Assembly (NCBI GenBank): GCA_035495795.1
Contig: DATJFF010000252.1
Location: 4,745 to 68,744 of the forward strand
Direction of reading: 5' to 3'
DNA length: 64,000 nucleotides
Origin: Vicinamibacterales bacterium
GTDB taxonomy: Bacteria > Acidobacteriota > Vicinamibacteria > Vicinamibacterales > UBA2999
The notes beneath the pieces are model-generated. The model did no database searches. It saw only the letters and a list, made by a program, of their open reading frames with translations, and was not told the origin of the DNA. Within the stretch, counting starts at the first letter, position 1. The number at the start of each line of letters is the position of its first letter. Shown here in pieces: positions 1 through 64,000 of this stretch. A program made the translations under genes and the position numbers.

Positions 1-188
1 GGCGCCACAGCGCGTCTCGCCGGGTTGCGCCCGCTGTTGACACCGGCCGCACGTCTGCGCTGCTCCTGCGGCCTCTAATGCGCTCACCGCCCCCTCCGAC
101 ACCCGGCCGTGGCATCATGGGCACAGTCATGGCGATCGGTTTGCGCTCGTCGCCGCCGCACCGCTGCCGCGCCGTTATGAGACGCACG

Positions 189-410
189 ATGATGGCTACG
201 AACGAAAAGCCACCCAATTATCCGCCGCCACTTCGGTGCCCCGACTGCACCGGGCCAAACCAAACACTGGTATGTCTCGGTCCGGACGAGGGCATCGGCA
301 CCGTATCCGGATACATGCTGTTCCCTGTTCCCGCGCGACGGACGTGGAGATACCGCTGCACGCGATGCGCGTTCGAGTTTCACTGGACGGAACCAGAGGA
401 GCGCGAGTAA
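189..410 (+). CDS. hypothetical small protein with two CxxC pairs (zinc-ribbon-like)
   Basis: Internal ATG of track ORF 78..410. CPDC ... CTRC spacing. No family recognised. Confidence 0.3.
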   Translation: MMATNEKPPNYPPPLRCPDCTGPNQTLVCLGPDEGIGTVSGYMLFPVPARRTWRYRCTRCAFEFHWTEPEERE

Positions 411-639
411 GCCAGGCGCACCATTGCCCGTAGCCGTGACGGTGGCGCCACCGCGAGGCGCGCGGGGGTTCCGTTCCGCGTCTCCACGTCGCGAACCAGC
501 CCCGCGTGACGCTTGTCGAGATCGTTGCCTGCCAGCACGAGTGGCCGGTGGATGCGGGGCCCTTGAGCGACTCGACCTGGGGGTGATCGAGCCAATTCGC
601 GCCACGCCCTTGCGGGTGTAAGCTGGCGGCCCGGATAGG

Positions 640-3324
640 GTGGCCCCCATGGCAAAGCAACCCCCGGCGCCGCTCGGACAGGCTACCACCATCGATCAGA
701 ATGGCCGTCGGCTTGGCAGCTACCGCACTCTATCGCTCCTCGGGCGAGGCGGAATGGGCGAAGTGTATCGTGCGCACGATGCCAGGCTCGGCCGTGACGT
801 CGCGATCAAGGTGCTTCCGGCGATCTTCGCAGAAGACGGGGAGCGGTTGGCGCGTTTCGAGAGCGAAGCGCGGATGCTTGCAGCCCTGAATCATCCTCAT
901 ATCGGTGCGATTTACGGCGTCGAGGATACCGACGGAACGCCCGCGCTCGTGCTGGAGCTTGTCGAGGGCGACACGTTGGCGGACCGGATGCGTGGCGGGC
1001 CGATACCGACGCGCGAGGCGTTGGCCATCGCGAGGCAGATCGCGGAGGCGCTCCATGCTGCGCATCGCAAGAGAATCATCCACCGAGACCTGAAGCCCTC
1101 CAACATCAAGATCACGCCAGATGGTGTGGTCAAGGTTCTCGACTTTGGCCTGGCGAAAGCGGTAGCGGAGCGTGAGGGCACCTCGACCGCGGCCGCAGCG
1201 CAGTCACCAACAACAGCGATCGATGCCACCCGTGTGGGGGTGATTCTCGGCACTGCGCCCTACATGAGCCCCGAGCAGGCGCGTGGGCTGCCAGTGGACA
1301 CACGCGCCGACATCTGGGCGTTCGGCTGCGTCCTGTACGAAATGCTTACGGGTCGCCCCCCCTTCAAGGGACAGACTGTCGCCGAGACGCTGGCCGCCAT
1401 TGTCGAGCGCGATCCAAATTGGAAGGCGTTGCCCGGTTCAACGCCGCCGCGTGTCCGGGAGCTGCTGCGCCGCTGTTTGCAGAAGGATATTGCCCTTCGT
1501 TTGGCCGATGTCGCGGAAGCACGCAACACGCTCGATCACGCGCTGCACGGGTGGAGCCGATCACGGGTCGCCGCAATCGCCGCGGCCGCGGCGGCCCTGC
1601 TCGTGTCGATCTCCGCGTGGACGTTGTTGCGTAGCGCCAGTGGCGACGGCCAAGCTATCGCGAGCACGGACTACGCGCAGGTCACGGACGTGACCGAGTC
1701 CGCTGTGGCCCCCATGTTGTCGCCCGACGGACGCATGGTCGCTTTCAAGGTCGGTGAGAACTACTTCCTTGGCGATGGGCAAATCTACGTCAAGCGTTTA
1801 CCAAGCGGTGAGTCGGTTCCGCTGACGCGCGGTCCGGGGAGCAAGTACGGTCCTGTCTTCACGCCTGACGGATCGCGCGTGGCGTATACGCAGCTCGTGC
1901 TGACCAACAGTGGTCTATCGTGGGACACGTTCACCGTGCCCGTCCTCGGCGGTGAACCGACCCCTTTGCTGGCCAACGCGTCAGGGCTCACGTTTCAGCC
2001 CAGTGGGCGCGTGCTCTTCGCAGAAATTCGCGGCGGACTGCATATGGGCATTGTCTCCGCTACCGAACGGCGTTCGGAGGCGCGCGATGTGTATTTCCCG
2101 CCGCACCAGCTCGGGATGGCGCACTTCGCACAGGCTTCACCGGATGGCAAGTGGATCCTCGTGGTGGAGATGGACCAAACGCACGCCTTTGGCCTGCCCT
2201 GTCGCCTGGTACCCGCGGACGGTGGCTCAACGGGGCGACAGGTTGGGCCGCTCGGCACCTGCACGTCTGCGGCCTGGTCAGCTGATGGGCGGTGGATGTA
2301 CTTCGGCGTCAATGTCAGCGGTCGGTCGCACCTCTGGCGCCAGCCGTTTCCCGACGGAGCGCCTGAGCAGATTACATTCGGTCCAACCGAAGAGGAAGGC
2401 GTAACGGTCGCGCCGGATGGGCACTCTCTGATTACCGCTCTCGGGATTCGTCGCAGCTCCATCTGGCTGCACAGCGCGAATGGTGAGCGGGCGATTGTGG
2501 CAGAAGGGTTTGCCCGGGCGCCGCGACTCTCGCGGGACGGCAGACGCGTTTTCTTCCTTCTTCGACCCGCGGCCGCTTCCGACACTTCGGAGCTGCGCGC
2601 GATCGATCTCGAAACGGGCGCCGTGCGGACCCTGGTTCCCGGGATCTCTGTTCTGGACTACGACATTTCAAGCGACGAGTCCGAGGTCGCCTTTACGACT
2701 CGGGAGGCCGGCGAACCCGACGTATGGATTGCCCCACTGGATCGACGAAGCCCGCCTCGGAGAATCGCGTCACGAGCTGATCAAGTGTCGTTCGGTTCTG
2801 GCGATGAACTGATCGTCCGCTCGATTGATGCTCCAGCGAACGCGATTCTGCGCATCAGCAAGGACGGAGCCCGACGGCAGCCGATCGACGCACCAGCGGT
2901 GCATGAGAAGGGTGAGGTGTCTCCCGACGGACGTTGGGTGATTGTCTACTCACCTGGATCGAGCGCAACGGAACCCGTGGCAACCTTCGCCGTGCCTGTC
3001 GCGGGTGGACCTGCGCGTCGGATCTGCCTGCCATATTGCGACGTGGGATGGTCAGCCGATGGCCGGTTTTTCAACATCGGCGTCGATCTCGATCTCGCAA
3101 CCGGCGCTCCGGGCCAGACGCTGGTGATTCCGCTCGCCGAGGCTTCGCCAGTGCCTGAGCTGCCGGGCCTGCACGCAATCTTCGAGTACGCGTCCTTGGC
3201 GAAGCAGCCCAGTGTGCGCACGCTCCTGCATGGCGGCGCATCGATCGGGTCGGATCCGACCACTTACGCATTTACGAGAGCAGAATTTCGCACCAACCTC
3301 GTTCAAATTCAACTACTGAGATAG
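640..3324 (+). CDS. serine/threonine protein kinase fused to TolB-like (PD40/WD40-like) beta-propeller repeats
   Basis: Hanks kinase motifs GRGGMGEVY, VAIK, HRDLKPSNI, DFGLAK, APYMSPEQ. One TM segment. C-terminal repeated SPDG/TPDG/APDG units. ATG at 649 is an alternative start. Confidence 0.9.
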   Translation: MAPMAKQPPAPLGQATTIDQNGRRLGSYRTLSLLGRGGMGEVYRAHDARLGRDVAIKVLPAIFAEDGERLARFESEARMLAALNHPHIGAIYGVEDTDGTPALVLELVEGDTLADRMRGGPIPTREALAIARQIAEALHAAHRKRIIHRDLKPSNIKITPDGVVKVLDFGLAKAVAEREGTSTAAAAQSPTTAIDATRVGVILGTAPYMSPEQARGLPVDTRADIWAFGCVLYEMLTGRPPFKGQTVAETLAAIVERDPNWKALPGSTPPRVRELLRRCLQKDIALRLADVAEARNTLDHALHGWSRSRVAAIAAAAAALLVSISAWTLLRSASGDGQAIASTDYAQVTDVTESAVAPMLSPDGRMVAFKVGENYFLGDGQIYVKRLPSGESVPLTRGPGSKYGPVFTPDGSRVAYTQLVLTNSGLSWDTFTVPVLGGEPTPLLANASGLTFQPSGRVLFAEIRGGLHMGIVSATERRSEARDVYFPPHQLGMAHFAQASPDGKWILVVEMDQTHAFGLPCRLVPADGGSTGRQVGPLGTCTSAAWSADGRWMYFGVNVSGRSHLWRQPFPDGAPEQITFGPTEEEGVTVAPDGHSLITALGIRRSSIWLHSANGERAIVAEGFARAPRLSRDGRRVFFLLRPAAASDTSELRAIDLETGAVRTLVPGISVLDYDISSDESEVAFTTREAGEPDVWIAPLDRRSPPRRIASRADQVSFGSGDELIVRSIDAPANAILRISKDGARRQPIDAPAVHEKGEVSPDGRWVIVYSPGSSATEPVATFAVPVAGGPARRICLPYCDVGWSADGRFFNIGVDLDLATGAPGQTLVIPLAEASPVPELPGLHAIFEYASLAKQPSVRTLLHGGASIGSDPTTYAFTRAEFRTNLVQIQLLR

Positions 3325-3441
3325 GTGGCGTGGTTCAATCCGGTAACGACGCGGAGTCGCCCAGTCATTCCGAAGTACTGGGGACTCACGACAGACTTCG
3401 AAGCGCGTTGCAGCACGTATCGAAGGGCTTTCGGACGCCGC

Positions 3442-3780
3442 CTATCGCTTGACTGCCGCACTAAATGACACCGGCATAGCGGGATCTTTAATGCTGGCAA
3501 CCGCGGCGAGCAGATCGCTCACACTGCACTGTACAGCATCGTATTCAACCTGTGCCTCATGGCCCACCAGCGTCACCGTTGCTCGGGAGACGCCTTTGAC
3601 GCTGGCCAGTGCGGACCGCACTGGTTCGACGCAGCCTTCTCAAGTCATGCCTGCGATGAGGAGGGTGACCTTCGCCAGCGGTGGCCTGGTGCCGGAGGGC
3701 TCGGTCCCAACACGCCGGTGATGGGCGCAAGCTGGGACCGAGCAGATCGCGAGGAGCAACACAGCGCGCCTGGACGGCAT
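3442..3780 (-). CDS. secreted heavy-metal-associated (HMA) domain protein with in-frame TGA at 3640-3642 (candidate selenocysteine, motif GMT-U-EGC)
   Basis: Track ORF 3640..3885(-) ends ...KVTLLIAGMT at a TGA. The same frame continues EGCVEPVRSALASVKGVSRATVTLVGHEAQVEYD... to TAG 3442-3444, which completes an HMA fold. N-terminal signal-like MPSRRAVLLLAICSVPACA. Confidence 0.6.
3606..3624 (-). promoter_or_regulatory. SECIS-like hairpin downstream of the HMA TGA
   Basis: The mRNA reads CCAGUGC-GGUCC-GCACUGG, starting 15 nt after the UGA. The loop contains GGUC, as in the E. coli fdhF SECIS apical loop. Confidence 0.5.
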
Positions 3781-3835
3781 GCCTGGACGACCCTTCCCTG
3801 GCTTCAATCGAACCCGCACCTTTCCCAGCGGCGTC

Positions 3836-4720
3836 TCAATGCTGCTGCGGGTGTGGGTGTGGCGGTAATTCAGGACACGGCGCATTTTGAGCCGTGACGC
3901 AGAAATTTCGGTCGAACCGCGTCTGTCCGGCGGGAGCGAGATTGATGATGTCGAACGCCTGCGACCCCGGAGTGCTCGCAGTCTGAATCGCTGGATTCCC
4001 GATCGCGACGTTCTCCCGAATCAGGTTGTCGCGAGCGCCCGCCCCGATGTAGATGCCATTGGTATTGCCAGAGACGGTGTTCTGCTCGATGACGTTGCCG
4101 CTGGGCGTGCCGACCAGGCCGATCCCGAAATCATCGGCGGGAACGGCATAACCATTACCGTGCGCTGCGTTCAGCCGGACCCGGCTGTTGTGGCCCAAAA
4201 TTCATATGCCGCCGCAGAGCAACCCGGCCATCGACGAGCCGTTGCCCACCGCGATATTCCCCTGGACGATGGTGTCGAACGAGGTCGCGAGTACCCGAAC
4301 ACCAGACATACAGTTCATCGACAGCGTCACGTCCTCGATGCGCGTGTTTCTCGAGCCCGTGACTGTGATCCCATCTCCGCGAAATCTCTGGACCAAACCC
4401 GGCCCGCGGACCACGACACCGGACATGTTGGCGGTGGTGATACCTGCCTCGCCTGGTGTGGCAGCCCCACCGCAAGCCGTTACGGCATCACCGCGACCCG
4501 TGATCCTAAAACCATTCAGTCGCAATTCGACGTTGGGCGCGCCAAACGAGAAACACGGCGTTCCGGCTCCAACCTCGCACGTCACGTCGCCGACCAGTTC
4601 GGTGTCTTCGACGATGACAAATGTTCTTGTGAGTGTTCCGCTCACGCGGTCGTCGGCGAAGGCAGCCGACGCGACAAGGACGCTTCCGGCGAGCACCGCA
4701 ACCGCAACGATTGGACGCAT
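3836..4720 (-). CDS. secreted right-handed parallel beta-helix (PbH1/NosD-like) repeat protein with in-frame TGA at 4202-4204 (candidate selenocysteine)
   Basis: Track ORFs 4202..4726(-) and 3836..4198(-) are in the same frame and separated only by TGA + ATT. N.I..N..GN..GI-type repeats continue on both sides. Signal peptide MRPIVAVAVLAGSVLVASAAFA. The second ATG (4720) has better spacing from the AAGGAGG SD. His/Pro-rich tail PPHPHPQQH. Confidence 0.6.
4172..4187 (-). promoter_or_regulatory. SECIS-like hairpin downstream of the beta-helix TGA
   Basis: The mRNA reads CAGCCG-GGUC-CGGCUG, starting 14 nt after the UGA. 6-bp GC stem with a GGUC tetraloop. Confidence 0.5.
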
Positions 4721-4896
4721 GGACATGCCTCCTTTTCACGGTTCAGGGGACTACGGCGGGAAAACGGCGCGAGTATAGGCGAATTGCAGAGTTGCGTCTA
4801 GCCCCGCCCTCGCCTCCCGCTTTGGCCACTTGGTAGACCGGAAATGGCGGGTAGGAACTCGCCTATACTGCGGGTCGTCGCCGGGGAGCAACGCTG

Positions 4897-5484
4897 ATGG
4901 CATCAATCCGAGCAACGACCGTTTCCGCGATCGGCCGCTTCGCCTGGTCGGGCAGGAACATCGGCGTATTGATGCTCTTAGCTATCCTGCCACTGCACGC
5001 GGGCGGCATTCAGCCCCCTGCTCCTGACCCTTTCGCTCGCGTGAGTTTCCTGGTCGGTCGTTGGGAAGGAACCTCTGAGGGGCAGCCCGGCGCGGGGAAG
5101 GTCACCCGCGAGTACAGCCTAACGCTGAATCGAAAGTTCATCCGCGTACAGAACCGCAGCGAATACCCGGTCCAGGACAAGAACCCCAAGGGCGAAATTC
5201 ACCAGGACGAGGGTTTCATCAGCTTCGACCGTAGCCGAAAGAAGCTGGTGCTTCGACAATTTCACGTCGAAGGGTTCGTCAATCAATACGTGGAGGACGA
5301 TTCGTCGTTTCCAAGCCACATCGTTTTCACGACGGAATCGATCGAAAATATTCCAGCCGGCTGGCGGGCCCGGGAAACGTACGTCGTGCTTGGGCCGGAC
5401 GAGTTCGAGGAAGTCTTCGAACTGGCCGAGGACGGCAAGTCGTTCCAGCTCTATTCGCGAGCGCGGCTCAAGCGGATTCGCTGA
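4897..5484 (+). CDS. hypothetical secreted protein (lipocalin/DUF1579-like beta-barrel guess)
   Basis: Long ORF with hydrophobic N-terminus. The FLVGRWEGTSEG... pattern resembles small beta-barrel families, but the family is not certain. Confidence 0.55.
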   Translation: MASIRATTVSAIGRFAWSGRNIGVLMLLAILPLHAGGIQPPAPDPFARVSFLVGRWEGTSEGQPGAGKVTREYSLTLNRKFIRVQNRSEYPVQDKNPKGEIHQDEGFISFDRSRKKLVLRQFHVEGFVNQYVEDDSSFPSHIVFTTESIENIPAGWRARETYVVLGPDEFEEVFELAEDGKSFQLYSRARLKRIR

Positions 5485-5533
5485 CCGTTCCGCCGGCTCG
5501 GGCTAACGGCCCTCACTGGGGCCGACAGGGTCC

Positions 5534-5564
5534 TTGACCCTGGAACGATTCCAGGGCGTAGGGT
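5534..5564 (+). promoter_or_regulatory. MerR-type operator-promoter (TTGACC - 19 nt spacer containing dyad - TAGGGT)
   Basis: TTGACC 5534-5539. Perfect dyad CCCTGGAA-CGA-TTCCAGGG 5538-5556. TAGGGT 5559-5564. GGAGG SD 5571-5575 precedes the ATG at 5583. A second overlapping dyad CAGGGTC-CTT-GACCCTG lies at 5526-5542. Confidence 0.6.
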
Positions 5565-5582
5565 AGCCCTGGAGGTTCAAAC

Positions 5583-6071
5583 ATGGTTGTCACACGGTGT
5601 CTCATCGGTGTCGTCGTCACGGCGCTCACCATCTCGCTTGCGTCGGCACAAGAGCATCACGCGTCAATGGACCAGCGAGGCGCCACGGTGATGGGGTTTG
5701 ACCAGGCGCTAACGACACATCAGTTCGTCCTCTTCACGGACGGCGGCGCCATCGATGTCAGCGTCAAGGGCACATCGGACACGAAGAATCGAGACGCGAT
5801 CCGTACACACCTCCCGCACATTGCCACGATGTTTGGTGACGGCAACTTCGATTCGCCGATGCTCGTTCACGACTCGACGAATGTGCCTGGCACTCGAACG
5901 ATGGCCGATCGCAAGTCGACGATTCGTTATCAGTACGTGGAGACGCCGGCGGGTGGCCGAGTTAATATCGTCACGACTGACCCGGATGCGTTGGCGGCAG
6001 TGCATGCCTTTCTTCGCTTCCAGATCGCGGATCATCATACGGGCGATTCCACAACAGTGCGAAAGAGATGA
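5583..6071 (+). CDS. hypothetical periplasmic protein (His-containing termini), co-transcribed with MerR regulator
   Basis: Signal peptide ...LTISLASA|QEHH. Its stop overlaps the start of the next gene (ATGA at 6068). Confidence 0.6.
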   Translation: MVVTRCLIGVVVTALTISLASAQEHHASMDQRGATVMGFDQALTTHQFVLFTDGGAIDVSVKGTSDTKNRDAIRTHLPHIATMFGDGNFDSPMLVHDSTNVPGTRTMADRKSTIRYQYVETPAGGRVNIVTTDPDALAAVHAFLRFQIADHHTGDSTTVRKR

Positions 6072-6556
6072 GCACTTCGCTGGGACCACGCGACGTGGCG
6101 GACGCAACCGGCGTCAGTACGGACACACTTCGGTATTACGAACGCAAAGGACTTCTGCCACCTCCCGCTCGCAGCTGTGCAGGCTATCGGCGGTATCCGC
6201 CCTCGGCTGTCGAGCGCGTGCTGTTGATCCAGCGTGCGCTCGTTGTCGGGTTCACACTTGGCGATCTGAAGCGAGTGCTGACGTTGCGAGACCGTGGCGG
6301 AGTACCGTGTCAAGGCGTCCGTGAATTGGTCGGCACCCGCCTGCAGCAGTTAAATGACCGCATCGATGAACTCACGGCGCTGCGGGAGGAATTGCAGCAG
6401 CTGTTAGCGGAATGGGACGATCGGCTCGCAGAGACACCGAGCGGGAAGCGGGCGCACCTCTTGGAGACACTGGGTTCAAAACCCCTGATCGAGACCGCCC
6501 GCCACCGTCGTCGTGCTGTGAAGCGGAACGTCTATCGCGAACGGTCGACGCGATAG
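6068..6556 (+). CDS. MerR family transcriptional regulator
   Basis: N-terminal HTH: VADATGVSTDTLRYYERKGLLPPPARSCAGYRRY. Followed by a coiled-coil dimerisation helix. Confidence 0.85.
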   Translation: MSTSLGPRDVADATGVSTDTLRYYERKGLLPPPARSCAGYRRYPPSAVERVLLIQRALVVGFTLGDLKRVLTLRDRGGVPCQGVRELVGTRLQQLNDRIDELTALREELQQLLAEWDDRLAETPSGKRAHLLETLGSKPLIETARHRRRAVKRNVYRERSTR

Positions 6557-6589
6557 CGCGGCCCATCGAGTGATCCAGCTCAACACCCA

Positions 6590-6870
6590 CCGCCTAGCCG
6601 TGGAATGGGACGTGATCGAGCGCATGCGGTGTGGAATGGGCAGACGTGGATTTCGTGAAAGGGCAACTCTGCGTACAGGGGTCCGACTGGCAGGGCACGT
6701 CACCAGCCCGAAGGGCAGCCGGCTCCGCTAACGTCCCGTTGACGCTTACACCTCAGTCCCGCGGCCACCGTAAACGCGATTCGGCTGCTCGACGATCGTC
6801 AAACGACCGGAGATTTTGGAGACATGTTGGAGACGGGGGAGAGCCGATCCAGAAGTGCAATCGGCTCAAT
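6590..6870 (+). pseudogene. decayed tyrosine recombinase/integrase fragment
   Basis: Pieces in different frames: VEWADVDFVKGQL, GHVTSPKGSRLR-stop, VPLT, and a C-terminal-like ...EILET. Interrupted by stops and frameshifts. Lies next to the att-like repeat. Confidence 0.45.
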
Positions 6871-6875
6871 CAGTT

Positions 6876-6899
6876 AGGTGGTGGAGGCGGCGGGAGTTG
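6876..6899. repeat. 24-bp direct copy of the tmRNA 3' end (att-like site)
   Basis: AGGTGGTGGAGGCGGCGGGAGTTG is identical to 6968-6991. Confidence 0.85.
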
Positions 6900-6967
6900 T
6901 ACTGCCTGGCGGCGGAGCCGCCGGCTGATCTAGACGACTGCCGACGAACACGACCTGAGCGAAGCGA

Positions 6968-6991
6968 AGGTGGTGGAGGCGGCGGGAGTTG
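6968..6991. repeat. 24-bp partner copy; most of it (6971-6991) is the tmRNA 3' end itself
   Basis: Identical 24-mer. Covers the acceptor/T-arm end of ssrA. Confidence 0.85.
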
Positions 6992-7326
6992 AACCCGCGT
7001 CCGAGAAAACGTCGTCGCAGACCGCTACGTGCGTGTCCCCATTCTGATGTCGCGACCGGTTGAGAACGAGGCCAACATCCCCGGCCGCCATCCCCGAACA
7101 ATCTCATCGTCCCGAGTCGAGGCAGCTCGTGACGACCAGCCCGCTTGATGACGGTCATCCCCGTGCCGCAGGCACTCACGGGGCGACCGCTCACTGGTTA
7201 TTAAGCAGCGAGAGCGTAGTCTGCGTTCGCAGTTACGTTGTGTTCCACCGCAGATTTACGAGGTGAGATGGAGTACTCGGCACGCGCTCCACGATCCCGC
7301 ATCCCCGTCGAAGCCAGGTCGCCCCC
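6971..7326 (-). ncRNA. ssrA: tmRNA (transfer-messenger RNA)
   Basis: 5' GGGGGCGACCUGGCUUCGACGGGGAU... and 3' ...GGACGCGGGUUCAACUCCCGCCGCCUCCACCA. G3:U wobble in the acceptor stem. Tag reading frame GCG AAC GCA GAC TAC GCT CTC GCT GCT TAA TAA = ANADYALAA. Confidence 0.92.
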
Positions 7327-7352
7327 ACGTGGTCAGTCGTTGACGCTCCTTG

Positions 7353-7361
7353 ATTGTACCA
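7353..7361 (-). promoter_or_regulatory. extended -10 box TGGTACAAT upstream of ssrA
   Basis: Reverse complement of ATTGTACCA. Lies 26 nt upstream of the mature tmRNA 5' end. Confidence 0.5.
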
Positions 7362-7691
7362 CTGCACCCGACCTCGACCGTGGGTGCCCGGTTCTGCCTG
7401 TTCCCGCGAACCGCACCGGCGGGGCGGGTCACGGTTCGGCGCAACGCTGCCCGCGGTCTCCACCCGGAGGTGTCGGTCAGATGGGTGAGCGCCGATACAT
7501 GGATGCGAGGAATTTCGGACGAGGTTCGGGAGCGCTCGGCAGTCGTGACGCGCGTGCCGTTACACGTGGCTGCGTGTCTTGACTTGAACGATCCGCTGCC
7601 CCGATAATTGTGAAGCTCGTACGGACGCACGCGCTCCCAGCCGCGGCCCGAGTCCTCTGAGGCTGTACAACCTTTTTCAGAGAGAGACATC

Positions 7692-8708
7692 GTGCTCGAA
7701 GACCGCATCCGTACGTCCGTGGACCAGGCCGTCCAGGCGCTGGTATCGGATCTGCTGTCCATCCACACCGACGCAACTGCCCGTCAGCTCGACGAGGCTG
7801 CGGAACGCCTCCGCGAAAGCGAGCGGGGCCGCGCCGAGCTGGAACAGAAACTCGCCGAGGCCGACGGGGCACGCGAAGCTGCCATCGACGAAGCGGTGCG
7901 TGCCGCGGTCGAGGGGGAGGCCGTGCGGCATGCGGCGCGCGTCGAAGACCAGATCCGAGCCTTGCATGAGCAGCATGCCGCGGCCATTGCGGCAATCCAG
8001 GGCGAGGCGGCGCGCCATACGGCTCAGGCCGGTGAGCAGATGCGTACCTTGCACGATGAGCACACCGCCGCCCTTGCCGCTGTCGAAGCCCGAGCCATAG
8101 CCGAGACGAAGGCGTCGATCGATGCCGCCCGGGTCGGCGAACGCGAGGCGGAGATGGCTGGCTTCACGCGTCTGGTCGAGAGCGTCCGTGGGCTCGACGG
8201 CGCAACATCGCTCAGCGAGGTGCTCGACGCGCTGGCGCTGGCCGCGGCGCGGGAAGCGGCTCGAGCCGCCGTCGTGGTGGTGAAAGGCGACCACATCGTG
8301 GGGTGGCGGCTGTCGGGTTTCGGCGCGCGAGACGCCCAACCGAAATCCGTCGATCTGCCGCTGGTCGAGGCTGGCGTGATCGGCGCGGCCGCCTCGTCGT
8401 CTCGCCCGGCAACGACCCAGAGCGGCGCGGACGGTCCCGGATTCGAGCATCTGCCCGAGGACCGGATGGGGCTGGCCATGCCCGTGCTGGTCGGCGGCCG
8501 GGTCGTGGCAGTCGTCTACGCCGACGGCGTGAGCGGCGGCGAGCAGGATCACATCGTGCCGAACCCGTGGCCCGAGGCGATCGAAGTGCTGGCCCGGCAC
8601 GCCGGCCGATGCCTCGAGGCCTTGACCGCCCAGAGAGTGGCGGCGCCGGCGCGGTCGAGTGCCCAGTCCGGAGTGGTAACCCCCGCCCCGTCCGGAGCCG
8701 TGGGATGA
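7692..8708 (+). CDS. hypothetical coiled-coil protein with GAF-like C-terminal half
   Basis: Long ORF with a tandem ~29-aa internal repeat (GEAVRHAARVEDQIRALHEQHAAAIAA / GEAARHTAQAGEQMRTLHDEHTAALAA). Its stop overlaps the slt start (ATGA). Confidence 0.55.
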   Translation: MLEDRIRTSVDQAVQALVSDLLSIHTDATARQLDEAAERLRESERGRAELEQKLAEADGAREAAIDEAVRAAVEGEAVRHAARVEDQIRALHEQHAAAIAAIQGEAARHTAQAGEQMRTLHDEHTAALAAVEARAIAETKASIDAARVGEREAEMAGFTRLVESVRGLDGATSLSEVLDALALAAAREAARAAVVVVKGDHIVGWRLSGFGARDAQPKSVDLPLVEAGVIGAAASSSRPATTQSGADGPGFEHLPEDRMGLAMPVLVGGRVVAVVYADGVSGGEQDHIVPNPWPEAIEVLARHAGRCLEALTAQRVAAPARSSAQSGVVTPAPSGAVG

Positions 8709-10879
8709 ACTGGCGCGCGGCAGTAGCCGCCGCGGCTGGAATCGTTGCCGGCGTGCTGCTCGCCGCACCGCGTCCGTCCGCCCAGACAATTGCCGTTTCC
8801 GCGAACGGCGCGCCGACCCCTCGCCTCGAGCCCACGGCGCACGCACCCGTTCCGTCAGACCTGAACGCGTTCTGGTTTGCGCCAGCCAGGGGCGCAACGC
8901 TGTCTCCCGCACTCACCGGGTTCGTGAAGGGCGTTCGATTGCTCGATGAGGAGAACAAGCCCGAGCTCGCACTGCCGCTCTTCAACCAGAAGGCGCTCGC
9001 CTCCACCTCGGTCGCGGAATACGCGCGGTTCTACACCGCGAAGGCCCAGCTGGCGCTCCACCGTTACGCCGAGGCGGAGGCCGCGTTTGCGGCGCTGGCC
9101 GGCAGCAACATCCAGGGGCATCTTCCCGAGGACGCGGCTCTCGGAGAAGCCGAATCCAAAGAGGCGCAGCTCGATTTCGCCGGCGCGGTGGCCGTGTACG
9201 AACGGCTGGTGCAGCGCAAGCTGGCCGCCCCGCAAGTCGCGCTCTGGCGTCTCGCGGTGGCCGCGCAGCGCAACGGCGATCAACCGAAAGCCGTCGCCGC
9301 GTATCGCCGGGTGTATTTCGAGTATCCCCTGTCCCCTGAGGCGAGCCAGTCCGAAGACGCGCTGACGAAGCTGAACGCCTGGAACGAGGACGAACCGGAC
9401 GTCGCGGTCGAACTGAAGCGGGCCGACGCCCTCTTCCAGGCGCGTCGGTGGAATGACGCCCGCGCGTCCTATGAGCGCGCTCGTCATGCCGCCAGCGGCG
9501 CGGAGCGCGATCGCGTCGACGTGCGGATGTCGGCGTGCGACGTTCAGATGAAGCGCTTCCGGCCGGCCCTCGAACCGCTGAAAGGGCAGCGGGCCGGCGC
9601 CTACGGTGAGGAAGCCGCGTTCTTCTACCTGAGCGCCCTGCGCGGCACGGGCGAAAAAGCGGACTACGAGCGCGAGGCCCGGATCTTCGCCGACAGCCAT
9701 CGTGAAAGCCCGTACGCCGAGGACGCGCTCAACAACCTCGCATCGCATTTTATCGTGGCCGACGAGGACGAACACGCCGAAGAGGTGTTCCGCCTCCTGC
9801 TCGAGCGTTATCCGGCCGGCCGCTTCGCCGAGCGGGCCTACTGGCGGGTTGGCTGGTGGGCGTACCGCGACGGTCAATTCCAGGAGGCGGCCACGCTGTT
9901 CGACCGTGGCGCGGCACAGTTCCCGCGATCCGACTATCGCCCCTCGTGGCTGTACTGGAGCGGCCGCGCCTGGCAGGGTGCCGGGCAGCGCGCGCTGGCC
10001 GACGAACGCCTCGTGCTCACCGCGACCGACTACTACAACAGCTATTACGGGCGACTCGCCCGCCAGCACCTGAGCGCCGGCCGCGTGCAGGCGATCGGCA
10101 CAGCCGTCACCCGCGCGGCGGCACCGGAAACCACGTCGTTCCCGACCGGGACGCGTGTCGCGGAACTGATTGCGGTCGGACTCCATCGGGAGGCCCTGAA
10201 CGAACTGCAATACGCGCAACGGATCTGGGGCGACTCGCCGCAGCTGACTGCGACGATCGCGCTCGTGCACAACCGGCTGGGCAACCTGCGGCTCGGGATC
10301 AACGCGATGAAGCGCGCGTATCCGCAGTGGATGGCAGCCGGCGGCGAGACGCTGCCGGTCGAGATTCAGCGGGTCGTTTTCCCGATCGACTACTGGCCGC
10401 TCATCCAGAAGCACGCCGCCGCCCACGGGCTGGACCCCTTTCTGATCGCGGCGCTCGTCGCCCAGGAATCGACGTTCGATCCCGTCATCCGCTCCTCGGC
10501 AAACGCGGTCGGGCTGATGCAGGTGCTGCCCTCGACCGGACGGCAGTTCGCCCGCAAAATGAAGATTCCGCGCTACACGCCGTCGCGCCTGACGGATCCG
10601 GAGACGAACGTCCGGCTCGGCACCGCCATCTTCGCGGACAGCATCAAGCGGTTCGGCGGGGTTCATTTCGCGCTGGCGGCCTACAACGCCGGTGATCATC
10701 GGGTAGCGGCGTGGCTGCGCGAACGTCAGGGGATGGACCAGGACGTTTTCATCGATGACATCCCATTCCCCGAAACGCAGAACTACGTGAGGCGGATCCT
10801 CGGGACGGCCGAAGACTACCGTCGCCTGTACGGGTCGACCGCGCAGAAGCCGCAACCGGCGCGGACCGAAGGGCGCTGA
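8705..10879 (+). CDS. slt: soluble lytic murein transglycosylase (Slt70-like, TPR/superhelical N-domain + SLT domain)
   Basis: Signal peptide MNWRAAVAAAAGIVAGVLLAAP. C-terminal SLT motifs ALVAQESTFDP, GLMQVLPSTG, AYNAG. The track ORF 8303.. has a spurious N-extension. Confidence 0.85.
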   Translation: MNWRAAVAAAAGIVAGVLLAAPRPSAQTIAVSANGAPTPRLEPTAHAPVPSDLNAFWFAPARGATLSPALTGFVKGVRLLDEENKPELALPLFNQKALASTSVAEYARFYTAKAQLALHRYAEAEAAFAALAGSNIQGHLPEDAALGEAESKEAQLDFAGAVAVYERLVQRKLAAPQVALWRLAVAAQRNGDQPKAVAAYRRVYFEYPLSPEASQSEDALTKLNAWNEDEPDVAVELKRADALFQARRWNDARASYERARHAASGAERDRVDVRMSACDVQMKRFRPALEPLKGQRAGAYGEEAAFFYLSALRGTGEKADYEREARIFADSHRESPYAEDALNNLASHFIVADEDEHAEEVFRLLLERYPAGRFAERAYWRVGWWAYRDGQFQEAATLFDRGAAQFPRSDYRPSWLYWSGRAWQGAGQRALADERLVLTATDYYNSYYGRLARQHLSAGRVQAIGTAVTRAAAPETTSFPTGTRVAELIAVGLHREALNELQYAQRIWGDSPQLTATIALVHNRLGNLRLGINAMKRAYPQWMAAGGETLPVEIQRVVFPIDYWPLIQKHAAAHGLDPFLIAALVAQESTFDPVIRSSANAVGLMQVLPSTGRQFARKMKIPRYTPSRLTDPETNVRLGTAIFADSIKRFGGVHFALAAYNAGDHRVAAWLRERQGMDQDVFIDDIPFPETQNYVRRILGTAEDYRRLYGSTAQKPQPARTEGR

Positions 10880-10900
10880 ACGGGCGGGACGTCAAGTCAA

Positions 10901-10942
10901 GGCAGAAGGCAGAAGGCAAAAGGCAAAAGGCAAAAGCAGAAA
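10901..10942. repeat. GGCARAA heptamer tandem array (about 6 units)
   Basis: GGCAGAA GGCAGAA GGCAAAA GGCAAAA GGCAAAA GCAGAAA, between convergent genes. Ends at the stop codon at 10943. Confidence 0.9.
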
Positions 10943-12541
10943 TCAGCGGCGCAGTGTGTACAGCCGGAGGCCTGCGTCGTCGCCCACGCGCTCGAGTTCT
11001 GGCGACTGCTCGATGGCCTCGACTTGTTCCGCTGGCCAGTCCTTCGTGTGCACCATCACGTGAGTGACGCCAACCGCCCGCATCTCTTCGAGCACTGCGG
11101 CTGACGGGAATGCACGCCACCTGGCAGCGCGCTCCCTGGATGCGGCGCTCTCGAACCCGCTATAGCCGTTCACGAGCGGCCGAAAGTGGTGCGTGGCCGC
11201 GACCATGTAGCGCGCGTTTTCGCTCACCGACGGTCCGCCGTAGAGAGGTATCTCCACGAGAACGGCGACGTCCGCTCGACGCAACCCGTCGTAGATTGCG
11301 GGAGTAACCGGTACGCCCGCGAACCCCATTGGCGTCCGGAGCGCCTCAAGGGTGGGAACGGCCAGAAGGATCAGGGCCGCCGCCGGCCAGTAGGTACTGC
11401 GGTCCCATCGCCGTTGCAGCGCCGCCGTCGTGTAGCCGGCGATGATGGCAATCGCCATCAGCGGCAGCACTCCCCAGCGGGCCGCCCCGCGAAGGCCGGT
11501 GAAGAGCGGTACGTGCTCGTGGATCCAGGCATAGCCCGGCATCGCCGGTCCGAACGACAGCGCGAGCCCGATCAGACCGGCGGCTCCACTCATCCACACC
11601 CGCCGATCGCGGCGAACCTCGGGGAACGCGATCGCCGCACAGGCCAGAAGCGTTGCCGCGATCCCGGGGAACAGCGCCGTCCGCCCCTCGAACCAGCGAT
11701 GACTCCACAGCGCGTAGTGAAATCGCCCGCCGGTCGCGAGGTAGTCGGCCCAGGTGGCGGAGTAGAGCGCGACTTCATCGAGCGGCCGGTTCAGCCCCTG
11801 CTCGCGGCTGACGATGTAGTACGGCCAGAGAAAAGGGATGAGCAGGGCGATCGATACAAGGGCCGCGGCACTCAGCGCGGCAATGGTGTGCGGGCGCGGC
11901 GGCCAGAGCCACTCGCCGGCGCGGACCGCGGCGCCGGTCAGGAGCGCGACGCTCATGAACACCAGCGTGTAGTTGGAGCAGAGCGCCTGGAGGACGAACG
12001 CAGACGCCAGCAGCACAGTTGCGCGGCGCCCGCCGCTGCCTCTTATCAGCCGGTCCAGCGCCAACAGCGCCAGTGGAAAGAACTCGAGGTGCAGTGCCTG
12101 CAGGTGCACGAGCCGGGTCAGCAGGTGCGCGTTGAACGCGTACAGCATCCCCGCGATCACCCCGCCAAGCGTGCTGCCCGTCCATCCGGTCATGACCAGC
12201 GCCATCGCCCACCCCGAGAGGGCGAACCCGGCCAGCACGAGGATGTTGTAAACGGTGATCGGCGAGACTCCGGCCCACATCAACGGCGCGCCCATCATCG
12301 ACGGGACCAGCATGTGCTCCGAATAGGCCAGCGTGTGGTGCTCGGGGAAGAAGATCGGCGCTTCGAACAGCGCGAGCGGGTTCCTGGGGACGATGTGCGC
12401 GACCCACGAGATGACGAACACGTTCAACCCGCCATCATCGTTGTCGAGCCGCGAGAGGCCCGAGAGGTCGCCCGCCAACGGCCACGTGTGCAGGACGGCC
12501 AGGCCGCCGAAGAGTACGAGCAGCAGGAGGCCGCGGCGCAT
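10943..12541 (-). CDS. GT-C-fold (ArnT/PMT-like) integral membrane glycosyltransferase-like protein, paralog 1
   Basis: Multi-TM. First-loop acidic motif LDNDDG. Shares AFSE, YAFNAH, HLQ, PLVNGYSGF blocks with the two upstream paralogs. Confidence 0.65.
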   Translation of the reverse strand: MRRGLLLLVLFGGLAVLHTWPLAGDLSGLSRLDNDDGGLNVFVISWVAHIVPRNPLALFEAPIFFPEHHTLAYSEHMLVPSMMGAPLMWAGVSPITVYNILVLAGFALSGWAMALVMTGWTGSTLGGVIAGMLYAFNAHLLTRLVHLQALHLEFFPLALLALDRLIRGSGGRRATVLLASAFVLQALCSNYTLVFMSVALLTGAAVRAGEWLWPPRPHTIAALSAAALVSIALLIPFLWPYYIVSREQGLNRPLDEVALYSATWADYLATGGRFHYALWSHRWFEGRTALFPGIAATLLACAAIAFPEVRRDRRVWMSGAAGLIGLALSFGPAMPGYAWIHEHVPLFTGLRGAARWGVLPLMAIAIIAGYTTAALQRRWDRSTYWPAAALILLAVPTLEALRTPMGFAGVPVTPAIYDGLRRADVAVLVEIPLYGGPSVSENARYMVAATHHFRPLVNGYSGFESAASRERAARWRAFPSAAVLEEMRAVGVTHVMVHTKDWPAEQVEAIEQSPELERVGDDAGLRLYTLRR

Positions 12542-14142
12542 CAGCGCCCTCCAAACGTCAGGCTGTAGAGCACTTCGTCGCCTTCGTCGGAGACGAGCGC
12601 GATCTCCGGCGACTCCGCGCAGAGCTTCAGGAGCTCGGGGGCGACGCGCCGCTTGTGCAGCAGCACGTGCGAGACGCCGATGGCGCGGAGCGACCGCACG
12701 CTGTCGGGCGCGGGGAAGAGGCGCATCACCGCTTCGTGAGTCGAGTAGCTGGCCGGCGTGAACCCGCTATAGCCATTCAGCAGCGGCTTGAGGTGCCACG
12801 CCGAATAGAGCACGCTCGGCCCGTTGTCCTGGATCGATGCCCGGGGCGGAAACGGGATCTCGGCCAGCACGATATCGGGCATCGCCGCGATCCGGTCGTA
12901 GATCTTCGGTATCCCTTCATAGACCGTGAAGCCCATGGGGGCCCGGAGGGCCTCGATCGTGACCGCCGCGCTCAGTGCGGTCGCCAGGACCGCCGCTTTG
13001 CCGGGGGCGAGCCTGCTTGTCCACGCTGAAACGGTAAAACCCGCCAGGATCGGCAGCGCGAACAGCGTCAGCCAGCCGAAGCGCGAGACCGCGCGGATCC
13101 CCTGCAGCAGCGACACGTGGTCGTACAGCCAGCGATATCCAGGCAGGTTGACGCCAAAGGCGAGCGCCAGGCCAGCGACACCGATGGTGAGCGCCATCCG
13201 CGCGCGAGGATTGCGCCAGGCGATGCCTCTGACGATCGCAATCAAGGCGAGCATTGAGACGGTCACGCCGGGGAAGAGCGACGACGAGGCATCCGGTACG
13301 TAGCGGTGGCTCCACCATTCGTAGTGCAGGCGCCCGCCGGTGGAGAGCCAGTCGCGCCACGTCGCGGAGTACATCCCCACTTCGTCGAAACCGCGCACCA
13401 ACCCCTGGCGGGTGTGCACCAGCCAGTACTGATAGAGGAACGGCGCCAGCACCACTGCCGACGCCGCGGCGGCACCAAGCACGGCGAGCAGCTGACGCGC
13501 TCGCCAGGCGTCGGGACGGACCGCGACGGCAGCGATCATCGCGATGGCCGCCATCACCAGCAGGTAGTTGGATGTGAGGGCCTGGGCGGCCAGGGTGAGC
13601 GCCAGGATGCCTGCCCAACGGCGGCCTGGCGTCTCGATCGTCCGGTCCAGGGCGTAGAGTGCCAGCGGAAGGTACTGCACGTGCTGCGCCTGGAGGTGAC
13701 CGAAACGGACGAGGGTATGGGCGTTGAAGGCATAGGCGAGGCCGGCGACAATCCCGGCCGCCCGGCTCCCGGTCCACTCCGACACCACCCACGACATCGC
13801 GACGCCGCTCAACGCGAATCCGGCGAGAACCAGCAGGTTGTAGACGACGACCGGATCGATGCCGCTCCAGGTCAGCGGCGCGCCCATCAGCGCCTGCGGC
13901 AGCATGATTTCCGAGAACGCCAGGGTGCGCGGCTCGGGGAAGAAGATGTTGGCGTGAAAGAGGTTGAGCGGATCGCGGAGCGCCGTGATCCCGACCCAGG
14001 CGATGGCCCACGTATTCAGTGCGGTATCGGCGTTGTCCACCCGGGCCCACGTGCCTGGCGCCGATGCCAGCGGCCAGGTGTGCAGGACCGCGGCGGCAAC
14101 GAAGAGCGCTAATTCGGAAAGCCGACGATCTCGAACAGCCAC
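12541..14142 (-). CDS. GT-C-fold membrane glycosyltransferase-like protein, paralog 2
   Basis: C-terminal 533 codons of the 1121-aa track ORF. GTG start gives MAVRDRRLSELALFVAAAVLHTWPLA, parallel to the paralog 1 N-terminus. Motifs VDNAD and PLLNGYSGF. TGATG overlap with paralog 1. Confidence 0.6.
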   Translation of the reverse strand: MAVRDRRLSELALFVAAAVLHTWPLASAPGTWARVDNADTALNTWAIAWVGITALRDPLNLFHANIFFPEPRTLAFSEIMLPQALMGAPLTWSGIDPVVVYNLLVLAGFALSGVAMSWVVSEWTGSRAAGIVAGLAYAFNAHTLVRFGHLQAQHVQYLPLALYALDRTIETPGRRWAGILALTLAAQALTSNYLLVMAAIAMIAAVAVRPDAWRARQLLAVLGAAAASAVVLAPFLYQYWLVHTRQGLVRGFDEVGMYSATWRDWLSTGGRLHYEWWSHRYVPDASSSLFPGVTVSMLALIAIVRGIAWRNPRARMALTIGVAGLALAFGVNLPGYRWLYDHVSLLQGIRAVSRFGWLTLFALPILAGFTVSAWTSRLAPGKAAVLATALSAAVTIEALRAPMGFTVYEGIPKIYDRIAAMPDIVLAEIPFPPRASIQDNGPSVLYSAWHLKPLLNGYSGFTPASYSTHEAVMRLFPAPDSVRSLRAIGVSHVLLHKRRVAPELLKLCAESPEIALVSDEGDEVLYSLTFGGR

Positions 14143-15743
14143 ACGTCGCCTTCCTGGACGAGCGGACGAAGATACGCGCGATAGGTGTCGAGACGCTCGA
14201 TGAGCCGCTGTCGCGAGCGCGAGTCGTAGAGGTTCAGGTGGAACATCACGTAGCGCGCGCCGACCTTGCCGAGAATCTGGAACGACTCGCGGGTCGGAAA
14301 CGAGCTGAGCGGGCGGACCTGGTCGCGGAACTCCTGCGGGATGTGGTCGCTGTAGCCGTTGACGAGCGGCATCCAGTGCGTCGCCGAGTTGAGCATGTAG
14401 TAGGCGTGTCGCGGAAAGTCGCTGCGCAGGTAGAAATACGGAAACTCCGCGACCGCCCCGGGCGGCTGCACCGCCAGCGTGCGATATGCATCGGCGAACG
14501 GCTCGACCGGCCGGAACGCGGTGAGCGGCGCCTGGAGCAGCTCCGCCGCCGCCAGGAGCGCGATCGCGGCCGTCCACGCGGCGCGGTTCCTGCGGCCCGC
14601 GAGCCAGCCTTTCAGCGCGACCGCCGCAAACACCGCGAGGCAGAGGACCACGACAATGCCGATGCGTCCTGGGGCGCGGAGAAAGGTGAATATCGGGATG
14701 GTGCGATAGAACAGCGTATACAGGCCGGCGTCGGGCCCGAATGAGAGCCACACCGACAACAGCGCTGTGAGTCCGTAGATGAGTGCCAGCTCGCGGGAGG
14801 CGGCCTGCCGCCATGCCAGCGCAAGGCCGGCGATCCCCAGGCCGAGCGCGACGACACCGGGAAACAGCACTTCGTTGAAGGGCTCGATCCATGGCAGCCA
14901 CCAGCGATGCGCCCAGGCCGCCGAAGCCAGCCAGGCACCGACATCCGCCGAATACATCCGCGCGTCGTCGAGCGTCCGCGCGAATCCGGCGTCCTTCTGG
15001 ACACTCAGATACGGCAGGAAGAACGGCACCGTCAGCGCGATGGAGACGAACGCGGCGAGCGCGATTCCGATCCAGTAATCGCGATCGCGCCAGCGGTGGC
15101 GCGTGGCGGCAACCACCAGCGTCGCCAGGCCGACCATCAAGCCGGCGAAGATGCCGTAGTAGGCGCACGCGAGCGCCTGCAGCCAGAGCGCGACACCGAG
15201 GGTGAGCGCACGCGATGCGGTCGGCCGATCCGCCAGGCGATGGAACGCGAGGAGGCAAAACGGAAGGCCGCCGGTGTAGAGCAGCTGGATGTGCGCGGTC
15301 CGCGCGAAGGTGAACGGGCTGAAGGCGTAGAGGATGGCGGCGACGATTGCGGCGCCGCGGCTGCCGGTGAGATACCGGGCGAGGTAGTACGCACCGACGA
15401 AGGCGATCACAAACGAGACGAACGCCGCGAAGTTGTGCGTCGCGTAGGGGTTCTTCGTCGCGGCCCAGACCGGCGCCGCAATCGCGCCTTCGACGAGATT
15501 GGCTTCTGAGAAGGCGAGCGCGTTGCGCTGCGGATAGAAGATGTTGGCCTGGTAGACGCCGGCAGGGTCGGTGGTCAACGCGTGGGCGACCCACGACACC
15601 ACCCAGATGCTCCACCGGCCGTCGTCGGTGTTGACTCGTCCGATGCGATCGAACTGGAACGCCAGGGGATAGGTGAGGACGGCGGTGAGGGCCACGGCGC
15701 CGAGCACGACTGCCGTGCCCTCGGCGAGTCCCCGAGAGCGCAT
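14109..15743 (-). CDS. GT-C-fold membrane glycosyltransferase-like protein, paralog 3
   Basis: Multi-TM. Motifs VNTDDG and PLVNGYSDH. Same block order as paralogs 1 and 2. Confidence 0.65.
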   Translation of the reverse strand: MRSRGLAEGTAVVLGAVALTAVLTYPLAFQFDRIGRVNTDDGRWSIWVVSWVAHALTTDPAGVYQANIFYPQRNALAFSEANLVEGAIAAPVWAATKNPYATHNFAAFVSFVIAFVGAYYLARYLTGSRGAAIVAAILYAFSPFTFARTAHIQLLYTGGLPFCLLAFHRLADRPTASRALTLGVALWLQALACAYYGIFAGLMVGLATLVVAATRHRWRDRDYWIGIALAAFVSIALTVPFFLPYLSVQKDAGFARTLDDARMYSADVGAWLASAAWAHRWWLPWIEPFNEVLFPGVVALGLGIAGLALAWRQAASRELALIYGLTALLSVWLSFGPDAGLYTLFYRTIPIFTFLRAPGRIGIVVVLCLAVFAAVALKGWLAGRRNRAAWTAAIALLAAAELLQAPLTAFRPVEPFADAYRTLAVQPPGAVAEFPYFYLRSDFPRHAYYMLNSATHWMPLVNGYSDHIPQEFRDQVRPLSSFPTRESFQILGKVGARYVMFHLNLYDSRSRQRLIERLDTYRAYLRPLVQEGDVWLFEIVGFPN

Positions 15744-15760
15744 GTCCGCCGTATGGTAGC

Positions 15761-16531
15761 ATGCTCGGTCGGCCTGCCTGCCGCATGGATCGCCTGCTCG
15801 AACTCACCGCGCTCGCGGAGCGCTCCCACTTCTGGTTTCGAGGGTTTCGCTGGTTCCTCCGTCCCGTGCTGGCCCGCGCCGTCGCCGGCCAGGCTCGGGC
15901 GCGCATCCTCGATTGCGGATGCGGTACTGGATCGAACCTCGCGATGCTCGATCCGTTCGGCGAGACCTACGGGTTCGACCTCACGTGGCGCGGGCTGCTC
16001 TTCGCTCACGAGCACGGCCGCCGCCGGATCGCGCAGGGCAGTATCGATGCGATCCCATTCAAGAGCGGCAGCTTCGATCTGGTGACATCGTTCGACGTGT
16101 TCCAGACGCTGCCCGACGCCATCGAACGATCGGCAATCGCGGAGATGGCGCGGGTGGTGAAGCCGGGCGGCGCCGCCGTCTTCAATTTCGCGGCGCTCGA
16201 ACTGCTTCGAGGCGGGCACTCCGTTCTGGCGGAAGAAGTGAGACGCTACACGCCTTCGCAGGTCCGCGGGCTGATGTCCGCGGCCGGACTGCGCGTCGAG
16301 TTCCTGACCTTCGCCTTTGCCAGCCTGTTTCCGTTGATGCTGGCCGCTCGGGTCGGGCACCGGCTTCGCCGGGGCGGCGAAGCGACAGTCGGCGAGTGGG
16401 AGATCGAAGTACCCGCCGCGCCTGTCAACGCGCTGCTGACCGGCGCGGTATGGGCCGAGGCGCAGGCAATGCGCGCGCTCCGGATGCCGATTGGTTCGTC
16501 GATAATTTGCCTCGCGCGGAAGCCGCAGTAG
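15761..16531 (+). CDS. class I SAM-dependent methyltransferase
   Basis: Motif I ILDCGCGTGSNL. Acidic motif II/post-I pattern, VKPGGAAVF. Confidence 0.8.
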   Translation: MLGRPACRMDRLLELTALAERSHFWFRGFRWFLRPVLARAVAGQARARILDCGCGTGSNLAMLDPFGETYGFDLTWRGLLFAHEHGRRRIAQGSIDAIPFKSGSFDLVTSFDVFQTLPDAIERSAIAEMARVVKPGGAAVFNFAALELLRGGHSVLAEEVRRYTPSQVRGLMSAAGLRVEFLTFAFASLFPLMLAARVGHRLRRGGEATVGEWEIEVPAAPVNALLTGAVWAEAQAMRALRMPIGSSIICLARKPQ

Positions 16532-16544
16532 CATCACGAGCGGC

Positions 16545-19187
16545 ATGAACGCGCGCCTCGTCTCGATCGCGCTCGCGACTCTGGCCGCGGTTGCCGCATG
16601 GTTGACGCTCGGTATCCAGGCGGTGCTCGACGATGGCACTCGGGCGCGGCTTGGCGTTCTGCCGGAATGGTGGCTGCTCGGCGCACTGTGGGCGGCGTTC
16701 GCCGGCGTGGTGTGGTGGCGGCGGCTCGCGCCCTCCCGCCTCTGGCCGCTGGCCCTTACCGCGCTGGTTTGCCTGCCGTGGCTGCCCGGACCGATTCCAG
16801 CGGCGTTCCTCATCTGGTACGACGGCCTGGCCACGGCGGTCTGGCTGTTCGCGGCGATCGGCCTTCTGATTCTGATCGTCAGGCCGGGGCCGAGCGCCAG
16901 GTTGTTGGCCGACCCGCGCCGCGCTCCGCTCGCGCTCGGCGCGATCGCGTTGCTGCTGTTCCTCGCTGGCGCGTGGACCATGCGCAGTCGTTTGCCGGGC
17001 GGCGACGAGCCGCACTATTTGATCATCACGCAGAGCCTTCTGTCGGACGGCGATCTGCAGATCGAGAACAACCACGCGCGCGGGGATTACTTCCGCTATC
17101 ACGTCGATGAGCTGCGGCCGGACTATCTCGAGCGCGGCGTGAACGGCGCGATTTATTCGATTCACGCTCCCGGCGTGTCGGCGCTGGTCGCGCCGGCTTT
17201 CGCGATCGCCGGCTGGCCCGGTGCGGCGGTGTTCATGAGTCTGCTGGCCGCGGTCGCCGTCGCGCTGCTGTGGCGGGTCACGTGGCGCCTGACCGGCGAC
17301 GCCTCGGCAGCCTGGCTGGCGGCGAGCGCCTTTGCCTTCACCGGGCCCGGCTACTTTCACGCGTTCACGATTTTCCCGGATGGCGCGGGAGCTGCCGCGA
17401 TTGCGGTCGCGCTGTGGGGAACGGTTCGCCTCGAATGCGGCGGGAGGATCTCAGCCCGTCAACTGGTTGCCGTTGGCTCGGCGCTGGCGATGCTGCCGTG
17501 GTTCCACACACGCTTTGCGGTCCTGGCCGCTGGCTTCGGGTTGATCCTGCTGCTGCGGCTCTGGCGTCTCGAAGATCGCGTTCGGGCGATGGCCGCGTTC
17601 CTGGTGGTGCCGATCGTCTCCGCGGCAGCCTGGTTCGGCTTCTTCTGGGTCATTTGGGGTACCCCGAACCCCGCAGCACCGTACGGCCAGGCAACGCAGA
17701 GCGCCTGGTCGCACCTGAAGCCGGCGCTGCCGGGTCTGCTGTTCGATCAACAGTTCGGCCTCATCGCCAACGCACCCGTGTACGCGATCGCATTCCTCGG
17801 ATTCGTCTCGCTCTCGCGTCGGCACCGGCGCCTCGCTGTCGAATTGGCGGTCTTATGCGCGGTGTACACCGTTGCAGTAGGCACGTATCGAATGTGGTGG
17901 GGTGGGTACAGCGCACCGGCTCGCTTTCTGGTGGCGATGCTGCCGGTGTTGACCCTGCCGCTCGCTGTCTTGTGGTCGCGTGGAAGGCCCGCAACCCGCG
18001 CCCTGACACTGGTGCTGCTCGCCATCAGCATTGTCCTCATCGTGCCGCGCGTGATCGTGGACGGGGGAGGACTCGCCTACAACGAACGGGACGGTTACGA
18101 CCTGTTACTGGATTGGGTGAACCGCTCGGTGAACCTTCCGCTCGCCTGGCCGAGTCTTCACCGGGATGTCGTTGCCGACGCGTGGCGCGACATCATTGCC
18201 TGGAGCGTGACCGGCACCGTCGTCGTCGCCGGGGCCATGTGGATCGCCAATCGCGCCGGACAAGCATGGACGTGGATGTGCGGCGCCGTCGCGCTGACGA
18301 TCATGATCGCGTCGAGCGTTGTCTGGAAGGGCCCGGATGAGGCCGTCACGCCAAACACATCGTCGCTGTCGTTGCTCGACGCGTGGCCGGGCCGTCCGGC
18401 CGGCCCGGGTTGGCAATCCAGTCCCTTCCGGCTCGCCGAGGCGCAGCCGGTTCCGGAAGGGCTGCTGATTGGCAGCACCCGCAGAGGACCTCGCCTCAGC
18501 CGTAATTCGGCCCTCTTGAACGCGCCCCTGGTGCCTGGAGGGCAGTACGAGCTGGTCGTGGACAGCGCGCGTCCGGAGGGCCAGCTGACCGTGACCGTAG
18601 GCCGGACGACGCAGGTGCTGGACGAAATGCAACTCGACGATCGGCCGGCGGACGCGGGCATCGACGTGATCGAGCTGCCGGCGAAGGTCCACTCGCTGAT
18701 GATTCAAGGCGACGACCGGGCCAGACGTGCGGTCAAGACACTGATGCTGCGGCCGCGAACGGTCGGAAACGCGCCGGGTGCTAAGGCTTCGATCGTTCTC
18801 CGGGCGTCACGGTATGGGCCGCTGCGGATGTTCTTCTTCGACGACAACGCATTCGTCGAGCCGCCGGGTTTCTGGACGCGCGGCAACTCGACGGCCGACA
18901 TTTTCATCGATACGCTGCGGCCGGAACCGGCGGGATCCGAAACCGGTCACGCGACGCTGCGCTTGCGCGCCGGGCCGGTGGCATCGTCCGTGGAATTATC
19001 GAGCGGTGACTGGCGCGAAACGGCGACGCTCGAGGCTGGCGCGGAGAAGGAGATCTCGCTGCCCGAGGGGCGCCCGGGCGGGTGGGCTCTACGGCTCGAG
19101 ACTCGCGCCGGGTTCAGGCCAGCGCAACACGACCCTGGGAACAAGGACATGCGCAACCTGGGCGTGTGGGTGGAGGTGGTGCCTTAG
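16545..19187 (+). CDS. large polytopic membrane protein with extracytoplasmic C-terminal domain (GT-C-like)
   Basis: 880 aa with many TM segments. Loop motif GDEPHYLIITQSLLSDGDL. C-terminal soluble domain ending ...DMRNLGVWVEVV. Confidence 0.6.
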   Translation: MNARLVSIALATLAAVAAWLTLGIQAVLDDGTRARLGVLPEWWLLGALWAAFAGVVWWRRLAPSRLWPLALTALVCLPWLPGPIPAAFLIWYDGLATAVWLFAAIGLLILIVRPGPSARLLADPRRAPLALGAIALLLFLAGAWTMRSRLPGGDEPHYLIITQSLLSDGDLQIENNHARGDYFRYHVDELRPDYLERGVNGAIYSIHAPGVSALVAPAFAIAGWPGAAVFMSLLAAVAVALLWRVTWRLTGDASAAWLAASAFAFTGPGYFHAFTIFPDGAGAAAIAVALWGTVRLECGGRISARQLVAVGSALAMLPWFHTRFAVLAAGFGLILLLRLWRLEDRVRAMAAFLVVPIVSAAAWFGFFWVIWGTPNPAAPYGQATQSAWSHLKPALPGLLFDQQFGLIANAPVYAIAFLGFVSLSRRHRRLAVELAVLCAVYTVAVGTYRMWWGGYSAPARFLVAMLPVLTLPLAVLWSRGRPATRALTLVLLAISIVLIVPRVIVDGGGLAYNERDGYDLLLDWVNRSVNLPLAWPSLHRDVVADAWRDIIAWSVTGTVVVAGAMWIANRAGQAWTWMCGAVALTIMIASSVVWKGPDEAVTPNTSSLSLLDAWPGRPAGPGWQSSPFRLAEAQPVPEGLLIGSTRRGPRLSRNSALLNAPLVPGGQYELVVDSARPEGQLTVTVGRTTQVLDEMQLDDRPADAGIDVIELPAKVHSLMIQGDDRARRAVKTLMLRPRTVGNAPGAKASIVLRASRYGPLRMFFFDDNAFVEPPGFWTRGNSTADIFIDTLRPEPAGSETGHATLRLRAGPVASSVELSSGDWRETATLEAGAEKEISLPEGRPGGWALRLETRAGFRPAQHDPGNKDMRNLGVWVEVVP

Positions 19188-19191
19188 CCGA

Positions 19192-19232
19192 GGCAAGGCA
19201 AAAGGCAAAAGGCAGAAGGCAGATCTTCTGCC
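19192..19232 (+). repeat. GGCARAA heptamer array ending in a hairpin (GGCAGAAG-GCAGAT-CTTCTGCC)
   Basis: GGCAA GGCAAAA GGCAAAA GGCAGAA GGCAGA TC TTCTGCC, starting 4 nt after the stop at 19185-19187. Confidence 0.85.
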
Positions 19233-19268
19233 GCACGTCTGCCCCGGTCGATTGCCGGACCGCCGTTG

Positions 19269-20105
19269 CTAGAAGCGCGCGACGCCGCTGATGTAGAGGC
19301 CGGAAAACTTCAGCGCGCCGGTGTCGAGCTTTGACTTGTAGAACACGTCAACCGAGCGATAGCCGACGGTGGCGCCGAGGTTGTTGGTGAAGTTCACGGT
19401 GCCGTAGAAGTCGATGTCCGTGTACTTCCCGTCGTAGTTCTCGTACTCGCCGGGCAGCCGGAAGAAGGAGAGCTCGCCGCCGACGGCGACGTTCTTCGCG
19501 ATATAGCCGCGGCCGGCGACGCCGATCGTCGGGATCGGTGCGATGGCGTTGGCGAACTCGACACCGATCGGGCTGGTGAGCTCGACGTTGACGTCGGTGT
19601 ACTTCAGATCGAAGAGCACCCCGAAGAAGCCGCGGCTCCGGTAGACGAAGTCGTACTCGTAGCCGAAGTTGTAGGTGAGGTAGTCGGCCTTGGTCTGGAC
19701 CGGCAGGCCGACGCGATAGACCTGGCCGTTGAAGACGAATTCGCGGTGCACGGTCGCCTGGGCCTCGTAGCGGATCGGCAGGTACTCGAACTTGAACCGG
19801 TGCTTCTCGGCAGGGCGGAGCACCACGTTCAGCTTTCCGAGCTGTTTCTGCTCGATGCCGAGATCGTCCACCAGGTCCACGTCGGTGCCGGGAATGCCGA
19901 GCGACTCGGAGTTCACGACCAGCGAGGGGTCGGCATTCCACCAGCCGTAGGAAATCTCGACATGGTAGTTCTCGCCGACCGCCGGCTCGGGCGGCGGGCT
20001 GTATTGCGCGGCCGCTGGCGAGGCCGCCGCCATGGAAATGATGACAGCGGTCGCCGCCGTCAGAGCCAGCCTGGAAAGTGTACGGATCATTCCCCTCAGC
20101 GCCAT
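19269..20105 (-). CDS. outer membrane beta-barrel protein (hypothetical porin-like)
   Basis: Signal peptide ending AAASPAAA|Q. Alternating amphipathic beta strands. C-terminal ...ISGVARF. Confidence 0.6.
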   Translation of the reverse strand: MALRGMIRTLSRLALTAATAVIISMAAASPAAAQYSPPPEPAVGENYHVEISYGWWNADPSLVVNSESLGIPGTDVDLVDDLGIEQKQLGKLNVVLRPAEKHRFKFEYLPIRYEAQATVHREFVFNGQVYRVGLPVQTKADYLTYNFGYEYDFVYRSRGFFGVLFDLKYTDVNVELTSPIGVEFANAIAPIPTIGVAGRGYIAKNVAVGGELSFFRLPGEYENYDGKYTDIDFYGTVNFTNNLGATVGYRSVDVFYKSKLDTGALKFSGLYISGVARF

Positions 20106-20243
20106 GCGCGATTCACCAAGCCCCGGAAACTGTTACCGATCAACCGAGCCGCCGTCAGGCGGCACCGTACCCGGCTCGAAGGGGGTTAGCCGGGCGCGTC
20201 CGAGTGGGCGTCGGACGTACAGAGGATAGCAGAGTCGGCGTCC

Positions 20244-20500
20244 ATTGACGATTGGCGATTGGGGATTGAGGATTTATTGGTGATTGGGAATTGCGGGATT
20301 GCGCCATTCGATTGGCGATTGGGGCATTGGTGATTGAACGATCCGGAGGAATGACGATTGACGGTTGGCGATGGCGATTGGGGTGGGTGACGCACGCCGA
20401 AAATTCGCCAATCGTGATTCCCTCAATCAGTCAATGCCTCAATCCTGCAATCGGCAATTGAATCGCGCAATTCCCCGATCCCCGGATCATGAATGAATCG
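20244..20500. repeat. ~250-nt element built of GATTGGN heptamers with an inverted (CCAATC-type) right half
   Basis: Left half GATTGGC GATTGGG GATTGAG ... (20244-20389). The right half is its complement style: CGCCAATC, CCTCAATC, GCCTCAATC, CTGCAATC ... (20405-20500). Confidence 0.85.
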
Positions 20501-20534
20501 TCACTCGTCAGTCGGCAATGGACGCGACACAGTC

Positions 20535-22367
20535 TCAGCTCTCGGCGCCCACCGTCTCACGGCCATTGGACAGCACGGAGACCCACTTGGCGATGGCCTG
20601 GCCGAGGATGATCACGGCGCAAATCATCATCGCGATGGTGCTGATGGTGAGGACGTAGCCATCGGTATGGGTGGCGGGGTTGGGCCCGACGGCGAGCGGC
20701 CAGTAGTTGTCCCGGACGTTCAGAAAACCCCCGTACAACGTGTTCGTGGCCAGGAACGCCAGCGGCAGCAGCGTGACCCACGTGTAGCGGGTCTTCCCCA
20801 TGTTGATCAGAATCGTCGTGGCGACGGCGAGCGCCACCGAGGCGAGCAGCTGGTTGGCGACACCGAACATCGGCCAGATGGTGCTGATGTTGCCGGTGTA
20901 GATGAAATAGCCCCACGAGACGACCATCAGCCCGGTCGCGATCATGGCGCCCGGCATCCACTCCTTCTCGCGGAACTTCGGGATCGCCTTGCCGAGGAAC
21001 TCCTGCATCAGGAAGCGGCCGACCCGTGTTCCCGAGTCGATGGTCGTCAGGATGAACAGCGCCTCGAACATGATGGCGAAGTGATACCAGTAGGCCAGCA
21101 GCCCCTTCATCCCCGGCATCGCAGAAAAGATCTGCGCCATGCCGACGGCGAGTGACACCGCGCCGCCGGTCCGCCCGGTCACGGTCTCGCCAACCGTCGA
21201 CTCGATACCGGCCAGGTGGACAGGCGCCAGCTGGAGGCCCTGGAAGGTCAGGTGGGCATACTGGGCAGGCGGGACGTTGATCGCGAAGTAGTCGCCAGGC
21301 TCCATCGCGGCCGCCGCGACAAGGGCCATCACGCCGACCAGGCACTCGACCAGCATCGCTCCGTAGCCGATTGGCCTGATGTCGCTCTCCTTGTCGATCA
21401 TCTTCGACGTCGTGCCCGAGCTGATCAGCGCGTGGAAGCCGGAGATGGCGCCGCAGGCGATGGTGATGAAGCAGAAGGGGAAGAGCGGACCGGGAAAGAT
21501 CGGCCCGCCGCCGCTGGTGTACTCGGTCAGCGGCGGCATCCTGAACTCCGGGTTCACCCAAATCACGCCCATCGCCAGCAGGAAGATGGTGCCGATCTTG
21601 GTGAACGAGCTGAGATAGCCGCGCGGGGACAGCAGCAGCCAGACCGGCAGCACCGACGCGGCGAATCCGTACACGCAGAGCGCGATGACAATCTGCGTGC
21701 GCGACAGATCGAACAGGTGCGCGAACCAGCTGTCGGAGTGGCTGAGCGGCTCGCCGCCCCACAGGGCGAGGAGCAGCCCCAGGACGCCGATGATCGTGGC
21801 TTCGGTAATCCGCCCCTTGCGCCACACGTACATCCAGAAGCCCATGAAGATCCCGAGCGGGATCGTCATGGCGATGGTGAAGGTGCCCCACCGGCTGTCG
21901 GCGAGCGCGTTGACAACGTTGATGCCGAGGCCGGCGAGCGCCACCACCAGAATGAAGAGAATCGCGAAAGAGGCGACGATCCCGGCCGCGGGGCTGATCT
22001 CCTCCCTGACGATTTCGGCCAGCGAGCGCCCGCCCCGCCGCGTCGAGGCCCACAGGATCATGGAGTCGTGCACGGCGCCGGCAAGGACGACGCCGGCCAC
22101 CAGCCAGATCAGGCCGGGCGCGTAGCCGAACTGCGCTGCCAGCATCGGGCCGACGAGCGGACCGGCGCCAGCGATCGCGGCGAAGTGATGGCCGAAGAGC
22201 ACCCAACGGCTGGTTGGGTAGTAATTGGCGCCGTCGTAATTCGTGTGGGCCGGCGTGGTCCGCGCATCGTCCAACATCCAGATGCGCGTCGCGATGAACG
22301 CACTGTAGTAACGGTAGGCGATCGCGAGGATGCCCAGCACGGGGACTACGACGTAAAGCGCATGCAT
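20535..22367 (-). CDS. cstA: carbon starvation protein A (peptide/pyruvate transporter family)
   Basis: N-terminus ...AIAYRYYSAFIATRIWMLDD..TPAH. GHHFAAIAGAGPLVGPMLAAQFGYAPG. About 16 TM segments. Confidence 0.9.
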   Translation of the reverse strand: MHALYVVVPVLGILAIAYRYYSAFIATRIWMLDDARTTPAHTNYDGANYYPTSRWVLFGHHFAAIAGAGPLVGPMLAAQFGYAPGLIWLVAGVVLAGAVHDSMILWASTRRGGRSLAEIVREEISPAAGIVASFAILFILVVALAGLGINVVNALADSRWGTFTIAMTIPLGIFMGFWMYVWRKGRITEATIIGVLGLLLALWGGEPLSHSDSWFAHLFDLSRTQIVIALCVYGFAASVLPVWLLLSPRGYLSSFTKIGTIFLLAMGVIWVNPEFRMPPLTEYTSGGGPIFPGPLFPFCFITIACGAISGFHALISSGTTSKMIDKESDIRPIGYGAMLVECLVGVMALVAAAAMEPGDYFAINVPPAQYAHLTFQGLQLAPVHLAGIESTVGETVTGRTGGAVSLAVGMAQIFSAMPGMKGLLAYWYHFAIMFEALFILTTIDSGTRVGRFLMQEFLGKAIPKFREKEWMPGAMIATGLMVVSWGYFIYTGNISTIWPMFGVANQLLASVALAVATTILINMGKTRYTWVTLLPLAFLATNTLYGGFLNVRDNYWPLAVGPNPATHTDGYVLTISTIAMMICAVIILGQAIAKWVSVLSNGRETVGAES

Positions 22368-22434
22368 ACGCGGCGATGATACCAGCGTTCATCCCCGGAT
22401 CTGGCCGGCAAATCCGCCGCTGGAACGAACGTCT

Positions 22435-22968
22435 CTATTTGTCTTTAGTGCCCTCGGCCGCAGCCGCGGCGGCGGCTGCCTCGCGCTGGCGCAGGACGCG
22501 ATCGATGAGTGTCGGGGCGCTCATCTGCGGGCTCCACCCGAGCCGCAGTACGGTGAGCCGCACCGGCCGCCGTCCGAAGTCCAGCGCCTCATGGCAGCTC
22601 CACAGGTAGAGGTCGATCATCCGTCCCTGCACCGACGGACCGGTGTCCATCACGGTCCAGATACCGCTGTAGCGCGAGTTCGGCATGTCCACCCGCACGA
22701 CCGTCCCGACCGGCAGCAGCGCGGGATCCGCCGCCGCGACTCCCGTGCGCACGACAACGCCGGATGCGGTTGTTTCTCCCTTGCAGTAGGCAGTCGCGGT
22801 GAACGCAAGCTGCGAGCCGGCCTGGGGCAGTCCGGTCGCTTCGGCAATCGTGGATGGGCGGCCCGCATGCCACGAATCGCGAATCGTGGTCTCGTAGAAA
22901 AACACGAAGGCCACCGCGACGATGAGCGTCAGGAATATTCGCCGGAGGATCGACTGGGCGATTTGCAT
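22435..22968 (-). CDS. 3D domain-containing protein (MltA-like double-psi beta-barrel)
   Basis: TATAYCKGETTASG...VAADPALLPVGTVVRV...WTVMDTGPSVQGRMIDLY. Confidence 0.75.
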   Translation of the reverse strand: MQIAQSILRRIFLTLIVAVAFVFFYETTIRDSWHAGRPSTIAEATGLPQAGSQLAFTATAYCKGETTASGVVVRTGVAAADPALLPVGTVVRVDMPNSRYSGIWTVMDTGPSVQGRMIDLYLWSCHEALDFGRRPVRLTVLRLGWSPQMSAPTLIDRVLRQREAAAAAAAAEGTKDK

Positions 22969-22970
22969 AC

Positions 22971-23987
22971 CTACGCTCGTGGCTCCCGGAAGTGCTCGAA
23001 GCCGGACGGCCAGGCGTGGGCCTCACCATTCCGGACCAGAACCAACTCCTTTTCGCGCGTGAGCGCGCCGATGCGCGTCAACGCCGGCCTCGTGACCCGT
23101 TGCACAACGTGCCTGAGGCGCCCACTCCATCGTCTCGGGATCGCGAGCAGCAGCTCGTAATCCTCACCCCCGGCGACCGCGGCGGACACGACGTCCTGTC
23201 CACGGCCGGCCCACCAGTCGCGCGCGCCAGCCTCCACCGGAACAGCCTCGGCGTCAACTCGCGCGCCGCACCCGCTGGCGTGTGCCAGCTGCCTCACCGC
23301 GTCGGCCAGGCCATCGCTCACATCCATCGCGGCGCGTGCCGCGCTCCCTCTTGCCAGTGCCACCCCGAGCCGCACGCGTGCCTCGGGACGTCGATGTCTC
23401 GAGAGGCAGGCGGCCAGGCCGGGAGATTTCGCTGCCACGTCTGCCTGGTCACGCAGCATCTCGAGTCCGGCACGCGCCCCTCCGACGGCGCCGCTCAGCC
23501 ACAGTTCGTCACCTGCTTTCCCACCGCTCCGCGTCAGCCATTTCCGAGGCGATACCTCGCCGCCGGCGGCCACGTCCACGACGAGCGGTCCAGGACTGCG
23601 GGTGATGTTGCCCCCGGCGACAGACACGCCATGCGCGGCGGCGAGTCCGGCCAGTCCGCTCATGAGCGCCTCGGCGGCATCCACCGGGTAGGTGGGGGGG
23701 AGTGCCAGCGAGACGAGTGCCCAGCGAGGAACGGCGCCCATCGCCGCCAGATCGCTGAGGTTGACGGCGAGCGCCTTGTGCCCGATGTCCGCCGGGCTGC
23801 TCCAGGCGGACGAGAAGTGCACGTCCTCGACGAGCGCGTCCGTGGTCAGGACCAGGCGAGTCCGGCGTCCCGGCTCGATCACCGCGGCGTCGTCACCCGG
23901 CCCGACCAGAATCTGGGCCCCCGGTCGGGGCAGACGCGCCAGCAGGCGCGCCAGCAGGGCGTGTTCGCCCAGATCCGAAACCGTCAC
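22971..23987 (-). CDS. thiL: thiamine-monophosphate kinase
   Basis: GDDAAV, TTDALVEDVHF, IGHKALAVNLSDLAAMGA, AIR-synthase-like fold pattern. GTG start. Confidence 0.85.
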   Translation of the reverse strand: MTVSDLGEHALLARLLARLPRPGAQILVGPGDDAAVIEPGRRTRLVLTTDALVEDVHFSSAWSSPADIGHKALAVNLSDLAAMGAVPRWALVSLALPPTYPVDAAEALMSGLAGLAAAHGVSVAGGNITRSPGPLVVDVAAGGEVSPRKWLTRSGGKAGDELWLSGAVGGARAGLEMLRDQADVAAKSPGLAACLSRHRRPEARVRLGVALARGSAARAAMDVSDGLADAVRQLAHASGCGARVDAEAVPVEAGARDWWAGRGQDVVSAAVAGGEDYELLLAIPRRWSGRLRHVVQRVTRPALTRIGALTREKELVLVRNGEAHAWPSGFEHFREPRA

Positions 23988-23989
23988 AA

Positions 23990-24180
23990 AAGAGAACGTC
24001 CCGCGTTGCCGTGTGGGGAGGATTGCTGAACCTGCATAAGCAGGTGGAGCCGCTGTAAGAGCCGCGCTTCAGGCTTCCTCTACCACGGAGGCATGCACAC
24101 CACGCGGCCGTCGCAACTCGCTTGGGTTTTACGTTGGCTCAGACAAGCCTCCGAAACCATCACGAACAACGCAGGACTGC
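23990..24180 (-). ncRNA. ssrS: candidate 6S RNA
   Basis: Non-coding gap between zapA and thiL. TGGTACAAT extended -10 box. 5' CCUGCGUUG pairs with 3' CAACGCGGG and continues as an interrupted closing stem (CGUG/CACG, UGG/CCA, GGAGG/CCUCC, UUG/CAA, CUGA/UCAG). A-rich unpaired strand AACGUAAAACCCAAG. Small hairpin CCUGC-UUAU-GCAGG. U-rich tail. Ends are +/-10 nt. Confidence 0.4.
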
Positions 24181-24185
24181 GGCCG

Positions 24186-24194
24186 ATTGTACCA
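24186..24194 (-). promoter_or_regulatory. extended -10 box TGGTACAAT for the 6S-like RNA
   Basis: Reverse complement of ATTGTACCA. Identical 9-mer to the ssrA box. Confidence 0.45.
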
Positions 24195-24261
24195 GACGGA
24201 AGGCGGGCGCGAGCAAGCGCGGAGAACAAACGGCGAAAATCGCGGCAAACCCGGCGGCCAC

Positions 24262-24306
24262 GAGAACCGCCGCGAACCTGTGCGAACCCCGAGAACCGCG
24301 AGAACC
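24262..24306. repeat. five GGTTC(T/G)C boxes (GAGAACC/GCGAACC on + strand) spaced 9-10 bp
   Basis: Box starts at 24262, 24272, 24282, 24291 and 24300. Directly after the zapA stop and 70-115 bp upstream of the 6S-like promoter. Confidence 0.8.
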
Positions 24307-24308
24307 CG

Positions 24309-24605
24309 TTACTCGGCGAGCTGGAGGGCCTCGTCGACGATCCGCTCGAGCGCAGCGGTTCGCTCGGCGAGCGTACCGCTCTCGACCGCGCGCTCGTCGC
24401 GAGCGCGGAAGTACTCGTCCGTGATGTTCAGCGCCGTCAGGATCGCGAGTCCCACGGTGTCAGCGGACGGGGCGGCCGACGCCGCCTTCTGGAGGCGCGA
24501 CTCGACGTGGGCTGCCAGCCGGTGCACGTAGGCGGCATCCAGACTCGTCTTGATCGGGTAGCGCTGTCCCTGGATTTCGACTGTCACCACTCGGACTTCC
24601 GGCAT
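24309..24605 (-). CDS. zapA: cell division protein ZapA
   Basis: MPEVRVVTVEIQGQRYPIKTSLDAAYVHRLAAHVESRL.... The longer track ORF reads through the upstream repeat and was trimmed. Confidence 0.8.
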   Translation of the reverse strand: MPEVRVVTVEIQGQRYPIKTSLDAAYVHRLAAHVESRLQKAASAAPSADTVGLAILTALNITDEYFRARDERAVESGTLAERTAALERIVDEALQLAE

Positions 24606-24617
24606 GGGCTTCGTTCC

Positions 24618-24704
24618 GAAGTTAGAAGCGAGAGGTGAGAGGTGAGAGGCTAAGCTTTGAAGCTTTGGCTTACTTCTCACTTCTCACCTCTCACTTCTAA
24701 CTTC
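24618..24704. repeat. inverted-arm hairpin element built of GAGAGGT-type heptamers (32-nt arms, 22-nt loop)
   Basis: Left arm GAAGTTAGAAGCGAGAGGTGAGAGGTGAGAGG. The right arm is its near-perfect reverse complement. The loop contains AAGCTTTG twice. The right arm abuts the stop codon at 24705. Confidence 0.9.
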
Positions 24705-24974
24705 TTATAGGTTGAGGCCGTCCAGCTGCTGGAGCATCTCCGCAACGCGGGCCTTGATGAGATCCCGCTCTTCGCGGAGCGTGCCTGCTTCGGCCGAGGC
24801 GCCCTCGGCTTCAGCGAGCCGGGCCCTGACCGATTCCAGCTCGCGCTGGAGCTTCGCATTGTCCTCGGCGACCCGCGCCTGTTCGTTCTTGAGGCGGCCG
24901 ATCAGGCTCACCAGCGTCTTGATCTTGTCTTCGAGCCGATCGATTGGCTCCAGTCCGGCGGTTTTCGTGGCCAC
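24705..24974 (-). CDS. ZapB-like coiled-coil cell division protein
   Basis: GTG start. ...LEPIDRLEDKIKTLVSLIGRLKNEQARVAEDNAKLQRELESVRARL. Sits between pheT and zapA. Confidence 0.55.
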   Translation of the reverse strand: MATKTAGLEPIDRLEDKIKTLVSLIGRLKNEQARVAEDNAKLQRELESVRARLAEAEGASAEAGTLREERDLIKARVAEMLQQLDGLNL

Positions 24975-25009
24975 GTACCCCTCGTGCGAATGTGCGGAAA
25001 GAGACTGCG

Positions 25010-27064
25010 TCAACGCCGCACGGCGCCGGCTTCCCGGGCGAGCAGCTCGACCACCTCGGTGGTGGCGCTCTCGACCTCGGCGTCGGTGAGGGTGCGTTCG
25101 GGAGACTGAAATGTCAACCGCAACGCGAGACTCACCTTGCCGTCGGGAATGCCCTTGCCCTGGTAACGGTCGAACTCGACAACGCTGACCAGCGTCTCCG
25201 GCGCGTGCGATCGAATGGTGCCACGAACGATGGCGGCAGACAAGGATTCGTCGACGAGCAATGCGATGTCGCGCACCGTGGCCGGATAGCGGGGCAGTGG
25301 CATGGCTCGCTTCGCCGTGCTCGCGCCGGCTGGGGCCAGTACGTCGAGTGCAACCTCGGCCGCCCAGACGACGTCGTTGGCTGGCACGTCGTGCGCGTCC
25401 GTAACCTCGCTCCGGAGCTGTCCCAACCAACCGACGACCCTGTCGCCGCGCTTGACGATGGCGGCGCGTCCGGGTACGAGCACACGGTGCGGCATGGATC
25501 CGTCAGCGGGAAGGTCTACCGCGAGGGTCACGTCGAACTGTGCGGCCACGGCCTCGACCACGCCTTTCATATCGAAGAAGTCGGCGTCGCGCCGCCCGCC
25601 GCTCCAGTGATCTGGTGTGGCCAGACCGGTCCAGGCCAGCGCCAGCACGCGCTCTTCGCCGCTGCGGGCGAACCGCGTCCCGATCTCGAAGAGCTGAACG
25701 TCGCGCCGGCCGTGCCGCCGGTTGTGGCCGACCGCCGCGATGACACCCGGTACCAGGCTCGGCCGCATCACGGCGAACTTCTCGGAGAGCGGGTTGGCCA
25801 GCGTGACCGCCTTGCCGTCGCCGAACGGCTCCGCATACCGCGCTTCGATGAACGCGAAGCTGATTGCCTCGGAGAAGCCGCTTCCGAGGGCGATTTGCCG
25901 GACGCGCCCATCGCGGGTGATGCGCGGGTCTGAGGGCGACGGCGCTTGCTGCACTCCGGGGAACGTTGTCGGGAGGTGCTCGAAGCCATGGTGACGGCCG
26001 ACCTCCTCGACGAGGTCCACGTCCCGGTGAACGTCGATGCGCCATCCGGGCGCGCGGACCCACCAGCCGCCGTCGCCGGCGTTGACCTCGAAGCCGAGCG
26101 CCTCCAGGATCCGCCGGACTTCGTCATTCGCCACCTGCATCCCGAGGAGGCCGGCAATGCGAGGCTGGGGCAGCCAGATTCTGGCCGGCTCGTATCGGCG
26201 CGGATAGGCGTCAATGATCGGACCGGCGGCCTGGCCCGCTCCAATCTGCTGAAGCAGTTCGCAGGCGCGTGCCATCGCCAGCGGCGGGGCGGTGATGTCG
26301 GCGCCGCGCTCGAAACGCATCGAGGCCTCCGTCCGAAGCCCCAGCTTGCGGCTGGTGGCACGAACCGACTGCGGCTTGAACCACGCCGCCTCGAATACGA
26401 TGCGCCGCGTGCCGCCGGCGACTTCCGACTCGGCCCCGCCCATCACGCCGCCGATGGCGGAGGCATGGGCCGCGTCGGCGATCACGAGCATGTCAGGGCT
26501 CAACGTCCGCTGCTTGCCATCGAGCGTCTTGATCGACTCCCCGGGCCGCGCGGGACGGACCACGATGGCCGGACCGTCGAGCCGTGCGTGGTCGAACGCG
26601 TGCATCGGGTGGCCGATCTCCAGCAGCACGTAGTTCGTGACGTCCACGACGTTGTTGATCGGGCGCACGCCGCACGCGGTCAGCCGGTCGGCCAGCCAGG
26701 GCGGCGACGGGCCGATCGTCACATCAGCAATCGCGCCGACATAGCGCGAGCAGAGTTCCGGAGCCTCGATCGTGATCGGGAGCGTAGCTCCTGACGCCGC
26801 CGACGCGGCGGCGGCGAACGGCGCGAGCCGCGCCGCCGGGGCGCGGAACGGCAGGCCGTAGGCCACCGCGATCTCGCGCGCGATGCCGGTAATCGACAGG
26901 CAGTCGGGACGGTTGGCGGTGACGTCGAAATCGAGGAGCGCGTCGCTGCCGGCGGTCTCCAGGCCCTCGAGGGCGAGCCCGCGCATCGACATCTTGCGGC
27001 CGATGGCTTCGGCCGATTCGTCGACGTCGACGAACTCACGGACCCACGACAGCAGCACCTTCAT
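25010..27064 (-). CDS. pheT: phenylalanine--tRNA ligase beta subunit
   Basis: MKVLLSWVREFVDV start overlaps the pheS stop (ATGA). B3/4, B5 and FDX-ACB domain order. The track ORF has an N-extension. Confidence 0.9.
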   Translation of the reverse strand: MKVLLSWVREFVDVDESAEAIGRKMSMRGLALEGLETAGSDALLDFDVTANRPDCLSITGIAREIAVAYGLPFRAPAARLAPFAAAASAASGATLPITIEAPELCSRYVGAIADVTIGPSPPWLADRLTACGVRPINNVVDVTNYVLLEIGHPMHAFDHARLDGPAIVVRPARPGESIKTLDGKQRTLSPDMLVIADAAHASAIGGVMGGAESEVAGGTRRIVFEAAWFKPQSVRATSRKLGLRTEASMRFERGADITAPPLAMARACELLQQIGAGQAAGPIIDAYPRRYEPARIWLPQPRIAGLLGMQVANDEVRRILEALGFEVNAGDGGWWVRAPGWRIDVHRDVDLVEEVGRHHGFEHLPTTFPGVQQAPSPSDPRITRDGRVRQIALGSGFSEAISFAFIEARYAEPFGDGKAVTLANPLSEKFAVMRPSLVPGVIAAVGHNRRHGRRDVQLFEIGTRFARSGEERVLALAWTGLATPDHWSGGRRDADFFDMKGVVEAVAAQFDVTLAVDLPADGSMPHRVLVPGRAAIVKRGDRVVGWLGQLRSEVTDAHDVPANDVVWAAEVALDVLAPAGASTAKRAMPLPRYPATVRDIALLVDESLSAAIVRGTIRSHAPETLVSVVEFDRYQGKGIPDGKVSLALRLTFQSPERTLTDAEVESATTEVVELLAREAGAVRR

Positions 27065-28161
27065 CGGCCGAATTGCTCCAGGAATCGCAAATCGTTTTCG
27101 TAGAACAGGCGGATGTCCTCGACGCCCCACTTGAGGAGCGCGACGCGCTCGATCCCCATGCCGAAGGCAAAGCCGGTGACCTCGTCGGGGTCGTAGCCGA
27201 CGAACTCGAAGACCGCCGGGTGCACCATGCCACTGCCGAGGATCTCGACCCACCCGGTACGTTTGCACACCGGGCAGCCGACGCCGTCGCAGCGAAGGCA
27301 CTGGATGTCAACTTCCGCGCTCGGCTCGGTGTAAGGGAAGAAGCTCGGACGGAACCGGACCGGCCGGCCGGCGCCGAAGAGTGCCGCGGCCATCGAGGTC
27401 AGCGTGCCCTTCAAATCGGCGAGGGTGACACCGCGCCCGACGACCAGCCCCTCGACCTGGTGGAACATCGGCGTGTGCGTCAGATCGAGGTTGTCGCGGC
27501 GGTAGACCGGCCCGATCGCGACGAGCCGGACCGGCGGATCCTGCCGCTCCATCTCGCGGATCTGCATCGCGGAAGTGTGCGTGCGCAGCAGTGTCAGCGG
27601 CTGCGGCTCGAGCGGCGCACGGCCGCGGGTTGGCGGCTCGTACGACGCCGGCATGAGCGGCTCGGCGAGATACAGGGTGTCTTGCATGTCCCGCGCGGGG
27701 TGCTCCGCGGGCATGTTGAGCGCCTCGAAGTTGTGGTAATCGTCCTCGATCTCCGGTCCCTCAAGCACCTGGTATCCGAGGCGCGAGAAAATCTCGCCGA
27801 CCTCGTCGCGAATCAGGCTGAGCGGGTGCCGGTAACCAAGCCGCGGGGCGCGTCCTGGCAGCGTGATGTCCACCGCGCCGGCAGGCCTCCTGGTGGCAGC
27901 CAGTTCCTGCTCGCGTCCGGCGAGCGCCGCTTCGACGTGCTTCTTCAGCTCGTTCGCGCCGCGGCCAAGCTGCTTCTTCTCCTCGGGCGTCGCCTGGGCG
28001 AGGCGCTCCATGAACGCGGCCACCCAGCTTCCCTGGCGCGCGATCCAGCGATTGCGGAGCGCCTGGACCGCGGCATCGGTCCGCGCCGCGGCCAACTCCT
28101 CATCGAAAAGCGCGCGCGCCCGGTCTGGGCCGATCGCCGGATCAATCGTCGTCGTGGTCAT
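27061..28161 (-). CDS. pheS: phenylalanine--tRNA ligase alpha subunit
   Basis: Class II motifs: HPARDMQDTLY, LRTHTS, FGMGIERVALL. Confidence 0.95.
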   Translation of the reverse strand: MTTTTIDPAIGPDRARALFDEELAAARTDAAVQALRNRWIARQGSWVAAFMERLAQATPEEKKQLGRGANELKKHVEAALAGREQELAATRRPAGAVDITLPGRAPRLGYRHPLSLIRDEVGEIFSRLGYQVLEGPEIEDDYHNFEALNMPAEHPARDMQDTLYLAEPLMPASYEPPTRGRAPLEPQPLTLLRTHTSAMQIREMERQDPPVRLVAIGPVYRRDNLDLTHTPMFHQVEGLVVGRGVTLADLKGTLTSMAAALFGAGRPVRFRPSFFPYTEPSAEVDIQCLRCDGVGCPVCKRTGWVEILGSGMVHPAVFEFVGYDPDEVTGFAFGMGIERVALLKWGVEDIRLFYENDLRFLEQFGR

Positions 28162-28175
28162 CGGCGGAATGATAC

Positions 28176-28211
28176 AGAAAGAGCCCCGAGAGAATGCTTC
28201 TCGCGGGGCTC
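28176..28211 (-). terminator. intrinsic terminator/attenuator-like hairpin just upstream of pheS
   Basis: mRNA GAGCCCCGCGAGAAGCAUUCUCUCGGGGCUC followed by UUUCUGUAUCAUU. Ends about 15 nt before the pheS ATG. Confidence 0.5.
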
Positions 28212-28222
28212 GGGTCAGGGTC

Positions 28223-28329
28223 GAGGCTCTGGGCTCTAGGCTTTAGGAAGAAACTCCTGTCACGCGAATCGCTCGATCTTGTGAGACAAGCGCTCTTCCT
28301 AGAGCCTAAAGCCTGAAGCCCAGAGCCTC
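28223..28329. repeat. inverted-arm hairpin element built of GGCTCTR heptamers (copy A)
   Basis: Left arm GAGGCTCTGGGCTCTAGGCTTTAGGAAGA. Right arm TCTTCCTAGAGCCTAAAGCCTGAAGCCCAGAGCCTC. Core AAACTCCTGTCACGC. The right arm abuts the rplT stop at 28330. Confidence 0.9.
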
Positions 28330-28692
28330 TCAAGCGGCCGGCGTCGCGGCCTTGACCTTATGCACCAGGGCCGCGAACGCAGCGGGCTCACGCGCCGCGA
28401 GCTCCGCGAGGCTCTTGCGATCCAGCTCGATGCCGGCGGTCTTGAGGCCCTTCATGAAGACGGAGTAGGTGAGACCGTTCTCACGGGCGGCGGCGTTGAT
28501 CCGCACGACCCAGAGACTGCGGTAGTCGCGCTTCTTGCGCTTGCGGCCGACGTAGGCGTACACGCCCGCCTTCTCCGCGGCCTCCCGCATGAACTTATAG
28601 AGCTTGCTCTTGTTCTGGAAGTAGCCCTTGGTGAGCTTTGAGAGCTTCTTGCGCTTCTGTCGACGAACGACTCCACGCTTGACGCGCGGCAT
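28330..28692 (-). CDS. rplT: 50S ribosomal protein L20
   Basis: [24 protein letters not shown].... Confidence 0.95.
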
Positions 28693-28820
28693 GGTGACTC
28701 CTCTTCGCGTTCCATGGGGGCCCGCTTCTCGCGAGACTTGCGGCCGGCGACGCCATGTCGCGACCTCGAGACGCTCCGCAGCCGAAAAAGCCCCATGACG
28801 CAGGGCCGCGGAGAAGAACA

Positions 28821-28928
28821 GGCTCTAGGCTTCAGGCTCTGGGCTCTAGGAAAAACTCGTGTCACGCTGTGACCGCGTGAACACTGAGCTTTCTCTAGAG
28901 CCTAAAGCAAAGCCTAGAGCCTAGAGCC
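28821..28928. repeat. inverted-arm hairpin element built of GGCTCTR heptamers (copy B)
   Basis: GGCTCTA GGCTTCA GGCTCTG GGCTCTA ... core AAACTCGTGTCACGC ... CTCTAGAGCCTAAAGCAAAGCCTAGAGCCTAGAGCC. The right arm abuts the rpmI stop at 28930. Confidence 0.9.
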
Positions 28929-28929
28929 T

Positions 28930-29124
28930 TCACTTATACGGAAGCATCCGGTGCAGCTTGGGCGCGTCGGCCTCCGAGACCACCGCGGTGCCGCGCATGT
29001 GGCGCTTGCTTTTGGTGGTCTTGCCGGTCAGGATGTGGCGCTTGAATGCCGAGGCGCGGACGATCTTGCCGCTGCCGGTCTTCTTGAACCGCTTCGCGGC
29101 TCCGCGATGTGTCTTCAGCTTCAT
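28930..29124 (-). CDS. rpmI: 50S ribosomal protein L35
   Basis: [23 protein letters not shown].... Confidence 0.95.
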
Positions 29125-29144
29125 GATTGTCGGTTAACCCTTCA

Positions 29145-29744
29145 CTAACCCTTGACTTCTTCGCCTTCCGGCTTCGCCGCGGGAGCTGCCTTCCGCGGCG
29201 CGGCGCCGCGCTTGGCGGTCAGAATCGTGTGCATCTGGTTGCCTTCCTGGCGCGGCATCGTCTCGGGCTGGGCCACTTCGGCCAGTTCCTCGAGGAGCCG
29301 CATCAGGATGCGATGGCCGATCTCCGGGTGCGCCATTTCGCGGCCCCGGAAGAACACCGTCGCCTTCACCTTGTCGCCCTCGCTCAAGAAGCGCTCGATG
29401 TGGTTCTTCTTGAACTGGTAGTCGTGCTCGTCCACCTTGGGGCGGAACTTGATCTCCTTGACCAGGATCACCTTCTGGTGTTTCTTCGCCTCGCGGGTCC
29501 GCTTCTGCTCCTGGTATTGGTACTTGCCGTAGTCCATGATCCGGCAGACCGGCGGCACCGCAGTGGGCGAGATCTCCACCAGGTCGAGCCCCTTCTGGCG
29601 CGCGATCGCCAGCGCCTGTGGCGGGGGCATGATGCCGAGCTGTTGTCCGGTGTCGTCGATGACCCGGATTTCGCGCACGCGAATGCGCTCGTTGATGCGG
29701 AGCCGGTCGTCCCGGCGGCCAGGGCGGTTACGATCGAAGGCGAT
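29145..29744 (-). CDS. infC: translation initiation factor IF-3, probable AUC start
   Basis: ...[24 protein letters not shown]..., [22 protein letters not shown] 6 nt upstream of an in-frame ATC at 29744. No in-frame ATG/GTG nearby. Confidence 0.8.
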
Positions 29745-29772
29745 AGCGGTCCTCCATAAACGGCAAAGACTC

Positions 29773-31704
29773 CTAGGATAACTGCTTGGACGCGACCTCG
29801 GCAAGTGCGTCGGTGACAAACGCGTCCAGGGGCCGGGCGCCGAGGTCGCCCTTGGCGCGGCTCCGCACCGCGACGGCCCGGTCTGCCGCCTCCCGATCCC
29901 CGACCACCAGCATGTAGGGGATCTTCTGGAGTTGGGCCTCGCGAATCTTGAGATTCACCTTCTCCTGGCGGTCGTCGAGCTCCGTCTTGATCCCGGCCTG
30001 TGACAGCGCCGCGGTGACCTCCTGCGCGTAGGACAGGTGCCGATCGGCAATCGGCAGCACGATCACCTGGACGGGCGCCAGCCACAGCGGGAAGGCGCCG
30101 GCGAAGTGCTCGAGGAGGATGGCGATGAAGCGCTCGAAACTGCCGAAGATGGCACGGTGAATCACCACCGGCCGGTGCTCGGCGTTGTCGGCGCCGACAT
30201 ACGTCAACTTGAACCGCTCGGGCGCGACGTAGTCCAGCTGGATCGTTCCGCACTGCCACTTGCGGCCCAGGGCGTCGGTGATGTCGAAGTCGATCTTCGG
30301 CCCGTAGAACGCACCGTCACCGGCGTTGATCCAGTAGGCCTGGCCAGCCTTCTCCAACGCTTCCTTCAAAGCGCCTTCGGCGTGGTCCCAGAGGGCAATC
30401 TCGCCGATGAACTTCTCCGGCCGCGTCGATAGCTTGGCCGTGTACTCGAGGCCGAAGTCGGCGTAGATGCCCTGAATCAGGCGGATCAGCGCCTCAACTT
30501 CCGACGCAATCTGCGACTCCATCAGGAAGCAGTGGCCATCGTCCTGCGAGAACTGGCGGACGCGCGTGAGCCCGCCGAGCACGCCCGACGCTTCGTTGCG
30601 GTGCAGCGGCGTCTGTTCGTGATAGCGGATCGGCATCTCGCGGTAGCTATGCTTCTCCGTCCCATAGAGCAGGTAGTGGCCGGGGCAGTTCATCGCTTTC
30701 AGCCCCATCTCGTCGCCGTCCGCCGACTCCACCAGGAACATGTTCTCCCGGTAGTGGGACCAGTGGCCCGACGTGATCCACAGCTCCTTGTTGTAGACGA
30801 TCGGCGTCTTGACTTCCTGGTAGCCGGCGGGGAACAGCTTGCCCCGCATGTAGTCGGCGAGCGTGTTGTAGAGCGTCGAGCCCTTGCCCGTCCAGAAGCC
30901 CGCGCCGGGCGCCCAGGGATGGAACGCGAAGAGCCCGAGCTCCTTGCCCAGCTTGCGGTGATCGCGCTTCTTCGCTTCCTCGATGCGCGTCAGGTGCTCG
31001 TCCAGCTCCTTCTGCGAGAAGAACGCCGTGCCGTACACCCGCTGCATCGGCTGGTTCTTCGCGTCACCTTTCCAGTAGGCGTTCGACGTCGTCGTCAGCT
31101 TGAAGGCCTTGAGCTTGCCCGTGGACGGGACGTGCGGACCGACGCAGAAGTCCACGAACGTGTCCTTGTCCTTGATCGTGTAGACGGAGACCTCGGGCTG
31201 GCCGGCCGTCTTCTCCTCGATCAGCTGCACCTTCAGCGGCTCGCCGCGCTGACGAAAGAACTCCATCGCCTCGTCGCGCGGCCACATCTGGCGCTCGTAG
31301 ACGTAGTTCGCCTGGGCCAGCTCGCGCATCTTGGCCTCGATGGCGGCGATATCCTCGGGCACGAACGGCCGCTCGACCACGAAATCGTAGAAGAAGCCCT
31401 CGTCAGTGGGCGGGCCGATCCCACACTGCACGGAGGGATGGAGCGCGGTAACGGCGGCGGCCAGCAGGTGCGCCGTCGAGTGACGATAGACTTCGAGCGC
31501 CTCCGGGTTCTTGTTCGTGACGATGCGCACCGCGGCGTCGGCGGTCAGCGGGTGATCGAGATCGACGAGCTTGTCGTTGACCCAGGCCACGAGCGCGGCG
31601 TCGGCGAGGCGCGGCGAGATCGCCATGGCCACGGCGGAGACCGGTGTCCCTGACTCCACGTGCTGGTGGGAGCCATCGGGAAGCGTGACTGTGATCTGAC
31701 TCAT
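29773..31704 (-). CDS. thrS: threonine--tRNA ligase
   Basis: [11 protein letters not shown] (TGS domain), HSTAHLLA, class II core, C-terminal anticodon-binding domain. Confidence 0.95.
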
Positions 31705-31760
31705 TTGGGATAACGGCGGTGACGGCCGTCCGCACCTTCGCGTGAACAGCGAGCGAAGGT

Positions 31761-31837
31761 TGGTAGGCACGGGCAGACTCGAACTGCCGACCTCCTGCGT
31801 GTCAAGCAGGCGCTCTAACCAACTGAGCTACGCGCCT
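31761..31837 (-). tRNA. tRNA-Val (anticodon GAC), CCA encoded
   Basis: AGGCGCG-UA-GCUC-AGUUGGUUA-GAGC-G-CCUGC-UUGACAC-GCAGG-AGGUC-GGCAG-UUCGAGU-CUGCC-CGUGCCU-A-CCA, 77 nt cloverleaf. Confidence 0.9.
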
Positions 31838-31869
31838 ATGGCCGTCCAACGTCTCGTGACGGAACAAGG

Positions 31870-31878
31870 ATTATAGCA
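31870..31878 (-). promoter_or_regulatory. extended -10 box TGCTATAAT upstream of tRNA-Val
   Basis: Reverse complement of ATTATAGCA. Lies 32 nt upstream of the tRNA 5' end. Confidence 0.5.
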
Positions 31879-31884
31879 GAGGCC

Positions 31885-33060
31885 TCAGGCGGCCTTCTTC
31901 TCGGCGAACGAGGCAAGCGCCTTGTCGAGGACTGGATCCTCGGTCGGCGGGGTCTGGCCGAAGTCCCATGTCGGCTGTTCGACCGCGACGTCGGGGACGA
32001 GCCCCTTCTCGTGGATCGCGCCGCCGCCAGGAAGCAGGTAGAACATGTGGGTGAGCAGGATGCCAGCGCCATCCGGCAGCTTCACGAGCTTCTGCCGCGC
32101 TGCCCGCCCGCGGGTCCGTTCACCGATGATCTCGGCACGCTTGTTCCCCTGCAGCGCGCCGGCGAACAGTTCCGCGGCGCCTGCCGTGCCGTTGTCGGTA
32201 AGGAGCACCGCTGGCAGCGAGATCGAACCGTCGCCAGCGCCGCTCGGGATCGGCTCCTTCTCCTTGCCGCGGTCCTGCCGGTAGGCGAGGGTCCCGCTGG
32301 GGACGAACAGGTGGGCGGCCGCGAGGCCGCTTTCGACATCGCCGAACGCATTGCCGCGAAGGTCCACGACCAGGCGGGTTGCGCCAGCCTTCTGCAGCGA
32401 CGCCACCTCGGACTTGATCTGCTCGGCGCTGCCCTTGCCGAATTCCGCGATCCGCAGGTAACCAGTGCCGGGGCCCTGAATCTTGCCCTTCACTGGCAGC
32501 GGCGCCAGTTCTTCGCGCGTCAGTTCGATCTCGTGCGGATCGGCAGCGTTTCCGCGCAGCACCGTCAGCTTGACCTTGGTGCCCGGCTTGCCGCGCAGCA
32601 GGCGCGTGCCTTCGAACACCGACGTGTCGCGCGTGGACTGGCCATCGATGCCGCGGATGTAGTCGCCGGGCTGCAGGCCGGCCTTTGACGCGGGAGAGCC
32701 ATCCCGAGCCGCGATCACCCGGAGGTAGTACTGCCTGGTCAGCTCGATGCCGGTCTGACCAACCGGGAGAGCCTCGTTCCTCTCAAATGTCCCGACCTGG
32801 GCGACGTCCAGGTACGCCGAGTCGGGATCGAGACCGTCGGCGAGCCCGTGCATGGCACCGTGCATCACCTTGTCGATGTCCACTTCCTCGACGTAGTTGT
32901 TCGAGATGAGCGACACGACATCCTCGAAGATGCGCAGGTGCTCGTAGCTGCTGCCCTCTTCGCGGGCGGCCATCGCCCCGCTCATGAAGCCGCCGACCGC
33001 CGCAAACAGCACGATCGACATCGAGAGGGCGAGCACGAGCGCGCGAGCGCGACGGTTCAT
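31885..33060 (-). CDS. ctpA: S41 family carboxyl-terminal processing peptidase (PDZ domain)
   Basis: PDZ segment GLQPGDYIRGIDG. S41 core LLTDNGTAGAAELFAGALQ. ATGA overlap with the upstream M23 gene favours the start at 33060. Confidence 0.85.
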   Translation of the reverse strand: MNRRARALVLALSMSIVLFAAVGGFMSGAMAAREEGSSYEHLRIFEDVVSLISNNYVEEVDIDKVMHGAMHGLADGLDPDSAYLDVAQVGTFERNEALPVGQTGIELTRQYYLRVIAARDGSPASKAGLQPGDYIRGIDGQSTRDTSVFEGTRLLRGKPGTKVKLTVLRGNAADPHEIELTREELAPLPVKGKIQGPGTGYLRIAEFGKGSAEQIKSEVASLQKAGATRLVVDLRGNAFGDVESGLAAAHLFVPSGTLAYRQDRGKEKEPIPSGAGDGSISLPAVLLTDNGTAGAAELFAGALQGNKRAEIIGERTRGRAARQKLVKLPDGAGILLTHMFYLLPGGGAIHEKGLVPDVAVEQPTWDFGQTPPTEDPVLDKALASFAEKKAA

Positions 33061-34190
33061 GGTGAGCTCCTGAGCCATTGTAGGGGATCCGCCGGGCGGC
33101 CGTCGACGCGCACCTCGAAATACAGCGCGGCGGCACCGGCCGGGGCCAGCCCGACGGTGCCAATCACGCTCTGCCGCGACACCTTCGCGCCCCGCTCGAC
33201 CCGAGCTTCAGCCAGGTGGCCGTACATCGTGAAAGCGCCGCGCCCGTGGTCGACGATGATCAACGTGCCGAATCCCGAAAACGGCGCCGCGTACGCCACC
33301 AAGCCGCCGTGGACGGCGTGCACCGGCGTACCTTCCGGCGCCGCGATCTCGATGCCATTTCGGACGATGGCGGTGCCGAAACGGCTGTCGCGGCTGGCGC
33401 CGAAGCGGCTGAGCACCTTGCCGGCGACCGGCCACTCGAGCGCGCCGCGGAAGGGCTGGAAGGGGAGATCGGTCGGCGTTTCTCCCATCGCGTCCACGGT
33501 ACGCGTCAGCTGGACCTGGGCTTGTTGAAGTTCGGCCACGTATTGCGCCGCCTGGTCCCGCCGCCGGTCGAGTTGATCGATCGCCGTATTGCGCGCCTGG
33601 GCGGCCTTGTCCATCTGCAAACGGGCGTCGGCGGCGGCTTTCTGCGACGCCGCAACCTGCTGATGCCGGTTCTCGAGCGTCTCGAGCGCCTCGCGCTCCA
33701 ACTCCAGCGTTCGCCGATGTGTGTCCACCCGCACCTTGTCGAGGGTGGCGATCGCCGCGACGCCTCTGGTCAGGCGTCCGAACGCGCGGGGATCGTCCGA
33801 AGAGAGCAGAAGCCGTGCATAACCGCCGCGGCCGCGCTTGTAGATCGATTCGAGACGTTCGGCCAGCCCCGGCGTGCTGGCGACGCGTGCGGCCTCGAGC
33901 CGCTTGACGCGGGCCGCCGCCTCGTCACGTTCGCCGGTGACGGCCGCCAGAGCTGCATCGGCTTCCGTGACGCGTTGGAGCGCAATTGCACGATCGATCT
34001 CGAGCTTGCGCAGATCGCTGAGCAGGGTGCGGGTTTGCGCCGCGAGTTGATCGGCTTCGCGCTGAAGCCCGCGAATGCGCTCCGCGGCCCTCGCCGCAAG
34101 CGCGCGAGCATCCTCCGGGGCGGACTGGGCCAGGACGCCGGCCGTACCCGCCGCCACCAGGGCAATCGCTATCCCAGCTCGGCCGACCAT
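33057..34190 (-). CDS. EnvC-like murein hydrolase activator / M23 peptidase with coiled-coil N-domain
   Basis: Long coiled coil followed by an M23/LytM domain: GIEIAAPEGTPVHAVHGGLVAYA...GTLIIVDHG..FTMYGHL. Confidence 0.8.
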   Translation of the reverse strand: MVGRAGIAIALVAAGTAGVLAQSAPEDARALAARAAERIRGLQREADQLAAQTRTLLSDLRKLEIDRAIALQRVTEADAALAAVTGERDEAAARVKRLEAARVASTPGLAERLESIYKRGRGGYARLLLSSDDPRAFGRLTRGVAAIATLDKVRVDTHRRTLELEREALETLENRHQQVAASQKAAADARLQMDKAAQARNTAIDQLDRRRDQAAQYVAELQQAQVQLTRTVDAMGETPTDLPFQPFRGALEWPVAGKVLSRFGASRDSRFGTAIVRNGIEIAAPEGTPVHAVHGGLVAYAAPFSGFGTLIIVDHGRGAFTMYGHLAEARVERGAKVSRQSVIGTVGLAPAGAAALYFEVRVDGRPADPLQWLRSSP

Positions 34191-34214
34191 TCAGGCCAAT
34201 TGTAAGATCGACCG

Positions 34215-34529
34215 ATGCCCGTGCCGCCCGATTCGAACCCGCTCGTCATTTCCAGGGCCGAACTCCTGTGGCTGACGGCCGGCACGTGGCTGGGCGGCAT
34301 CTGCCTCCTCACGGTGCTGCCGCTGCTGCTGTTCCCGTGGCTCGGCATTGCCGTCGGCATGGCCCTGTCGTATGTCGTTTTCTTCCTGATCTGGCAGGCG
34401 GTGCAGGTCATCACGCAGCGCGTCCTCGGCACCGGCCCCGCGCTGCTCCGGATGCTCGCCCTGGTTGGGAGCGCAGCCGTCATCGCTTATTACCTGCGTG
34501 ACGCGCTGGTCACCGCTCCGCGTCTCTGA
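34215..34529 (+). CDS. hypothetical small membrane protein
   Basis: Three hydrophobic segments. No family recognised. Confidence 0.4.
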   Translation: MPVPPDSNPLVISRAELLWLTAGTWLGGICLLTVLPLLLFPWLGIAVGMALSYVVFFLIWQAVQVITQRVLGTGPALLRMLALVGSAAVIAYYLRDALVTAPRL

Positions 34530-34613
34530 CATCGCATCGCTGACGAGCTTCACCACGCACTCCGCGCCGCCACCTCGGCGGGGCGTGCTCGCCGCGCATC
34601 TTATACTGCGGCC

Positions 34614-35054
34614 GTGCGCGTTCTCGGCATCGACTACGGCGCGCGGCGCATCGGCCTGGCGCTGAGCGACGCCACCGGCACCCTGGCCTCGCCGTGGCGG
34701 CTGCTCGAACGGCCGCCGTCCGAGCGCGAGACGCTGCGGCTGGTCGCCGAACTCGTGGACGCGCTGCGCAACGAAGACGACAGTCTGGGGGCGATCGTGG
34801 TCGGGTGGCCGCGGCGGCTCGATGGCAGCCCGACCCATCAGACGCCGCTCGTGGAAGCGTTCAGGAGCGCGCTGTCGGAGCGCACCGGCCTCGACGTGAT
34901 CCTGCAGGATGAGCGCCTCTCCAGTCACGCAGCCGAAGAGCGCCTCACCGCTCGCGGCGTTCGCGACTGGCGCGACCGCAAGAAGAAGCTCGATGCGGCC
35001 GCGGCCGCTGTCATCCTTCAGGACTACCTCGATACCCGGGTGCCGGCGCGATGA
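34614..35054 (+). CDS. ruvX: Holliday junction resolvase-like pre-16S rRNA nuclease RuvX/YqgF
   Basis: MRVLGIDYGARRIGLALSD.... Confidence 0.9.
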   Translation: MRVLGIDYGARRIGLALSDATGTLASPWRLLERPPSERETLRLVAELVDALRNEDDSLGAIVVGWPRRLDGSPTHQTPLVEAFRSALSERTGLDVILQDERLSSHAAEERLTARGVRDWRDRKKKLDAAAAAVILQDYLDTRVPAR

Positions 35055-36085
35055 AGATCGTCAAGCGGCTACTCCTGCTTGCGGTGCTGCTTGCGCTTGC
35101 CGCCGGCGCAGGCGCCTGGGTCGTGTATCAGCGCGTGCAACAACCGTTTCGCGGCTTCGATGGTCCCGAGCAGTTCGTCGAGATCGCACCCGGGACCGGC
35201 GCCAGCACCATCGGTGCCCGCCTCGCCGAGGCAGGTGTGGTTCGCGATGCGCGCACCTTCAGGCTTGCCCTCTGGTTGTCGGGCCGGGGGCGTGACCTGA
35301 AAGCAGGGGAGTATCGTTTCGATCGCGAGGCGACGCCGTTCGAGGTGATCGATCGCATCGCGCGCGGTGACGTCTACAAGCGGCTGATCACGTTTCGCGA
35401 GGGGCTCACGATTCGCGAGATGGCGCAGGTATTCGAAGAGCGCGGGTTCGGCGCGGCGGCCGAGTTCGAACAGGCGGCGAAGAACGCCAGTCTGATTGCC
35501 GACCTGGATTCGGAGGCCGCCGACCTCGAGGGTTACTTGTTTCCTGAAACCTACGCGCTGCCGCGCGGCACGAGCGCCGCCGAGCTCGTCACGCAGATGG
35601 TGGGACTCTTCAAGCGGCTCTACGCCGAGCCGCTCCGGGCCGAAGCGGCGGCGGCCGGGTTCAGCACAAGACAGATCGTGACACTTGCCTCGCTCGTCGA
35701 GAAGGAGACCGCGCGGCGAGAGGAACGTCCGCTGGTCGCGGCCGTCTACCGAAACCGGTTGAAGGTCGGGATGGGCATGCAGGCCGATCCGACCGTGATC
35801 TTCGCCCTGCAGCGGGCGGGACGCTACGACGGCAACCTGTCGCGCGAGGATCTCCAGTTCGACTCGCACTACAACACGTACCGATACCCGGGACTGCCGC
35901 CGGGTCCGATCGCCTCCCCGGGACTCGCCTCGTTGGAGGCCGCCGTCCGCCCCGCTGCCGTCTCGCACCTGTATTTCGTCAGCCGCAACGACGGCTCGCA
36001 CGTCTTCGCCGACACGCTCGCCGAGCACAACCGCAACGTCCAGCAGTGGCAGGTGGAGTACTTCCGCGAGCGGAGACATCGCTGA
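35051..36085 (+). CDS. mltG: endolytic murein transglycosylase MltG (YceG)
   Basis: N-terminal TM. GEYRF, ASLVEKET, YNTYRYPGLPPGPIASPG. Confidence 0.9.
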   Translation: MKIVKRLLLLAVLLALAAGAGAWVVYQRVQQPFRGFDGPEQFVEIAPGTGASTIGARLAEAGVVRDARTFRLALWLSGRGRDLKAGEYRFDREATPFEVIDRIARGDVYKRLITFREGLTIREMAQVFEERGFGAAAEFEQAAKNASLIADLDSEAADLEGYLFPETYALPRGTSAAELVTQMVGLFKRLYAEPLRAEAAAAGFSTRQIVTLASLVEKETARREERPLVAAVYRNRLKVGMGMQADPTVIFALQRAGRYDGNLSREDLQFDSHYNTYRYPGLPPGPIASPGLASLEAAVRPAAVSHLYFVSRNDGSHVFADTLAEHNRNVQQWQVEYFRERRHR

Positions 36086-36285
36086 TCGAAAATGAGCTGC
36101 CAGGCCGGGGCCATACGGAATTCCGCTGGCGGCATGCCGGGTCCCCGTCAGCTGAATCGGACGGCCGGAAAAATGCCGGCCGAATCGCCAGTTGGTCCGT
36201 GGCACCGAGCTTGCGTTGACAGTCATCAGACGGCGCGCGTTGGCGACGCCACTCGGCCGGGCCGCGCACGCCAGGAGGCCGCATC

Positions 36286-36789
36286 ATGATCGCCCTGAAG
36301 ACCATTCTGGTGCCGACCGACTTCTCCGAGCCGTCGCGGCAGGCGCTCGAATACGGACGGCATTTCGCGCGTCAGTTCCGCGCTCGCCTCCACGTCCTGC
36401 ACACCGTCGAGAACGTGATGATCCCCGGCGGAGCCGAAGTGCCGGTGGCCGCCATCCAGCAGGTTGAGCAGGGGCTCGAGGCAGTCGCGATCCGGCAGAT
36501 GAAGGAGTCCATCACTGCCGACGACCGCGCCATGCTCGACCCGGTGACGGTCGTGCGCGGCGCGCGAGCCGCAGCCATCGACATTGTCGAATATGCCCTC
36601 GAGCACGAGATCGACTTGATCGTCATGGGCACGCACGGCCGCGGCGCGCTGCGTCACCTGCTGATGGGGAGCGTCGCCGAGCGCGTGGTCCGATCCGCGC
36701 CGTGCCCGGTGTTGACGGTGCACGCCGTCGAGCGAGACTTCCTCCAGCCCGACGCGATGGAGGCTGCCGCTAGCGTTCGTGCCACTTGA
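36286..36789 (+). CDS. universal stress protein
   Basis: [11 protein letters not shown]... [36 protein letters not shown]. Confidence 0.85.
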
Positions 36790-37621
36790 GCTTCTGGCGC
36801 AGCACCTCGAAGTAGCTCCGTGACGAGGCACGGACCAGCCGCAGCGGGCGTGCCGCGCGGGCAATGGAAACCGCCTGGCCGGTGGCCAGCGGAAAGCCCG
36901 ACTGTCCGTCGAACGTGACATGAATCCCATCGCTGGGCGTCGCGGCCTCGACCCGCACGTCGCGGGACGCGGGGATCACGATCGGCCGGTTGGTCAAGGT
37001 GTGCGGCGCGATCGGAGTGATCACCAGGGCGTCCATCGCCGGGTGCACGATCGGGCCACCGGCCGACAGGTTGTAGGCGGTGGACCCGGTCGGGCTGGCG
37101 ATGATCAGTCCGTCGGCTTTCACCGTCGTCACGAACTGCTCGCCAACCCACACGGACACTTCCACCATCCGCGACAGCGCGTGTCGCGTGACGACCACGT
37201 CGTTGAGGGCGATGAAGCTATCGCCGCCGACCGTCGCCCGCAGCATCATCCGCTCGTCGTGGCCGGCGCGACCGCCGACGACCGCGTCGAGCGATTCGAA
37301 TAACTCGGGCCTGGTGATCTCGGTCAGGAAGCCGAGCGAACCGAAGTTCACGCCGAGAATCGGGATGTCCCGCTCCGCGGCGGCGATGCGGTCGGCCATG
37401 GCCAGCAGCGTGCCGTCGCCGCCGAGGACGAGCACGAGATCGGCGTCACCGGGAATGTCCTCGCGCAGCGCGACGCGCCGACTGGCGTCCTGGGGCAGGA
37501 GATCCGCCGCCTCAGGTGACCAGACCGCGTCGATCTGGTGCGCCGCGAGCCAGCGGGCAATGTCGGCGAGCGTCTCACGTGCCTCGATCAGCGCCGGCTT
37601 GGTGACGATTCCAATCTTCAC
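36770..37621 (-). CDS. nadK: NAD(+) kinase
   Basis: [41 protein letters not shown]. Confidence 0.9.
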
Positions 37622-37654
37622 GATCGCGCCTCAAACCTTGATCGGATACGCAAC

Positions 37655-38395
37655 TCAACTGGGCTGTGGAGTGAGGAGCATCAAATACTCCTTGTTGCCC
37701 TGGGCCCCCGTGATCGGCGACTCGGTCAGGGCGCGGCGCTCCAATCCTACTTCAGCGGCCGCGCGGGTGACGTCGGCGATCACGCGCTCGTGTACCTCCG
37801 GCTTCGTGACGACGCCCTTCTTGCCGACGTCCTTGCGCCCGGCTTCGAACTGCGGCTTGACCAGCGCGATGACGCGTGCGGAGGAGCGGAGCAAGGTGGG
37901 GAGCACGGGAAAGATCAGGGCCAGCGAAATGAAGGACACGTCGATCACGACGATGTCCACGCCGGCGCCGATGTCGGGCAGATCGGCACGCGTCAGGCGG
38001 CGCGCATTGGATCCTTCGATGACGGTGACCCGCGGATCCTGGCGCAGCTTCCAGTGCAGTTGCCCGTGACCGACGTCGAGCGCGATCACGTGACGGGCGC
38101 CGCGCTGGAGCAGGGCGTCCGTGAATCCGCCGGTGGATGCCCCGATGTCGAGAGCAAGCGCTCCCGTGACGTCCATGCCGAATACCTCGAGCGCGTGGGC
38201 CAGCTTGAGGCCGCCGCGACTGGCGTACGGATGCTCGGGGCCGAGCACGCGCACGTCGGCATTCACGTCGACCATGGTTCCGGCCTTGTGGGCGCGGTGC
38301 CCGCCGACATCCACCTGGCCGGCGAGAATCATCGCCCTGGCTTTCTCCCGCGACTCAACGAGTCCCTTCTGCGCCAGCAGTGCGTCGAGACGCAT
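37655..38395 (-). CDS. tlyA: TlyA family rRNA (cytidine-2'-O)-methyltransferase
   Basis: S4 domain MRLDALLAQKGLVESREKARAMI. FtsJ-like domain DIGASTGGFTD. The upstream ATG at 38452 is an alternative start. Confidence 0.85.
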   Translation of the reverse strand: MRLDALLAQKGLVESREKARAMILAGQVDVGGHRAHKAGTMVDVNADVRVLGPEHPYASRGGLKLAHALEVFGMDVTGALALDIGASTGGFTDALLQRGARHVIALDVGHGQLHWKLRQDPRVTVIEGSNARRLTRADLPDIGAGVDIVVIDVSFISLALIFPVLPTLLRSSARVIALVKPQFEAGRKDVGKKGVVTKPEVHERVIADVTRAAAEVGLERRALTESPITGAQGNKEYLMLLTPQPS

Positions 38396-38548
38396 CCGTC
38401 TAGACGGCTTGAAGGGCGAGAATTCGTGATCCTGACTCAAGTTTCTTTCCACCCTTCAAGCCGTCTCGCCGCGCGGAGCGCGGCAAGGCGACACTGGCCT
38501 GGCGAGGCGGAGCCACATGCCTGTTGGTCCGATGCTCAGCCTCGCTAG

Positions 38549-39499
38549 TCATGTGCGCCGCTCGATGATCCAGTGGGCGATGCCGCGCAGGTGCGAGTCC
38601 GCGAGGCCGGCATCAACGAGGGCCTGGTCCGCGTCGCGCAGGCATGCGGCGGCGCGGGCGCGTGCGCCGTCGAGGCCGTACAGCGAGACGTAGGTCGGTT
38701 TGCCGGCGGCGGCGTCCTTCCCGGCAGTCTTTCCGAGATCCGCCGAGGCGCCTTCGACATCGAGGATGTCGTCCACGATCTGGAAAGCCAGGCCAATCTG
38801 GCGCGCGTAGCGATCGAGCGCCGACAACGTCTCGGCCTCGGCTCCGCCGATGATGGCGCCCGCGAGCACGGAGGCGCGAATCAGCGCCCCGGTCTTCCGC
38901 GCGTGCATGTCGGCCAATTGCGTGGCGCCAAGCGGCGCCGGCACGCTCCCATCCGGGCGCGTGTGGGTCGGATCGGCAGCGAGGTCGACGGCCTGGCCAC
39001 CGACCATGCCGATGGCGCCGGCCGCTTCCGCGACGACGAGCAGGGCCCTCAGCTTGCGCGACACGAGAACTGGATCGCTGGTGTCCGGGAGCCGTGACAG
39101 CACCGCGAACGCCTCGGCCTGCAGGCCGTCGCCGGCGAGAATCGCCATCCCCTCGCCGAACACCACGTGCGACGTCGGCCGTCCGCGCCGCAGCGAATCG
39201 TCGTCCATTGCCGGCAGATCGTCGTGGATCAGCGAGTAGGTATGAATCATCTCCACCGCGCAGGCGGCGGGCAGCGCGTGGCGACGGGCCTCGTCGGCAT
39301 CGGCGCCGGCCACGGCTTCCGCGGCGGCGAGCACGAGCAGCGGGCGGAGCCGCTTGCCGCCGGCGAGCAGCGAATAGCGCATCGCCTCCACGATGACCGC
39401 CGGTGCGCCGGCAGGGAGCATGGCTGGCAGTGCGGTCTCCAGCAGCGTGCGACGTGTCTCGAGATACTCCGGCAGGGTCACGGCCGTCGAACCGCTCAA
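38549..39499 (-). CDS. ispA: polyprenyl (farnesyl/geranylgeranyl) diphosphate synthase
   Basis: First DDxxD block LIHDDLPAMDDDSLRRGRPTSH. Second block FQIVDDILD. Confidence 0.85.
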   Translation of the reverse strand: MSGSTAVTLPEYLETRRTLLETALPAMLPAGAPAVIVEAMRYSLLAGGKRLRPLLVLAAAEAVAGADADEARRHALPAACAVEMIHTYSLIHDDLPAMDDDSLRRGRPTSHVVFGEGMAILAGDGLQAEAFAVLSRLPDTSDPVLVSRKLRALLVVAEAAGAIGMVGGQAVDLAADPTHTRPDGSVPAPLGATQLADMHARKTGALIRASVLAGAIIGGAEAETLSALDRYARQIGLAFQIVDDILDVEGASADLGKTAGKDAAAGKPTYVSLYGLDGARARAAACLRDADQALVDAGLADSHLRGIAHWIIERRT

Positions 39500-39547
39500 T
39501 TCGCTTCGGTTGAGTATCCGAATGCCCGGACGACGCGCATTGAGGGG

Positions 39548-39793
39548 TTACGCGTCATCGTCTCGGTCGAGCCCGAGCGCCGGGGACGCCGGTTTCGCAT
39601 CACCGCGTTCGTTGAGCACGTCGATGCGGCGCTCGGCGGCCTCGAGCTGGCCATGGCAATAGCGCGAGAGCGTCACCCCGCGCTCGTAGAGCTCCAATGA
39701 AGTTTCGAGCGGCAGGTCGCCTTCCTCGAGCTTCTTCACGATCGTCTCGAGCTCGGCGATGGCCGCCTCGAAGTCCTTGATGGTCGGATCCAT
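39548..39793 (-). CDS. xseB: exodeoxyribonuclease VII small subunit
   Basis: FEAAIAELETIVKKLEEGDLPLETSLELYERG. Confidence 0.85.
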   Translation of the reverse strand: MDPTIKDFEAAIAELETIVKKLEEGDLPLETSLELYERGVTLSRYCHGQLEAAERRIDVLNERGDAKPASPALGLDRDDDA

Positions 39794-39843
39794 GGCTGAC
39801 CAGCGATTGTACTGCGCGCGATACCGCCCGCTGACCCGAGCGA

Positions 39844-41382
39844 TCAGGAATCGGTGACACGCGCGCGGATCTCGCCGCGCTCCAGTGTGACGCGAATGGG
39901 ATCGCCGGGAGCCACGCTCTCAGCATCGCGGACGATGCGGGTGCGCTCGCCGTCCCAGCAGACAGCGTAGCCGCGGCCCAGCACGGCGAGTGGGCTGAGA
40001 CCATCGAGATGCGCCGCGAGTTCGCGGAACCGGCCCTGGACCCGATGGAGCCGCCGCGTCGCGGCGCCGCGGAGCCGCACGTCCTGGCCGACCAGCGTGG
40101 CCCGAACGCGGGCCAGCCGGTGGCGCGGATCGAACTGATCGAGGGTCCGGCGTGCCGTTTCCAGACGCCGGCGGCGCGCTGCAATCGCCCCCCGGGCGGC
40201 GTGTTTCAGGTCGGAGGTCAACTCGCCGACGTGCCGGGACCGCCACGCCATTCGGCCGGGGTAACCGGCGAACCCGGGCCGGGCCTGCAGCGCGTGCAGC
40301 CGCGAGTCGAAGCGGCGAACCCGGTTGAGCATGGCCGCGCGCAGCTGCTGCACCAGCCGCCGGATGTGAGCGGTGAACTCGTCCTTCTGCCGCACCACCA
40401 TTTCCGCGGCGGCCGACGGCGTCGGCGCCCGCAAGTCGGCGGCGAAGTCCGCAATCGTGACGTCGGTTTCGTGGCCGACGGCGGAGATCACGGGAATGGG
40501 ACAAGCGGCGATGGCGCGAGCGACGATTTCCTCGTTGAATGCCCAGAGGTCTTCGAGCGACCCGCCGCCCCGGCCGACGATGACGACGTCCACGTGATCG
40601 ATCCGGGCGACGAGACGCAGGGCGCGCGCGATTTCTCCAGACGCCCCTTCACCTTGAACGCGAGTGGGTGAGATCACCAGGTGCGCGTTTGGATAGCGCC
40701 TGCGCAAGACGCGCACGATGTCACGCAGCGCCGCGCCGTCGATCGAGGTCACGATACCAATGCGGCGGGGCAGCGCCGGCAGCGGCCTCTTGCGCGTCTC
40801 GGCGAACAACCCCTCGGCGGCGAGCTTCTTCTTCAACTGCTCGAAGGCGAGCTGCAGCTCCCCGAGCCCCTGCGGCTCGAGGTGTTCGCAGACCAGCTGG
40901 TACTCACCCTTCGGCTCGTAAACGCTGATCCGTCCGCGCACGGTGACGCACAGGCCGTCGGTCGGCTTGAACTTGAGCAGGCGCAGTGTCGAGCGGAACA
41001 CCACGCCCTTGATCTGCGCGTTGGCGTCCTTGAGCGTGAAGTAGAAGTGGCCGGAGTTCCAGGTCCGGCCGCCGGAGATCTCACCCTGGACCCAGATCTC
41101 GTCGAACGTCTCCTCGACGACGTTGCGCAGCCGCGCGGAAAGCTGAGAGACGGTCAGAGGTAGACGCCTCACGGCGGGTGCGGCGGGTGCGACCGGTGCG
41201 GCTGGTGCGAGGGGTGCGCGTGCGACAGGTGCGGAAGGTGCGACTGGTGCGGCCGGCTCGCTCGGTTTGCGGTGCGCCGGATCCTCGTCATCCATCGGAG
41301 CGGGTCTGGCGGGCTGGCCGCGCCGAAGCTTCTCGTCCTCCGGGGGAGAAGAAACAGGATCGTCGAAGGGGAGCATGCTCAT
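39844..41382 (-). CDS. xseA: exodeoxyribonuclease VII large subunit with Ala/Pro-rich N-terminal extension
   Basis: OB fold + catalytic domain (IWVQGEISG..., GIVTS..GAALRDI, GRGGGSLEDLWAFN). ATGA overlap with ymdB supports the long form. GTG at 41172 is an alternative start. Confidence 0.85.
   Translation of the reverse strand: MSMLPFDDPVSSPPEDEKLRRGQPARPAPMDDEDPAHRKPSEPAAPVAPSAPVARAPLAPAAPVAPAAPAVRRLPLTVSQLSARLRNVVEETFDEIWVQGEISGGRTWNSGHFYFTLKDANAQIKGVVFRSTLRLLKFKPTDGLCVTVRGRISVYEPKGEYQLVCEHLEPQGLGELQLAFEQLKKKLAAEGLFAETRKRPLPALPRRIGIVTSIDGAALRDIVRVLRRRYPNAHLVISPTRVQGEGASGEIARALRLVARIDHVDVVIVGRGGGSLEDLWAFNEEIVARAIAACPIPVISAVGHETDVTIADFAADLRAPTPSAAAEMVVRQKDEFTAHIRRLVQQLRAAMLNRVRRFDSRLHALQARPGFAGYPGRMAWRSRHVGELTSDLKHAARGAIAARRRRLETARRTLDQFDPRHRLARVRATLVGQDVRLRGAATRRLHRVQGRFRELAAHLDGLSPLAVLGRGYAVCWDGERTRIVRDAESVAPGDPIRVTLERGEIRARVTDS
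41173..41254. repeat. in-frame 9-bp tandem repeat (NNNGGTGCG on + strand, about 9 units) inside the xseA 5' region
   Basis: GGTGCG recurs at 41177, 41186, 41195, 41204, 41213, (41220), 41228, 41237 and 41246. Encodes APV/APA/APS-type triplets. Confidence 0.85.
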
Positions 41383-42203
41383 GCCGTGGCGTCCGGTTCG
41401 CTGGCCCAGGCGTCGATCGTGGCGCTGGTGACGGCGACACGCTCGATTGCCGTTGCCCGGCCGCTGGCCGGGTCCAGCGTCAGGATCGCGCCGTGCAGGC
41501 GGACATCGCCGCCTGCCGGTTCGAAGCGGGCCGGCATGCCGGTCCGGAACCGGGTGATCACACCTTGCCGATCCATGCCGATGACTCCGTCATGTGGCCC
41601 GGTCATGCCTGCATCGGTGAGGCAGGCCGTGCCTTCCGGCAGGATACGCTCATCCGCCGTCTGGACGTGCGTGTGTGTGCCGATCACCGCCGTCACCTTG
41701 CCGTCGAGCCACCACGAGAGCGCGATCTTCTCAGACGTCGTCTCGGCGTGGAAGTCCACGAGGATCGCCGAGGCGCCGGCCTCGCGGACGGCGGCGATCT
41801 CGCGCATCGCGATCACGAACGGATCGTCAAGGGTGGAGAGAAAGACTCGTCCCATCAGGCTGATCACGCCGACCTGGGTGCCGTCGGCGGCGGCGACGAC
41901 CACGCTGCCGCGTCCGGGCGTCCCGTCGGGATAGTTGGCCGGACGAATCAGCCGCGGCTCGCGGTCGATGAACTCCAGGATCTCGCGCTTGTCCCAGATG
42001 TGATTGCCGCCGGTAATCACATGCACGCCCGCCTTGAAGATTTCGTCGGCGTTCTCGCGCGTGATGCCGGCCCCGGCCGCGGCGTTCTCGCCGTTGGCGA
42101 CCACCAGGTCAGCGCCCAGGCGCCGGGCCAGCACCCGCGCCCCTCGCTTGACGATCTCGCGGCCGGGGCGGCCGACGATATCGCCGATGAAGAGCAGCTT
42201 CAC
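41379..42203 (-). CDS. YmdB-like metallophosphoesterase (TIGR00282 family, 2',3'-cyclic-nucleotide phosphodiesterase)
   Basis: GTG start. VKLLFIGDIVGRPGR, VANGENAAAGAGIT, ITGGNHIWDK, DFHAETTSEK. Confidence 0.8.
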   Translation of the reverse strand: MKLLFIGDIVGRPGREIVKRGARVLARRLGADLVVANGENAAAGAGITRENADEIFKAGVHVITGGNHIWDKREILEFIDREPRLIRPANYPDGTPGRGSVVVAAADGTQVGVISLMGRVFLSTLDDPFVIAMREIAAVREAGASAILVDFHAETTSEKIALSWWLDGKVTAVIGTHTHVQTADERILPEGTACLTDAGMTGPHDGVIGMDRQGVITRFRTGMPARFEPAGGDVRLHGAILTLDPASGRATAIERVAVTSATIDAWASEPDATA

Positions 42204-42652
42204 TCGCCGCCCGTCTCGATCGAGACGAGGATCTCGCGGCCGCGGCGCTCGACGATCTTCGGCACCGCGATCCGCAGCTCGCCGTTGACCAGCGTCGCCC
42301 GGGCCCGTGAGGCATCGACGGCAGCGTTGATCCGGACCGCACGCGCGAAGCGCCCGAAATCGCGCTCGACGAGGTGGAAGCTGGTGGGGATGCGCGACGG
42401 TTCGGCGCGATCCTTCTCGCCGACGACGAGGAGGATCCCGTTCTTGATCAGGATGCGCAGGCCGTCGGCCGGGATGCCCGGGACGTCGATCACCACCTCC
42501 ACGGCGTGCTCGGTCTCGAGCACGTCGAGGGTTGGCGAGCACTCGCCCGACACGTAGGGCCGTCGGTCCGGGCGGCGCCTCGCCAGGTCGTCGAACAGCC
42601 GGCGTACCTCATTCGAGAGATCCGGGGGGTCGTGCGACACCAGATAGGACAT
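42200..42652 (-). CDS. Hsp20/alpha-crystallin family small heat shock protein
   Basis: MSYLVSHD... TLDVLETEHAVEVVIDVPGI...LVNGELRIAVPK. The track ORF N-extension was trimmed. Confidence 0.8.
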   Translation of the reverse strand: MSYLVSHDPPDLSNEVRRLFDDLARRRPDRRPYVSGECSPTLDVLETEHAVEVVIDVPGIPADGLRILIKNGILLVVGEKDRAEPSRIPTSFHLVERDFGRFARAVRINAAVDASRARATLVNGELRIAVPKIVERRGREILVSIETGGE

Positions 42653-42704
42653 CCCCGTCGATTCTAGCGCGCCGCCCGCCCGTCGAGGCCACGCCGTGGG
42701 AAGG

Positions 42705-42748
42705 GGGGACAGTCCCCTGAGTCGGATCGAAGCAGGGGGACTGTCCCC
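42705..42748. promoter_or_regulatory. pair of 13-bp palindromes GGGGAC-W-GTCCCC (candidate operator) in the hsp20/dnaK divergent region
   Basis: GGGGACAGTCCCC 42705-42717 and GGGGACTGTCCCC 42736-42748. Centres are 31 bp apart. Confidence 0.4.
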
Positions 42749-42837
42749 TTTGTTCATAAGGATGAGCTTAGGCGTGACACCACCGTTCATTGGTGGCATC
42801 GGAGGATATATGAGCGACATGAGCTCATAAATTATGC

Positions 42838-42866
42838 TTGATTGGCACTCATTTAATCAGTAGAAT
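42838..42866 (+). promoter_or_regulatory. sigma-70-like promoter of dnaK (TTGATT-17 nt-TAGAAT)
   Basis: -35 at 42838-42843, -10 at 42861-42866. AT-rich island in otherwise GC-rich DNA. ATG at 42900. Confidence 0.55.
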
Positions 42867-42899
42867 GGGAGTCATCGAGTTGAGAAGCAGGAAAACAAC

Positions 42900-44792
<1,893 letters not shown>

Positions 44793-44805
44793 GGAGATGA
44801 CCACG

Positions 44806-45249
44806 ATGGCTACGATTGCCCGTTTCGATCCGTTCCGCGACCTCGCGGTTCTGCACGACCGCGTCAACCGCCTGTTCGGCGACGCCTACGGCGCCCGTGA
44901 AGAGGGTGTGCTCAGCAATTGGGCGCCGTCGGTGGACATCTTCGAGAACGAGAAGAAAGAGCTCGTGCTCAAGGCCGAACTGCCAGACGTCCGGAAAGAA
45001 GACGTCTCGGTGACGGTCGAGAACAACACGCTGACGCTGAGCGGCGAGCGGAAGTTCGACAGCGAAGTGAAGCGCGAGCACTACCACCGCATCGAGCGGT
45101 CCTACGGCACCTTCAGCCGATCGTTCTCACTGCCGGCGACCGTCGACACGACGAAGATCGGGGCGGAGTTCAAGCACGGGGTGCTGACGATTCGCCTGCC
45201 GTTCCGCGACGAAGCGAAGCCGCGAGCGATCAACATCGACGTGGCGTAA
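44806..45249 (+). CDS. Hsp20/alpha-crystallin family small heat shock protein
   Basis: AAGGAG SD 9 nt upstream. WAPSVDIFENEKKELVLKAELPDV..., AEFKHGVLTIRLP. Confidence 0.85.
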   Translation: MATIARFDPFRDLAVLHDRVNRLFGDAYGAREEGVLSNWAPSVDIFENEKKELVLKAELPDVRKEDVSVTVENNTLTLSGERKFDSEVKREHYHRIERSYGTFSRSFSLPATVDTTKIGAEFKHGVLTIRLPFRDEAKPRAINIDVA

Positions 45250-45303
45250 GCGGCAAGGGGAAGGCGAAGGCACAAGGCAGAAGGCACAAGGCCCAAGGCA
45301 GAA
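45250..45303 (+). repeat. GGCNNAA heptamer array (about 8 units)
   Basis: GCGGCAA GGGGAA GGCGAA GGCACAA GGCAGAA GGCACAA GGCCCAA GGCAGAA, starting directly after the stop at 45247-45249. Confidence 0.85.
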
Positions 45304-45342
45304 GAACGCCCCTGCGGAAGCATGAATTTCGCAGGGGCGTTC
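45304..45342. terminator. 13-bp perfect stem hairpin between convergent genes
   Basis: GAACGCCCCTGCG - 13 nt loop - CGCAGGGGCGTTC. Confidence 0.6.
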
Positions 45343-45355
45343 GTGTCTTAACCGA

Positions 45356-45652
45356 TCACCCGACCAGATGAACGTAGGTGGCTTTGTGCGTGCGTTCGAG
45401 AAAACCGGTCTCGACCAGATACGCGAGCAGGCGATCGCACAGCAGGCCATCTACGGCCCATAAGCACTTCGCCTGATCGCGGGTGAGGTTGAGTCCCGGC
45501 ATCTCGAGGTACTCCGCACGCACACGCTGCGCGAGCCCTTCGAAGTCGGGAAGTAGTGCCGATGAATGCTCGCCAGGGCGTGGGGGACGCTGCGCGCCCG
45601 TCGAGGTATCACCGGGGAACGGTGACGACGACGGTGTCCAATCGAGGCTCAT
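45356..45652 (-). CDS. hypothetical protein (possible winged-helix C-terminus)
   Basis: ORF only. ...LTRDQAKCLWAVDGLLCDRLLAYLVETGFLE. Confidence 0.4.
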   Translation of the reverse strand: MSLDWTPSSSPFPGDTSTGAQRPPRPGEHSSALLPDFEGLAQRVRAEYLEMPGLNLTRDQAKCLWAVDGLLCDRLLAYLVETGFLERTHKATYVHLVG

Positions 45653-45792
45653 GGCCTGCCTCCAACGTCGGATGTTGCGCCTGATGAGATTCGATGTCCA
45701 GTGACAAATTGACGCAGACAGGAGTGAGGGGGAAACGGTCGCTGCCGACCGGCGTCACCTCCGCATGGTAGGGTTGGATTGGAGGCCCCGAT

Positions 45793-46140
45793 ATGGTGCT
45801 CTTCCTCATTCACTGGCTGGTCGTGGCGCTTGGCCTTGGGGCCGCGGCGTACCTGGTGCCAGGCGTGACGATTTCTTCCGGAACGGCCCTGGCGCTCGGA
45901 GCGCTCGTACTCGGTTTCGTGAACGCCGTGATCCGGCCGGTGATGACCCTGCTCACGCTGCCGCTGACGATCGTCACCCTCGGACTCTTTTACTTCGTGG
46001 TCAACGCTGCGGCGTTCGCATTGGCGGCGGCACTGGTCCCTGGGTTTTCGGTGGGGTCGTTCGGGGCAGCGCTGCTCGGGGCTCTGGTTGTCAGCCTGGT
46101 CTCGTGGTTCGTCGGCGTGTTCGTCGGCGCTGGCAGGTGA
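45793..46140 (+). CDS. small 4-TM membrane protein (phage holin 4_2 / YvlD-like family)
   Basis: ...VNAVIRPVMTLLTLPLTIVTLGLFYFVVNA.... No prophage context. Confidence 0.6.
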   Translation: MVLFLIHWLVVALGLGAAAYLVPGVTISSGTALALGALVLGFVNAVIRPVMTLLTLPLTIVTLGLFYFVVNAAAFALAAALVPGFSVGSFGAALLGALVVSLVSWFVGVFVGAGR

Positions 46141-46195
46141 GCGTCCCATGTCCGTTCCACCTCAGCCGGCGCATCGCGTGCTAGACTAGACGGCT

Positions 46196-46525
46196 ATGTC
46201 TGACGTGGACGTGCAGAACAACGAGGCCCTGGACGGAGCCTCCGAAGCGCCGGCGGAGCGCCAGTCGGGGCAGCCCATCGAAAGCCGGTTTCTTTTCGTC
46301 GACGTGGCCGCGCTCCGGGCCAAGCAGCTCCGCCGCGGCGCCAAGTCGCGACTCGAGCCGGCGACCGAAAGCGAAGCGCCCGCTCCGCCGCCCGTCCCGG
46401 CACCCGTGCCGGGTGCCCCGACCGCTCGCAAGATCAAGGCTGAGCGGGTGGCGATGCAGGAAGTGCGGCAGCGCCTGGTCGAGTGGCAGCTGCCCGACTT
46501 CAAGGCGGTCTTCGACACGCGATAA
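46196..46525 (+). CDS. rpoZ: DNA-directed RNA polymerase subunit omega (probable)
   Basis: SRFLFVDVAALRAKQLRRG resembles the omega core helix. A later AMQEVRQRLVEW segment resembles Thermus-type omega. Confidence 0.55.
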   Translation: MSDVDVQNNEALDGASEAPAERQSGQPIESRFLFVDVAALRAKQLRRGAKSRLEPATESEAPAPPPVPAPVPGAPTARKIKAERVAMQEVRQRLVEWQLPDFKAVFDTR

Positions 46526-46572
46526 CAGGGACTGGAACCGGGACGGGCGGGGGTTCGTCTTCTCATCATGAG

Positions 46573-46956
46573 ATGATCGAACTCCTGGTCCTCGGTGGTC
46601 TCATCGCCGCCGGCCTTGCCGCCGCGGCCATCGTCGGGTTCGTCCTGTTCCTGCTCCGGATGGTGTTCTGGCTCGTCCTGCTGCCATTCCGGTTGCTGCT
46701 CCTCCCCATCCGCCTCGTGTTCTTCCCCTTCCGGCTCCTGCGCAAGCTGGTGCTGTTCCCGCTGTGGCTGGGCCTCGGCGGCATCGGTCTGGCTGTCGGC
46801 ACCATCGCGGTGCCGTTGCTGCTGGTCGGTATCCTGGCCGCCGCGGTGGTCGGAGTGATCGCGGCGGTGCTGGCGTTCGTCCTGCCGGCGATTCCTTTCC
46901 TGTTGCTCGGCCTGCTGCTGTGGGCGGTCTTCCGCCGTTCGCCGGCCGTAGCCTGA
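46573..46956 (+). CDS. hypothetical polytopic membrane protein (Leu/Phe/Pro-rich)
   Basis: ORF only. Hydrophobic throughout. Confidence 0.45.
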   Translation: MIELLVLGGLIAAGLAAAAIVGFVLFLLRMVFWLVLLPFRLLLLPIRLVFFPFRLLRKLVLFPLWLGLGGIGLAVGTIAVPLLLVGILAAAVVGVIAAVLAFVLPAIPFLLLGLLLWAVFRRSPAVA

Positions 46957-46959
46957 AAA

Positions 46960-46973
46960 GGCTCCAGGCTCTA
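46960..46973. repeat. two-unit GGCTCYA mini-array
   Basis: GGCTCCA GGCTCTA, between the convergent stops at 46954-46956 and 46978-46980. Confidence 0.6.
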
Positions 46974-46977
46974 GTCG

Positions 46978-48411
46978 TCAGTCTTCCAGCACGCGGCCGG
47001 CGGCCAGCAAAGTAGCCTCGTCGAACATTCGTCCGGTCAGCTGCACGCCGATCGGAAGGTCGCCGTTCGCGCGGCCGGCCGGGAGGCTGATGGCCGGCAG
47101 CCCGGTGAGGTTCGCGCTGACGGTGAAGACGTCGCTCAAGTACATCTGAATCGGGTCGGACGTCTTTTCGCCGAGCTTGAACGCCGGCGTCGGCGTGGTT
47201 GGCATCGCGACCACATCGCACGCGTCGAATGCGCGCGCGTAGTCCTCCCGCAACAGTGTCCGCACCTGCTGCGCCTTCAGGTAATAGGCGTCGTAGTAGC
47301 CGGCGCTGAGGACGTAGGTGCCGAGCATGATGCGGCGCTTGACCTCGGCCCCGAAGCCTTCGTCGCGGGAGCGGTCGTACATCTCCTGCAGCCCGTCCTC
47401 CTTGCCGAGCGCCGCGCGATAGCCGTAGCGCACGCCGTCGTAGCGGGCGAGGTTCGACGAGGCTTCCGCGGTGGCGACCAGGTAGTACACCGGGATGCCG
47501 TAGCGGGCGTGAGGCAGCGCGATGTCGACGAGCGACGCGCCGGCTGCGCGCCAGCGCTCGAGCGCTTCGGCAAACGCGCGCTGGATGCTCGCATCCACGC
47601 CCTCGCCGACGAGGTCGCGCGGGACGCCGATCCGGAGTCCCGACACGCCGCGATCGACGGCCCCAACGTAGTCGGGAACGGCCTCGGCAGACGAGGTCGA
47701 GTCGTGAGGATCGTGCCCGGCGATGACCTGCAGCACGAGCGCCGCGTCTTCGACAGTGTTGGTGAGCGGTCCGATCTGATCGAGCGACGAAGCAAAGGCC
47801 AGCAGGCCGTATCGGGACACCCGGCCATACGACGGCTTGAGGCCGACGAGCCCGCAGAAGGCGGCGGGCTGGCGAATCGATCCGCCAGTGTCGGATCCGA
47901 GCGCCGCGGGGATCATGGACGCGGCCACCGCCGACGCCGAACCGCCGCTGCTGCCGCCCGGCGTGCGGGTCTCGTCCCACGGATTCTTCGTCTGGCCGAT
48001 TGCCGAATTCTCGGTGGACGAGCCCATCGCGAACTCGTCGAGGTTCGTCTTGCCGATCACGATTGCTCCGGCGGCCTCGAGCCGCTCGACCACGGTCGCG
48101 GAGTAGGGCGGCACGAAGCCGCGCAGGATGCGCGACGACGCCGTCGTCGGCACGCCGGCGGTGCACATGTTGTCCTTGATCGCGATCGGCACGCCGGCGA
48201 GCGAGAGCGCCGAACGTCCGGGCATCGCGTCGACTGCGGCGGCGCGCGCGACCGCATGCTCGTGCAGAACCGCGTTGAACGCGCCAAGCCGCGGCTCCCG
48301 CTCCCGGATGCGCGCGAGCGCCGCCTCGCAGACCTCAACCGCGCGACGCTCTCCGCCCGCGACCGCGCGGGCAATCGCGCGGGCCGATCGGTCGATGGTG
48401 GCCGACATCAC
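46978..48411 (-). CDS. gatA: Asp-tRNA(Asn)/Glu-tRNA(Gln) amidotransferase subunit A
   Basis: Amidase signature [13 protein letters not shown]. Overlaps gatC. Confidence 0.95.
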
Positions 48412-48701
48412 AGGACTCGCGGAACTTTGAAGAGGCCGGCTTCGCGGGCGGCGTCCGGTGCGTTCGAGAGCGCCTCGGGACGAGGCAGCGACGGCACGTT
48501 CTCGTCCGGCCGCTCGACCGGCCGATTCAGCACGTGTGACGTGGGCGCGACGCCGGTGGTGTCGAGGCCGCGGATCTGCTCGACGTAGTCGAGGATGTCA
48601 CCGAGCTGCCTGGTAAAGAGATCGAGCTCGCTCGAGGTGAGCTCGAGCCGTGCCAGTTCGGCGATCCGCGCTACCTCCGCGCGGGTCAACGACGTTGCCA
48701 T
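48408..48701 (-). CDS. gatC: Asp-tRNA(Asn)/Glu-tRNA(Gln) amidotransferase subunit C
   Basis: [22 protein letters not shown]...LDYVEQI. The longer track ORF reads through the repeat. Confidence 0.85.
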
Positions 48702-48719
48702 AGCCGATGATTGTAGTCC

Positions 48720-48754
48720 GAAGTGAGAGGCGAGAAATGAGAGGTGAGAGGTAC
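48720..48754. repeat. GAGAGGT-type heptamer array (single arm, 5 units)
   Basis: GAAGTGA GAGGCGA GAAATGA GAGGTGA GAGGTAC, 18 nt upstream of the gatC start. Confidence 0.85.
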
Positions 48755-48776
48755 CCCCCTCCGGGAGGGTCAACGC

Positions 48777-49658
48777 TTACTGGTCACGTCTCACTTCGCC
48801 CTCGTCGTCTGTCAAGGGCCAGAAATGCCCGTCGTCGAGGAGCCACGCGCGCCCGTTGAAGCCGCTCTCTGCAGCCTGCGCGCGCAGCGTGCGAAGGGCC
48901 GCGCCGCGTTCGTATCGGATCGAGAGATGGTGCAGGACAAGCGCGCGCACGCCGGCCTCCCTCGCGACGGTCAGGGCCTCGAGCGTGCTCGCGTGAATCG
49001 GCTCGCGGCGGTCGGCCGCGTCGAGGAACGTGGCATCGTGCACCAGCAGCTCCGCATGGCGGACGAGATCGACAGGGATCGGCATGGCATCCCCGCTGTG
49101 GGCGAACAGCACGTGCGGTACGGCCTCGGTCATCGCCTCGCGATCGCCGGCCCGTGCCCGTCGCTCGATCTCGGCAGCCGGGAGCGATGCGAACTCGGGC
49201 CGCAGGCGGCGCCGCTGCTCGATCACGCGGTAGCCGAGCGCCGGCTCTCCGCCGGTGTGGTCCACCGCAAACGCGTCGAGGTGCCGGCCTTTGCCCAGCG
49301 GCACGCTCGCACCCGGGCCGACCCCGACCCAGGTGACCGGGAACGAGACGCCGGCATAGCTCGTATCGAGGAGTGCGCGCGCCCCGCGGATCCCTCGCGA
49401 TCCCTCCGGATAGGCGATGGTGAGCGGCTTGTCCTGGGCGCCCTTGCCGAACCGCCGCGCCGCGACCAGGCCTGGCAACCCCAGCACGTGATCGGAGTGC
49501 CCGTGGGTGATGGCGAGGACGTCAGGAGCGTAGACGGAGGTGCCAAGGGCAAGCTGCAGACCTTCGCCGGCATCGATCAGGAGATGCAGCGGCCGATGCC
49601 AGAGCCAGTTGCTGTACATCCCTCGCGAGAAGCCAACCAGGTCTGGCCGGCTGCTCAT
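48777..49658 (-). CDS. MBL-fold metallo-hydrolase (RNase Z/ElaC-like)
   Basis: LLIDAGEG, ITHGHSDHVLGLPG. ATGA overlap with the TetR gene. Confidence 0.75.
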   Translation of the reverse strand: MSSRPDLVGFSRGMYSNWLWHRPLHLLIDAGEGLQLALGTSVYAPDVLAITHGHSDHVLGLPGLVAARRFGKGAQDKPLTIAYPEGSRGIRGARALLDTSYAGVSFPVTWVGVGPGASVPLGKGRHLDAFAVDHTGGEPALGYRVIEQRRRLRPEFASLPAAEIERRARAGDREAMTEAVPHVLFAHSGDAMPIPVDLVRHAELLVHDATFLDAADRREPIHASTLEALTVAREAGVRALVLHHLSIRYERGAALRTLRAQAAESGFNGRAWLLDDGHFWPLTDDEGEVRRDQ

Positions 49659-50344
49659 GACGGGGCCGGGTGACGGCGCGGGCGGCGCCGCGACACGGCC
49701 GGCTGCGAACGCGGCGGCGGGTGCGGGGCGCGCGGGCGCGGCGTTGCGGCCGACGTGTCCAGGCGGTACGGATCGAGCAAGGTATGGAGGTCGGCCTTGA
49801 CCCACTGTTCGGGCGGCACGTGCTGACCGATCGCGCTCCAGGTGAGCAGCGACCCGCGGAGCATGGCAATCACCGCTCGGGCGAGCGGGGCCGCAGCGCA
49901 CGCGATCAATTCGCCGCGCGCCTGCGCTTCGTCGATGAGCGCCGCCAGTTCGCGCTCGAGTGTTGCGTCGTGGCGCTCGGCGCAGGCACGGAACTCGGGG
50001 TCCTCGAGGGTCAGTTGCAGGAACGCGAGCAGGTTGGCGAGTTGCTGCGGCTCGGCGGCGATTTCCCGAACGCAGTCGGACACATCGGTGACGACGTGCA
50101 GGGCCGACTGGCTGGTGCGGCGGCGGGCCTGGAAGCCCTCGGCCATGCAGGTAATGCCGTATTCGGCGACGGCGAGGAGCAGCTTGCGCTTGGTCTTGAA
50201 GCGCAGCAGAAGAGTAGCCGGCGACAGCCCGACTTCGCGGGCGACGTCCTCGAGCCGCAGCCGGGCCGGCCCGTGACGGGCGAGCAGGCGCGCCGCCGCC
50301 TCGAGAATGGCGGCGTCCGATGCGGTCTTGGGCCGCGGTGACAT
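49655..50344 (-). CDS. TetR/AcrR family transcriptional regulator
   Basis: N-terminal HTH: ...LRLEDVAREVGLSPATLLLRFKTKRKLL. Confidence 0.85.
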   Translation of the reverse strand: MSPRPKTASDAAILEAAARLLARHGPARLRLEDVAREVGLSPATLLLRFKTKRKLLLAVAEYGITCMAEGFQARRRTSQSALHVVTDVSDCVREIAAEPQQLANLLAFLQLTLEDPEFRACAERHDATLERELAALIDEAQARGELIACAAAPLARAVIAMLRGSLLTWSAIGQHVPPEQWVKADLHTLLDPYRLDTSAATPRPRAPHPPPRSQPAVSRRRPRRHPAPS

Positions 50345-50345
50345 C

Positions 50346-50374
50346 AACGTTACTTTACAATAACTGAACGTTCA
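50346..50374. promoter_or_regulatory. candidate TetR operator in AT-rich divergent region
   Basis: Perfect 10-bp palindrome TGAACGTTCA at 50365-50374. A second AACGTT core at 50346-50351, 21 bp away. Confidence 0.4.
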
Positions 50375-50443
50375 TTTATCATCCCGTTTTTGGCCGTTCC
50401 CGCACGGACTTATCCGTCAAGCCGTGGACGGCGTCCAACCGTT

Positions 50444-51586
50444 ATGCCGCGCATAGTCCCCACACTCTTTGGATTCTTTCTCCTCGGCGCGCTGGCAGTT
50501 GCCGCCTGCAACCGCAACCCCGGCGGAGCGCCGGGCGCCGGTCCCGGCGGTCCGGGCGGCGGTCCGCCGCCGATGCCGGTCGAGACCGTCACGCTGGCCG
50601 AGAAGCCGCTCGAGCGGACGAGCGAGTACATCGCCTCGCTCAAGTCGCGCCGTTCGTCGACGATTCAGCCGCAGGTGGAAGGCTTCCTGACGCGCATCGC
50701 GGTACGCTCCGGCGATCGCGTCGGTCAGGGCACGGTGCTGTTCGAAGTGGACTCGGGGCCGCAGCAGGCCGCCGTGGCTACGCTCGAGAGCACGCGTGCG
50801 CAGCGTGACGCGGAGTTGAGCTACGCCACCCAGGAGCTGGCGCGAACCAAGGCCTTGTACGCCGCCGGTGCGGTGAGCCAGCGCGAGCTGGCACAGGCCG
50901 AGACCGCGAGCCGCACCGCTGAGGCCGCGCTCAGGGCCGTCGACGAGCAGATTCGCCAGCAGAAGACCGAGTTGGCCTACTACCGCGTCACCTCGCCGAC
51001 GGCGGGGACCGTCGGCGACATCCCGGTACGGCCGGGCGACCGTGTCACCAAGACCACCGTCCTGACGACCGTGGACGAGAACGACGTGCTCGAGATCTAC
51101 GTGAACGTGCCGGTGCAGCAGGCGGCGGATCTCAAGCTCGGGCTGCCGATCCGGATCGAGGACGACCGCGGCAACGTGCTCGCCACCAACAAGATTACTT
51201 TCATCTCGCCGAATGTCGAACCGACGCAGACCGTGCTCGCCAAGGCCACGCTCGTTGACGGACGCGGCAGTTTCCGCAGCGATCAGCTCGTTCGCGCGCG
51301 GATCGTCTGGCGGGCCGAGCCGGGCCTCAGCGTGCCGCTCACCGCGGTGACGCGAATCAACGGACAGTACTTCGCCTACGTCGTGGAGAAGGAGGGCGAC
51401 AAGACCGTCGCCCGCCAGAAAGGCGTGACGCTCGGGCCGCTCACCGGCAACGATTACCTGGTGCTCGACGGCCTGAAGCCTGGCGAGCAGCTGATCACCG
51501 CCGGCATCCAGAAGATTCGTGACGGCGCACCGGTGATGGTTGGTGGTCCGCCCGCTGGCGCACCCGGCCAGCAGAAGGCGTCGTAG
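50444..51586 (+). CDS. efflux RND transporter periplasmic adaptor (MFP) subunit
   Basis: Lipoprotein-like signal ...LGALAVAAC|N. Biotinyl-lipoyl/hairpin/beta-barrel pattern. Confidence 0.85.
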   Translation: MPRIVPTLFGFFLLGALAVAACNRNPGGAPGAGPGGPGGGPPPMPVETVTLAEKPLERTSEYIASLKSRRSSTIQPQVEGFLTRIAVRSGDRVGQGTVLFEVDSGPQQAAVATLESTRAQRDAELSYATQELARTKALYAAGAVSQRELAQAETASRTAEAALRAVDEQIRQQKTELAYYRVTSPTAGTVGDIPVRPGDRVTKTTVLTTVDENDVLEIYVNVPVQQAADLKLGLPIRIEDDRGNVLATNKITFISPNVEPTQTVLAKATLVDGRGSFRSDQLVRARIVWRAEPGLSVPLTAVTRINGQYFAYVVEKEGDKTVARQKGVTLGPLTGNDYLVLDGLKPGEQLITAGIQKIRDGAPVMVGGPPAGAPGQQKAS

Positions 51587-51588
51587 CC

Positions 51589-54500
51589 ATGTTCGCAGAC
51601 GTCTTCATCAAGCGGCCGGTCCTCTCGACGGTCTGCTCGCTGCTCATCATCCTCGCCGGCGCGATCTCGATCCCGATTCTGCCGATCGCGCGCTACCCGG
51701 AACTGGCGCCGCCGGCGGTATCGGTGACGGCGTTCTACACCGGCGCCAACGCCCAGACGGTCGAGAGCGCGGTGACCACGCCGCTCGAGCAGGTGATCAA
51801 CGGCGTCGAGGGCATGACCTACATGACCTCCTCGTCGACGAACTCCGGCATCTCGACGATCACGGTCACCTTCGACATTTCGCGAAACCAGGACCTGGCT
51901 GCCGTCGACGTCCAGAACCGCGTCAACTCGGCGCTCGGGCGAATGCCGGCCGATGTCCGCACCAACGGCATCACCGTCACCAAGGTGACCGCCGGGTTCA
52001 TGGGCGGTATCGGCTTCTTCAGCAAAGACAACCGCTACAGCAACCTCTACATCAGCAACTACCTCGATCTCTACGTCCGCGACGCGATCAAGCGCGTTCC
52101 GGGGGTCGGCGACGTCATCATCTTCGGCGAGCGCCGCTACGCGATGCGCCTGTGGCTCGATCCGAGCCGGCTGGCCGCAAGGCGGCTCACCGCGAGCGAC
52201 GTACTCAACGCCCTGCGCGAGCAGAACGTGCAGGTCGCGGCCGGAGCGCTCGGCGATCAGCCGGCCGAAGAAGGGCAGATGTTCACGATGAGCGTCCGCG
52301 CAGTCGGACGTCTCACCGAAGTCCAGGAGTTCGAGAACGTCGTCGTCCAGACCGGCGCCGACGGGGCCATGGTCCGCGTCAAGGACATCGGCAGGGTCGA
52401 GCTCGGCGCCGAGCAGTACGCCGCGAACTTGCGCTTCCTCGAGCTCGAGGCCTCCGGCATGGGCATCACGCTGCTGCCGACCGCCAACGCGCTCGACGTC
52501 TATCGGGGCGTGATGGAGACGATGGCCCGCCTCGAGCCGAGCTTCCCGCCCGGGCTCGAGTGGCGGCTCGCCTTCGACAACGTCAGCGTGGTCCGCGAGT
52601 CGATCGTCGAGGTGCTGAAGACCCTCGGCGAGGCGATTGTCCTGGTCATCATCGTGATGTTCCTGTTCCTCCAGAACTGGCGCAGCACGATCATCCCGGC
52701 GGTCACGATTCCGGTATCACTGGTCGGCACCTTCGCATTCATCAAGCTGTTCGGCTTCTCGATCAACACCCTGACGCTCTTCGGCATCGTCCTCGCCACC
52801 GGCATCGTGGTGGACGATGCGATCGTGGTGATCGAAAACATCGAGCGCCACATGGCCGAGTTCCACAAGTCGGCCAGACGGGCGGCGATCGATGCGATGC
52901 GCGAGGTGTTCGGCGCGGTCGTGGTCATCGGCATCGTGCTGGTGTCGGTGTTCGTGCCTGTTGCGTTCTTCCCCGGTGTGACGGGACGGCTCTATCAGCA
53001 GTTCTCGCTCACCATCGCGTTTGCTGTGGTCCTGTCGGTCTTCAACGCGGTGACGCTGACGCCGGCCCTTTCGGCGCTGCTGCTCGACAAGGAGCACCAC
53101 GCGCACGGCCGGATCTTCGGCGGCATCAACTGGGTCATCGACGGAGGCACTCATCTCTACGTCAGGCTGGTCCGCGGCGCGCTGCGGCTGCGCTACGCGA
53201 TGCTCATCCTGTTCGCCGGCGGGCTGTGGGCCACCTACACCCTGCTGCAGGTCGTGCCAACGGCGTTCGTCCCAGAGGAGGACGAGGGATTCCTGATCTG
53301 TATCGTGCAGGCCCCGGCTGGCGCGTCGCTCGAATACACGACCGAGATCGCGAAAAAGGCGGAGAAGATCCTTTACGCTGACCCGGACATCGCCGCGGCG
53401 TTCTCGGTGATGGGCTTCAGCTTCTCAGGGGCGGCGCCGAACAACGGGCTGATCTTCACCCGCCTCAAGGAGTACAAGGAGCGGCCGGGGGCCGAGCACT
53501 CGCTGCGCGCCGTGCTGAATCGGATCAGCGGTCCGCTGTTCATGATTCCGGGCGCGATCGTCGTGGCCTTCCCGCCGCCCGCGATCCAGGGACTGTCCAC
53601 GTTCGGCGGCTTCCAGTTCGAGGTGCTGGACCAGACCAACAACCCCGACATCAATGGCCTTGCCCAGGCGACGTTCGGGATGATCGGCGCCGGCAACCAG
53701 AGCGGCCAGGTGCAGGGACTGTTCAGCGGGTTCCGCGCCGACGATCCGCAGCTGATCGTCGAGATCGACCGCGACCGCGCGCGCAGCCTCGGGCTGCCGC
53801 TGCGCGAAGTGACCGACGCGATGCAGGTATTCCTCGGGTCGTCGTACGTCAACGACTTCGATTTCAACAATCGCGCCTACCGCGTCTACGCCCAGGCCGA
53901 TCAACGGTTCCGCGCGCACCCCGAGGACCTGCGACAGATCTACGCGCGGGCTTCCGACGGCCAGATGGTCCCGCTCGACACGGTGGTCCGGCTCCGCGAG
54001 ACGACCGCGCCCCAGGTGATCAGCCACTTCAACCTGTTCCGCTCGGCGGAAATCACCGGCAACCCTGCTCGCGGCCAGAGCTCGGGTCAGGCGCTTCAGG
54101 CAATGGAGCGGTTGGCCGGGCAGACGCTGCCGCCGGGGTTCACGTTCGCGTGGGCCGGGCAGTCGCTCGAAGAAATCAAGGCCGGCTCGCAGGCCGGTGC
54201 AATCTTCGGCCTGTCGGTGATCATCGTTTACCTCGTGCTGGCGGCACAGTACGAGAGCTGGGTGCTGCCGTTCATCATTCTGCTCGGCGTGCCGCTCGCG
54301 ATTCTGGGAGCGCTGTCGGCGCAGCTGCTTCGCGGGCTGGCCAATGACGTGTTCTGTCAGGTCGGCCTCGTGCTGCTGATCGGTCTGGCGGCCAAGAACT
54401 CGATCCTGATCGTCGAGTTCGCGGAGCAGATGCGCGAGCGCGGCATGTCGATCATCGACGCCGCCGTGGAGGCCTCGCGGATCCGCCTGCGGCCAATCCT

Positions 54501-56046
54501 GATGACCTCGTTCGCGTTCATCCTCGGCGTTTTGCCGTTGGCGCTGGCCACCGGAGCAGGCGCGGCGGCCAGGAATTCCGTCGGCACGACGGTGGCGGGT
54601 GGGATGGTCGCGTCCACGTTCCTGTCGATCGTCTTCATCCCCGTGCTCTACGTCATCATCCGCACGCTCGTGCCCGGCAAGGCGCGCGGCGCCGAGGAAC
54701 CGGAAGACGAACCGTCGGGGCCGGGGCCGGCGGCAACCGCGGCCATCGTGGTGCTGCTCGCGGTCGGACTCTCCGGGAACGCGCTGGCCCAGGTTCCCGC
54801 TCCAGGCCAGCCATCGACACCGGTGGGCATGCAGCCAGCCACCGCGACCATGCCGCCGGCGGTGACCTTCGACGAGGCCGTGGCGAAGGCCGTGGACCAG
54901 AATCTCACGGTGCAAATCACCGCGACGAACATCCTGCGGGCCGAGGCGCTGCTGCAGCAGATCCGCGCGGCGACGATGCCGTTTGTCAATGCCACGGTCA
55001 TCAACTCGACACTCGATGCGGCCCGCGGCTTCTCGGGAAACATCGTCCAGCCGCAAAACCAGTGGACGCTGACGGCGTCGGCCGGCATGCCGGTGCTGGC
55101 CGCGGCGCGGTGGGCGGCGCGCGCGCAGCAGGCCGATCGCATCGAGATCGAACGCCTGAATACGACCGACGTTCGACGGCAGATCGCGGTGTCGGCGGCG
55201 ACCGCGTATCTCGCGGTCATCAATCAGAAGCGTCTCGTGGAGGTCCAGTTGCGATCGCTCGAAACCGCGAGGGCGCAGCTGGACTACAACCAGAAGCGGC
55301 TGGAAGGCGGGATCGGCAGCCGGCTCAATCAACTGCGTGCAGCGCAGATCGCCTCGACCGAGGAAGGTCTCGTCGAGGTGTTTCAACTGAACGTCGAACG
55401 GGCACGCGAGGCGCTCGGCGTGTTGATCAACGCGGACGGTCCGCGTGACGCCGCCGGCGAGCCCGCATTCGAAGTGCCGATCATCGGCGCTCCCGAAGAG
55501 TGGCTGCCGGCCCGCACCGACTATCGGCTCTTCACCGCCGAGCGGGCCCTGTCCGAGCGCATCCTCCGCGACAGCTCGAAAGACTGGTGGCCGACAGCAA
55601 CAGTGTCGTTCGATCCGGCCTACGTAACGCCGGCCGGCCTGTTTCAGCCGTCCGGCACGTGGCGGATCACTGTGAACGTCTCCCAGCCGGTCTACGACGG
55701 CGGTTTGCGGTCCGGTTTGAAGGCCGAGCGCGCGGCTAATCTGCGCAGCAGCGAGCTCTCGCTCGATCTGCTCGAGCTCCAGGCGCGTGCCGAGGTGCGG
55801 ACCGCCCGCGCGGCGGTGGAGTATCAGGAGCGGGCGCTCGCCAGCGCCCGTGCTGCCGCCGACGCGGCGAACGAGGTCCTGAAGATCACGATCATCGCGT
55901 TCGACGCCGGCGCGTCGACGAACATCGAAGTCATCGACGCGCAGCGCTCGGCGCGCGATCTCGAAACAGCGGTCGCCCAGGCCGAAGATCGGGTCCGCCA
56001 GGCGCGGCTCGATCTACTCGTCGCCCTCGGGCGCTTCCCTCAATAA
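51589..56046 (+). CDS. RND (AcrB/HAE1-like) permease fused in frame to a TolC/OprM-like outer membrane factor
   Basis: aa 1-~1030 RND with a 12-TM layout. aa ~1047-1066 hydrophobic AATAAIVVLLAVGLSGNALA with ALA|Q. aa ~1067-1485 OMF repeats. No stop codon in the track. Confidence 0.75.
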   Translation: MFADVFIKRPVLSTVCSLLIILAGAISIPILPIARYPELAPPAVSVTAFYTGANAQTVESAVTTPLEQVINGVEGMTYMTSSSTNSGISTITVTFDISRNQDLAAVDVQNRVNSALGRMPADVRTNGITVTKVTAGFMGGIGFFSKDNRYSNLYISNYLDLYVRDAIKRVPGVGDVIIFGERRYAMRLWLDPSRLAARRLTASDVLNALREQNVQVAAGALGDQPAEEGQMFTMSVRAVGRLTEVQEFENVVVQTGADGAMVRVKDIGRVELGAEQYAANLRFLELEASGMGITLLPTANALDVYRGVMETMARLEPSFPPGLEWRLAFDNVSVVRESIVEVLKTLGEAIVLVIIVMFLFLQNWRSTIIPAVTIPVSLVGTFAFIKLFGFSINTLTLFGIVLATGIVVDDAIVVIENIERHMAEFHKSARRAAIDAMREVFGAVVVIGIVLVSVFVPVAFFPGVTGRLYQQFSLTIAFAVVLSVFNAVTLTPALSALLLDKEHHAHGRIFGGINWVIDGGTHLYVRLVRGALRLRYAMLILFAGGLWATYTLLQVVPTAFVPEEDEGFLICIVQAPAGASLEYTTEIAKKAEKILYADPDIAAAFSVMGFSFSGAAPNNGLIFTRLKEYKERPGAEHSLRAVLNRISGPLFMIPGAIVVAFPPPAIQGLSTFGGFQFEVLDQTNNPDINGLAQATFGMIGAGNQSGQVQGLFSGFRADDPQLIVEIDRDRARSLGLPLREVTDAMQVFLGSSYVNDFDFNNRAYRVYAQADQRFRAHPEDLRQIYARASDGQMVPLDTVVRLRETTAPQVISHFNLFRSAEITGNPARGQSSGQALQAMERLAGQTLPPGFTFAWAGQSLEEIKAGSQAGAIFGLSVIIVYLVLAAQYESWVLPFIILLGVPLAILGALSAQLLRGLANDVFCQVGLVLLIGLAAKNSILIVEFAEQMRERGMSIIDAAVEASRIRLRPILMTSFAFILGVLPLALATGAGAAARNSVGTTVAGGMVASTFLSIVFIPVLYVIIRTLVPGKARGAEEPEDEPSGPGPAATAAIVVLLAVGLSGNALAQVPAPGQPSTPVGMQPATATMPPAVTFDEAVAKAVDQNLTVQITATNILRAEALLQQIRAATMPFVNATVINSTLDAARGFSGNIVQPQNQWTLTASAGMPVLAAARWAARAQQADRIEIERLNTTDVRRQIAVSAATAYLAVINQKRLVEVQLRSLETARAQLDYNQKRLEGGIGSRLNQLRAAQIASTEEGLVEVFQLNVERAREALGVLINADGPRDAAGEPAFEVPIIGAPEEWLPARTDYRLFTAERALSERILRDSSKDWWPTATVSFDPAYVTPAGLFQPSGTWRITVNVSQPVYDGGLRSGLKAERAANLRSSELSLDLLELQARAEVRTARAAVEYQERALASARAAADAANEVLKITIIAFDAGASTNIEVIDAQRSARDLETAVAQAEDRVRQARLDLLVALGRFPQ

Positions 56047-56143
56047 GGCATAAGGCAAAAGGCAGAAGGCAAAGGCAAAAGGCAAAAGGCAAAAGGCAAA
56101 AGGCAAGAGTCCGAAGGCAGAAGGCCGAGGGCACAGGCAGAAA
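56047..56143 (+). repeat. GGCARAA heptamer array (about 14 units, largest copy)
   Basis: GGCATAA GGCAAAA GGCAGAA GGCAAA (GGCAAAA)x4 GGCAAGA GTCCGAA GGCAGAA GGCCGAG GGCACAG GCAGAAA. Starts directly after the stop at 56044-56046. Confidence 0.9.
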
Positions 56144-56158
56144 CGGCGACCTGCTAGC

Positions 56159-56764
56159 ATGCAGGTCATGAGCAGCCCGTTCGTGCTCGGTGTCGATCTC
56201 GATGGCACCTGCGCCGACTTCTACACCGGCCTTCGGCCGATCGCGGCCGAGTGGCTTGGCGTCGCCGAGCAGTCGCTCGCCAGCGAGTTCTCGTGGGACC
56301 TGCCCGAGTGGGGCGTCGCGGAGGCGCCGGGCGGTTATCCGAAGCTGCACCAGTTCGCCGTCCTGCAGCGCGATCTGTTCCGCATTCTCAAGCCAATGCC
56401 CGGCGCGCCGCAGGTGCTCCGGCGCCTGTCGGACATGGGCGTGCGCATCCGGATCATCACGCACCGCCTGCTGATCAAGAACTTCCATCGCGCCGCGGTG
56501 CAGCAGACCGTCGACTGGCTCGACGGACATGACATCCCGTACTGGGATCTGTGCTTCCTCGCCGACAAGTCGGCGGTTGGCGCCGATCTCTACATTGAAG
56601 ACTCGCCCAAGAACGTTGAGCAGCTGCGCCGGGAAGGGCACCCGACCATCGTCTTCACAAGTCCGACCAACCGCCACCTGCCAGGCCCGCGCGCCGACAC
56701 CTGGGAGCAGGTTTACGGGATGGTCGTCGCCGCGATGCAGCCCGAGGCGTCACCCCGCGCGTGA
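56159..56764 (+). CDS. HAD-type 5'(3')-deoxyribonucleotidase-like protein
   Basis: VLGVDLDGTCADF (DxDx motif). ...ADLYIEDSPKN. Confidence 0.6.
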   Translation: MQVMSSPFVLGVDLDGTCADFYTGLRPIAAEWLGVAEQSLASEFSWDLPEWGVAEAPGGYPKLHQFAVLQRDLFRILKPMPGAPQVLRRLSDMGVRIRIITHRLLIKNFHRAAVQQTVDWLDGHDIPYWDLCFLADKSAVGADLYIEDSPKNVEQLRREGHPTIVFTSPTNRHLPGPRADTWEQVYGMVVAAMQPEASPRA

Positions 56765-56983
56765 TCCGCGCCGGTCTGCGCGCTCCACGCGCCCGCGCAG
56801 CTGGCACGACATTGCCTTGATCAGCATCAACTCCTCTTCCTGCTTCACCCGGATCTCGGCGAGCCGCTGTTCGAGCCGCCGGTCCAGCGCATCCAGCCGG
56901 CGGTGAACGGCCTCGATCTCGCGGTCCACGCCCGGCCGCGGCCGGTCTTTGCCCACTGCTTCGTCATCGTGCAGCTGTGACAT
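56750..56983 (-). CDS. hypothetical small coiled-coil protein
   Basis: ORF only. Overlaps the 3' end of the previous gene by 15 nt. Confidence 0.3.
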   Translation of the reverse strand: MSQLHDDEAVGKDRPRPGVDREIEAVHRRLDALDRRLEQRLAEIRVKQEEELMLIKAMSCQLRGRVERADRRGSRAG

Positions 56984-57138
56984 CGCATTGCTCCCTCAGC
57001 GCCAGCCTCCGCCAAAGTCGCTGCAGGCCGCGTGCCGCGCGTGTTCCGGCCGCAGACGCGCGATTCGCGCGTCCACGTACGCGAGTTCTGCGCGGCGAGC
57101 GGCCGCGGGACATCGCAGCTTTGTGCGTAGAATGACCC

Positions 57139-57885
57139 ATGCGCGCCACCGCCTATCGGACGGCCCTGCTCGCCTCCGTACTGATCACGGCTGTAGCCTC
57201 CCTCCGTGCCGCGCCGCCGCCACTGGTTCGCGATGCCAATCAGCTGCTTCTTGTCGTCACGCCGGACTGGAACACCGTCCAGGGTGAGCTGCGCCGTTTT
57301 GAGCGCGGGAATCTCGACGAGCCGTGGCGCGCCGTCGGCGCCCCAGGACTGATCGTGGTTGGGAAAAACGGCACCGCGTGGGATCCGCTGGCGGCCCAGC
57401 CCGTGCCAGGGCCAGTGAAGGCGGAGGGCGACGGACGTTCGCCCGCCGGCGTGTTTCCACTCGGGAAAGCGTTTGGGTATGCCCCGGCGGCGGAAGCGGC
57501 GTGGTTGAAGCTTCCGTATCTACCGGTCACCGAAGGCGTCGAGTGCGTGGACGACTCCGCCTCGACCCTCTACAACCAGGTCGTGGACCGGCGGACGATC
57601 AAGACGCCCGACTGGAACAGCTCCGAGAAGATGCGTGAGGTCGGCGAAGCATACCGCTGGGGCGTGGTCGTGAACTACAACACGCCGGCCGTGCCGAAGC
57701 GCGGATCTTGCATCTTCCTCCACATCGGCGGCGAGCAGGGCAAGGGCACCGCGGGGTGCACCGCGATGGCGCCGGACTTTCTCCGGGAGGTGATGGCCTG
57801 GATCGATCCAGGCCGGAAGCCGGTGCTCGTTCAGCTGCCGCGCGCCGCCTACGACGCGCTCAAGCCGGCATGGTCGCTCCCATGA
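57139..57885 (+). CDS. L,D-transpeptidase (YkuD) family protein
   Basis: Signal peptide. Catalytic block GSCIFLHIGG..GKGTAGCTAM. Confidence 0.7.
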   Translation: MRATAYRTALLASVLITAVASLRAAPPPLVRDANQLLLVVTPDWNTVQGELRRFERGNLDEPWRAVGAPGLIVVGKNGTAWDPLAAQPVPGPVKAEGDGRSPAGVFPLGKAFGYAPAAEAAWLKLPYLPVTEGVECVDDSASTLYNQVVDRRTIKTPDWNSSEKMREVGEAYRWGVVVNYNTPAVPKRGSCIFLHIGGEQGKGTAGCTAMAPDFLREVMAWIDPGRKPVLVQLPRAAYDALKPAWSLP

Positions 57886-57956
57886 GCGGGAAGGATCGAT
57901 GAGTCGTCGGCGGGTCGGAGGTGGTCGTCATCACCCGGCGTCGCCCGAAGTGACCG

Positions 57957-59012
57957 TCAGGTTGGCTGCGGCTGGGCGCGGCGCTTCTTCATCTGGACCT
58001 CCCGGCCGCCGTCGGCGAACCCGACCTCGTCCATCAACTGGTTGATGAGGAACACTCCGCGGCCGCTGCCTTTGAAGACGTTCTCGCCCTCGAGCGGATT
58101 GGGCACGGCCGCGGGCTCGAACCCGGGACCAGGGTCACGCACCGCGACGACCAGTTCGCCGTGGTTGCCGGTGGTGACGATGCACTGCACGTTCTTGGTG
58201 GGGTCGTTCTTGCAGCCGTGGCGAATCGCATTGGCCAGCGCCTCGTCGAGGGCGAGTTCGACCGGCATCAGCTCTTCTTCCGTCCAGCCCTTGCCCTGCA
58301 GCAGCTGACGGATTCCTTCGCTGACGCGCGGAATCGACGCGGGCTCGGCAGGGACCACGATATTCATCTCGCAGGTCGAGGTGTAGGGCATCAGCGCGGT
58401 GAGCTTGTCGACCTTTTGCAGCGAGGAACGGAGCTCCTTGATCAATTCGGCCTGTTCGGCTTCCGCCTTGTCGCGATCGGCCAGGGCGCGCCTCAGATCC
58501 ATGAGCCGGCGCCGCAGCTCCAGTTGCGCCTGCGCCTGGTGGCGAAGGGCGCTGAGCGCCTCCATCTGCTCCGGGGTCAGCCGGCGCGGTTCGGTGTCGA
58601 CGACGCACAGTGTGCCGAGCGCGTAGCCGTCGGGGGTGACCAGCGGCGCGCCTGCGTAAAAGCGAATGTGCGGCTGGCCAGTGACGAAGGGGTTCTCGCG
58701 GAACCGAGCGTCCTCGCGGGTGTCGGGCACTTCCATGATGCGGCCCGGCTGCTTGATCGCATGGGTGCAGAAGGCCACGGAGCGTTCGGTTTCGCGGATG
58801 CCGATGCCTCGCTCCGACTTGAACCACTGGCGGTCTTCGTCGATGAGCGTGATCAGGGCCATCGGCGTGCCGCAGATCTGAGAGGCGAGGAGAGTGAGGT
58901 CGTCGAACGCCGCTTCCGGCTCGGTGTCGAGGATCTGGTAGCTCCGGAGGGCGGTCAGGCGGGCCTGTTCGTCGACTTCGGGCATGTGATCCTCGGGGGA
59001 GTGGCTACTCAA
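57957..59012 (-). CDS. GAF sensor domain fused to RsbW/SpoIIAB-like anti-sigma factor serine kinase (HATPase_c)
   Basis: GAF: LLASQICGTPMALITLID...FCTHAI. Coiled-coil linker. C-terminal ALDEALANAIRHG...DPGPGF...GSGRGVFLINQLMDEV. Confidence 0.75.
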   Translation of the reverse strand: MSSHSPEDHMPEVDEQARLTALRSYQILDTEPEAAFDDLTLLASQICGTPMALITLIDEDRQWFKSERGIGIRETERSVAFCTHAIKQPGRIMEVPDTREDARFRENPFVTGQPHIRFYAGAPLVTPDGYALGTLCVVDTEPRRLTPEQMEALSALRHQAQAQLELRRRLMDLRRALADRDKAEAEQAELIKELRSSLQKVDKLTALMPYTSTCEMNIVVPAEPASIPRVSEGIRQLLQGKGWTEEELMPVELALDEALANAIRHGCKNDPTKNVQCIVTTGNHGELVVAVRDPGPGFEPAAVPNPLEGENVFKGSGRGVFLINQLMDEVGFADGGREVQMKKRRAQPQPT

Positions 59013-59142
59013 CGATACGCCGTCCGGGGCGCGGCGGTTCGCCCGGATTGACGGATGAGCCGGTCGACACGGTCAAGGCCTTCGCCCTTCACGTTTTCGC
59101 ACGCCCGCGGCCGCTGTGAGAGGCGAAAGGGAGACATTGGGC

Positions 59143-59211
59143 TTCTGCATTGTGCCTTGTGCCTTGTGCCTTGTGCCTTTTGCCTTGTGCCTTTTGCCTT
59201 CTGCCTGGGCC
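59143..59211 (-). repeat. GGCAMAA heptamer array in reverse orientation (about 10 units)
   Basis: + strand: TTCTGCA (TTGTGCC)x4 TTTTGCC TTGTGCC TTTTGCC TTCTGCC TGGGCC. Abuts the stop codon at 59213-59215 of the minus-strand gene, so it reads GGCA.AA in that mRNA sense. Confidence 0.9.
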
Positions 59212-59212
59212 T

Positions 59213-60706
59213 TTACGGGCACAGGTATTGGCCATTGTTCAGGAGTGTGCCCTGCCGACAGGAGGTGTCGCTGATCGTCGGCGCGCCGCTCCGGGCTGCC
59301 TCCTCCGTGTAGGCGCGGATTCGGGTGAAATCGGTCGCCGCGATTCGCACCCGCTCGCCGGCGAGAAACGTCACGTGATAGGCGGCGCGGAACGGCGCCC
59401 GAGCGCTGGTGACCCCACGAGCGACCAGGTCATCGGCAAGCACCTGCCGGTAGTCCACGAGCGGATGGGAACGGTATTCCCGGATGAGCGCCACCATGTC
59501 GAGCGCGTTCACCGCGCCCCACAGCACCACCGCGGCGGCCAGCGCCGCGCGAGCCGTCGTGTTCCGCCAGGCCTGCAGACCCATCACCAGCGCGCCAACC
59601 GGAACGAACATCCCGAGGAGGTTGTAGCGCAGCGTCTCCACCCTGATGGCGCTGCACGACAGATAGCCATAGACGAGGGTGGAGATCACGCCGACGAGGA
59701 CGAGATATCCGCCAATGTGCGGGATTGGCGGGGCATTCGTCAGCCGCCGTTGCGACCACCAGAACGACGTGCCTCCCGCGAATCCGGCAAAGGTGATCAG
59801 GCCCACCCAGGCGCCGAGTCCCGGCTGTCCTGAGTACACACCGGTGTGGACGCCGTAGTCGAAGAGCGGGGCGCCGACCCCGCCGAACAGCCGCGGCAGG
59901 TGATCGCTCACGAGCAGGCGCGAACGCTCCGCCCAGGTCTCGGGTGCGAAACAGAGATAGCGGCCGACGTCGTCAACCGGCGGCATCCAGAGATCGTCAC
60001 CGTGTGTACCCGGACCCCATGCACTCCCGAACGGCTGAAGGATGCCGGCGGCCGCGCGGACGGCCACCCAGGCGACCGCCGCGAGCGCCCAGTGTTTTGC
60101 ACGATCCGCGACATAGACGCGGCGGACCGGCGCTGAGAGGAGCCCGAGCGCATCCACGATGATCAATGCGGCGGCCGCGTAAGCCGTGAATTCGCGGTGC
60201 AGCATCCCGATGCCCAGGACCGTGCCGAACGCGAACGGACGTCCGCGCAGCATCCAGAGCAGCAGCACGTAAAGCCACGGCTCGACGTTGCCGCCCATCG
60301 CTTCGGTGGTGCGCGCCGCGATTGGGGCCGCCGGCATTGCCAGCGGCAGCACGGCGACCGACGCGACCCACGGCGAGAGCGCTGCATCGCGGACCAGCAG
60401 CCGCAGCATGACGAAAACGACCGCCACGTTCACGAGCAGGAGTGGCATTTTCAGTGCGGTCACCGTCGCGCCGAGCGCCCACATGAATGGCGCAGCGGCG
60501 TAGGCCTCCACGGCCAGCATGTAGGTCTGACCGTAGTAGTAGAGCGGGAACGCCCGGCCTTCGCTGATGTGGCGGGCCATCAGGCCGACCGTTGCTTGAT
60601 CGGAGTCGAAGTGCAGGCTCGGCCACCAGACGAACGGCAACGCGCGAAACAGCACGGCGCACGCGAGGAGCGTAAAAGCGGTCCAGAACTGAGCGCGCTG
60701 AGTCAT
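59213..60706 (-). CDS. polytopic membrane protein, ArnT/PMT-like GT-C candidate
   Basis: 497 aa, >10 TM. N-terminal loop HFDSDQATVGLMARHI. Confidence 0.55.
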   Translation of the reverse strand: MTQRAQFWTAFTLLACAVLFRALPFVWWPSLHFDSDQATVGLMARHISEGRAFPLYYYGQTYMLAVEAYAAAPFMWALGATVTALKMPLLLVNVAVVFVMLRLLVRDAALSPWVASVAVLPLAMPAAPIAARTTEAMGGNVEPWLYVLLLWMLRGRPFAFGTVLGIGMLHREFTAYAAAALIIVDALGLLSAPVRRVYVADRAKHWALAAVAWVAVRAAAGILQPFGSAWGPGTHGDDLWMPPVDDVGRYLCFAPETWAERSRLLVSDHLPRLFGGVGAPLFDYGVHTGVYSGQPGLGAWVGLITFAGFAGGTSFWWSQRRLTNAPPIPHIGGYLVLVGVISTLVYGYLSCSAIRVETLRYNLLGMFVPVGALVMGLQAWRNTTARAALAAAVVLWGAVNALDMVALIREYRSHPLVDYRQVLADDLVARGVTSARAPFRAAYHVTFLAGERVRIAATDFTRIRAYTEEAARSGAPTISDTSCRQGTLLNNGQYLCP

Positions 60707-60887
60707 CCACGGACCGCGAGCGATGCGGGAGCGTAGAATACGCCAACCGACCCAGGCGCTCCGCTCGAGATCCCCGGCGCCCGTCGGCCGGCTTGTCAGA
60801 ATCTCTGCCGCGCGCCGCGCGGCCAGGGCCCGCTATGCAATCGACCCACGAGTTTCACATTCGCGTTTCGGGCTGCACAGCGGTCCG

Positions 60888-63095
60888 ATGACCGCGCCGC
60901 CTGCCTCCGCACCGTTCGTGCGTGCCGGCGTCGTGGCGCTGCTTGTCGCGGTGGCGTGGTGGGCGATGACCACATCTTCACCCATGCCGCCGACCTGGCC
61001 GGTCGGCCCGCAGCCGGTCTATTCGAGCCTCGATCCGCCGGCGCTCGTGGCGCTCGAACCGGTGCTGCATGCCGCCTGGCTCGGGACGCCACCGCGCGCG
61101 CTCGGATGGTTTGCCGCCGTCCTGGTCATCCTCGGCGCCAGCGGCGTGGCGCTCTTTTCCGGGGCCTCCACGCTCGCGGCGGTCTTCGTCCTGGTGGCGC
61201 TCGTCGCCGACAGCGCCTTCAGCGCGGCGCTCGCCCATGCCGCCGGCCTTTCGCTGGCCGTCGGGTTCGTGTGGCTGGCTGCCGGCGCGGCCTTCGACGA
61301 TCGGTCGCGGCTGTCACGAGGGCGATGGATCAACCCGCTGTCCGCGCTGCTGCTCTGGGGTGTCGCCGTGTGGTGCCACTGGGTGGCCGTCGTCGCCTGG
61401 CCGATCGTGCTCGCCGCGTTCTGGCGAACGCCGCAGCGACCGGCCCGCGGCTTCTGGACCGCAGCCTCACTCGCCGTTGGTGTCGCTGCGGTCGTGTTGC
61501 ATTTCGCGAGCGTGGCTCACGACACGAGAATCGTGACGACCGCCGCCGACGCGTTCGGCTGGCGCGACGCGATGTGGGTGGCGTTCGACGCGCGGCCGCG
61601 AATGCCGCTCGGCAGTTACTCGGCCCCCGATCTCACGACCAGGCTCGGCTACGTGCTCATGGCACTTGCCGGCGTCGGACTGCTCTTCGGCTCGCTCGGC
61701 CGCTGGTGGCGTCGCTCTGTCTTGCTGACCGCCGCGTTGGCAGTGGGCGTCGGCATCACCTGGTCCGAGTGGCAGGCAGAGGTCACTCGGTTCGCACTGT
61801 GGTCACTGGCGCCGTTGTCAGCGGTCGGACTGACCTGGGTCGCGTCACAAGGACGGCGGCCAGCGGCCGTCACGATCGTGCTGGGCGCCATCGCCGTCAG
61901 TGAGACGATGGTGCTCGGCGCGCGCCCCCTTGCCGGCGCCGAGGCCAGGCAGTTTCGTGACTTGCTCCTCACCACCCTGGAACTTCGTGCGCAGGCCGGG
62001 CCGCTGGCACTCGTGGCCGAGAACACACAGATCGATTCCGCGCTCGTTCCGTGGATCGCGGCGCGCGTGCCGAATGCCGTCCGCCTCACGCAGGACGGTG
62101 GAGCAGTGGCTGACGCGCGCCAGGATGGTCGCGCCGTGCTCGCGGGGCCGGTCGGCCGGCGGCATCTCGAACTGTCAGGCGTAGCGTTCGCCGACGCGGT
62201 GCCGCTGTCGGACCTCGCGCCTTACACGCTGTCCAAGGTCGAAGGCGTAATGCAATGCGCCGTCATTCGCGCCGATCGCTGGAGCCAGTTGCCGGGACTG
62301 GAATACACCGGCCGCCTCGGCATCCGCGTGCCGCCTGGTATCGGCGGTGAGCTCGACGTCATCGTGGGGGACGCGCTCGAACTGCCGGTGCGCGCGGAGA
62401 GCCCCGACGGCAGCGAGCTCGCGCCGCGTCAGGAAACATTGTCGAGTGGCCCGGGTGTGGCGCCGCCGCCGGCCGACTTCTGGATTGACGATGGCGCGCC
62501 GTCCGCCGAGCCGCGCTGGATTCATCGCGTCCGGTTCACCGCGGACCCGCTGGTCCCGTCGCTCGTCTCGCTCGAACTGGGCCGCCGCGCTCCGCGCGCG
62601 ATTGCCCGACTGATCGGATACGGCGACGCCGCGCGCGGACGGATCTGCGCGGCGCCGGTCGGGATCATGCACCTTCGCACGCCGGGCAGCGAGGTGCTGA
62701 ACCTCCGTGACGAGGCGTTGTTCGGCGCGGGATGGTACGGGCTCGAGGCCCGTGAGCGCGGCGGGTACCGATGGGCGAGCCCGGATGCCGTGATGCTGGT
62801 GCGCACGCCGGAGCGGGCCGAAGTGGAGGTCACGCTCGAAGCCGGCGTCGCCGCCGGAACGGGCCCGAGCGGTGCCACCACGATCGCGCTCCGCGTGAAT
62901 GGGGTTGACGTCGGCACACGCGTGGCTGGCGTCGAGCCGCGTTACACGTGGCAGGTCCCGGCAGGTGTGTGGGTGGCGGGCACCAACGAGCTGTGGTGGA
63001 CGACCTCGCACGCCGTGCGCCCGTCGGACATGGGCGGCACCGACACGCGATCGCTGGCGCTTCGCGTGTCCGGCGTCTCGCTGACGCGGAAATAG
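60888..63095 (+). CDS. large polytopic membrane protein with extracytoplasmic C-terminal domain (GT-C-like)
   Basis: ATG at 60888 precedes the first TM. C-terminal module ...GWYGLEARERGGYRWA...DTRSLALRVSGVSL resembles the tail of the 16545..19187 protein. Confidence 0.55.
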   Translation: MTAPPASAPFVRAGVVALLVAVAWWAMTTSSPMPPTWPVGPQPVYSSLDPPALVALEPVLHAAWLGTPPRALGWFAAVLVILGASGVALFSGASTLAAVFVLVALVADSAFSAALAHAAGLSLAVGFVWLAAGAAFDDRSRLSRGRWINPLSALLLWGVAVWCHWVAVVAWPIVLAAFWRTPQRPARGFWTAASLAVGVAAVVLHFASVAHDTRIVTTAADAFGWRDAMWVAFDARPRMPLGSYSAPDLTTRLGYVLMALAGVGLLFGSLGRWWRRSVLLTAALAVGVGITWSEWQAEVTRFALWSLAPLSAVGLTWVASQGRRPAAVTIVLGAIAVSETMVLGARPLAGAEARQFRDLLLTTLELRAQAGPLALVAENTQIDSALVPWIAARVPNAVRLTQDGGAVADARQDGRAVLAGPVGRRHLELSGVAFADAVPLSDLAPYTLSKVEGVMQCAVIRADRWSQLPGLEYTGRLGIRVPPGIGGELDVIVGDALELPVRAESPDGSELAPRQETLSSGPGVAPPPADFWIDDGAPSAEPRWIHRVRFTADPLVPSLVSLELGRRAPRAIARLIGYGDAARGRICAAPVGIMHLRTPGSEVLNLRDEALFGAGWYGLEARERGGYRWASPDAVMLVRTPERAEVEVTLEAGVAAGTGPSGATTIALRVNGVDVGTRVAGVEPRYTWQVPAGVWVAGTNELWWTTSHAVRPSDMGGTDTRSLALRVSGVSLTRK

Positions 63096-63165
63096 ACCGG
63101 ATTCGCAGAGCGCGCGGCCAGCGGCCGGCGCTGCCATCAGGCCGCGTGCGGCGGTCCGAAGACCA

Positions 63166-63618
63166 CTACGGAATGGAAATCAGTTCGACTTCGAAGAGCA
63201 GCGTCGCGTTGGGCGGGATCCGCGTCGCGTCGGGTGTGGACGACCCGTAAGCAAGCTCCGGCGGAATCACGAGACGGCGGATCCCGCCGATCTTCATCCC
63301 CGGAATGCCGCGCTGCCAGCCCGCGATCACGCTCGCCAGGGAGAACTGGGCGCGTTGGCTGGGCCCGTTGAAAACCGTGCCTTTGTTCTCGGCGGCGGTG
63401 TCGCTATACAGCCAGCCTGTGTAACTCACGGTGACCGTCTGGCCGGCGAGCACCTCGGAGCCGGTGCCGACGCGGAGATCGGTCTGGCTGTACGGCGCCG
63501 TCCCTGTCGGAGGCAGGCTGCCCGAGGGGGAGGTTGGCGAATCGCTGCCGCCACACGCAGCGGCTAAGGTCATGAGGGCGAGCGAGGACAGAAAACAGGC
63601 GAGATTTCGTCGAGTCAT
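63166..63618 (-). CDS. FKBP-type peptidyl-prolyl cis-trans isomerase (lipoprotein-like)
   Basis: Signal ...LMTLAAAC|GG. VSYTGWL..G..F, GVIAGWQRGIPGMKIGGIRRLVIPPELAYG. Confidence 0.85.
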   Translation of the reverse strand: MTRRNLACFLSSLALMTLAAACGGSDSPTSPSGSLPPTGTAPYSQTDLRVGTGSEVLAGQTVTVSYTGWLYSDTAAENKGTVFNGPSQRAQFSLASVIAGWQRGIPGMKIGGIRRLVIPPELAYGSSTPDATRIPPNATLLFEVELISIP

Positions 63619-63701
63619 CGTTCTCCGGAAAACAGGCGCTCCTCCGATCATACAGGAGTGAGGTGGCTGGCGCCCGAACGTGAGGGGCACGACGGGCCAG
63701 C

Positions 63702-63801
63702 GGGACTGCCCAAAAACCCGGGAGGGACTGCAATCGGTGGGAGGGACTGAGGGCTGACACTGCCGAGAGGCGAAGCCCTCCCGATCGGCGTCAGCCCTCC
63801 C
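63702..63801. repeat. GGGACTG / GGGAGGGACTG boxes followed by inverted CCCTCCC boxes (structured intergenic region)
   Basis: GGGACTG at 63702, 63724 and 63743. CCCTCC at about 63776 and 63795. GGGAGGGCTGAC / GTCAGCCCTC complementarity. Confidence 0.7.
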
Positions 63802-63807
63802 GCCGCG

Positions 63808-64000
63808 TCACTTGACGAACAACATTTCGCGATACGTCGGCAGCGGGTAGATCTCGTGCGGGATGACCACTTCCAGCTGATCGCCGACCTCGCGAAGCGC
63901 GGCCATGGCCGGCACGATGCAGTCGCGCATGTACTTGGCGTGCTGCTCGGACGACCCGCCGTTGTGATCGAGCTGGCCGGTCAGCCGCTCGGTCTGGGCG
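63808..64000 (-). CDS. 3' end of a gene continuing beyond the window; C-terminus resembles type III glutamine synthetase
   Basis: Manual translation: ...AKYMRDCIVPAMAALREVGDQLEVVIPHEIYPLPTYREMLFVK-stop. Not in the track because the start lies outside the window. Confidence 0.4.
   Translation of the reverse strand, partial: AQTERLTGQLDHNGGSSEQHAKYMRDCIVPAMAALREVGDQLEVVIPHEIYPLPTYREMLFVK

Follow-up and report, generated by a model that had tools for sequence, protein, structure and literature searches.

Nearly all known selenoproteins are redox enzymes, and to our knowledge only computational predictions point to selenocysteine (Sec) serving trafficking proteins as a metal ligand. HMA-type selenoproteins are already catalogued, one with a UxxU motif (NF041115) and one with UxxC in a P-type ATPase, so that the first-pass annotation of the DNA studied here was right in stating that Sec-containing metal-handling proteins are known. 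NF041115 ("UxxU_metal_bind"), a metal-binding (seleno)protein called "putative mercuric reductase", was first predicted in an Olavius symbiont metagenome, and the 2026 selenoprotein catalogue lists it with the motif UxxU and two Sec residues. In the second, the cation-transporting ATPase E1-E2 selenoprotein, the HMA domain is cytoplasmic and makes up the N-terminal part of a large pump of the P1B type. MerP (TIGR02052) and CopZ (NF033795 and related models) have the same fold and a GMTCxxC loop, which uses Cys rather than Sec; MerP is a signal-peptide-bearing periplasmic protein from which a partner receives a soft metal, while CopZ is cytoplasmic.

We analyzed a window of 64 kb from a contig of a Vicinamibacterales-like soil acidobacterium, on the minus strand of which an HMA-domain selenoprotein candidate is encoded at 3442..3780 (112 codons, including one UGA), as defined by translation, Pfam and homologue alignment. 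Whether read from 3885 or from 3780, the frame runs through ...KVTLLIAGMT to a TGA at 3642-3640, continues as EGCVEPVRSALASVKG...AAVKR and ends at TAG 3444-3442. With Cys placed at the TGA, the product matched PF00403 across that codon (E = 9.4e-13; 48.8 bits against a gathering score of 24.8; profile positions 1-59 of 62), and the metal loop, GMT-U-EG-C, follows the first beta-strand as expected of an HMA domain. The frame, the TGA and the TAG are thus those given by the first-pass annotation, which had described a complete HMA domain spanning the UGA. Its coordinates also agree with the best-supported start, ATG 3780-3778, which is preceded by a Shine-Dalgarno-like GGGAAGGG and aligns with the starts of close homologues, among which the Shine-Dalgarno-like sites line up as well.

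The first codons (3727..3780, minus strand) encode a putative signal peptide, MPSRRAVLLLAICSVPAC, recognized in an alignment of six close homologues. It contains a twin-arginine motif, clear as S-R-R-x-F-L in two of them (L021 and L023), and the RR pair is found also in two more distant relatives (L028 and L029); at the end of the hydrophobic stretch, Cys18 is conserved in the six close homologues. Judging from these motifs, the protein is probably a Tat-exported lipoprotein or a periplasmic protein.

How does this protein compare with the described systems? Among NCBIfam models, NF041115 scored best with the window protein and with every truncated relative; like NF041115, the window protein is a stand-alone HMA fold with a proposed Sec in the metal loop. 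However, the window protein scored 51.5 bits and its relative L001 63.5 bits against a cutoff of 95, and the loop is U-E-G-C with one Sec, not U-x-x-U with two. The putative twin-arginine signal peptide at the N-terminus of the window protein lies outside the 74 positions of the NF041115 model, and, unlike NF041115, the window protein's gene is linked to a candidate beta-helix selenoprotein gene. With the ATPase selenoprotein it shares U-x-x-C in an HMA-type metal-binding motif, but it is free-standing, 112 residues long and predicted to be exported; the gene ends at TAG 3444-3442, with neither an ATPase fusion nor a nearby ATPase gene. Its closest solved relatives in PDB sequence searches were metal-binding domains of Cu-ATPases. 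The MerP and CopZ models gave 37-46 bits against cutoffs of 85-95 (TIGR02052: 37.1 bits, with 92.55 needed), and merT, merA and copA were absent from the neighborhood. MerP resembles the window protein in its signal peptide and in its proposed role. A MerR-family regulator gene lies at 6068-6556, 2.3 kb from the HMA gene.

The proposed Sec codon (3640..3642, minus strand) is an in-frame UGA at the first Cys of GMTCxxC. Canonical HMA relatives carry Cys in this column (GMTCEGCVE in L002 and L003; also P0256 and P0181), which points to a Cys/Sec pair, and the codon for the second ligand is TGC or TGT in 10 of 10 sequences (the window, L010 and eight other homologues). Contig scans used the Cys-bearing patterns MTCEGCVE and GMTCE and therefore returned mostly distant Cys-form HMA genes, with L010 the only useful result; Sec-form homologues were reached through the neighboring beta-helix gene and through truncated ORFs among the representatives. 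Nine distinct homologues, all drawn from other assemblies, had TGA at this codon; six are close (L001, L016, L020, L021, L023 and the identical L010) and three more distant (L027, L028 and L029). Within the close clade, i.e., six sequences including the window, no Cys-form was found: a Cys-substituted full-length query against 5.8 billion proteins retrieved only a truncated 62-aa fragment. In an exhaustive search of representatives, the best HMA clusters were all ORFs starting at a GTG inside the hairpin described below, and about 20 clusters at 50% identity, lower-GC lineages included, appear to be likewise truncated, three of which were checked at the DNA level.

These comparisons bear directly on whether the TGA is genuine. 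A single-base difference, TGC or TGT, would give an ordinary CxxC HMA protein, which is what a sequencing or assembly error would have to conceal. Yet L010, a separate metagenome contig with 99.87% identity to the window (4 SNPs and 1 indel, i.e., 5 differences over 3.8 kb), carries the TGAs of both the HMA gene and the beta-helix gene, and the HMA TGA recurs in eight other distinct homologues, which come from different samples and were put together by different assemblers. An error is effectively refuted by these independent assemblies, and we assign it a negligible probability.

A second possibility is that the TGA is a true stop, either in a pseudogene or in a locus with two separate small products, a signal peptide fragment (46 aa) and an HMA remnant (59 aa) that begins at GTG 3621. 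Gene callers annotate precisely this split, public collections hold ORFs of 59-62 aa named "copper chaperone CopZ", and the 59-aa piece alone scores just over the Pfam HMA threshold (26.2 bits). That piece, however, lacks beta-strand 1 and the whole metal loop. A pseudogene, for its part, would gain frameshifts and drift toward a dN/dS of about 1, whereas we observed values of 0.06-0.34 downstream and 0.23-0.70 upstream of the TGA in the close clade. Independent disabling mutations, which the first-pass annotation had thought would indicate decay, were absent from all nine divergent lineages, and the TGA itself was unchanged in the six close-clade sequences despite pairwise synonymous divergence of 0.35-0.70 (near saturation). 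Moreover, the codons for EGCVEP, which lie between the TGA and the internal GTG, were invariant in amino acids while varying at synonymous sites, so this stretch is translated. The UGA is thus conserved within an intact gene structure, purifying selection acts through it, and a true stop is very unlikely. Selenocysteine is the most likely reading of the UGA.

We then considered the sequence downstream of the UGA. A stem-loop at 3606..3624 (minus strand) consists of CCAGUGC (3624-3618), a GGUCC loop (3617-3613) and GCACUGG (3612-3606); the SECIS-like hairpin reported by the first-pass annotation, 15 nt after the UGA with a stem of 7-8 bp, was thus recovered with 7 bp. The loop has 5 nt, the distance from the UGA is 15 nt to the stem and 22 nt to the apical loop, and the isolated stem-loop, which codes for P-V-R-S-A-L-A, folds at -12.2 kcal/mol. 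The published bSECIS model specifies a 3-9 nt loop, a 4-16 bp stem, G in the first two loop positions, a distance of 16-37 nt from the UGA and an MFE of at most -7.5 kcal/mol, and the HMA hairpin lies within all of these limits. Like the E. coli fdhF-type SECIS and the bSECIS consensus, it sits inside the coding sequence, directly downstream of the UGA, with a small GG-U loop; the comparison rests on loop, stem, spacing and energy. Comparable hairpins (a Watson-Crick stem of at least 7 bp, a spacing of 16-37 nt and a loop with G in its first two positions) follow 1.7% of the in-frame codons in the window's own genes, or 0.5% if the loop must begin with GG or GU, so the hairpin alone is only moderately unusual; the z-score of the 61-nt fold was just -1.26.

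It is the conservation of the hairpin that places it beyond chance. Over eight sequences, window included, 92% of cells were paired, the core 6 bp were always paired, the distance was fixed and two compensatory pair changes had occurred, which further strengthens the earlier claim of SECIS likeness; the covariation score was matched by 1 of 500 shuffles. Both compensatory changes stem from the more distant L027 and L028, and the close clade shows one-sided (wobble) changes only. All six close-clade sequences keep a rare GCA codon within the hairpin, the A of which forms a pair with U, and 3 of 6 fourfold sites are invariant inside the hairpin compared to 4 of 22 elsewhere, a difference that is suggestive, not significant. 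Since the hairpin overlies the strongly conserved PVRSALA, the nucleotide conservation is partly at the protein level. Bacterial SECIS elements are poorly covered in Rfam, and a search of 3300-10000 at E ≤ 10 gave no Rfam match to the hairpin, SECIS families included.

The neighboring gene repeats this arrangement. Located 55 nt upstream of the HMA gene, at 3836..4726 on the minus strand, it codes for a secreted protein with a parallel beta-helix of PbH1 repeats and has 296 codons, one of which is an in-frame UGA (4202..4204, minus strand) within the motif C-G-G-I-U. As in the HMA gene, the TGA falls at a Cys column and is followed by a hairpin with a GGUC loop (4172..4187, minus strand; CAGCCG / GGUC / CGGCUG), which lies 14 nt (stem) and 20 nt (loop) from the UGA and folds at -9.2 kcal/mol. 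Pfam Beta_helix and NosD matches cross the TGA. The gene has 482 homologues, 7 distinct loci share the TGA at this codon, and 66 of the 120 best homologue clusters stop exactly at CGGI, i.e., at least 66 clusters at 90% identity end precisely at the UGA codon. Full-length homologues have C in the UGA column in 35 cases and W (TGG) in 6, with S or T occurring only where the upstream Cys has also been lost. The two genes adjoin in six distinct loci (the window and L010; L001; L016; L020; L021/L022; L023).

The 20-nt core of the second hairpin, AACAGCCGGGTCCGGCTGAA, is identical in 7 distinct Sec-form beta-helix loci, while flanking synonymous sites vary. We rejected its conservation as a marker distinguishing Sec from Cys forms, since two Cys-form genes (L024 and L026) keep the identical core and hairpin conservation in this family is therefore not specific to UGA forms; in comparison with these, a Ser-form gene (L025) was the only one without it. 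Upstream of the beta-helix gene, a sigma-70-like match (4772..4800, minus strand) agrees with 9 of 12 consensus positions, a weak consensus match (1 site found against 0.3 expected); given the 55-nt gap, the match may mark the promoter of an operon formed by the two genes.

An AlphaFold2 model of a Cys-form homologue of the partner protein was a beta-helix (pLDDT 85), the structural neighbors of which were generic beta-helix proteins such as tailspikes and alginate epimerases; a PDB sequence search with the protein gave no match. Secreted PbH1 parallel beta-helix repeats are also the feature that it shares with NosD (TIGR04247 / PF05048), and the Pfam NosD score, 43 bits, exceeds the gathering score. 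We nevertheless rejected NosD/NosL-type copper delivery for the gene pair: the NCBIfam NosD model gave 25.7 bits against a cutoff of 300, no nosZ, nosF, nosY or nosL gene lies near the beta-helix gene, and NosD was not among the 50 best-ranked structural matches. The 2026 catalogue, which comprises 119 families, does not include this one, and NCBIfam lacks a model dedicated to it. The beta-helix gene is a second selenoprotein candidate and apparently not yet catalogued.

Acidobacterial selenoproteins have been recorded before, and a third gene family with the same features occurs on a related contig (L029), where a peroxiredoxin gene has a TGA at its peroxidatic Cys (AFTSG-U-TADC) together with a matching hairpin; the TxxU peroxiredoxins are an experimentally verified selenoprotein family. 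None of selA, selB, selC and selD was found within the 64-kb window. An ARAGORN tRNA-SeC prediction at 9355-9446 (minus strand) was rejected, being antisense inside slt, with both the tRNA and tRNA-Sec models of Rfam silent at E ≤ 10 in a 201-nt search. Likewise, an AIR-synthase-family gene at 22971-23987 (minus strand) scored 297.8 bits as thiL but 77.9 bits as selD (cutoff 125), leaving thiL as the only AIR-synthase-like gene in the window.

The missing machinery in the window would also suit a UGA that is read by a route other than Sec insertion, i.e., by a near-cognate tRNA-Trp, a Cys-inserting selC*-type tRNA or an acidobacterial allo-tRNA acting as opal suppressor, with Trp, Cys or Ser as the residue. 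According to the literature, Acidobacteria have allo-tRNAs that are proposed to suppress nonsense codons, and in other phyla selC* tRNA-Cys is a mimic of tRNA-Sec; the six full-length beta-helix homologues with TGG at the UGA column fit a Trp reading. Against this, Trp or Ser would wreck the metal-binding pair of the HMA loop, and the UGA is found exactly at a Cys column in the HMA gene, in the beta-helix gene and in the L029 peroxiredoxin. In all three families, a hairpin fitting the bSECIS model follows at the same distance, which a general suppressor does not need, and neither the window nor 13 related loci yielded an allo-tRNA or other unusual tRNA. TGA is, in addition, an ordinary stop elsewhere in the window, as the first-pass annotation had maintained: 25 of the 46 confidently coding ORFs end in it (slt, pheT, rplT and cstA included), which would make efficient suppression by a general suppressor costly. 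A systematic scan for further TGA-split ORFs in the window gave no convincing candidate. We therefore consider readthrough by such a route improbable, and the selenocysteine reading of the HMA UGA is well supported.

From the sequence evidence we infer that Sec is the residue inserted, and we propose the following course of events. The ribosome would meet the UGA at 3642-3640, where the hairpin at 3624-3606, serving as a bacterial SECIS, would bring in SelB·GTP·Sec-tRNASec, such that Sec is inserted and termination does not occur. In the mature protein, a U-x-x-C metal-binding loop would then replace the usual C-x-x-C, and the twin-arginine signal and conserved Cys18 would place the protein outside the cytoplasm, probably lipid-anchored. 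There, the selenolate/thiolate pair may have a higher affinity than a dithiol for a soft metal (Cu(I), Hg(II) or similar) and may be re-reduced more easily in an oxidizing compartment. We further infer that the protein is exported, binds such a metal and cooperates with the secreted C-G-G-I-U beta-helix protein, probably as a hand-off pair. Beyond this partner, the genomic context offered no consistent clue to function, as each locus has other neighbors: those of L028 include MacB/OEP efflux, those of L029 a Fur-like protein together with a peroxidase, and those of L023 ChrB. The reading as a whole, i.e., an HMA gene whose UGA is recoded as Sec through a SECIS, whose product is an exported U-x-x-C metal binder and which has a beta-helix partner, is one that we hold with good confidence. 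That the two genes form a two-selenoprotein extracytoplasmic module, within a large uncatalogued beta-helix selenoprotein family and a broad family of signal-peptide-bearing U-x-x-C HMA proteins, we rate at an even chance.

The window locus is a clear and well-conserved case of an HMA protein that has a U-x-x-C site and is predicted to be exported. Public annotation systematically breaks its gene into ORFs of 46 and 59 aa and names the longer one "CopZ", and the gene is linked to a second mis-annotated family that would add a beta-helix, non-thioredoxin fold to the selenoproteins. The HMA and beta-helix proteins provide two concrete cases in which Sec and Cys ligands could be compared experimentally. 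Soil Acidobacteriota are a dominant and poorly understood group, for which the locus points to selenium-dependent metal handling outside the cytoplasm; if the proposal is true, the pair would represent a new selenium-dependent system for handling soft metals or chalcogens in these bacteria.

Translated on the minus strand from 3885 or 3780, the HMA gene reads ...KVTLLIAGMT, then an in-frame TGA (3642-3640), EGCVEPVRSALASVKGVSRATVTLVGHEAQVEYDAVQCSVSDLLAAVASIKDPAMPVSFSAAVKR, and finally TAG (3444-3442). When Cys was put at the TGA, Pfam HMA (PF00403) matched the product with an E-value of 9.4e-13 and 48.8 bits (gathering score 24.8), and the match ran across the TGA without interruption, covering profile positions 1-59 of 62. 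Together with the RNA fold, these results agree with the frame, domain, and hairpin described in the first-pass annotation. Canonical HMA relatives have Cys at the UGA column, e.g., GMTCEGCVE in L002 and L003 (loci from other assemblies) and also the protein homologue P0256, which bears out the proposed Cys/Sec pair. Since TGA terminates 25 of the 46 window genes, a reassignment of the genetic code, previously called unlikely, is excluded. An assembly error is likewise ruled out, because the same HMA-gene TGA is present in L010, a separate JGI metagenome contig that differs from window 804-4630 by 4 SNPs and 1 indel (99.87% identity); the conservation data below also contradict this reading.

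We then considered homologues of the HMA gene. A full-length, Cys-substituted query against 5.8 billion proteins returned only one match, a 62-aa C-terminal fragment. On its contig, L001, TGA occupies the same codon in frame, the upstream part is in frame with a signal peptide, and the hairpin is kept with one A-U to G-U change. Tracing the neighbouring beta-helix gene led to L016, L020, L021/L022, and L023. When 1.84 billion cluster representatives were searched exhaustively with HMMER, using a profile of the C-terminal 65 residues of the HMA protein, about 20 of the best 150 matches were ORFs of 54-92 aa whose first residue aligned to a GTG inside the hairpin (M/V-[RQ]-S-A-L...). DNA was fetched for three of these, and all three encode a signal peptide followed by U-x-x-C, with the metal loop reading GMT-TGA-AGC in L027, GMS-TGA-GSC in L028, and GMT-TGA-EGC in L029. 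No Cys form of the gene was found in the close clade, where the TGA is unchanged across six sequences, window included, at a pairwise synonymous divergence of 0.35-0.70. Among these six, dN/dS was 0.23-0.70 upstream of the TGA and 0.06-0.34 downstream. What the data show is one gene in which the first ligand position of the HMA loop is a conserved UGA. A true stop, which would make the locus a pseudogene (the decay that the first-pass annotation had weighed) or two separate small ORFs, is contradicted by the conservation of the TGA and by purifying selection on either side of it. Moreover, in EGCVEP, the six codons from the TGA to the internal GTG, the amino acids are invariant while synonymous sites vary (GAA/GAG, GGC/GGA/GGG, and CCA/CCG); translation thus runs through this stretch, and re-initiation at the GTG is excluded.

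The hairpin starts 15 nt past the UGA and consists of CCAGUGC (3624-3618), GGUCC (3617-3613), and GCACUGG (3612-3606) on the minus strand, the isolated stem-loop folding at -12.2 kcal/mol. In the coding ORFs of the window, 1.7% of in-frame codons have a matching downstream hairpin (a Watson-Crick stem of at least 7 bp, with G in the first two loop positions, at a spacing of 16-37 nt), a rate that drops to 0.5% if the loop must start with GG or GU; the z-score of the 61-nt fold was -1.26. By itself, the hairpin is only moderately unusual against chance, so it is comparative evidence that carries the case. In the close clade the 7-bp stem is paired at every cell, with one-sided changes at two pairs (A-U/G-U and G-C/G-U). 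Once L016, L027, and L028 were included, two pairs showed compensatory change, the basal one from C-G to G-C and the top one from G-C to A-U; in this extended alignment, 92% of cells are paired, the core 6 bp are paired throughout, and of 500 shuffles one reached the covariation score. Of the four-fold degenerate sites, 3 of 6 never vary in hairpin codons, versus 4 of 22 elsewhere, and all six close-clade sequences share a rare GCA codon whose A pairs with U; this is suggestive, though by itself not significant. The published bSECIS model, as quoted from PMC13188914, calls for a loop of 3-9 nt with G in its first two positions, a stem of 4-16 bp, a spacing of 16-37 nt, and MFE <= -7.5, and the HMA hairpin agrees with it on every point. 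The SECIS-like element proposed earlier is therefore upheld: a conserved hairpin of bSECIS type lies downstream of the UGA, with purifying selection across that codon.

Upstream on the same strand lies the beta-helix gene (4726 to 3836, minus strand), a single frame with one TGA (4204-4202) in the context ...AGLLCGGI-TGA-ILGHNSRVRLN.... The product is a secreted protein built as a parallel beta-helix; Pfam Beta_helix and NosD matches run across this TGA, and AlphaFold2 folds a Cys-form homologue into a beta-helix (pLDDT 85, pTM 0.82). The name NosD-like, however, would be an overstatement, since its neighbours in structure are beta-helix proteins of a generic sort, with NosD missing from the 50 best-ranked matches. 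A hairpin, CAGCCG/GGUC/CGGCUG (4172-4187, minus strand), follows the UGA by 14 nt, with the same GGUC-type loop and nearly the same UGA distance as in the HMA gene. Of 482 homologue clusters, the best 120 include 66 of about 172-177 aa whose last residues are precisely CGGI; at the UGA column, 35 full-length members have C, 6 have W, 2 have E, and 1 has G, while the 8 with S or T have all lost the upstream Cys too. Across seven distinct loci, the TGA and the 20-nt hairpin core are identical while flanking synonymous sites vary. Two Cys forms with TGC, L024 (5001-5840) and L026 (635-1531), retain the identical core AACAGCCGGGTCCGGCTGAA, and the Ser form L025 (5001-5885) is the only one of L024-L026 to lack it. 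The core in Cys forms may be a fossil SECIS after recent Sec-to-Cys conversion or may be constrained for another reason. The closest full-length homologue, P0002 (272 aa, 70-75% identity, on a 2042-bp JGI contig), is short of about 22 residues, including the entire C-G-G-I-U turn; the rung that bears Sec is either truly deleted or lost to an error of gene calling or assembly.

The beta-helix gene adjoins the HMA-Sec gene in six distinct loci, in tandem in the window and L020 and divergently in L001, L016, L021/22, and L023. The two linked genes share the same anatomy. It occurs without the HMA gene in L017-L019, and the HMA-Sec gene occurs without it in L027-L029.

We also looked for evidence of Sec decoding in the lineage, which the named relatives of the window's proteins place in Vicinamibacterales (Acidobacteriota). 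No selA, selB, selC, or selD was found within the 64-kb window. An AIR-synthase-like gene considered as selD is thiL, and an ARAGORN tRNA-SeC (anticodon UCA; 9355-9446, minus strand) is a false positive, antisense inside the slt/TPR coding region, where the Rfam tRNA and tRNA-Sec models gave no match at E<=10. L029, a related 43-kb contig, carries a peroxiredoxin/AhpC-TSA gene (10830-11380), annotated as a 70-aa fragment, in which TGA (11040-11042) takes the place of the peroxidatic Cys codon (AKAFTSG-U-TADC); a fitting 7-bp hairpin, its loop CGUGA, lies 21 nt downstream. This is likely a Prx-type selenoprotein of the same organism group; peroxiredoxin is an experimentally verified selenoprotein family. 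Sec decoding is thus indirectly supported by this gene, by selenoproteins on record for Acidobacteria, and by the use of TGA as an ordinary stop. Read-through of the UGA by a non-Sec tRNA is conceivable, acidobacterial allo-tRNAs having been proposed as suppressors, but it leaves unexplained why UGA falls at Cys-ligand columns in three gene families, each time followed by a bSECIS-like hairpin, and no unusual tRNAs were found in the window or 13 related loci. We consider the finding real and decoding of the HMA-gene UGA as Sec, the interpretation of the first-pass annotation, highly probable.

HMA-type selenoproteins are already a known kind, given that the 119 families in the 2026 catalogue of prokaryotic selenoproteins include a UxxU 'metal-binding protein' (NF041115), a UxxC cation-transporting ATPase, and a putative mercuric transport protein, and that NCBIfam, outside those entries, models a MerT/CopZ fusion selenoprotein (NF045683). 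The window protein is classed as a variant apart from these because its best NCBIfam model, NF041115, scores 51.5 bits against a cutoff of 95 and has UxxU rather than UxxC with one Sec, because it falls far under the MerP and CopZ cutoffs, and because it lacks the ATPase fusion. What would be new in it is the combination of export, a U-x-x-C HMA domain standing alone, and linkage to a second selenoprotein candidate. The beta-helix family is the more novel lead: it is not among the 119 catalogue families (beta-helix, NosD, and parallel are unmatched there), has no dedicated NCBIfam model and no sequence relative in the PDB, and was not found in the searchable literature. On these grounds it is a candidate new selenoprotein family.

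Several features surround the gene pair. A genuine tmRNA gene (6971-7326, minus strand; 174.8 bits, tag ANADYALAA) is followed past its 3' end by 4.5 kb (2500-7000), containing both selenoprotein candidates, with 60-62% GC versus 66-71% elsewhere; this segment may be a genomic island inserted at ssrA. A second, 'permuted' ARAGORN tmRNA (6281-7066) looks spurious. A Ser/Thr protein kinase fused to PD40/Tricorn beta-propeller repeats (640-3324, plus strand) is convergent to the HMA-Sec gene; its counterpart in L029 (8167-10779) is also convergent and overlaps the HMA gene 3' end, and that in L023 (9345-11905) lies within 8 kb, a recurrence that may reflect synteny or a functional link. A MerR-family regulator of metal-sensor type lies 2.3 kb away from the HMA gene (6068-6556, plus strand); it reaches about 80-90 bits with each of the MerR, CadR, ZntR, and CueR models, below each cutoff, and lacks C-terminal Cys ligands. 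Its start is overlapped by 4 nt by the end of a gene for an uncharacterized secreted 162-aa protein (5583-6071, plus strand). Farther away are a 6S RNA gene between thiL and zapA (23994-24180, minus strand; 87.6 bits) and a 1485-aa ORF (51589-56046, plus strand) in which a full AcrB/RND transporter (residues 1-1025) is joined to an outer-membrane efflux protein (OEP) domain (1318-1481); the fusion is unusual if real, and may otherwise come from an overlooked stop or frameshift.

All HMA-Sec homologues have a twin-arginine pair near the N-terminus, in textbook S-R-R-x-F-L form in L021 and L023, and in the six close homologues a conserved Cys (Cys18 in the window) ends the hydrophobic stretch. 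From general knowledge of Tat and lipoprotein signals, we infer that the HMA protein is exported and probably lipid-anchored. Sec has a lower pKa than Cys and a higher affinity for Cu(I) and Hg(II), and the Se-S bond is easier to re-reduce. In the mechanism we propose, Sec would be inserted at the HMA-gene UGA in a SelB-dependent manner and the protein would undergo Tat-dependent export and lipidation. Its specific function, in which our confidence is lower than in Sec decoding, may be to bind a soft metal through a selenolate and a thiolate, as Sec chemistry and the roles of MerP and CopZ suggest, and to pass it to, or receive it from, the C-G-G-I-U site of its beta-helix partner.

Follow-up and report, generated by a model that had tools for sequence, protein, structure and literature searches.

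A conserved in-frame UGA, strongly supported as a selenocysteine codon, in a secreted beta-helix protein of soil Acidobacteriota

Introduction

The SECIS element of E. coli fdhF, the gene for formate dehydrogenase H, has the apical loop GGUC, and the beta-helix protein NosD is encoded beside NosL, a lipoprotein copper chaperone. A stem-loop that lies directly 3' of the UGA and carries a small, G-containing apical loop is a common feature of bacterial SECIS elements (PMC1088965). The 2026 inventory of selenoproteins comprises 119 families (PMC13188914, Table 1), none of which is of beta-helix or NosD type. Selenoproteins are systematically mis-annotated, their UGA being taken for a stop.

Here we consider a stretch of 64,000 nucleotides from a Vicinamibacterales bacterium (contig DATJFF010000252.1; hereafter the window), in which a first-pass annotation, made from the letters alone, had flagged a beta-helix gene with a single in-frame UGA as a candidate selenoprotein and had added that no such family was known. 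As far as this can be tested the latter statement holds: besides its absence from the inventory, the family is covered by no curated selenoprotein model in NCBIfam (June 2026), where it matches only the TIGR03804 repeat and, below threshold, NosD. We conclude that 3836..4726 on the minus strand is very probably a single gene for a secreted protein of about 270 mature residues, folded as a right-handed parallel beta-helix, in which codon 175, a UGA, is decoded as selenocysteine. This reading is strongly supported, in the absence of any experimental evidence for selenium.

Results

The open reading frames at 4202..4726 and 3836..4198 (both minus strand) had been taken for parts of one gene, and they do share a common frame, the gap between them consisting of TGA 4202-4204 and one codon. 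Read through, they form a complete coding sequence in a single frame (3836..4726, minus strand) of 296 codons, one internal UGA included, with TGA 3836-3838 as its true stop. PbH1-type repeats continue on both sides of the interruption, as had likewise been proposed: Pfam matches to Beta_helix (residues 115-248) and to NosD span the TGA site, and Cys-containing homologues are collinear with the whole. Ribosome-binding-site spacing, along with homologues that begin MRPIV..., suggests that the second ATG, at 4720, is the likely real start. Residues 1-24 (4655..4726, minus strand; ending ...SAAFA, followed by DD) are predicted to form a Sec-type signal peptide, with cleavage judged by eye and without a predictor to fall between MSMRPIVAVAVLAGSVLVASAAFA and DD; the hydrophobic N-terminus is kept in all homologues.

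The UGA itself (4202..4204, minus strand) occupies residue 175, preceded by ...MAGLLCGGI and followed by ILGHNSRVRLNAAHGNGY. Immediately 5' of it stands the AUA codon of Ile174 (4205..4207, minus strand) and, slightly further upstream, the TGC codon of Cys171 (4214..4216, minus strand), which in the motif C-G-G-I-U is the putative partner of Sec175. When the window was scanned for recoded UGAs, defined as TGA with at least 40 codons on each flank, a nearby Cys and a hairpin, the only credible sites were 4204 and 3642, the latter in a neighbouring gene to which we return below; three other matches look like gene boundaries.

If the UGA were a local accident, we would expect relatives to lack it. 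We assembled 131 related loci, in 121 of which the codon at the site could be resolved (a scan of JGI metagenomes returned at least 491 related stretches). Among GTDB species representatives, 46 genomes have a homologue, and every one of them carries TGA at exactly this codon; they belong to the Acidobacteriota (Vicinamibacterales, Bryobacterales, Terriglobia) plus one Gemmatimonadaceae and share 40-70% protein identity. With soil metagenomes included, the codon is TGA in 111 of the 121 resolved loci and TGC (Cys) in 8; three Cys forms were confirmed in the DNA, where ATC replaces ATA at the -1 codon. On the family tree, Sec and Cys forms are scattered. Homologues ending at this position would have spoken against a selenoprotein, as the first-pass annotation recognised, but the frame goes on (the median open frame 3' of the UGA is 123 codons) and homologues with a sense codon carry Cys. 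Moreover, Cys171 co-varies with residue 175 in the aligned sequences, the pair being either C..C/U or lost at both positions: among 47 full-length database proteins, 33 have C/C and 8 have lost both (A/R/G with S/T). Six cysteines are invariant.

Downstream of the UGA lies a SECIS-like hairpin, CAGCCG-GGUC-CGGCUG (plus-strand positions 4172..4187, read on the minus strand), which starts 14 nt after the UGA and places its loop at +24..27, exactly as initially described. In a single sequence this is weak evidence, because hairpins of this kind (perfect, 6 bp, G-containing loop, 16-37 nt after the TGA) follow 70 of the 1538 TGA trinucleotides (4.5%) in a window of 67% G+C and because the 76-nt fold around the UGA is no more stable than its shuffles (z = -0.16). 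Taken by itself the hairpin therefore says little, and it gains its significance from the 131-locus comparison. Folding energies are uninformative since the DNA is so G+C-rich (mean dG over +9..+57 is -12.9 kcal/mol in Sec forms versus -14.0 in non-Sec forms, without separation); tests specific to the stem and to synonymous sites were used in their place.

These tests reveal constraint at the RNA level. Among 93 unique Sec forms, 46% have a perfect stem (6 bp or more, loop containing G) 16-37 nt downstream; at 19,303 other in-frame positions of the same genes the share is 3.2%. RNAalifold recovers six pairs from 27 sequences, with the basal pair CG in 20, UA in 7 and broken in none. Both changes in the switch from C-G to U-A are synonymous, and the U-A form appears in at least three places on a neighbour-joining tree, so the hairpin is not merely kept, the check proposed at the outset, but kept with compensatory change. 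Measured over 8-codon windows, synonymous codon identity is 0.72, 0.64 and 0.78 for the three that surround the UGA and ranges from 0.33 to 0.64 for the gene's remaining well-sampled ones; its maximum of synonymous-site conservation is the hairpin region. At the -1 position 109 of 111 Sec forms have ATA, versus 3 of 10 non-Sec forms; over the family's coding sequences as a whole ATA is a minority choice, accounting for 94 of 847 Ile codons, many of them contributed by the -1 site itself.

The structure varies between subfamilies. Group 1, which includes the window, has the 6-bp stem with GGUC at +24..27 and group 2 an 8-position stem with a GGU loop, while the third subfamily (Bryobacterales type) is structurally ambiguous, its best hairpin being AGCCG-CAAC-CGGCU, with no G in the loop. 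The hairpin is degraded in distant Cys/Ser/Thr forms (L050, L051, L052, L100, L114) and intact in the close Cys forms L047, L049 and L059. It is thus not exclusive to Sec forms, and its survival in close Cys forms fits recent Sec-to-Cys conversion.

Absence of selenocysteine machinery would have refuted the candidate; the evidence on this point comes from relatives and is limited to the surroundings of the gene. Two UGA-form loci encode tRNA-Sec (Rfam RF01852), L031 at 8383-8474 (71.5 bits) and L044 at 7628-7718 (73.3 bits), and L031 also encodes SelB (8609-10540), all within 2 kb of the beta-helix gene. The ORFs scanned in the 64-kb window include no selA, selB, selC or selD, so the Sec competence of the window organism rests on these relatives. 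An ARAGORN tRNA-SeC call at 9355-9446 (minus strand) proved a false positive, antisense inside an SLT/TPR gene (8303-10879), with no tRNA-Sec found there by Rfam search even at E <= 10. ORFs picked by length as SelA, SelB or SelD candidates are in fact DnaK (Hsp70), exonuclease VII, YceG, an amidase, CstA and ThiL, the last being the window's AIRS-domain protein (TIGR01379, 298 bits).

The protein has a beta-helix fold. It matches the PbH1 beta-helix family PF13229 (39 bits), and an AlphaFold2 model of P0002, a Cys homologue with 62% identity to the window protein, is a beta-helix with pLDDT 85 and pTM 0.82. Neither Foldseek, which paired this model only with generic beta-helix enzymes at 10-15% identity (tailspikes, AlgE epimerases, pectate lyases; E about 1e-4), nor a PDB profile search, which returned only NosD (E = 0.064), points to a specific function. 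According to the DSSP trace of the model, the Cys and Sec sites share a strand, at positions i and i+4. Should this strand be regular, the distance between Cys171 and Sec175 would be too great for a direct selenylsulfide or a bidentate site, an inference from the model drawn without coordinates.

The downstream neighbour is an HMA-domain lipoprotein-like gene (3442..3780, or to 3885, minus strand), probably co-transcribed with the beta-helix gene, whose best NCBIfam matches (NF041115 metal-binding (seleno)protein, CopZ, MerP) are all under cut-off. It contains its own in-frame UGA (3640-3642, minus strand) in the context ...LLIAGMT-U-EGC..., a UxxC motif, and a hairpin, CCAGUGCG-GUC-CGCACUGG (3606-3624, minus strand), with GGUC at +26..29 after the UGA, as claimed earlier. 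Adjacency to this gene is not universal: the window's HMA type, with UxxC, recurs beside the beta-helix gene only in L001. A MerT-like gene with two consecutive Sec codons (UU) and an HMA-like gene accompany the beta-helix gene in 13 loci, in 12 of which the HMA-like gene has an in-frame TGA (UxxC), and a Cys-form HMA gene occurs in three more. Overall, the mer/HMA-type association extends to about 18 of 47 genome loci, the window counted. Neighbours vary from subfamily to subfamily; among them are a SaoD/DsrE-family protein, which at 167.6 bits clears its cut-off of 152, and, nearby in one subfamily, a secreted SPT-U-PxC protein. Neither this protein nor the MerT-like UU protein is matched by a curated selenoprotein model. 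Scanning of neighbouring genes in the window identified a kinase, the HMA protein, a THAP4-like protein, a MerR-family regulator 1.3 kb away and an SLT/TPR protein; the promoter region (4700-4920) contains no inverted repeat that might serve as a MerR-type operator.

Discussion

Could the UGA simply be a stop, leaving a truncated product of 174 residues and a downstream part that is a separate gene or untranslated? This is how public gene callers annotate the family, with lengths of 170-177 aa in about 70 of its 120 top database matches (GenBank HYU78889.1, for example, is a 173-aa 'hypothetical protein'), and UGA is a normal terminator in the carrier genomes, where it genuinely ends 56 of 104 family genes (TAG 37, TAA 11). 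However, termination here would cut the protein mid-way through its repeat domain, while the downstream 120 residues are kept in frame at all loci and Cys forms are collinear single proteins. A separate downstream gene fares no better, given that in many loci the next possible start codon lies 29-70 codons beyond the UGA, leaving the conserved HNSRVRLN..GNGY in between. Nor would a stop explain the hairpin, the synonymous-site constraint or the fixed rare AUA, and we consider it highly improbable. Even less credible, to the point that it can be set aside, is a pseudogene or a sequencing or assembly error. A lone in-frame stop usually signals recent decay, and some related loci are truly damaged (L032 is rearranged after HNSRV, and the C-terminus of P0016/L049 is garbled), but the same TGA in 111 independent loci, from different samples, assemblers and species, is neither error nor parallel decay.

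It remains conceivable that the UGA is read through without selenium, by a near-cognate tRNA (Trp, Cys or Arg) or following local or lineage-specific reassignment to Trp or Gly. Leaky UGA contexts are known in bacteria, some JGI gene calls give W at this site and one database protein has G. Yet where DNA was checked, in at least one JGI call, the 'W' is a TGA translated with a different table, and the 56 family genes that end in UGA exclude a change of code. If Trp or Gly were inserted, we would not expect the sense alternative to be nearly always Cys, co-varying with a Cys four residues upstream, which is a signature of Sec. Add to this a SECIS-like hairpin at the canonical distance and selC adjoining the gene in L031 and L044 (selB in L031), and selenium-free readthrough becomes very unlikely. 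Selenocysteine thus remains the preferred reading of codon 175, although actual incorporation of selenium is inferred.

How might decoding work? By analogy with known bacterial selenoproteins, SelB carrying GTP and Sec-tRNASec would bind the hairpin 14 nt past the UGA, with its 6-bp G+C stem and GGUC loop, and deliver Sec while competing with release factor 2. The near-invariant AUA, then in the P-site, probably tunes this competition, a role that we infer. In the exported protein the six invariant cysteines would probably form three structural disulfides, again an inferred pattern, and the selenol/thiol pair Cys171-Gly-Gly-Ile-Sec175 would be displayed where one beta-helix rung begins. What such a periplasmic site does is inference only: it probably serves to bind or relay a thiophilic metal or metalloid such as Hg or Cu, the alternative being a redox-active selenylsulfide. 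Its putative partners are the HMA lipoprotein (UxxC), the MerT-like transporter (UU) and, in one subfamily, the secreted SPT-U-PxC protein.

More speculatively, the beta-helix protein may be the periplasmic member of an unrecognised multi-selenoprotein relay of soil Acidobacteriota that captures a thiophilic metal or metalloid and imports it, or detoxifies it. Such a relay might run through the C-x3-U site, the HMA and MerT-like proteins and a cytoplasmic SaoD/DsrE-like and NifU-like acceptor, with SPT-U-PxC substituting as partner in one subfamily, by selenol-to-selenol ligand exchange; the cargo could be Hg, Cu or selenium itself. We hold this proposal tentatively and would not be surprised to see it fail.

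If codon 175 does encode selenocysteine, the beta-helix fold would be new to selenoproteins, and the prokaryotic selenoproteome would gain it together with a C-x3-U motif and an extracytoplasmic location. The family is common in soil, occurring in 46 species-level genomes of Acidobacteriota and Gemmatimonadota, and is halved in public records; its recoding would show that abundant soil Acidobacteriota use Sec beyond the usual redox enzymes. Its neighbours, among them the undescribed SPT-U-PxC protein, point to selenium-dependent handling of soft metals, which would bear on the cycling of mercury, copper and selenium in soil. For annotation, there is a family model to add, and the AUA-UGA-hairpin signature could sharpen Sec-site prediction in high-G+C genomes.

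How does the family relate to described systems? Like NosD (of NosDFY, in N2O-reductase maturation; PDB 7o0y), it is a periplasmic beta-helix of PbH1 repeats (Pfam PF05048, 43 bits), and like NosD with NosL its gene adjoins a lipoprotein-like metallochaperone-domain gene. Calling it NosD-like, as was done initially, is apt with respect to these repeats but not as a claim of orthology: it scores 25.7 bits against TIGR04247, where the cut-off is 300, the PDB match is marginal (see above), NosD lies outside the top 50 Foldseek matches of the P0002 model and lacks a Sec/Cys pair, and the nos context is missing, with no nosF, nosY or nosZ seen among the scanned window neighbours and no ABC partner in neighbour clustering across loci (where only some clusters are annotated).

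The neighbourhood recalls the mer relay of Hg(II), in which MerP (CxxC) hands over to MerT (CC), in that MerT-like membrane and HMA/MerP-like exported proteins appear with Sec in place of metal-ligand Cys, and the SAO selenoprotein system (Haft, bioRxiv 10.1101/2022.07.06.499078) in its SaoD/DsrE-family protein. Neither system has a beta-helix component, no MerA or MerB was identified and all matches to mer models are far under their cut-offs, and the MerT-like neighbour has UU rather than the CU or C/SxxU of described MerT selenoproteins. Compared with known selenoproteins at large, the family is exported, its hosts are soil Acidobacteriota, its fold is a right-handed parallel beta-helix rather than a thioredoxin-like or molybdopterin one, and its motif is C-x3-U where that of the listed families is mostly UxxC, CxxU or CU. 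What it shares with selenoproteins whose SECIS lies within the ORF (fdhF; Zhang & Gladyshev, Haft families) is an in-frame UGA, Cys homologues and a 3' stem-loop and, at two carrier loci, tRNA-Sec close to the gene, with SelB at one of them.

One reading frame interrupted by UGA

Reading the window from 3700 to 4900 places the beta-helix gene in a single minus-strand frame that starts at ATG 4726, or at ATG 4720 with its better spacing, and ends at a TGA terminator (3836-3838); its only interruption is TGA 4202-4204 (...SSMAGLLCGGI-*-ILGHNSRVRLNAAHGNGY...). The first-pass annotation had described two ORFs split by this codon but sharing one frame and one set of repeats, and this description holds: once Cys is substituted for the stop, the Pfam matches Beta_helix (PF13229, residues 115-248) and NosD (PF05048) both span the UGA site, so that the two ORFs are halves of one repeat domain. 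The remaining sequence features it listed are present as well, namely the GC hairpin CAGCCG-GGUC-CGGCUG at 4172-4187, which in this minus-strand gene begins 14 nt past the UGA, and, in the adjacent HMA gene, a further in-frame UGA (TGA 3640-3642) followed by a GUC-loop hairpin.

The further claim, that UGA plus hairpin is hard to explain by chance, finds only weak support in the window itself. Its G+C content is 67%, 70 of its 1538 TGA trinucleotides (4.5%) have, 16-37 nt further on, a perfect 6-bp hairpin whose loop contains G, and the 76-nt fold around the UGA is no more stable than shuffled sequence (z = -0.16). With single-sequence evidence this weak, the case for selenocysteine (Sec) had to rest on relatives, and comparison with these does support the claim.

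Conservation of the UGA codon among relatives

Scanning one genome per GTDB species yielded 46 loci, nearly all from Acidobacteriota (Vicinamibacterales, Bryobacterales, Terriglobia) with one from Gemmatimonadaceae, and a metagenome scan added 80 more, chiefly from JGI samples. TGA occupies the identical codon in 46/46 genome loci, with the beta-helix in frame beyond it (locus L032 is rearranged farther downstream). Across all loci, resolvable sites carry TGA in 111 cases and TGC in 8, while Cys171 and residue 175 are both lost in 2. Note that one genome locus alone, L018 (TGA site at 6445), retains the UGA with its partner Cys171 changed to Gly (GGGI-U), an exception to C171/U175 co-variation.

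One might suppose that UGA no longer signals termination in these organisms, or that a separate gene begins downstream of it. The true terminators of the beta-helix genes are TGA in 56 cases, TAG in 37 and TAA in 11, so UGA evidently still means stop in the carriers. The frame past the internal UGA stays open for a median of 123 codons, and many loci have no ATG, GTG or TTG for 29-70 codons beyond it, yet encode conserved protein there, which argues against a separate downstream gene. Taken with the comparison of related loci, which upholds the proposed selenoprotein, we consider it very probable that the UGA of the window gene encodes selenocysteine.

A search of ~5.8 billion proteins returned two homologue populations, one full-length (290-300 aa) and one of 170-177 aa (~70 of the best 120 matches; one has a GenBank record as a 173-aa hypothetical protein). 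The latter span just the N-terminal 58-59% of the query, and in the alignment each stops exactly at ...CGGI. Most full-length homologues have Cys at the column aligned to the UGA: residues 171/175 are C/C in 33 of 47, and A/R/G with S/T in 8, i.e. jointly lost, the remaining classes being C/W (3), C/E (2) and C/G (1). Six further cysteines (50, 58, 85, 139, 276, 284) are invariant or nearly so in these 47 proteins. The 'W' of homologue P0003 (locus L048) is TGA in the DNA, where the stored gene call disagrees with table-11 translation. In P0001, a JGI homologue of 272 aa that shares 70% identity with the window protein, precisely the ~24-residue rung bearing C-G-G-I-U is missing from the protein record (...SFGTI|IGHNSRVRLN...); either an in-frame deletion of the Sec rung or an assembly or gene-call artefact could account for this.

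RNA signals around the UGA

In a back-translated codon alignment of 45 genome sequences, examined in 8-codon windows, synonymous codon identity in the three windows that surround the UGA (codons -8 to +16) reaches 0.72, 0.64 and 0.78, against 0.33-0.64 in the well-sampled remainder of the gene; Arg+9 (CGG) and Val+10 (GUC) are identical in all comparable pairs. Of 111 Sec forms, 109 have AUA as the Ile codon immediately 5' of the UGA, although AUA accounts for only 94 of 847 Ile codons in beta-helix genes, many of them from this site alone; non-Sec forms have ATC, ATT or ATA there.

The structure 3' of the UGA differs by subfamily. The window belongs to group 1, whose members have the GGUC hairpin; from 27 sequences of this group RNAalifold predicts six pairs. 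At the base of the stem 20 sequences have C-G and 7 have U-A, and in none has one side alone changed; both substitutions of this compensatory change are synonymous, and on a neighbour-joining tree U-A turns up at no fewer than three points. Group 2 has CUCG(U/C)UCC-GGU-GGAACGAG, with seven invariant pairs by consensus folding. Group 3 (the Bryobacterales type) combines the AGCCG/CGGCU stem of group 1 with a different loop, CAAC or UAAC, and also has an invariant AACCGGCUCCGUGCGAACCGG; its structure is ambiguous. Overall, 46% of 93 unique Sec sites are followed at 16-37 nt by a perfect stem (6 bp or longer) whose loop contains G, compared with just 3.2% of the 19,303 other in-frame positions within these genes.

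The hairpin is kept in three close Cys forms (L047, L049, L059), two of which have changed ATA to ATC, and is degraded, partly through synonymous changes, in the distant non-Sec forms L050 (AGGIS), L051 and L116 (both Cys), L052, L100 and L114, the pattern predicted by recent, repeated Sec-to-Cys conversion. Bacterial SECIS elements are described as having a small apical loop that contains G, close behind the UGA on its 3' side (PMC1088965).

Sec machinery

In two loci Sec machinery lies within 2 kb of the beta-helix gene; the tRNA-Sec of each, called by ARAGORN, was confirmed with Rfam RF01852 (gathering score 47). L031 encodes tRNA-Sec at 8383-8474(-) (71.5 bits) and, as the next gene, SelB at 8609-10540(+) with domains GTP_EFTU, Beta-barrel_SelB, SelB-wing_2 and SelB-wing_3; L044 encodes tRNA-Sec at 7628-7718, ~1 kb 3' of the beta-helix gene (73.3 bits). 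Genomes with the UGA form therefore decode Sec, and for the window's own organism this is inferred from these relatives. L031 6001-10540 is a small 'selenium island' of beta-helix (U), an SPT-U-PAC protein, DUF169 (7564-8274), tRNA-Sec and SelB.

No sel gene was found among the window candidates examined. An ARAGORN 'tRNA-SeC' at 9355-9446(-) is a false positive, antisense within an SLT/TPR gene (8303-10879) and without Rfam support even at E <= 10; an AIRS-domain protein (22974-23987) considered as SelD is ThiL; and other ORFs whose length would suit SelA or SelB are housekeeping genes. A tmRNA (6971-7326) and a 6S RNA (23994-24180) in the window are real; a permuted tmRNA called by ARAGORN at 6281-7066 lacks Rfam support.

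Protein fold

For P0002, a Cys-form homologue that shares 62% identity with the window protein, AlphaFold2 confidently predicts a right-handed beta-helix (pLDDT 85, pTM 0.82). The only Foldseek matches are to generic beta-helix enzymes, namely phage tailspikes, AlgE epimerases and pectate or alginate lyases, with E ~1e-4 and an identity of 10-15%. We rejected NosD orthology: a PDB profile search reaches NosD at E = 0.064 and the NosD equivalog model scores 25.7 bits versus a cut-off of 300, leaving a PbH1-repeat protein. The repeat register G-I-x-[VIL] recurs at residues 119, 142, 173, 201 and 224; by inference from this register, without coordinates, Sec175 would be the outward-facing third position of a rung and Cys171 would lie in the preceding turn.

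Neighbouring genes

Directly downstream in the window, the lipoprotein-like HMA gene (3442-3885(-)) reads ...VTLLIAGMT-[TGA 3640-3642]-EGCVEPVRSALASVKGV, a UxxC in which U replaces the first Cys of the GMTCxxC metal site (GMT-U-EGC), followed by an 8-bp hairpin with a GUC loop, CCAGUGCG-GUC-CGCACUGG. Its probable start is M36 (nt 3780), with the lipoprotein-like signal LLLAICSVPAC; its best NCBIfam matches, NF041115 'metal-binding (seleno)protein', CopZ and MerP, are all under cut-offs. So are the best matches (MerR, CadR, ZntR, CueR) of a MerR-family regulator 1.3 kb from the beta-helix gene, and no MerR-type palindrome was found in window 4700-4920. The start of this regulator overlaps by 4 nt a secreted 162-aa protein without family match (both within 5583-6556(+)), the two lying 0.9-1.3 kb from the selenoprotein pair.

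L003-type loci open with the beta-helix gene (U) in a tight same-strand cluster, followed by NifU-like, SaoD/DsrE-family (NF040913, 167.6 bits versus a cut-off of 152), MerT-like (UU) and HMA-like lipoprotein (U) genes. The small MerT-like membrane protein (L003 7651-7970(+); Pfam MerT E = 2e-5, under the gathering cut-off) has two consecutive in-frame TGAs at the MerT 'CC' position, ...AALLVPS-U-U-LLPQVLAGLG, followed by a 7-bp hairpin, CAAGUCC-UGGCA-GGACUUG, identified by eye and not folded; it recurs in L004-6, L009, L014-16, L019, L032, L037, L038 and L044. Overlapping its 3' end in the same loci, the HMA-like gene (L003 7952-8464(+)) reads ...HVRGIT-[TGA]-PTC-AAAMEVALRRRLDGV, again UxxC. 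The pair adjoins the beta-helix gene in 13 loci from two subfamilies, with the HMA-like TGA in 12/13; three more loci (L011, L013, L030) have a Cys-form HMA after the beta-helix gene (GVGCADC, GLSCDTC).

In eight group-2 loci (L021, L022, L025-L028, L031, L043) the downstream gene encodes a secreted ~190-aa protein with a conserved in-frame TGA, ...K(V/I)RIVLLLSPT-U-P(A/G/Y)C..AARWAQ, located ~650-1050 nt past the beta-helix UGA. No Pfam or NCBIfam model matches the protein, its UxxC comes after a beta-strand with, by eye, a thioredoxin-like look, and it is apparently a second undescribed candidate selenoprotein family.

The beta-helix gene also adjoins one for a ~890-aa Ser/Thr protein kinase that carries PD40/beta-propeller repeats (window 640-3324(+)), a neighbour it also has in 22 of the first 52 related loci (e.g. 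L003-6, L009, L014, L015, L018, L019, L026). The kinase gene is mostly divergent, starting ~350 nt upstream, and convergent in the window; this could reflect a functional link or the mere abundance of such kinases in Acidobacteriota.

Function and relation to known selenoproteins

Functional assignment remains tentative. According to Haft's SAO preprint, non-SAO SaoD relatives usually adjoin metal-import components, and MerT-family selenoproteins exist. Given these remarks and the genomic context, the best-supported reading is a periplasmic selenol/thiol site involved in handling soft metals or metalloids, or in redox exchange between thiol and selenol, a reading which has not been shown and to which we would give somewhat less than even chances.

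The first-pass annotation knew of no beta-helix selenoprotein family, and the family does appear undescribed: NCBIfam release 20 (June 2026), home of curated selenoprotein models, gives only a repeat match, none of 119 prokaryotic selenoprotein families or subfamilies in a 2026 inventory has a beta-helix or NosD domain, neither the deep-Sep nor the BSepDB paper mentions such a family, and full-text literature searches found no description. We take this to be a new selenoprotein family, unusual in fold, motif and cellular location, and a solid, widespread and unannotated one that several further candidate selenoproteins adjoin. The UU pair of its MerT-like neighbour also looks new, since described MerT selenoproteins carry CU or C/SxxU. 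The mechanism is that of the ordinary bacterial Sec-insertion system, and the family extends a phenomenon that is already well understood, without revealing a new one.

Follow-up and report, generated by a model that had tools for sequence, protein, structure and literature searches.

Tandem arrays in the window

The 64,000-nt stretch of Acidobacteriota DNA analysed here (the window) carries tandem arrays of short G-rich units. They are listed below by position and strand, with the extent called by Tandem Repeats Finder (TRF).

10899..10941, plus strand: AAGGCAR array of about 6 units between convergent genes (TRF)
19188..19232, plus strand: AAGGCAR array (19192-19221; TRF 19195-19221) with a short inverted copy
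20236..20500, no strand: long palindromic GATTGNN element (TRF 20244-20381)
24618..24704, no strand: GAGAGGT hairpin with arms of about 32 nt (TRF 24630-24705)
28223..28329, no strand: GGCTCTR hairpin copy A with 31-nt arms (TRF 28224-28328)
28819..28929, no strand: GGCTCTR hairpin copy B (TRF 28819-28929)
41172..41253, plus strand: 9-nt array of GGTGCGNNN (TRF), the unit that forms the arms of PF05635 gene C299:36205-36504
45250..45304, plus strand: AAGGCAR array beginning one base past the TAA at 45249 (TRF 45260-45304)
46958..46977, plus strand: solo GGCTCYA remnant of about 2.5 units (read directly from the sequence)
48720..48800, no strand: degenerate GAGAGGT array (48720-48752; TRF) with a partial complement (about 48781-48797)
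56045..56139, plus strand: AAGGCAR array of about 12-13 units, the longest, abutting the TAA at 56046 (TRF)
59142..59212, minus strand: AAGGCAY array (TRF 59142-59206)

Period-7 repetition was found at every coordinate named in the original prediction, by TRF or, for 46958-46977, by direct reading. All window arrays lie outside our gene calls, in agreement with the claim that none sits in a credible coding sequence; the GGTGCGNNN array at 41172..41253 either is intergenic or belongs to ORF 39844-41382 on the minus strand, as an N-terminal extension. The seven stop-codon abutments claimed for the window were also correct. The array at 10899..10941 ends 1-2 nt short of position 10943, where a minus-strand gene has its stop, the array at 19192-19221 begins 4 nt past the TAG at 19187, the GAGAGGT hairpin at 24618..24704 occupies the gap as far as the stop codon at 24705, and the array at 59142..59212 directly adjoins the stop codon (59213-59215) of gene 59213-60706 on the minus strand. 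GGCTCTR copy A, with an inner CTGTCACGC motif, lies immediately downstream of rplT (stop at 28330); copy B is flanked by a 64-aa ORF (28930-29124) and rplT, and the remnant at 46958..46977 occupies the 21-nt gap separating two convergent stop codons.

As had been described, the copies include both single arrays and inverted arms with stems of roughly 30 bp. The GATTGNN element has a left arm of about 20 degenerate units (20244-20381) and a CAATC-type complement at about 20395-20480. Array length, which the prediction had proposed to compare, differs by one unit between strains: a transcript-derived (metatranscriptome) contig reaching into the left arm of copy B has exactly one 7-nt unit fewer.

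The last unit of the array at 19192-19221 pairs with the short inverted copy to give a hairpin (19211-19232) which, on the minus strand, is followed by the T-rich array strand, hence its terminator-like look. Terminator-like sites overlap this array only, and the heptamer hairpins lack T-tracts; intrinsic terminators, one of the functions first guessed, were thus rejected. A separate GC-rich hairpin (45306-45345) follows the AAGGCAR array at 45250..45304. An Rfam search matched no family to any array and, in the window, gave only tmRNA, 6S RNA and a tRNA. CRISPR was rejected, as predicted, the units being contiguous with no spacers.

That the arrays are artefacts of assembling low-complexity reads deserves almost no credence. 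The summed contig depth does rise about 100-fold over the array at 45250-45304 and many short contigs end there; therefore, the arrays do break short-read assemblies. However, a soil-metagenome contig, possibly from the window's own source sample, spans 45250-45304 with unique flanks and no gaps, the same families are present in near-complete relatives assembled into 7-20 contigs, and the arrays are placed in an ordered way relative to genes. Of further practical importance, the arrays create spurious ORF extensions and can pass for CRISPR arrays.

Genome-wide number and placement

The genome-wide scan called for in the original prediction identified approximately 674 period-7 arrays in the 6.29-Mb Acidobacteriota genome, with both an intergenic and a stop-codon bias. 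At a score of at least 50, period 7 was the top class (420 arrays versus 139 of period 9), and (AAGGCAR)3 gave 555 real matches versus 0 for the reversed control pattern. The intergenic family of many sequence flavours was borne out, but the strict 7-nt period proved too narrow: period 7 leads genome-wide, and the system also includes units of 8, 9 and about 17 nt. Arm length is fixed at 30-33 nt in several families, AAGGCAR array lengths are broadly distributed, and each genome is dominated by only a few unit families.

Most of the arrays (604 out of 674, about 90%) were intergenic, though the genome is about 91% coding by the gene calls of a crude codon-bias caller written for this analysis. 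Under a null model of uniform placement inside the same spacer, 78 array edges lay 0-2 nt from a stop versus 57 expected, an excess that is real but modest, and start-facing edges were depleted (13 versus 33 expected). The median distance was 14 nt to a facing stop versus 47 nt to a facing start, the start distances being less reliable than the stop distances because the gene caller is crude. The idea that arrays supply the stop codon was rejected, since stop usage is only mildly shifted (TAA makes up 18-29% of stops at arrays versus 13% genome-wide).

Among 330 co-directional cases, 213 had the G-rich strand as the sense strand, as did 137 of 199 nearest-gene convergent ones. On contigs with genes in both directions, used to tell a bias linked to transcription from one linked to replication, gene strand explained 69 of 120 orientations, with a fitted per-contig upper bound of 84 of 120. 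The preference for the sense strand would suit host-beneficial RNA cis elements, that is, 3′-UTR hairpins that stabilize mRNA or uncouple cistrons, RNase III sites, terminators, or platforms for RNA-binding proteins. Such elements would also fit the hairpins in the rplT operon region, the dnaK-dnaJ hairpins that recur in several Acidobacteriota, each time with another unit, the transcript-derived contig that covers an arm, and the terminator-like tail of one array. Nevertheless, orthologous sites are mostly without an array, close relatives have no arrays at all, canonical terminator features are missing in all cases but one, no Rfam family matches, and the hairpins show no strand asymmetry in stability or G-U pairs. 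We consider this explanation unlikely, and the functional guesses of the original prediction found no support here.

A G-U asymmetry in the dnaK-dnaJ hairpin of one relative had suggested selection at the RNA level. One-strand RNA-level selection found no support here for the hairpins, which fold equally well on either strand (sense versus antisense stability, 15 versus 15; G-U pairs, 120 versus 117).

Two-tetrad G-quadruplexes of (GGN5)n, another of the early guesses, appear very improbable. Each unit has one GG, the G-rich strand tends to be sense, and G3-type heptamers form quadruplexes in vitro (PMC4692102). However, the units here have only GG and lack the G3 tracts for which quadruplexes have been demonstrated in Xanthomonas and Nostoc, the perfect complement present in many families would favour duplex hairpins, and the same system includes 8-, 9- and 17-nt families and GC-rich units.

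Arrays enclose PF05635 and GxxExxY genes

PF05635 is the "23S rRNA intervening-sequence protein" family (S23p), whose fold is a four-helix bundle similar to Avd, an accessory protein of retroelements; structures have been solved, but to our knowledge no function has been assigned. Each of the 11 PF05635 genes in the genome is enclosed by a pair of inverted tandem arrays with a unit of its own. The PF05635 genes lie outside the window, as do the GxxExxY genes, and the link had been missed by the original prediction. An automated flank screen flagged 9 of the 11, the other two being clear by eye, versus 42 of 5186 other genes (Fisher p = 4e-23, counting all 11). Both genes for GxxExxY (PF13366) PD-(D/E)XK nucleases are flanked likewise and were recovered independently by the same screen.

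The units around these genes (AAGGCAR, GAGAAGT, GGCTCTA, GATTGNC, GAGTGCG and GGTGCGACN) are those of the dispersed families. Conversely, the window families AAGGCAR, GAGARGT, GGCTCTR and GATTGNN and the 9-mer all recur as gene-flanking units; the family of the GATTGNN element at 20236..20500 also forms the arms of the PF05635 gene C278:6684-6980, and that of the GAGAGGT hairpin at 24618..24704 is common to the PF05635 gene C219:2666-2899. In the GGCTCTA family, the gene-less hairpins retain the inner CTGTCACGCTG motif found in the copy with a gene. Homology between two copies within this genome ends at the arrays. Set beside MITEs, the elements show inverted arms and sub-terminal motifs that gene-less copies have in common with a gene-bearing one, no recognized transposase in the parent copy and, at the one filled/empty comparison, no target-site duplication.

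A pair of PF05635 paralogues, 90% identical, has one common unit, closer paralogues have closer units, and orthologues in relatives retain the unit. The closest solved structure is that of Xanthomonas S23p XCC0516, a protein whose gene start is abutted by a GGGAATC repeat (supplement of Rehm et al., 2015, PMC4692102).

Two other origins were rejected. The genome has no match to the Y1 transposase (PF01797), so the arrays are not REP/RAYT elements, as originally stated, and neither this genome nor most of the array-rich relatives has a PF00078 match, which contradicts an origin from a diversity-generating retroelement (DGR) or reverse transcriptase.

Presence and absence across genomes

Array density follows PF05635 across genomes. 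Relatives without PF05635 (n = 6, three of the same genus) had 0-1.0 period-7 arrays per 100 kb and genomes with PF05635 (n = 7) had 5.5-14.2 (Mann-Whitney p = 0.003, Spearman 0.86, kinship and genome size ignored). In the dnaK neighbourhood of 50 diverse genomes, arrays were present in 13 of 23 PF05635-positive versus 1 of 27 PF05635-negative genomes (p = 5.5e-5, again ignoring kinship and genome size). (AAGGCAR)3 was abundant only in genomes G000, G008, G009, G011 and G012. Of these, G000, G008 and G012 yielded the cognate AAGGCAR orthologue, and none turned up in the 8 genomes where such arrays are scarce or missing.

Gene-plus-arm units occupy non-syntenic sites in congeners, and dispersed arrays have been gained and lost between congeneric species. 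The site of the 56047 array is an example: 7 of 8 congeners lack the array or differ there, and the other one (G006) carries a 3-unit version at the same place.

According to Mrazek's proposal, the arrays would be ordinary microsatellites, generated by slippage of the host DNA polymerase, preferentially on 7-nt units, and building up neutrally in non-essential 3′ spacers, with no dedicated factor. The whole-unit shifts in copy number, the fast turnover between congeners, the filling of short spacers with avoidance of starts and the broad distribution of AAGGCAR array lengths all fit this proposal. We nevertheless judge it improbable: genomes of the same genus, presumably with near-identical replication machinery, have none or hundreds of arrays, tracking PF05635, every PF05635 and GxxExxY gene lies inside matched inverted arrays, several families have a fixed arm length of 30-33 nt, and few unit families dominate per genome.

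Alternatively, the PF05635 and GxxExxY genes may be passengers, that is, small mobile cassettes homing into pre-existing repeat hairpins that arise independently. The gene-array association and the co-occurrence across genomes are symmetric and fit this equally well, and two unrelated gene families do occupy the same kind of loop. However, the 6 + 27 sampled genomes lacking PF05635 all have next to no arrays, similar proteins go with similar units, and gene orthologues retain the same unit at non-syntenic sites, indicating that gene and arms travel together. A passenger role is therefore not likely.

A model for array origin

We lean towards the view that the arrays are the repeat arms of multi-family palindromic cassettes of the intervening-sequence (IVS) type, comprising gene-less hairpins, solo arms and slippage-expanded runs. 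In the full copies, a small gene is enclosed by a G-rich tandem array and an inverted array of the same unit. The gene encodes a GxxExxY PD-(D/E)XK nuclease or a four-helix-bundle protein of the PF05635 family (S23p, Avd-like), and each gene lineage has a unit of its own (7, 8, 9 or about 17 nt). Gene-less copies are dispersed over intergenic DNA and would survive mainly at the least harmful places: right past stops, between convergent genes, and at a distance from promoters and ribosome-binding sites. Their length changes by whole units, and congeneric species have gained and lost them.

A pentameric PF05635 protein may recognize its cognate unit and be needed to generate, spread or maintain the arrays. 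The relation between PF05635 and the arrays might then resemble that of RAYT to REPIN, without a known transposase, and transcribed hairpins might be cut by RNase III, as in 23S rRNA intervening sequences carrying PF05635. More tentatively, PF05635 pentamers could be putative sequence-specific binders of tandem repeats, with about one subunit per unit, that together with GxxExxY nucleases generate, spread or maintain their cognate arrays.

Several observations count against the cassette model. One shallow PF05635 clade has differing units with only a CGG core in common, and several dispersed families, CAGTTNC and AGATAGG among them, have no partner gene in the assembly. G009 and G011 are array-rich with no detectable cognate AAGGCAR gene in assemblies that are 62% and 75% complete. 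No target-site duplication was visible at the one filled/empty comparison, the 56047 site, and the four-helix bundle is, as far as we know, not a known recombinase.

Comparison with known repeat systems

Bacterial heptamer repeats (STRR) have reportedly been described since 1990, and their over-representation in many genomes is said to have been shown in 2007; we know of no accepted cause or function. The kind of repeat is thus already described, and its embedding of PF05635 and GxxExxY genes is the added observation here. Two puzzles, the PF05635 family and the heptamer repeats, meet in this association, which gives a testable lead on array origin.

The original prediction knew of no published description, which proved wrong. 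Repeats placed in the same way, termed heptameric long simple repeats, have been reported in Xanthomonas, (GGGAATC)n, and Nostoc, (GGGGAYT)n; they are intergenic, lie 0-50 nt from a stop, have the G-rich strand on the coding strand and form convergent inverted pairs (Rehm et al., 2015, PMC4692102). That paper credits Mrazek et al. (2007) with first noting the genome-wide heptamer excess and refers to literature on cyanobacterial STRR heptamers. The arrays described here likewise have head-to-tail 7-nt units, a period-7 and intergenic excess, near-stop placement, the G-rich strand coding, convergent inverted pairs and length variation. They differ in occurring in Acidobacteriota, in having many unit families per genome rather than one, in carrying GG instead of G3-4 (the three-tetrad quadruplex trait is absent), and in that 8-, 9- and 17-nt units behave alike. 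Moreover, all PF05635 and GxxExxY genes here lie within matched arrays, an embedding that the heptamer papers do not report.

In Geobacter metallireducens, 3-5 tandem units of 7-9 nt occur in dozens of copies (Aklujkar et al., 2009, PMC2700814), mostly, as here, in opposite-strand pairs at variable distance; unlike here, those sites were read as binding sites of a global regulator, and no partner gene was reported. TAACTGA direct repeats of Beggiatoaceae, cyanobacteria and Bacteroidetes (MacGregor, 2015, PMC4679880) are also intergenic heptamers in distant phyla, and our CAGTTNC family has a related core; however, they lie mostly upstream of starts and have stops in all frames, whereas the arrays here are 3′-biased.

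REP/BIME and REPIN-RAYT systems share with these elements abundant intergenic palindromes with a 3′ bias, a family tied to a cognate repeat-flanked gene, and gene-less copies that far outnumber gene-bearing ones. They differ from them in that no Y1/RAYT is present here, the arms consist of tandem arrays and not of single imperfect palindromes, and the predicted partners are a four-helix bundle and a PD-(D/E)XK nuclease.

The 23S IVS of Coxiella burnetii holds an S23p ORF in a 28-bp stem that has variable-number tandem heptamers and is cut by RNase III, and ORF-bearing 23S IVSs have been proposed to be selfish or formerly mobile elements (Warrier et al., 2016, PMC4990558). Like the IVSs of C. 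burnetii and Leptospira, the elements here have a PF05635 ORF in the loop of a heptamer stem of about 28-30 bp and exist in gene-less versions; unlike them, the elements run to hundreds of copies, those examined being located between protein-coding genes and not inside rRNA helices. If the more tentative reading of PF05635 pentamers as repeat binders is correct, these elements would represent a transposase-less, protein-dependent class of selfish repeat, and one account would cover the heptamers of cyanobacteria, Xanthomonas, Geobacter and Acidobacteriota together with the ORF-bearing 23S rRNA intervening sequences.

Heptamer arrays in the window and its genome

Every array coordinate named in the original prediction proved to be a period-7 array in Tandem Repeats Finder, and the units were verified by direct reading. 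The window also holds a 9-mer array.

Arrays of the window
10899: AAGGCAR array
19192: AAGGCAR array
45250: AAGGCAR array
56045: AAGGCAR array
59142, minus strand: AAGGCAR array
28223-28329: GGCTCTR hairpin
28819-28929: GGCTCTR hairpin
46958: short GGCTCTR remnant
24618-24704: GAGAGGT hairpin
48720: degenerate GAGAGGT copy
20236-20500: GATTGNN palindrome of about 260 nt
41172-41253: 9-mer array, of a family common to the window and the arms of a PF05635 gene

The window (C252:4745-68744) lies in a genome of 6.29 Mb (346 contigs, 67% G+C) whose DnaK is about 70% identical to that of Acidobacteriota MAGs. Period 7 is the top class genome-wide, with 420 arrays at a score of at least 50 versus 139 of period 9 and 9 of period 6, and the approximately 674 non-overlapping arrays belong to few unit families. 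In inverted pairs of all families, the G-rich arm comes first on either strand. Arm length is fixed at 30-33 nt in 72-83% of GGCTCTA/GGCTTCA arms and in about half of those of GATTGNC and GAGTGCG, and is broad in AAGGCAR and CAGTTNC (medians 48-60 nt). Some GGCTCTA hairpins (C127:3020-3165, C51:7262-7501) have runs of the 8-mer CACGAAGG in their loops; as this is the unit around a GxxExxY (PD-(D/E)XK nuclease) gene on contig C177, one repeat family is nested within another.

Over the AAGGCAR array at window 45260-45307, summed contig depth in soil and rhizosphere metagenomes (runs X1, X2, X3 and X5) was 200-1100 versus about 5 in the flanks, and many short metagenome contigs terminate in the array, indicating that soil communities contain this unit in great abundance and that it breaks up short-read assemblies. 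The reading that the arrays are assembly artefacts has little support.

Genes were called with a codon-bias caller written for this analysis (5194 genes, approximately 91% coding). Against this background, 604 of 674 arrays were mostly intergenic, bearing out the predicted intergenic bias. Convergent spacers held 199 arrays and divergent spacers 64, despite the larger amount of DNA in the latter, and array edges lay a median of 14 nt from a facing stop but 47 nt from a facing start. The predicted bias towards stop codons is real but modest: under uniform placement within the same spacer, 57 edges were expected 0-2 nt from a stop and 78 were observed, while start-adjacent edges were rarer than expected (13 versus 33). 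The preference for 3′ ends and the scarcity near starts are both consistent with purifying selection acting on insertions. Where the flanking genes are co-directional, their sense strand is the G-rich one in 213 of 330 cases (p = 1e-7); among the 199 convergent cases, the G-rich strand is sense relative to the nearest gene in 137. The C-rich orientation inside transcription units would create rut-like sites for Rho, a possible account of this sense-strand G-richness.

Other features of the window are as follows.

6971-7326, minus: tmRNA (Rfam)
23994-24180, minus: 6S RNA (Rfam), adjoining the gene cluster that contains the GAGAGGT hairpin
31764-31837, minus: tRNA (Rfam)
51589-56046, plus: single 1485-aa ORF with AcrB/RND transporter (PF00873, residues 3-1025) and C-terminal outer-membrane efflux protein domain (PF02321, residues ~1318-1481)
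63700-63810: GGGAGGGACTG direct repeat and GC-rich inverted motif of ~19-nt period (GAGGCGAAGCCCTCCCG), in the spacer before a gene at 63808

The 1485-aa ORF would join inner-membrane with outer-membrane components, an unusual fusion, unless a frameshift or stop was missed in it. The sequence at 63700-63810 falls outside the heptamer families; it is possibly a REP-like element of its own. The large ORFs 12541-15906 (minus, 1121 aa), 16545-19187 (plus, 880 aa) and 10943-12541 (minus, 532 aa) had no Pfam match at E <= 0.001; the gene caller split the first into two frames, which could reflect a frameshift or overlapping genes.

PF05635 and GxxExxY genes lie inside inverted arrays

A profile search identified 11 PF05635 genes in the genome (23S_rRNA_IVP family, four-helix bundle, TIGR02436). 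All 11 have a G-rich tandem array on one side and the inverted complement of that array on the other, each gene with its own unit, and these units are the families dispersed across the genome and the window.

Array units around the PF05635 genes, by contig
C54 (gene at 12758-13126): AAGGCAR
C219: GAGAAGT
C127 (gene at 342-707): GGCTCTA
C278: GATTGNC
C218: GAGTGCG
C200: GGTCTTGA(G)
C299: GGTGCGACN
C120: 8-mer, GATCTGAT-like
C263 and C212: ~17-mer
C99: longer GC-rich unit

An automated screen for matched inverted arrays flagged nine of the 11, the remaining two being clear by eye, and 42 of 5186 other genes (Fisher p = 4e-23 counting all 11). The screen, which used no annotation, also caught both PF13366/GxxExxY genes of the genome (units CACGAAGG and GCAGATARC). 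The PF05635 paralogues are 30-52% identical, except the C263/C212 pair (90%, one common unit), and closer pairs have closer units. Gene-less GGCTCTA hairpins retain an inner CTGTCACGCTG motif, present on each side in 18 of 29, versus 0.5% background. The gene-bearing copy has almost the same sequence in sub-terminal position, which would be expected if these hairpins were internal-deletion derivatives.

Arrays and genes in related genomes

Matched inverted arrays were found at approximately 26 of 30 PF05635 loci from 20 relatives. The PF05635 tree contains clades with common units (GGCTCTA/GGCTTCA, GGTCTTG, GC-rich long and GGGATCA) and one shallow clade whose units are alike only in a CGG core. 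Orthologous gene-plus-arm units were non-syntenic between congeners in four of five comparisons. Homology between the C263 and C212 copies is confined to the arms plus the gene, so gene and arms relocate as one unit.

Array density was determined in 70-200 kb sampled from each of 12 relatives. Six PF05635-free relatives, three of the same genus and three from other families of the order, had 0-1.0 period-7 arrays per 100 kb (three in 990 kb in total), and the seven PF05635-bearing genomes, window genome included, had 5.5-14.2 (Mann-Whitney p = 0.003, Spearman 0.86, kinship ignored). Samples of the dnaK locus from 50 diverse genomes gave arrays in 13 of 23 PF05635-positive and one of 27 PF05635-negative genomes (p = 5.5e-5, kinship ignored). 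PF05635-free genomes tend to be smaller; yet G013 (4.7 Mb) and G014 (4.3 Mb) are array-free, and arrays are present in G017 (3.8 Mb) and G018 (3.7 Mb) despite their small size.

The same co-occurrence is seen for a single family. (AAGGCAR)3 has 555 matches in the window genome, 101-169 in G008, G009, G011 and G012, and 0-9 in the other eight congeners. In G008 and G012, the AAGGCAR-linked protein has an orthologue (70-74% identity) that is itself surrounded by AAGGCAR arrays. None was found in the array-poor genomes, nor in G009 and G011, for which assembly completeness is 62% and 75%.

These data bear on two alternatives. Pure polymerase slippage leaves unaccounted for congeners with either none or hundreds of arrays. 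If the PF05635 and GxxExxY genes were passengers in arrays, their association with arrays would be explained, but two observations fit this poorly: genomes without the genes are also without arrays, and orthologues retain their unit at new sites. The evidence that arrays and both gene families form one system is unusually clean in this genome (11/11 and 2/2 genes), and the 13 related genomes sampled separate perfectly.

A hairpin fills the dnaK-dnaJ gap in four further MAGs, three of Acidobacteriota and one labelled Planctomycetia. Its arms consist of about 4.4 copies of a heptamer that differs per genome (GAGCGGT, AGTGAGC, GGTAAAT, AGACCAT).

dnaK-dnaJ hairpins
L007:6527-6640
L019:11903-12010
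L076:11930-12010
L018:11950-12010

Turnover and length change

At sites orthologous to the array at 56047, one congener carries three AAGGCAG units immediately after the stop, the other seven have short or unrelated spacers, and no target duplication is visible. The 45250 array is spanned unchanged by a soil-metagenome contig from a run that may be the source sample of the window. A metatranscriptome contig over 28631-28860 differs by two substitutions and is shorter by exactly one 7-nt unit, which shows unit-wise length change; it also suggests transcription, with DNA carry-over as the alternative.

Individual copies may be RNA elements that benefit the host, for example the terminator-like site at 19211-19232 and the dnaK-dnaJ hairpins, which recur with a different unit in each species; as a general cause, this is opposed by poor conservation at orthologous sites, symmetric folding and the lack of terminator features. 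As an interpretation, the original prediction was right in part. The G-quadruplex reading has little support.

Relation to known systems

The closest solved structure to the PF05635 proteins is 2GSC (E = 1e-14, five chains), that of XCC0516 of Xanthomonas campestris, a homopentameric toroid of four-helix bundles (Warrier et al., 2016, PMC4990558). In the Coxiella 23S intervening sequence (IVS), an S23p ORF lies within a 28-bp stem containing tandem GACAGAT heptamers, strain-variable in number, with RNase III cleavage at the first of these repeats (PMC4990558). A GGGAATC repeat (#15) overlaps the annotated XCC0516 start (supplement of Rehm et al., PMC4692102), and the PF05635 family is related to Avd of diversity-generating retroelements (PMC10053308; NCBIfam). 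Neither a reverse transcriptase nor a RAYT (the Y1 transposase of REP/REPIN systems) was found in the window genome. Taking these points together, we read the arrays as probable arms of IVS-type cassettes residing in intergenic DNA; each protein would recognise its own unit, and array propagation would depend on the protein.

The original prediction knew of no published description, but heptamer repeats have been described (PMC4692102, PMC4679880, PMC2700814). Rehm et al. (2015, PMC4692102) reported intergenic repeats, Xanthomonas (GGGAATC)n and Nostoc (GGGGAYT)n, which lie mostly on the coding strand at 0-50 nt from a stop, with 70-75 convergent inverted pairs per genome, variable length and a function not known. 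As cited there, Mrazek (2007) found over-representation of long simple repeats to be greatest for heptamers, and Calothrix has STRR heptamers. TAACTGA repeats were described by MacGregor (2015, PMC4679880), and paired sites of 3-5 tandem units of 7-9 nt in the Geobacter metallireducens genome paper (PMC2700814). We found no link in print between such arrays and PF05635 plus GxxExxY genes. The arrays described here add a new lineage and a new variant to this already known repeat class.
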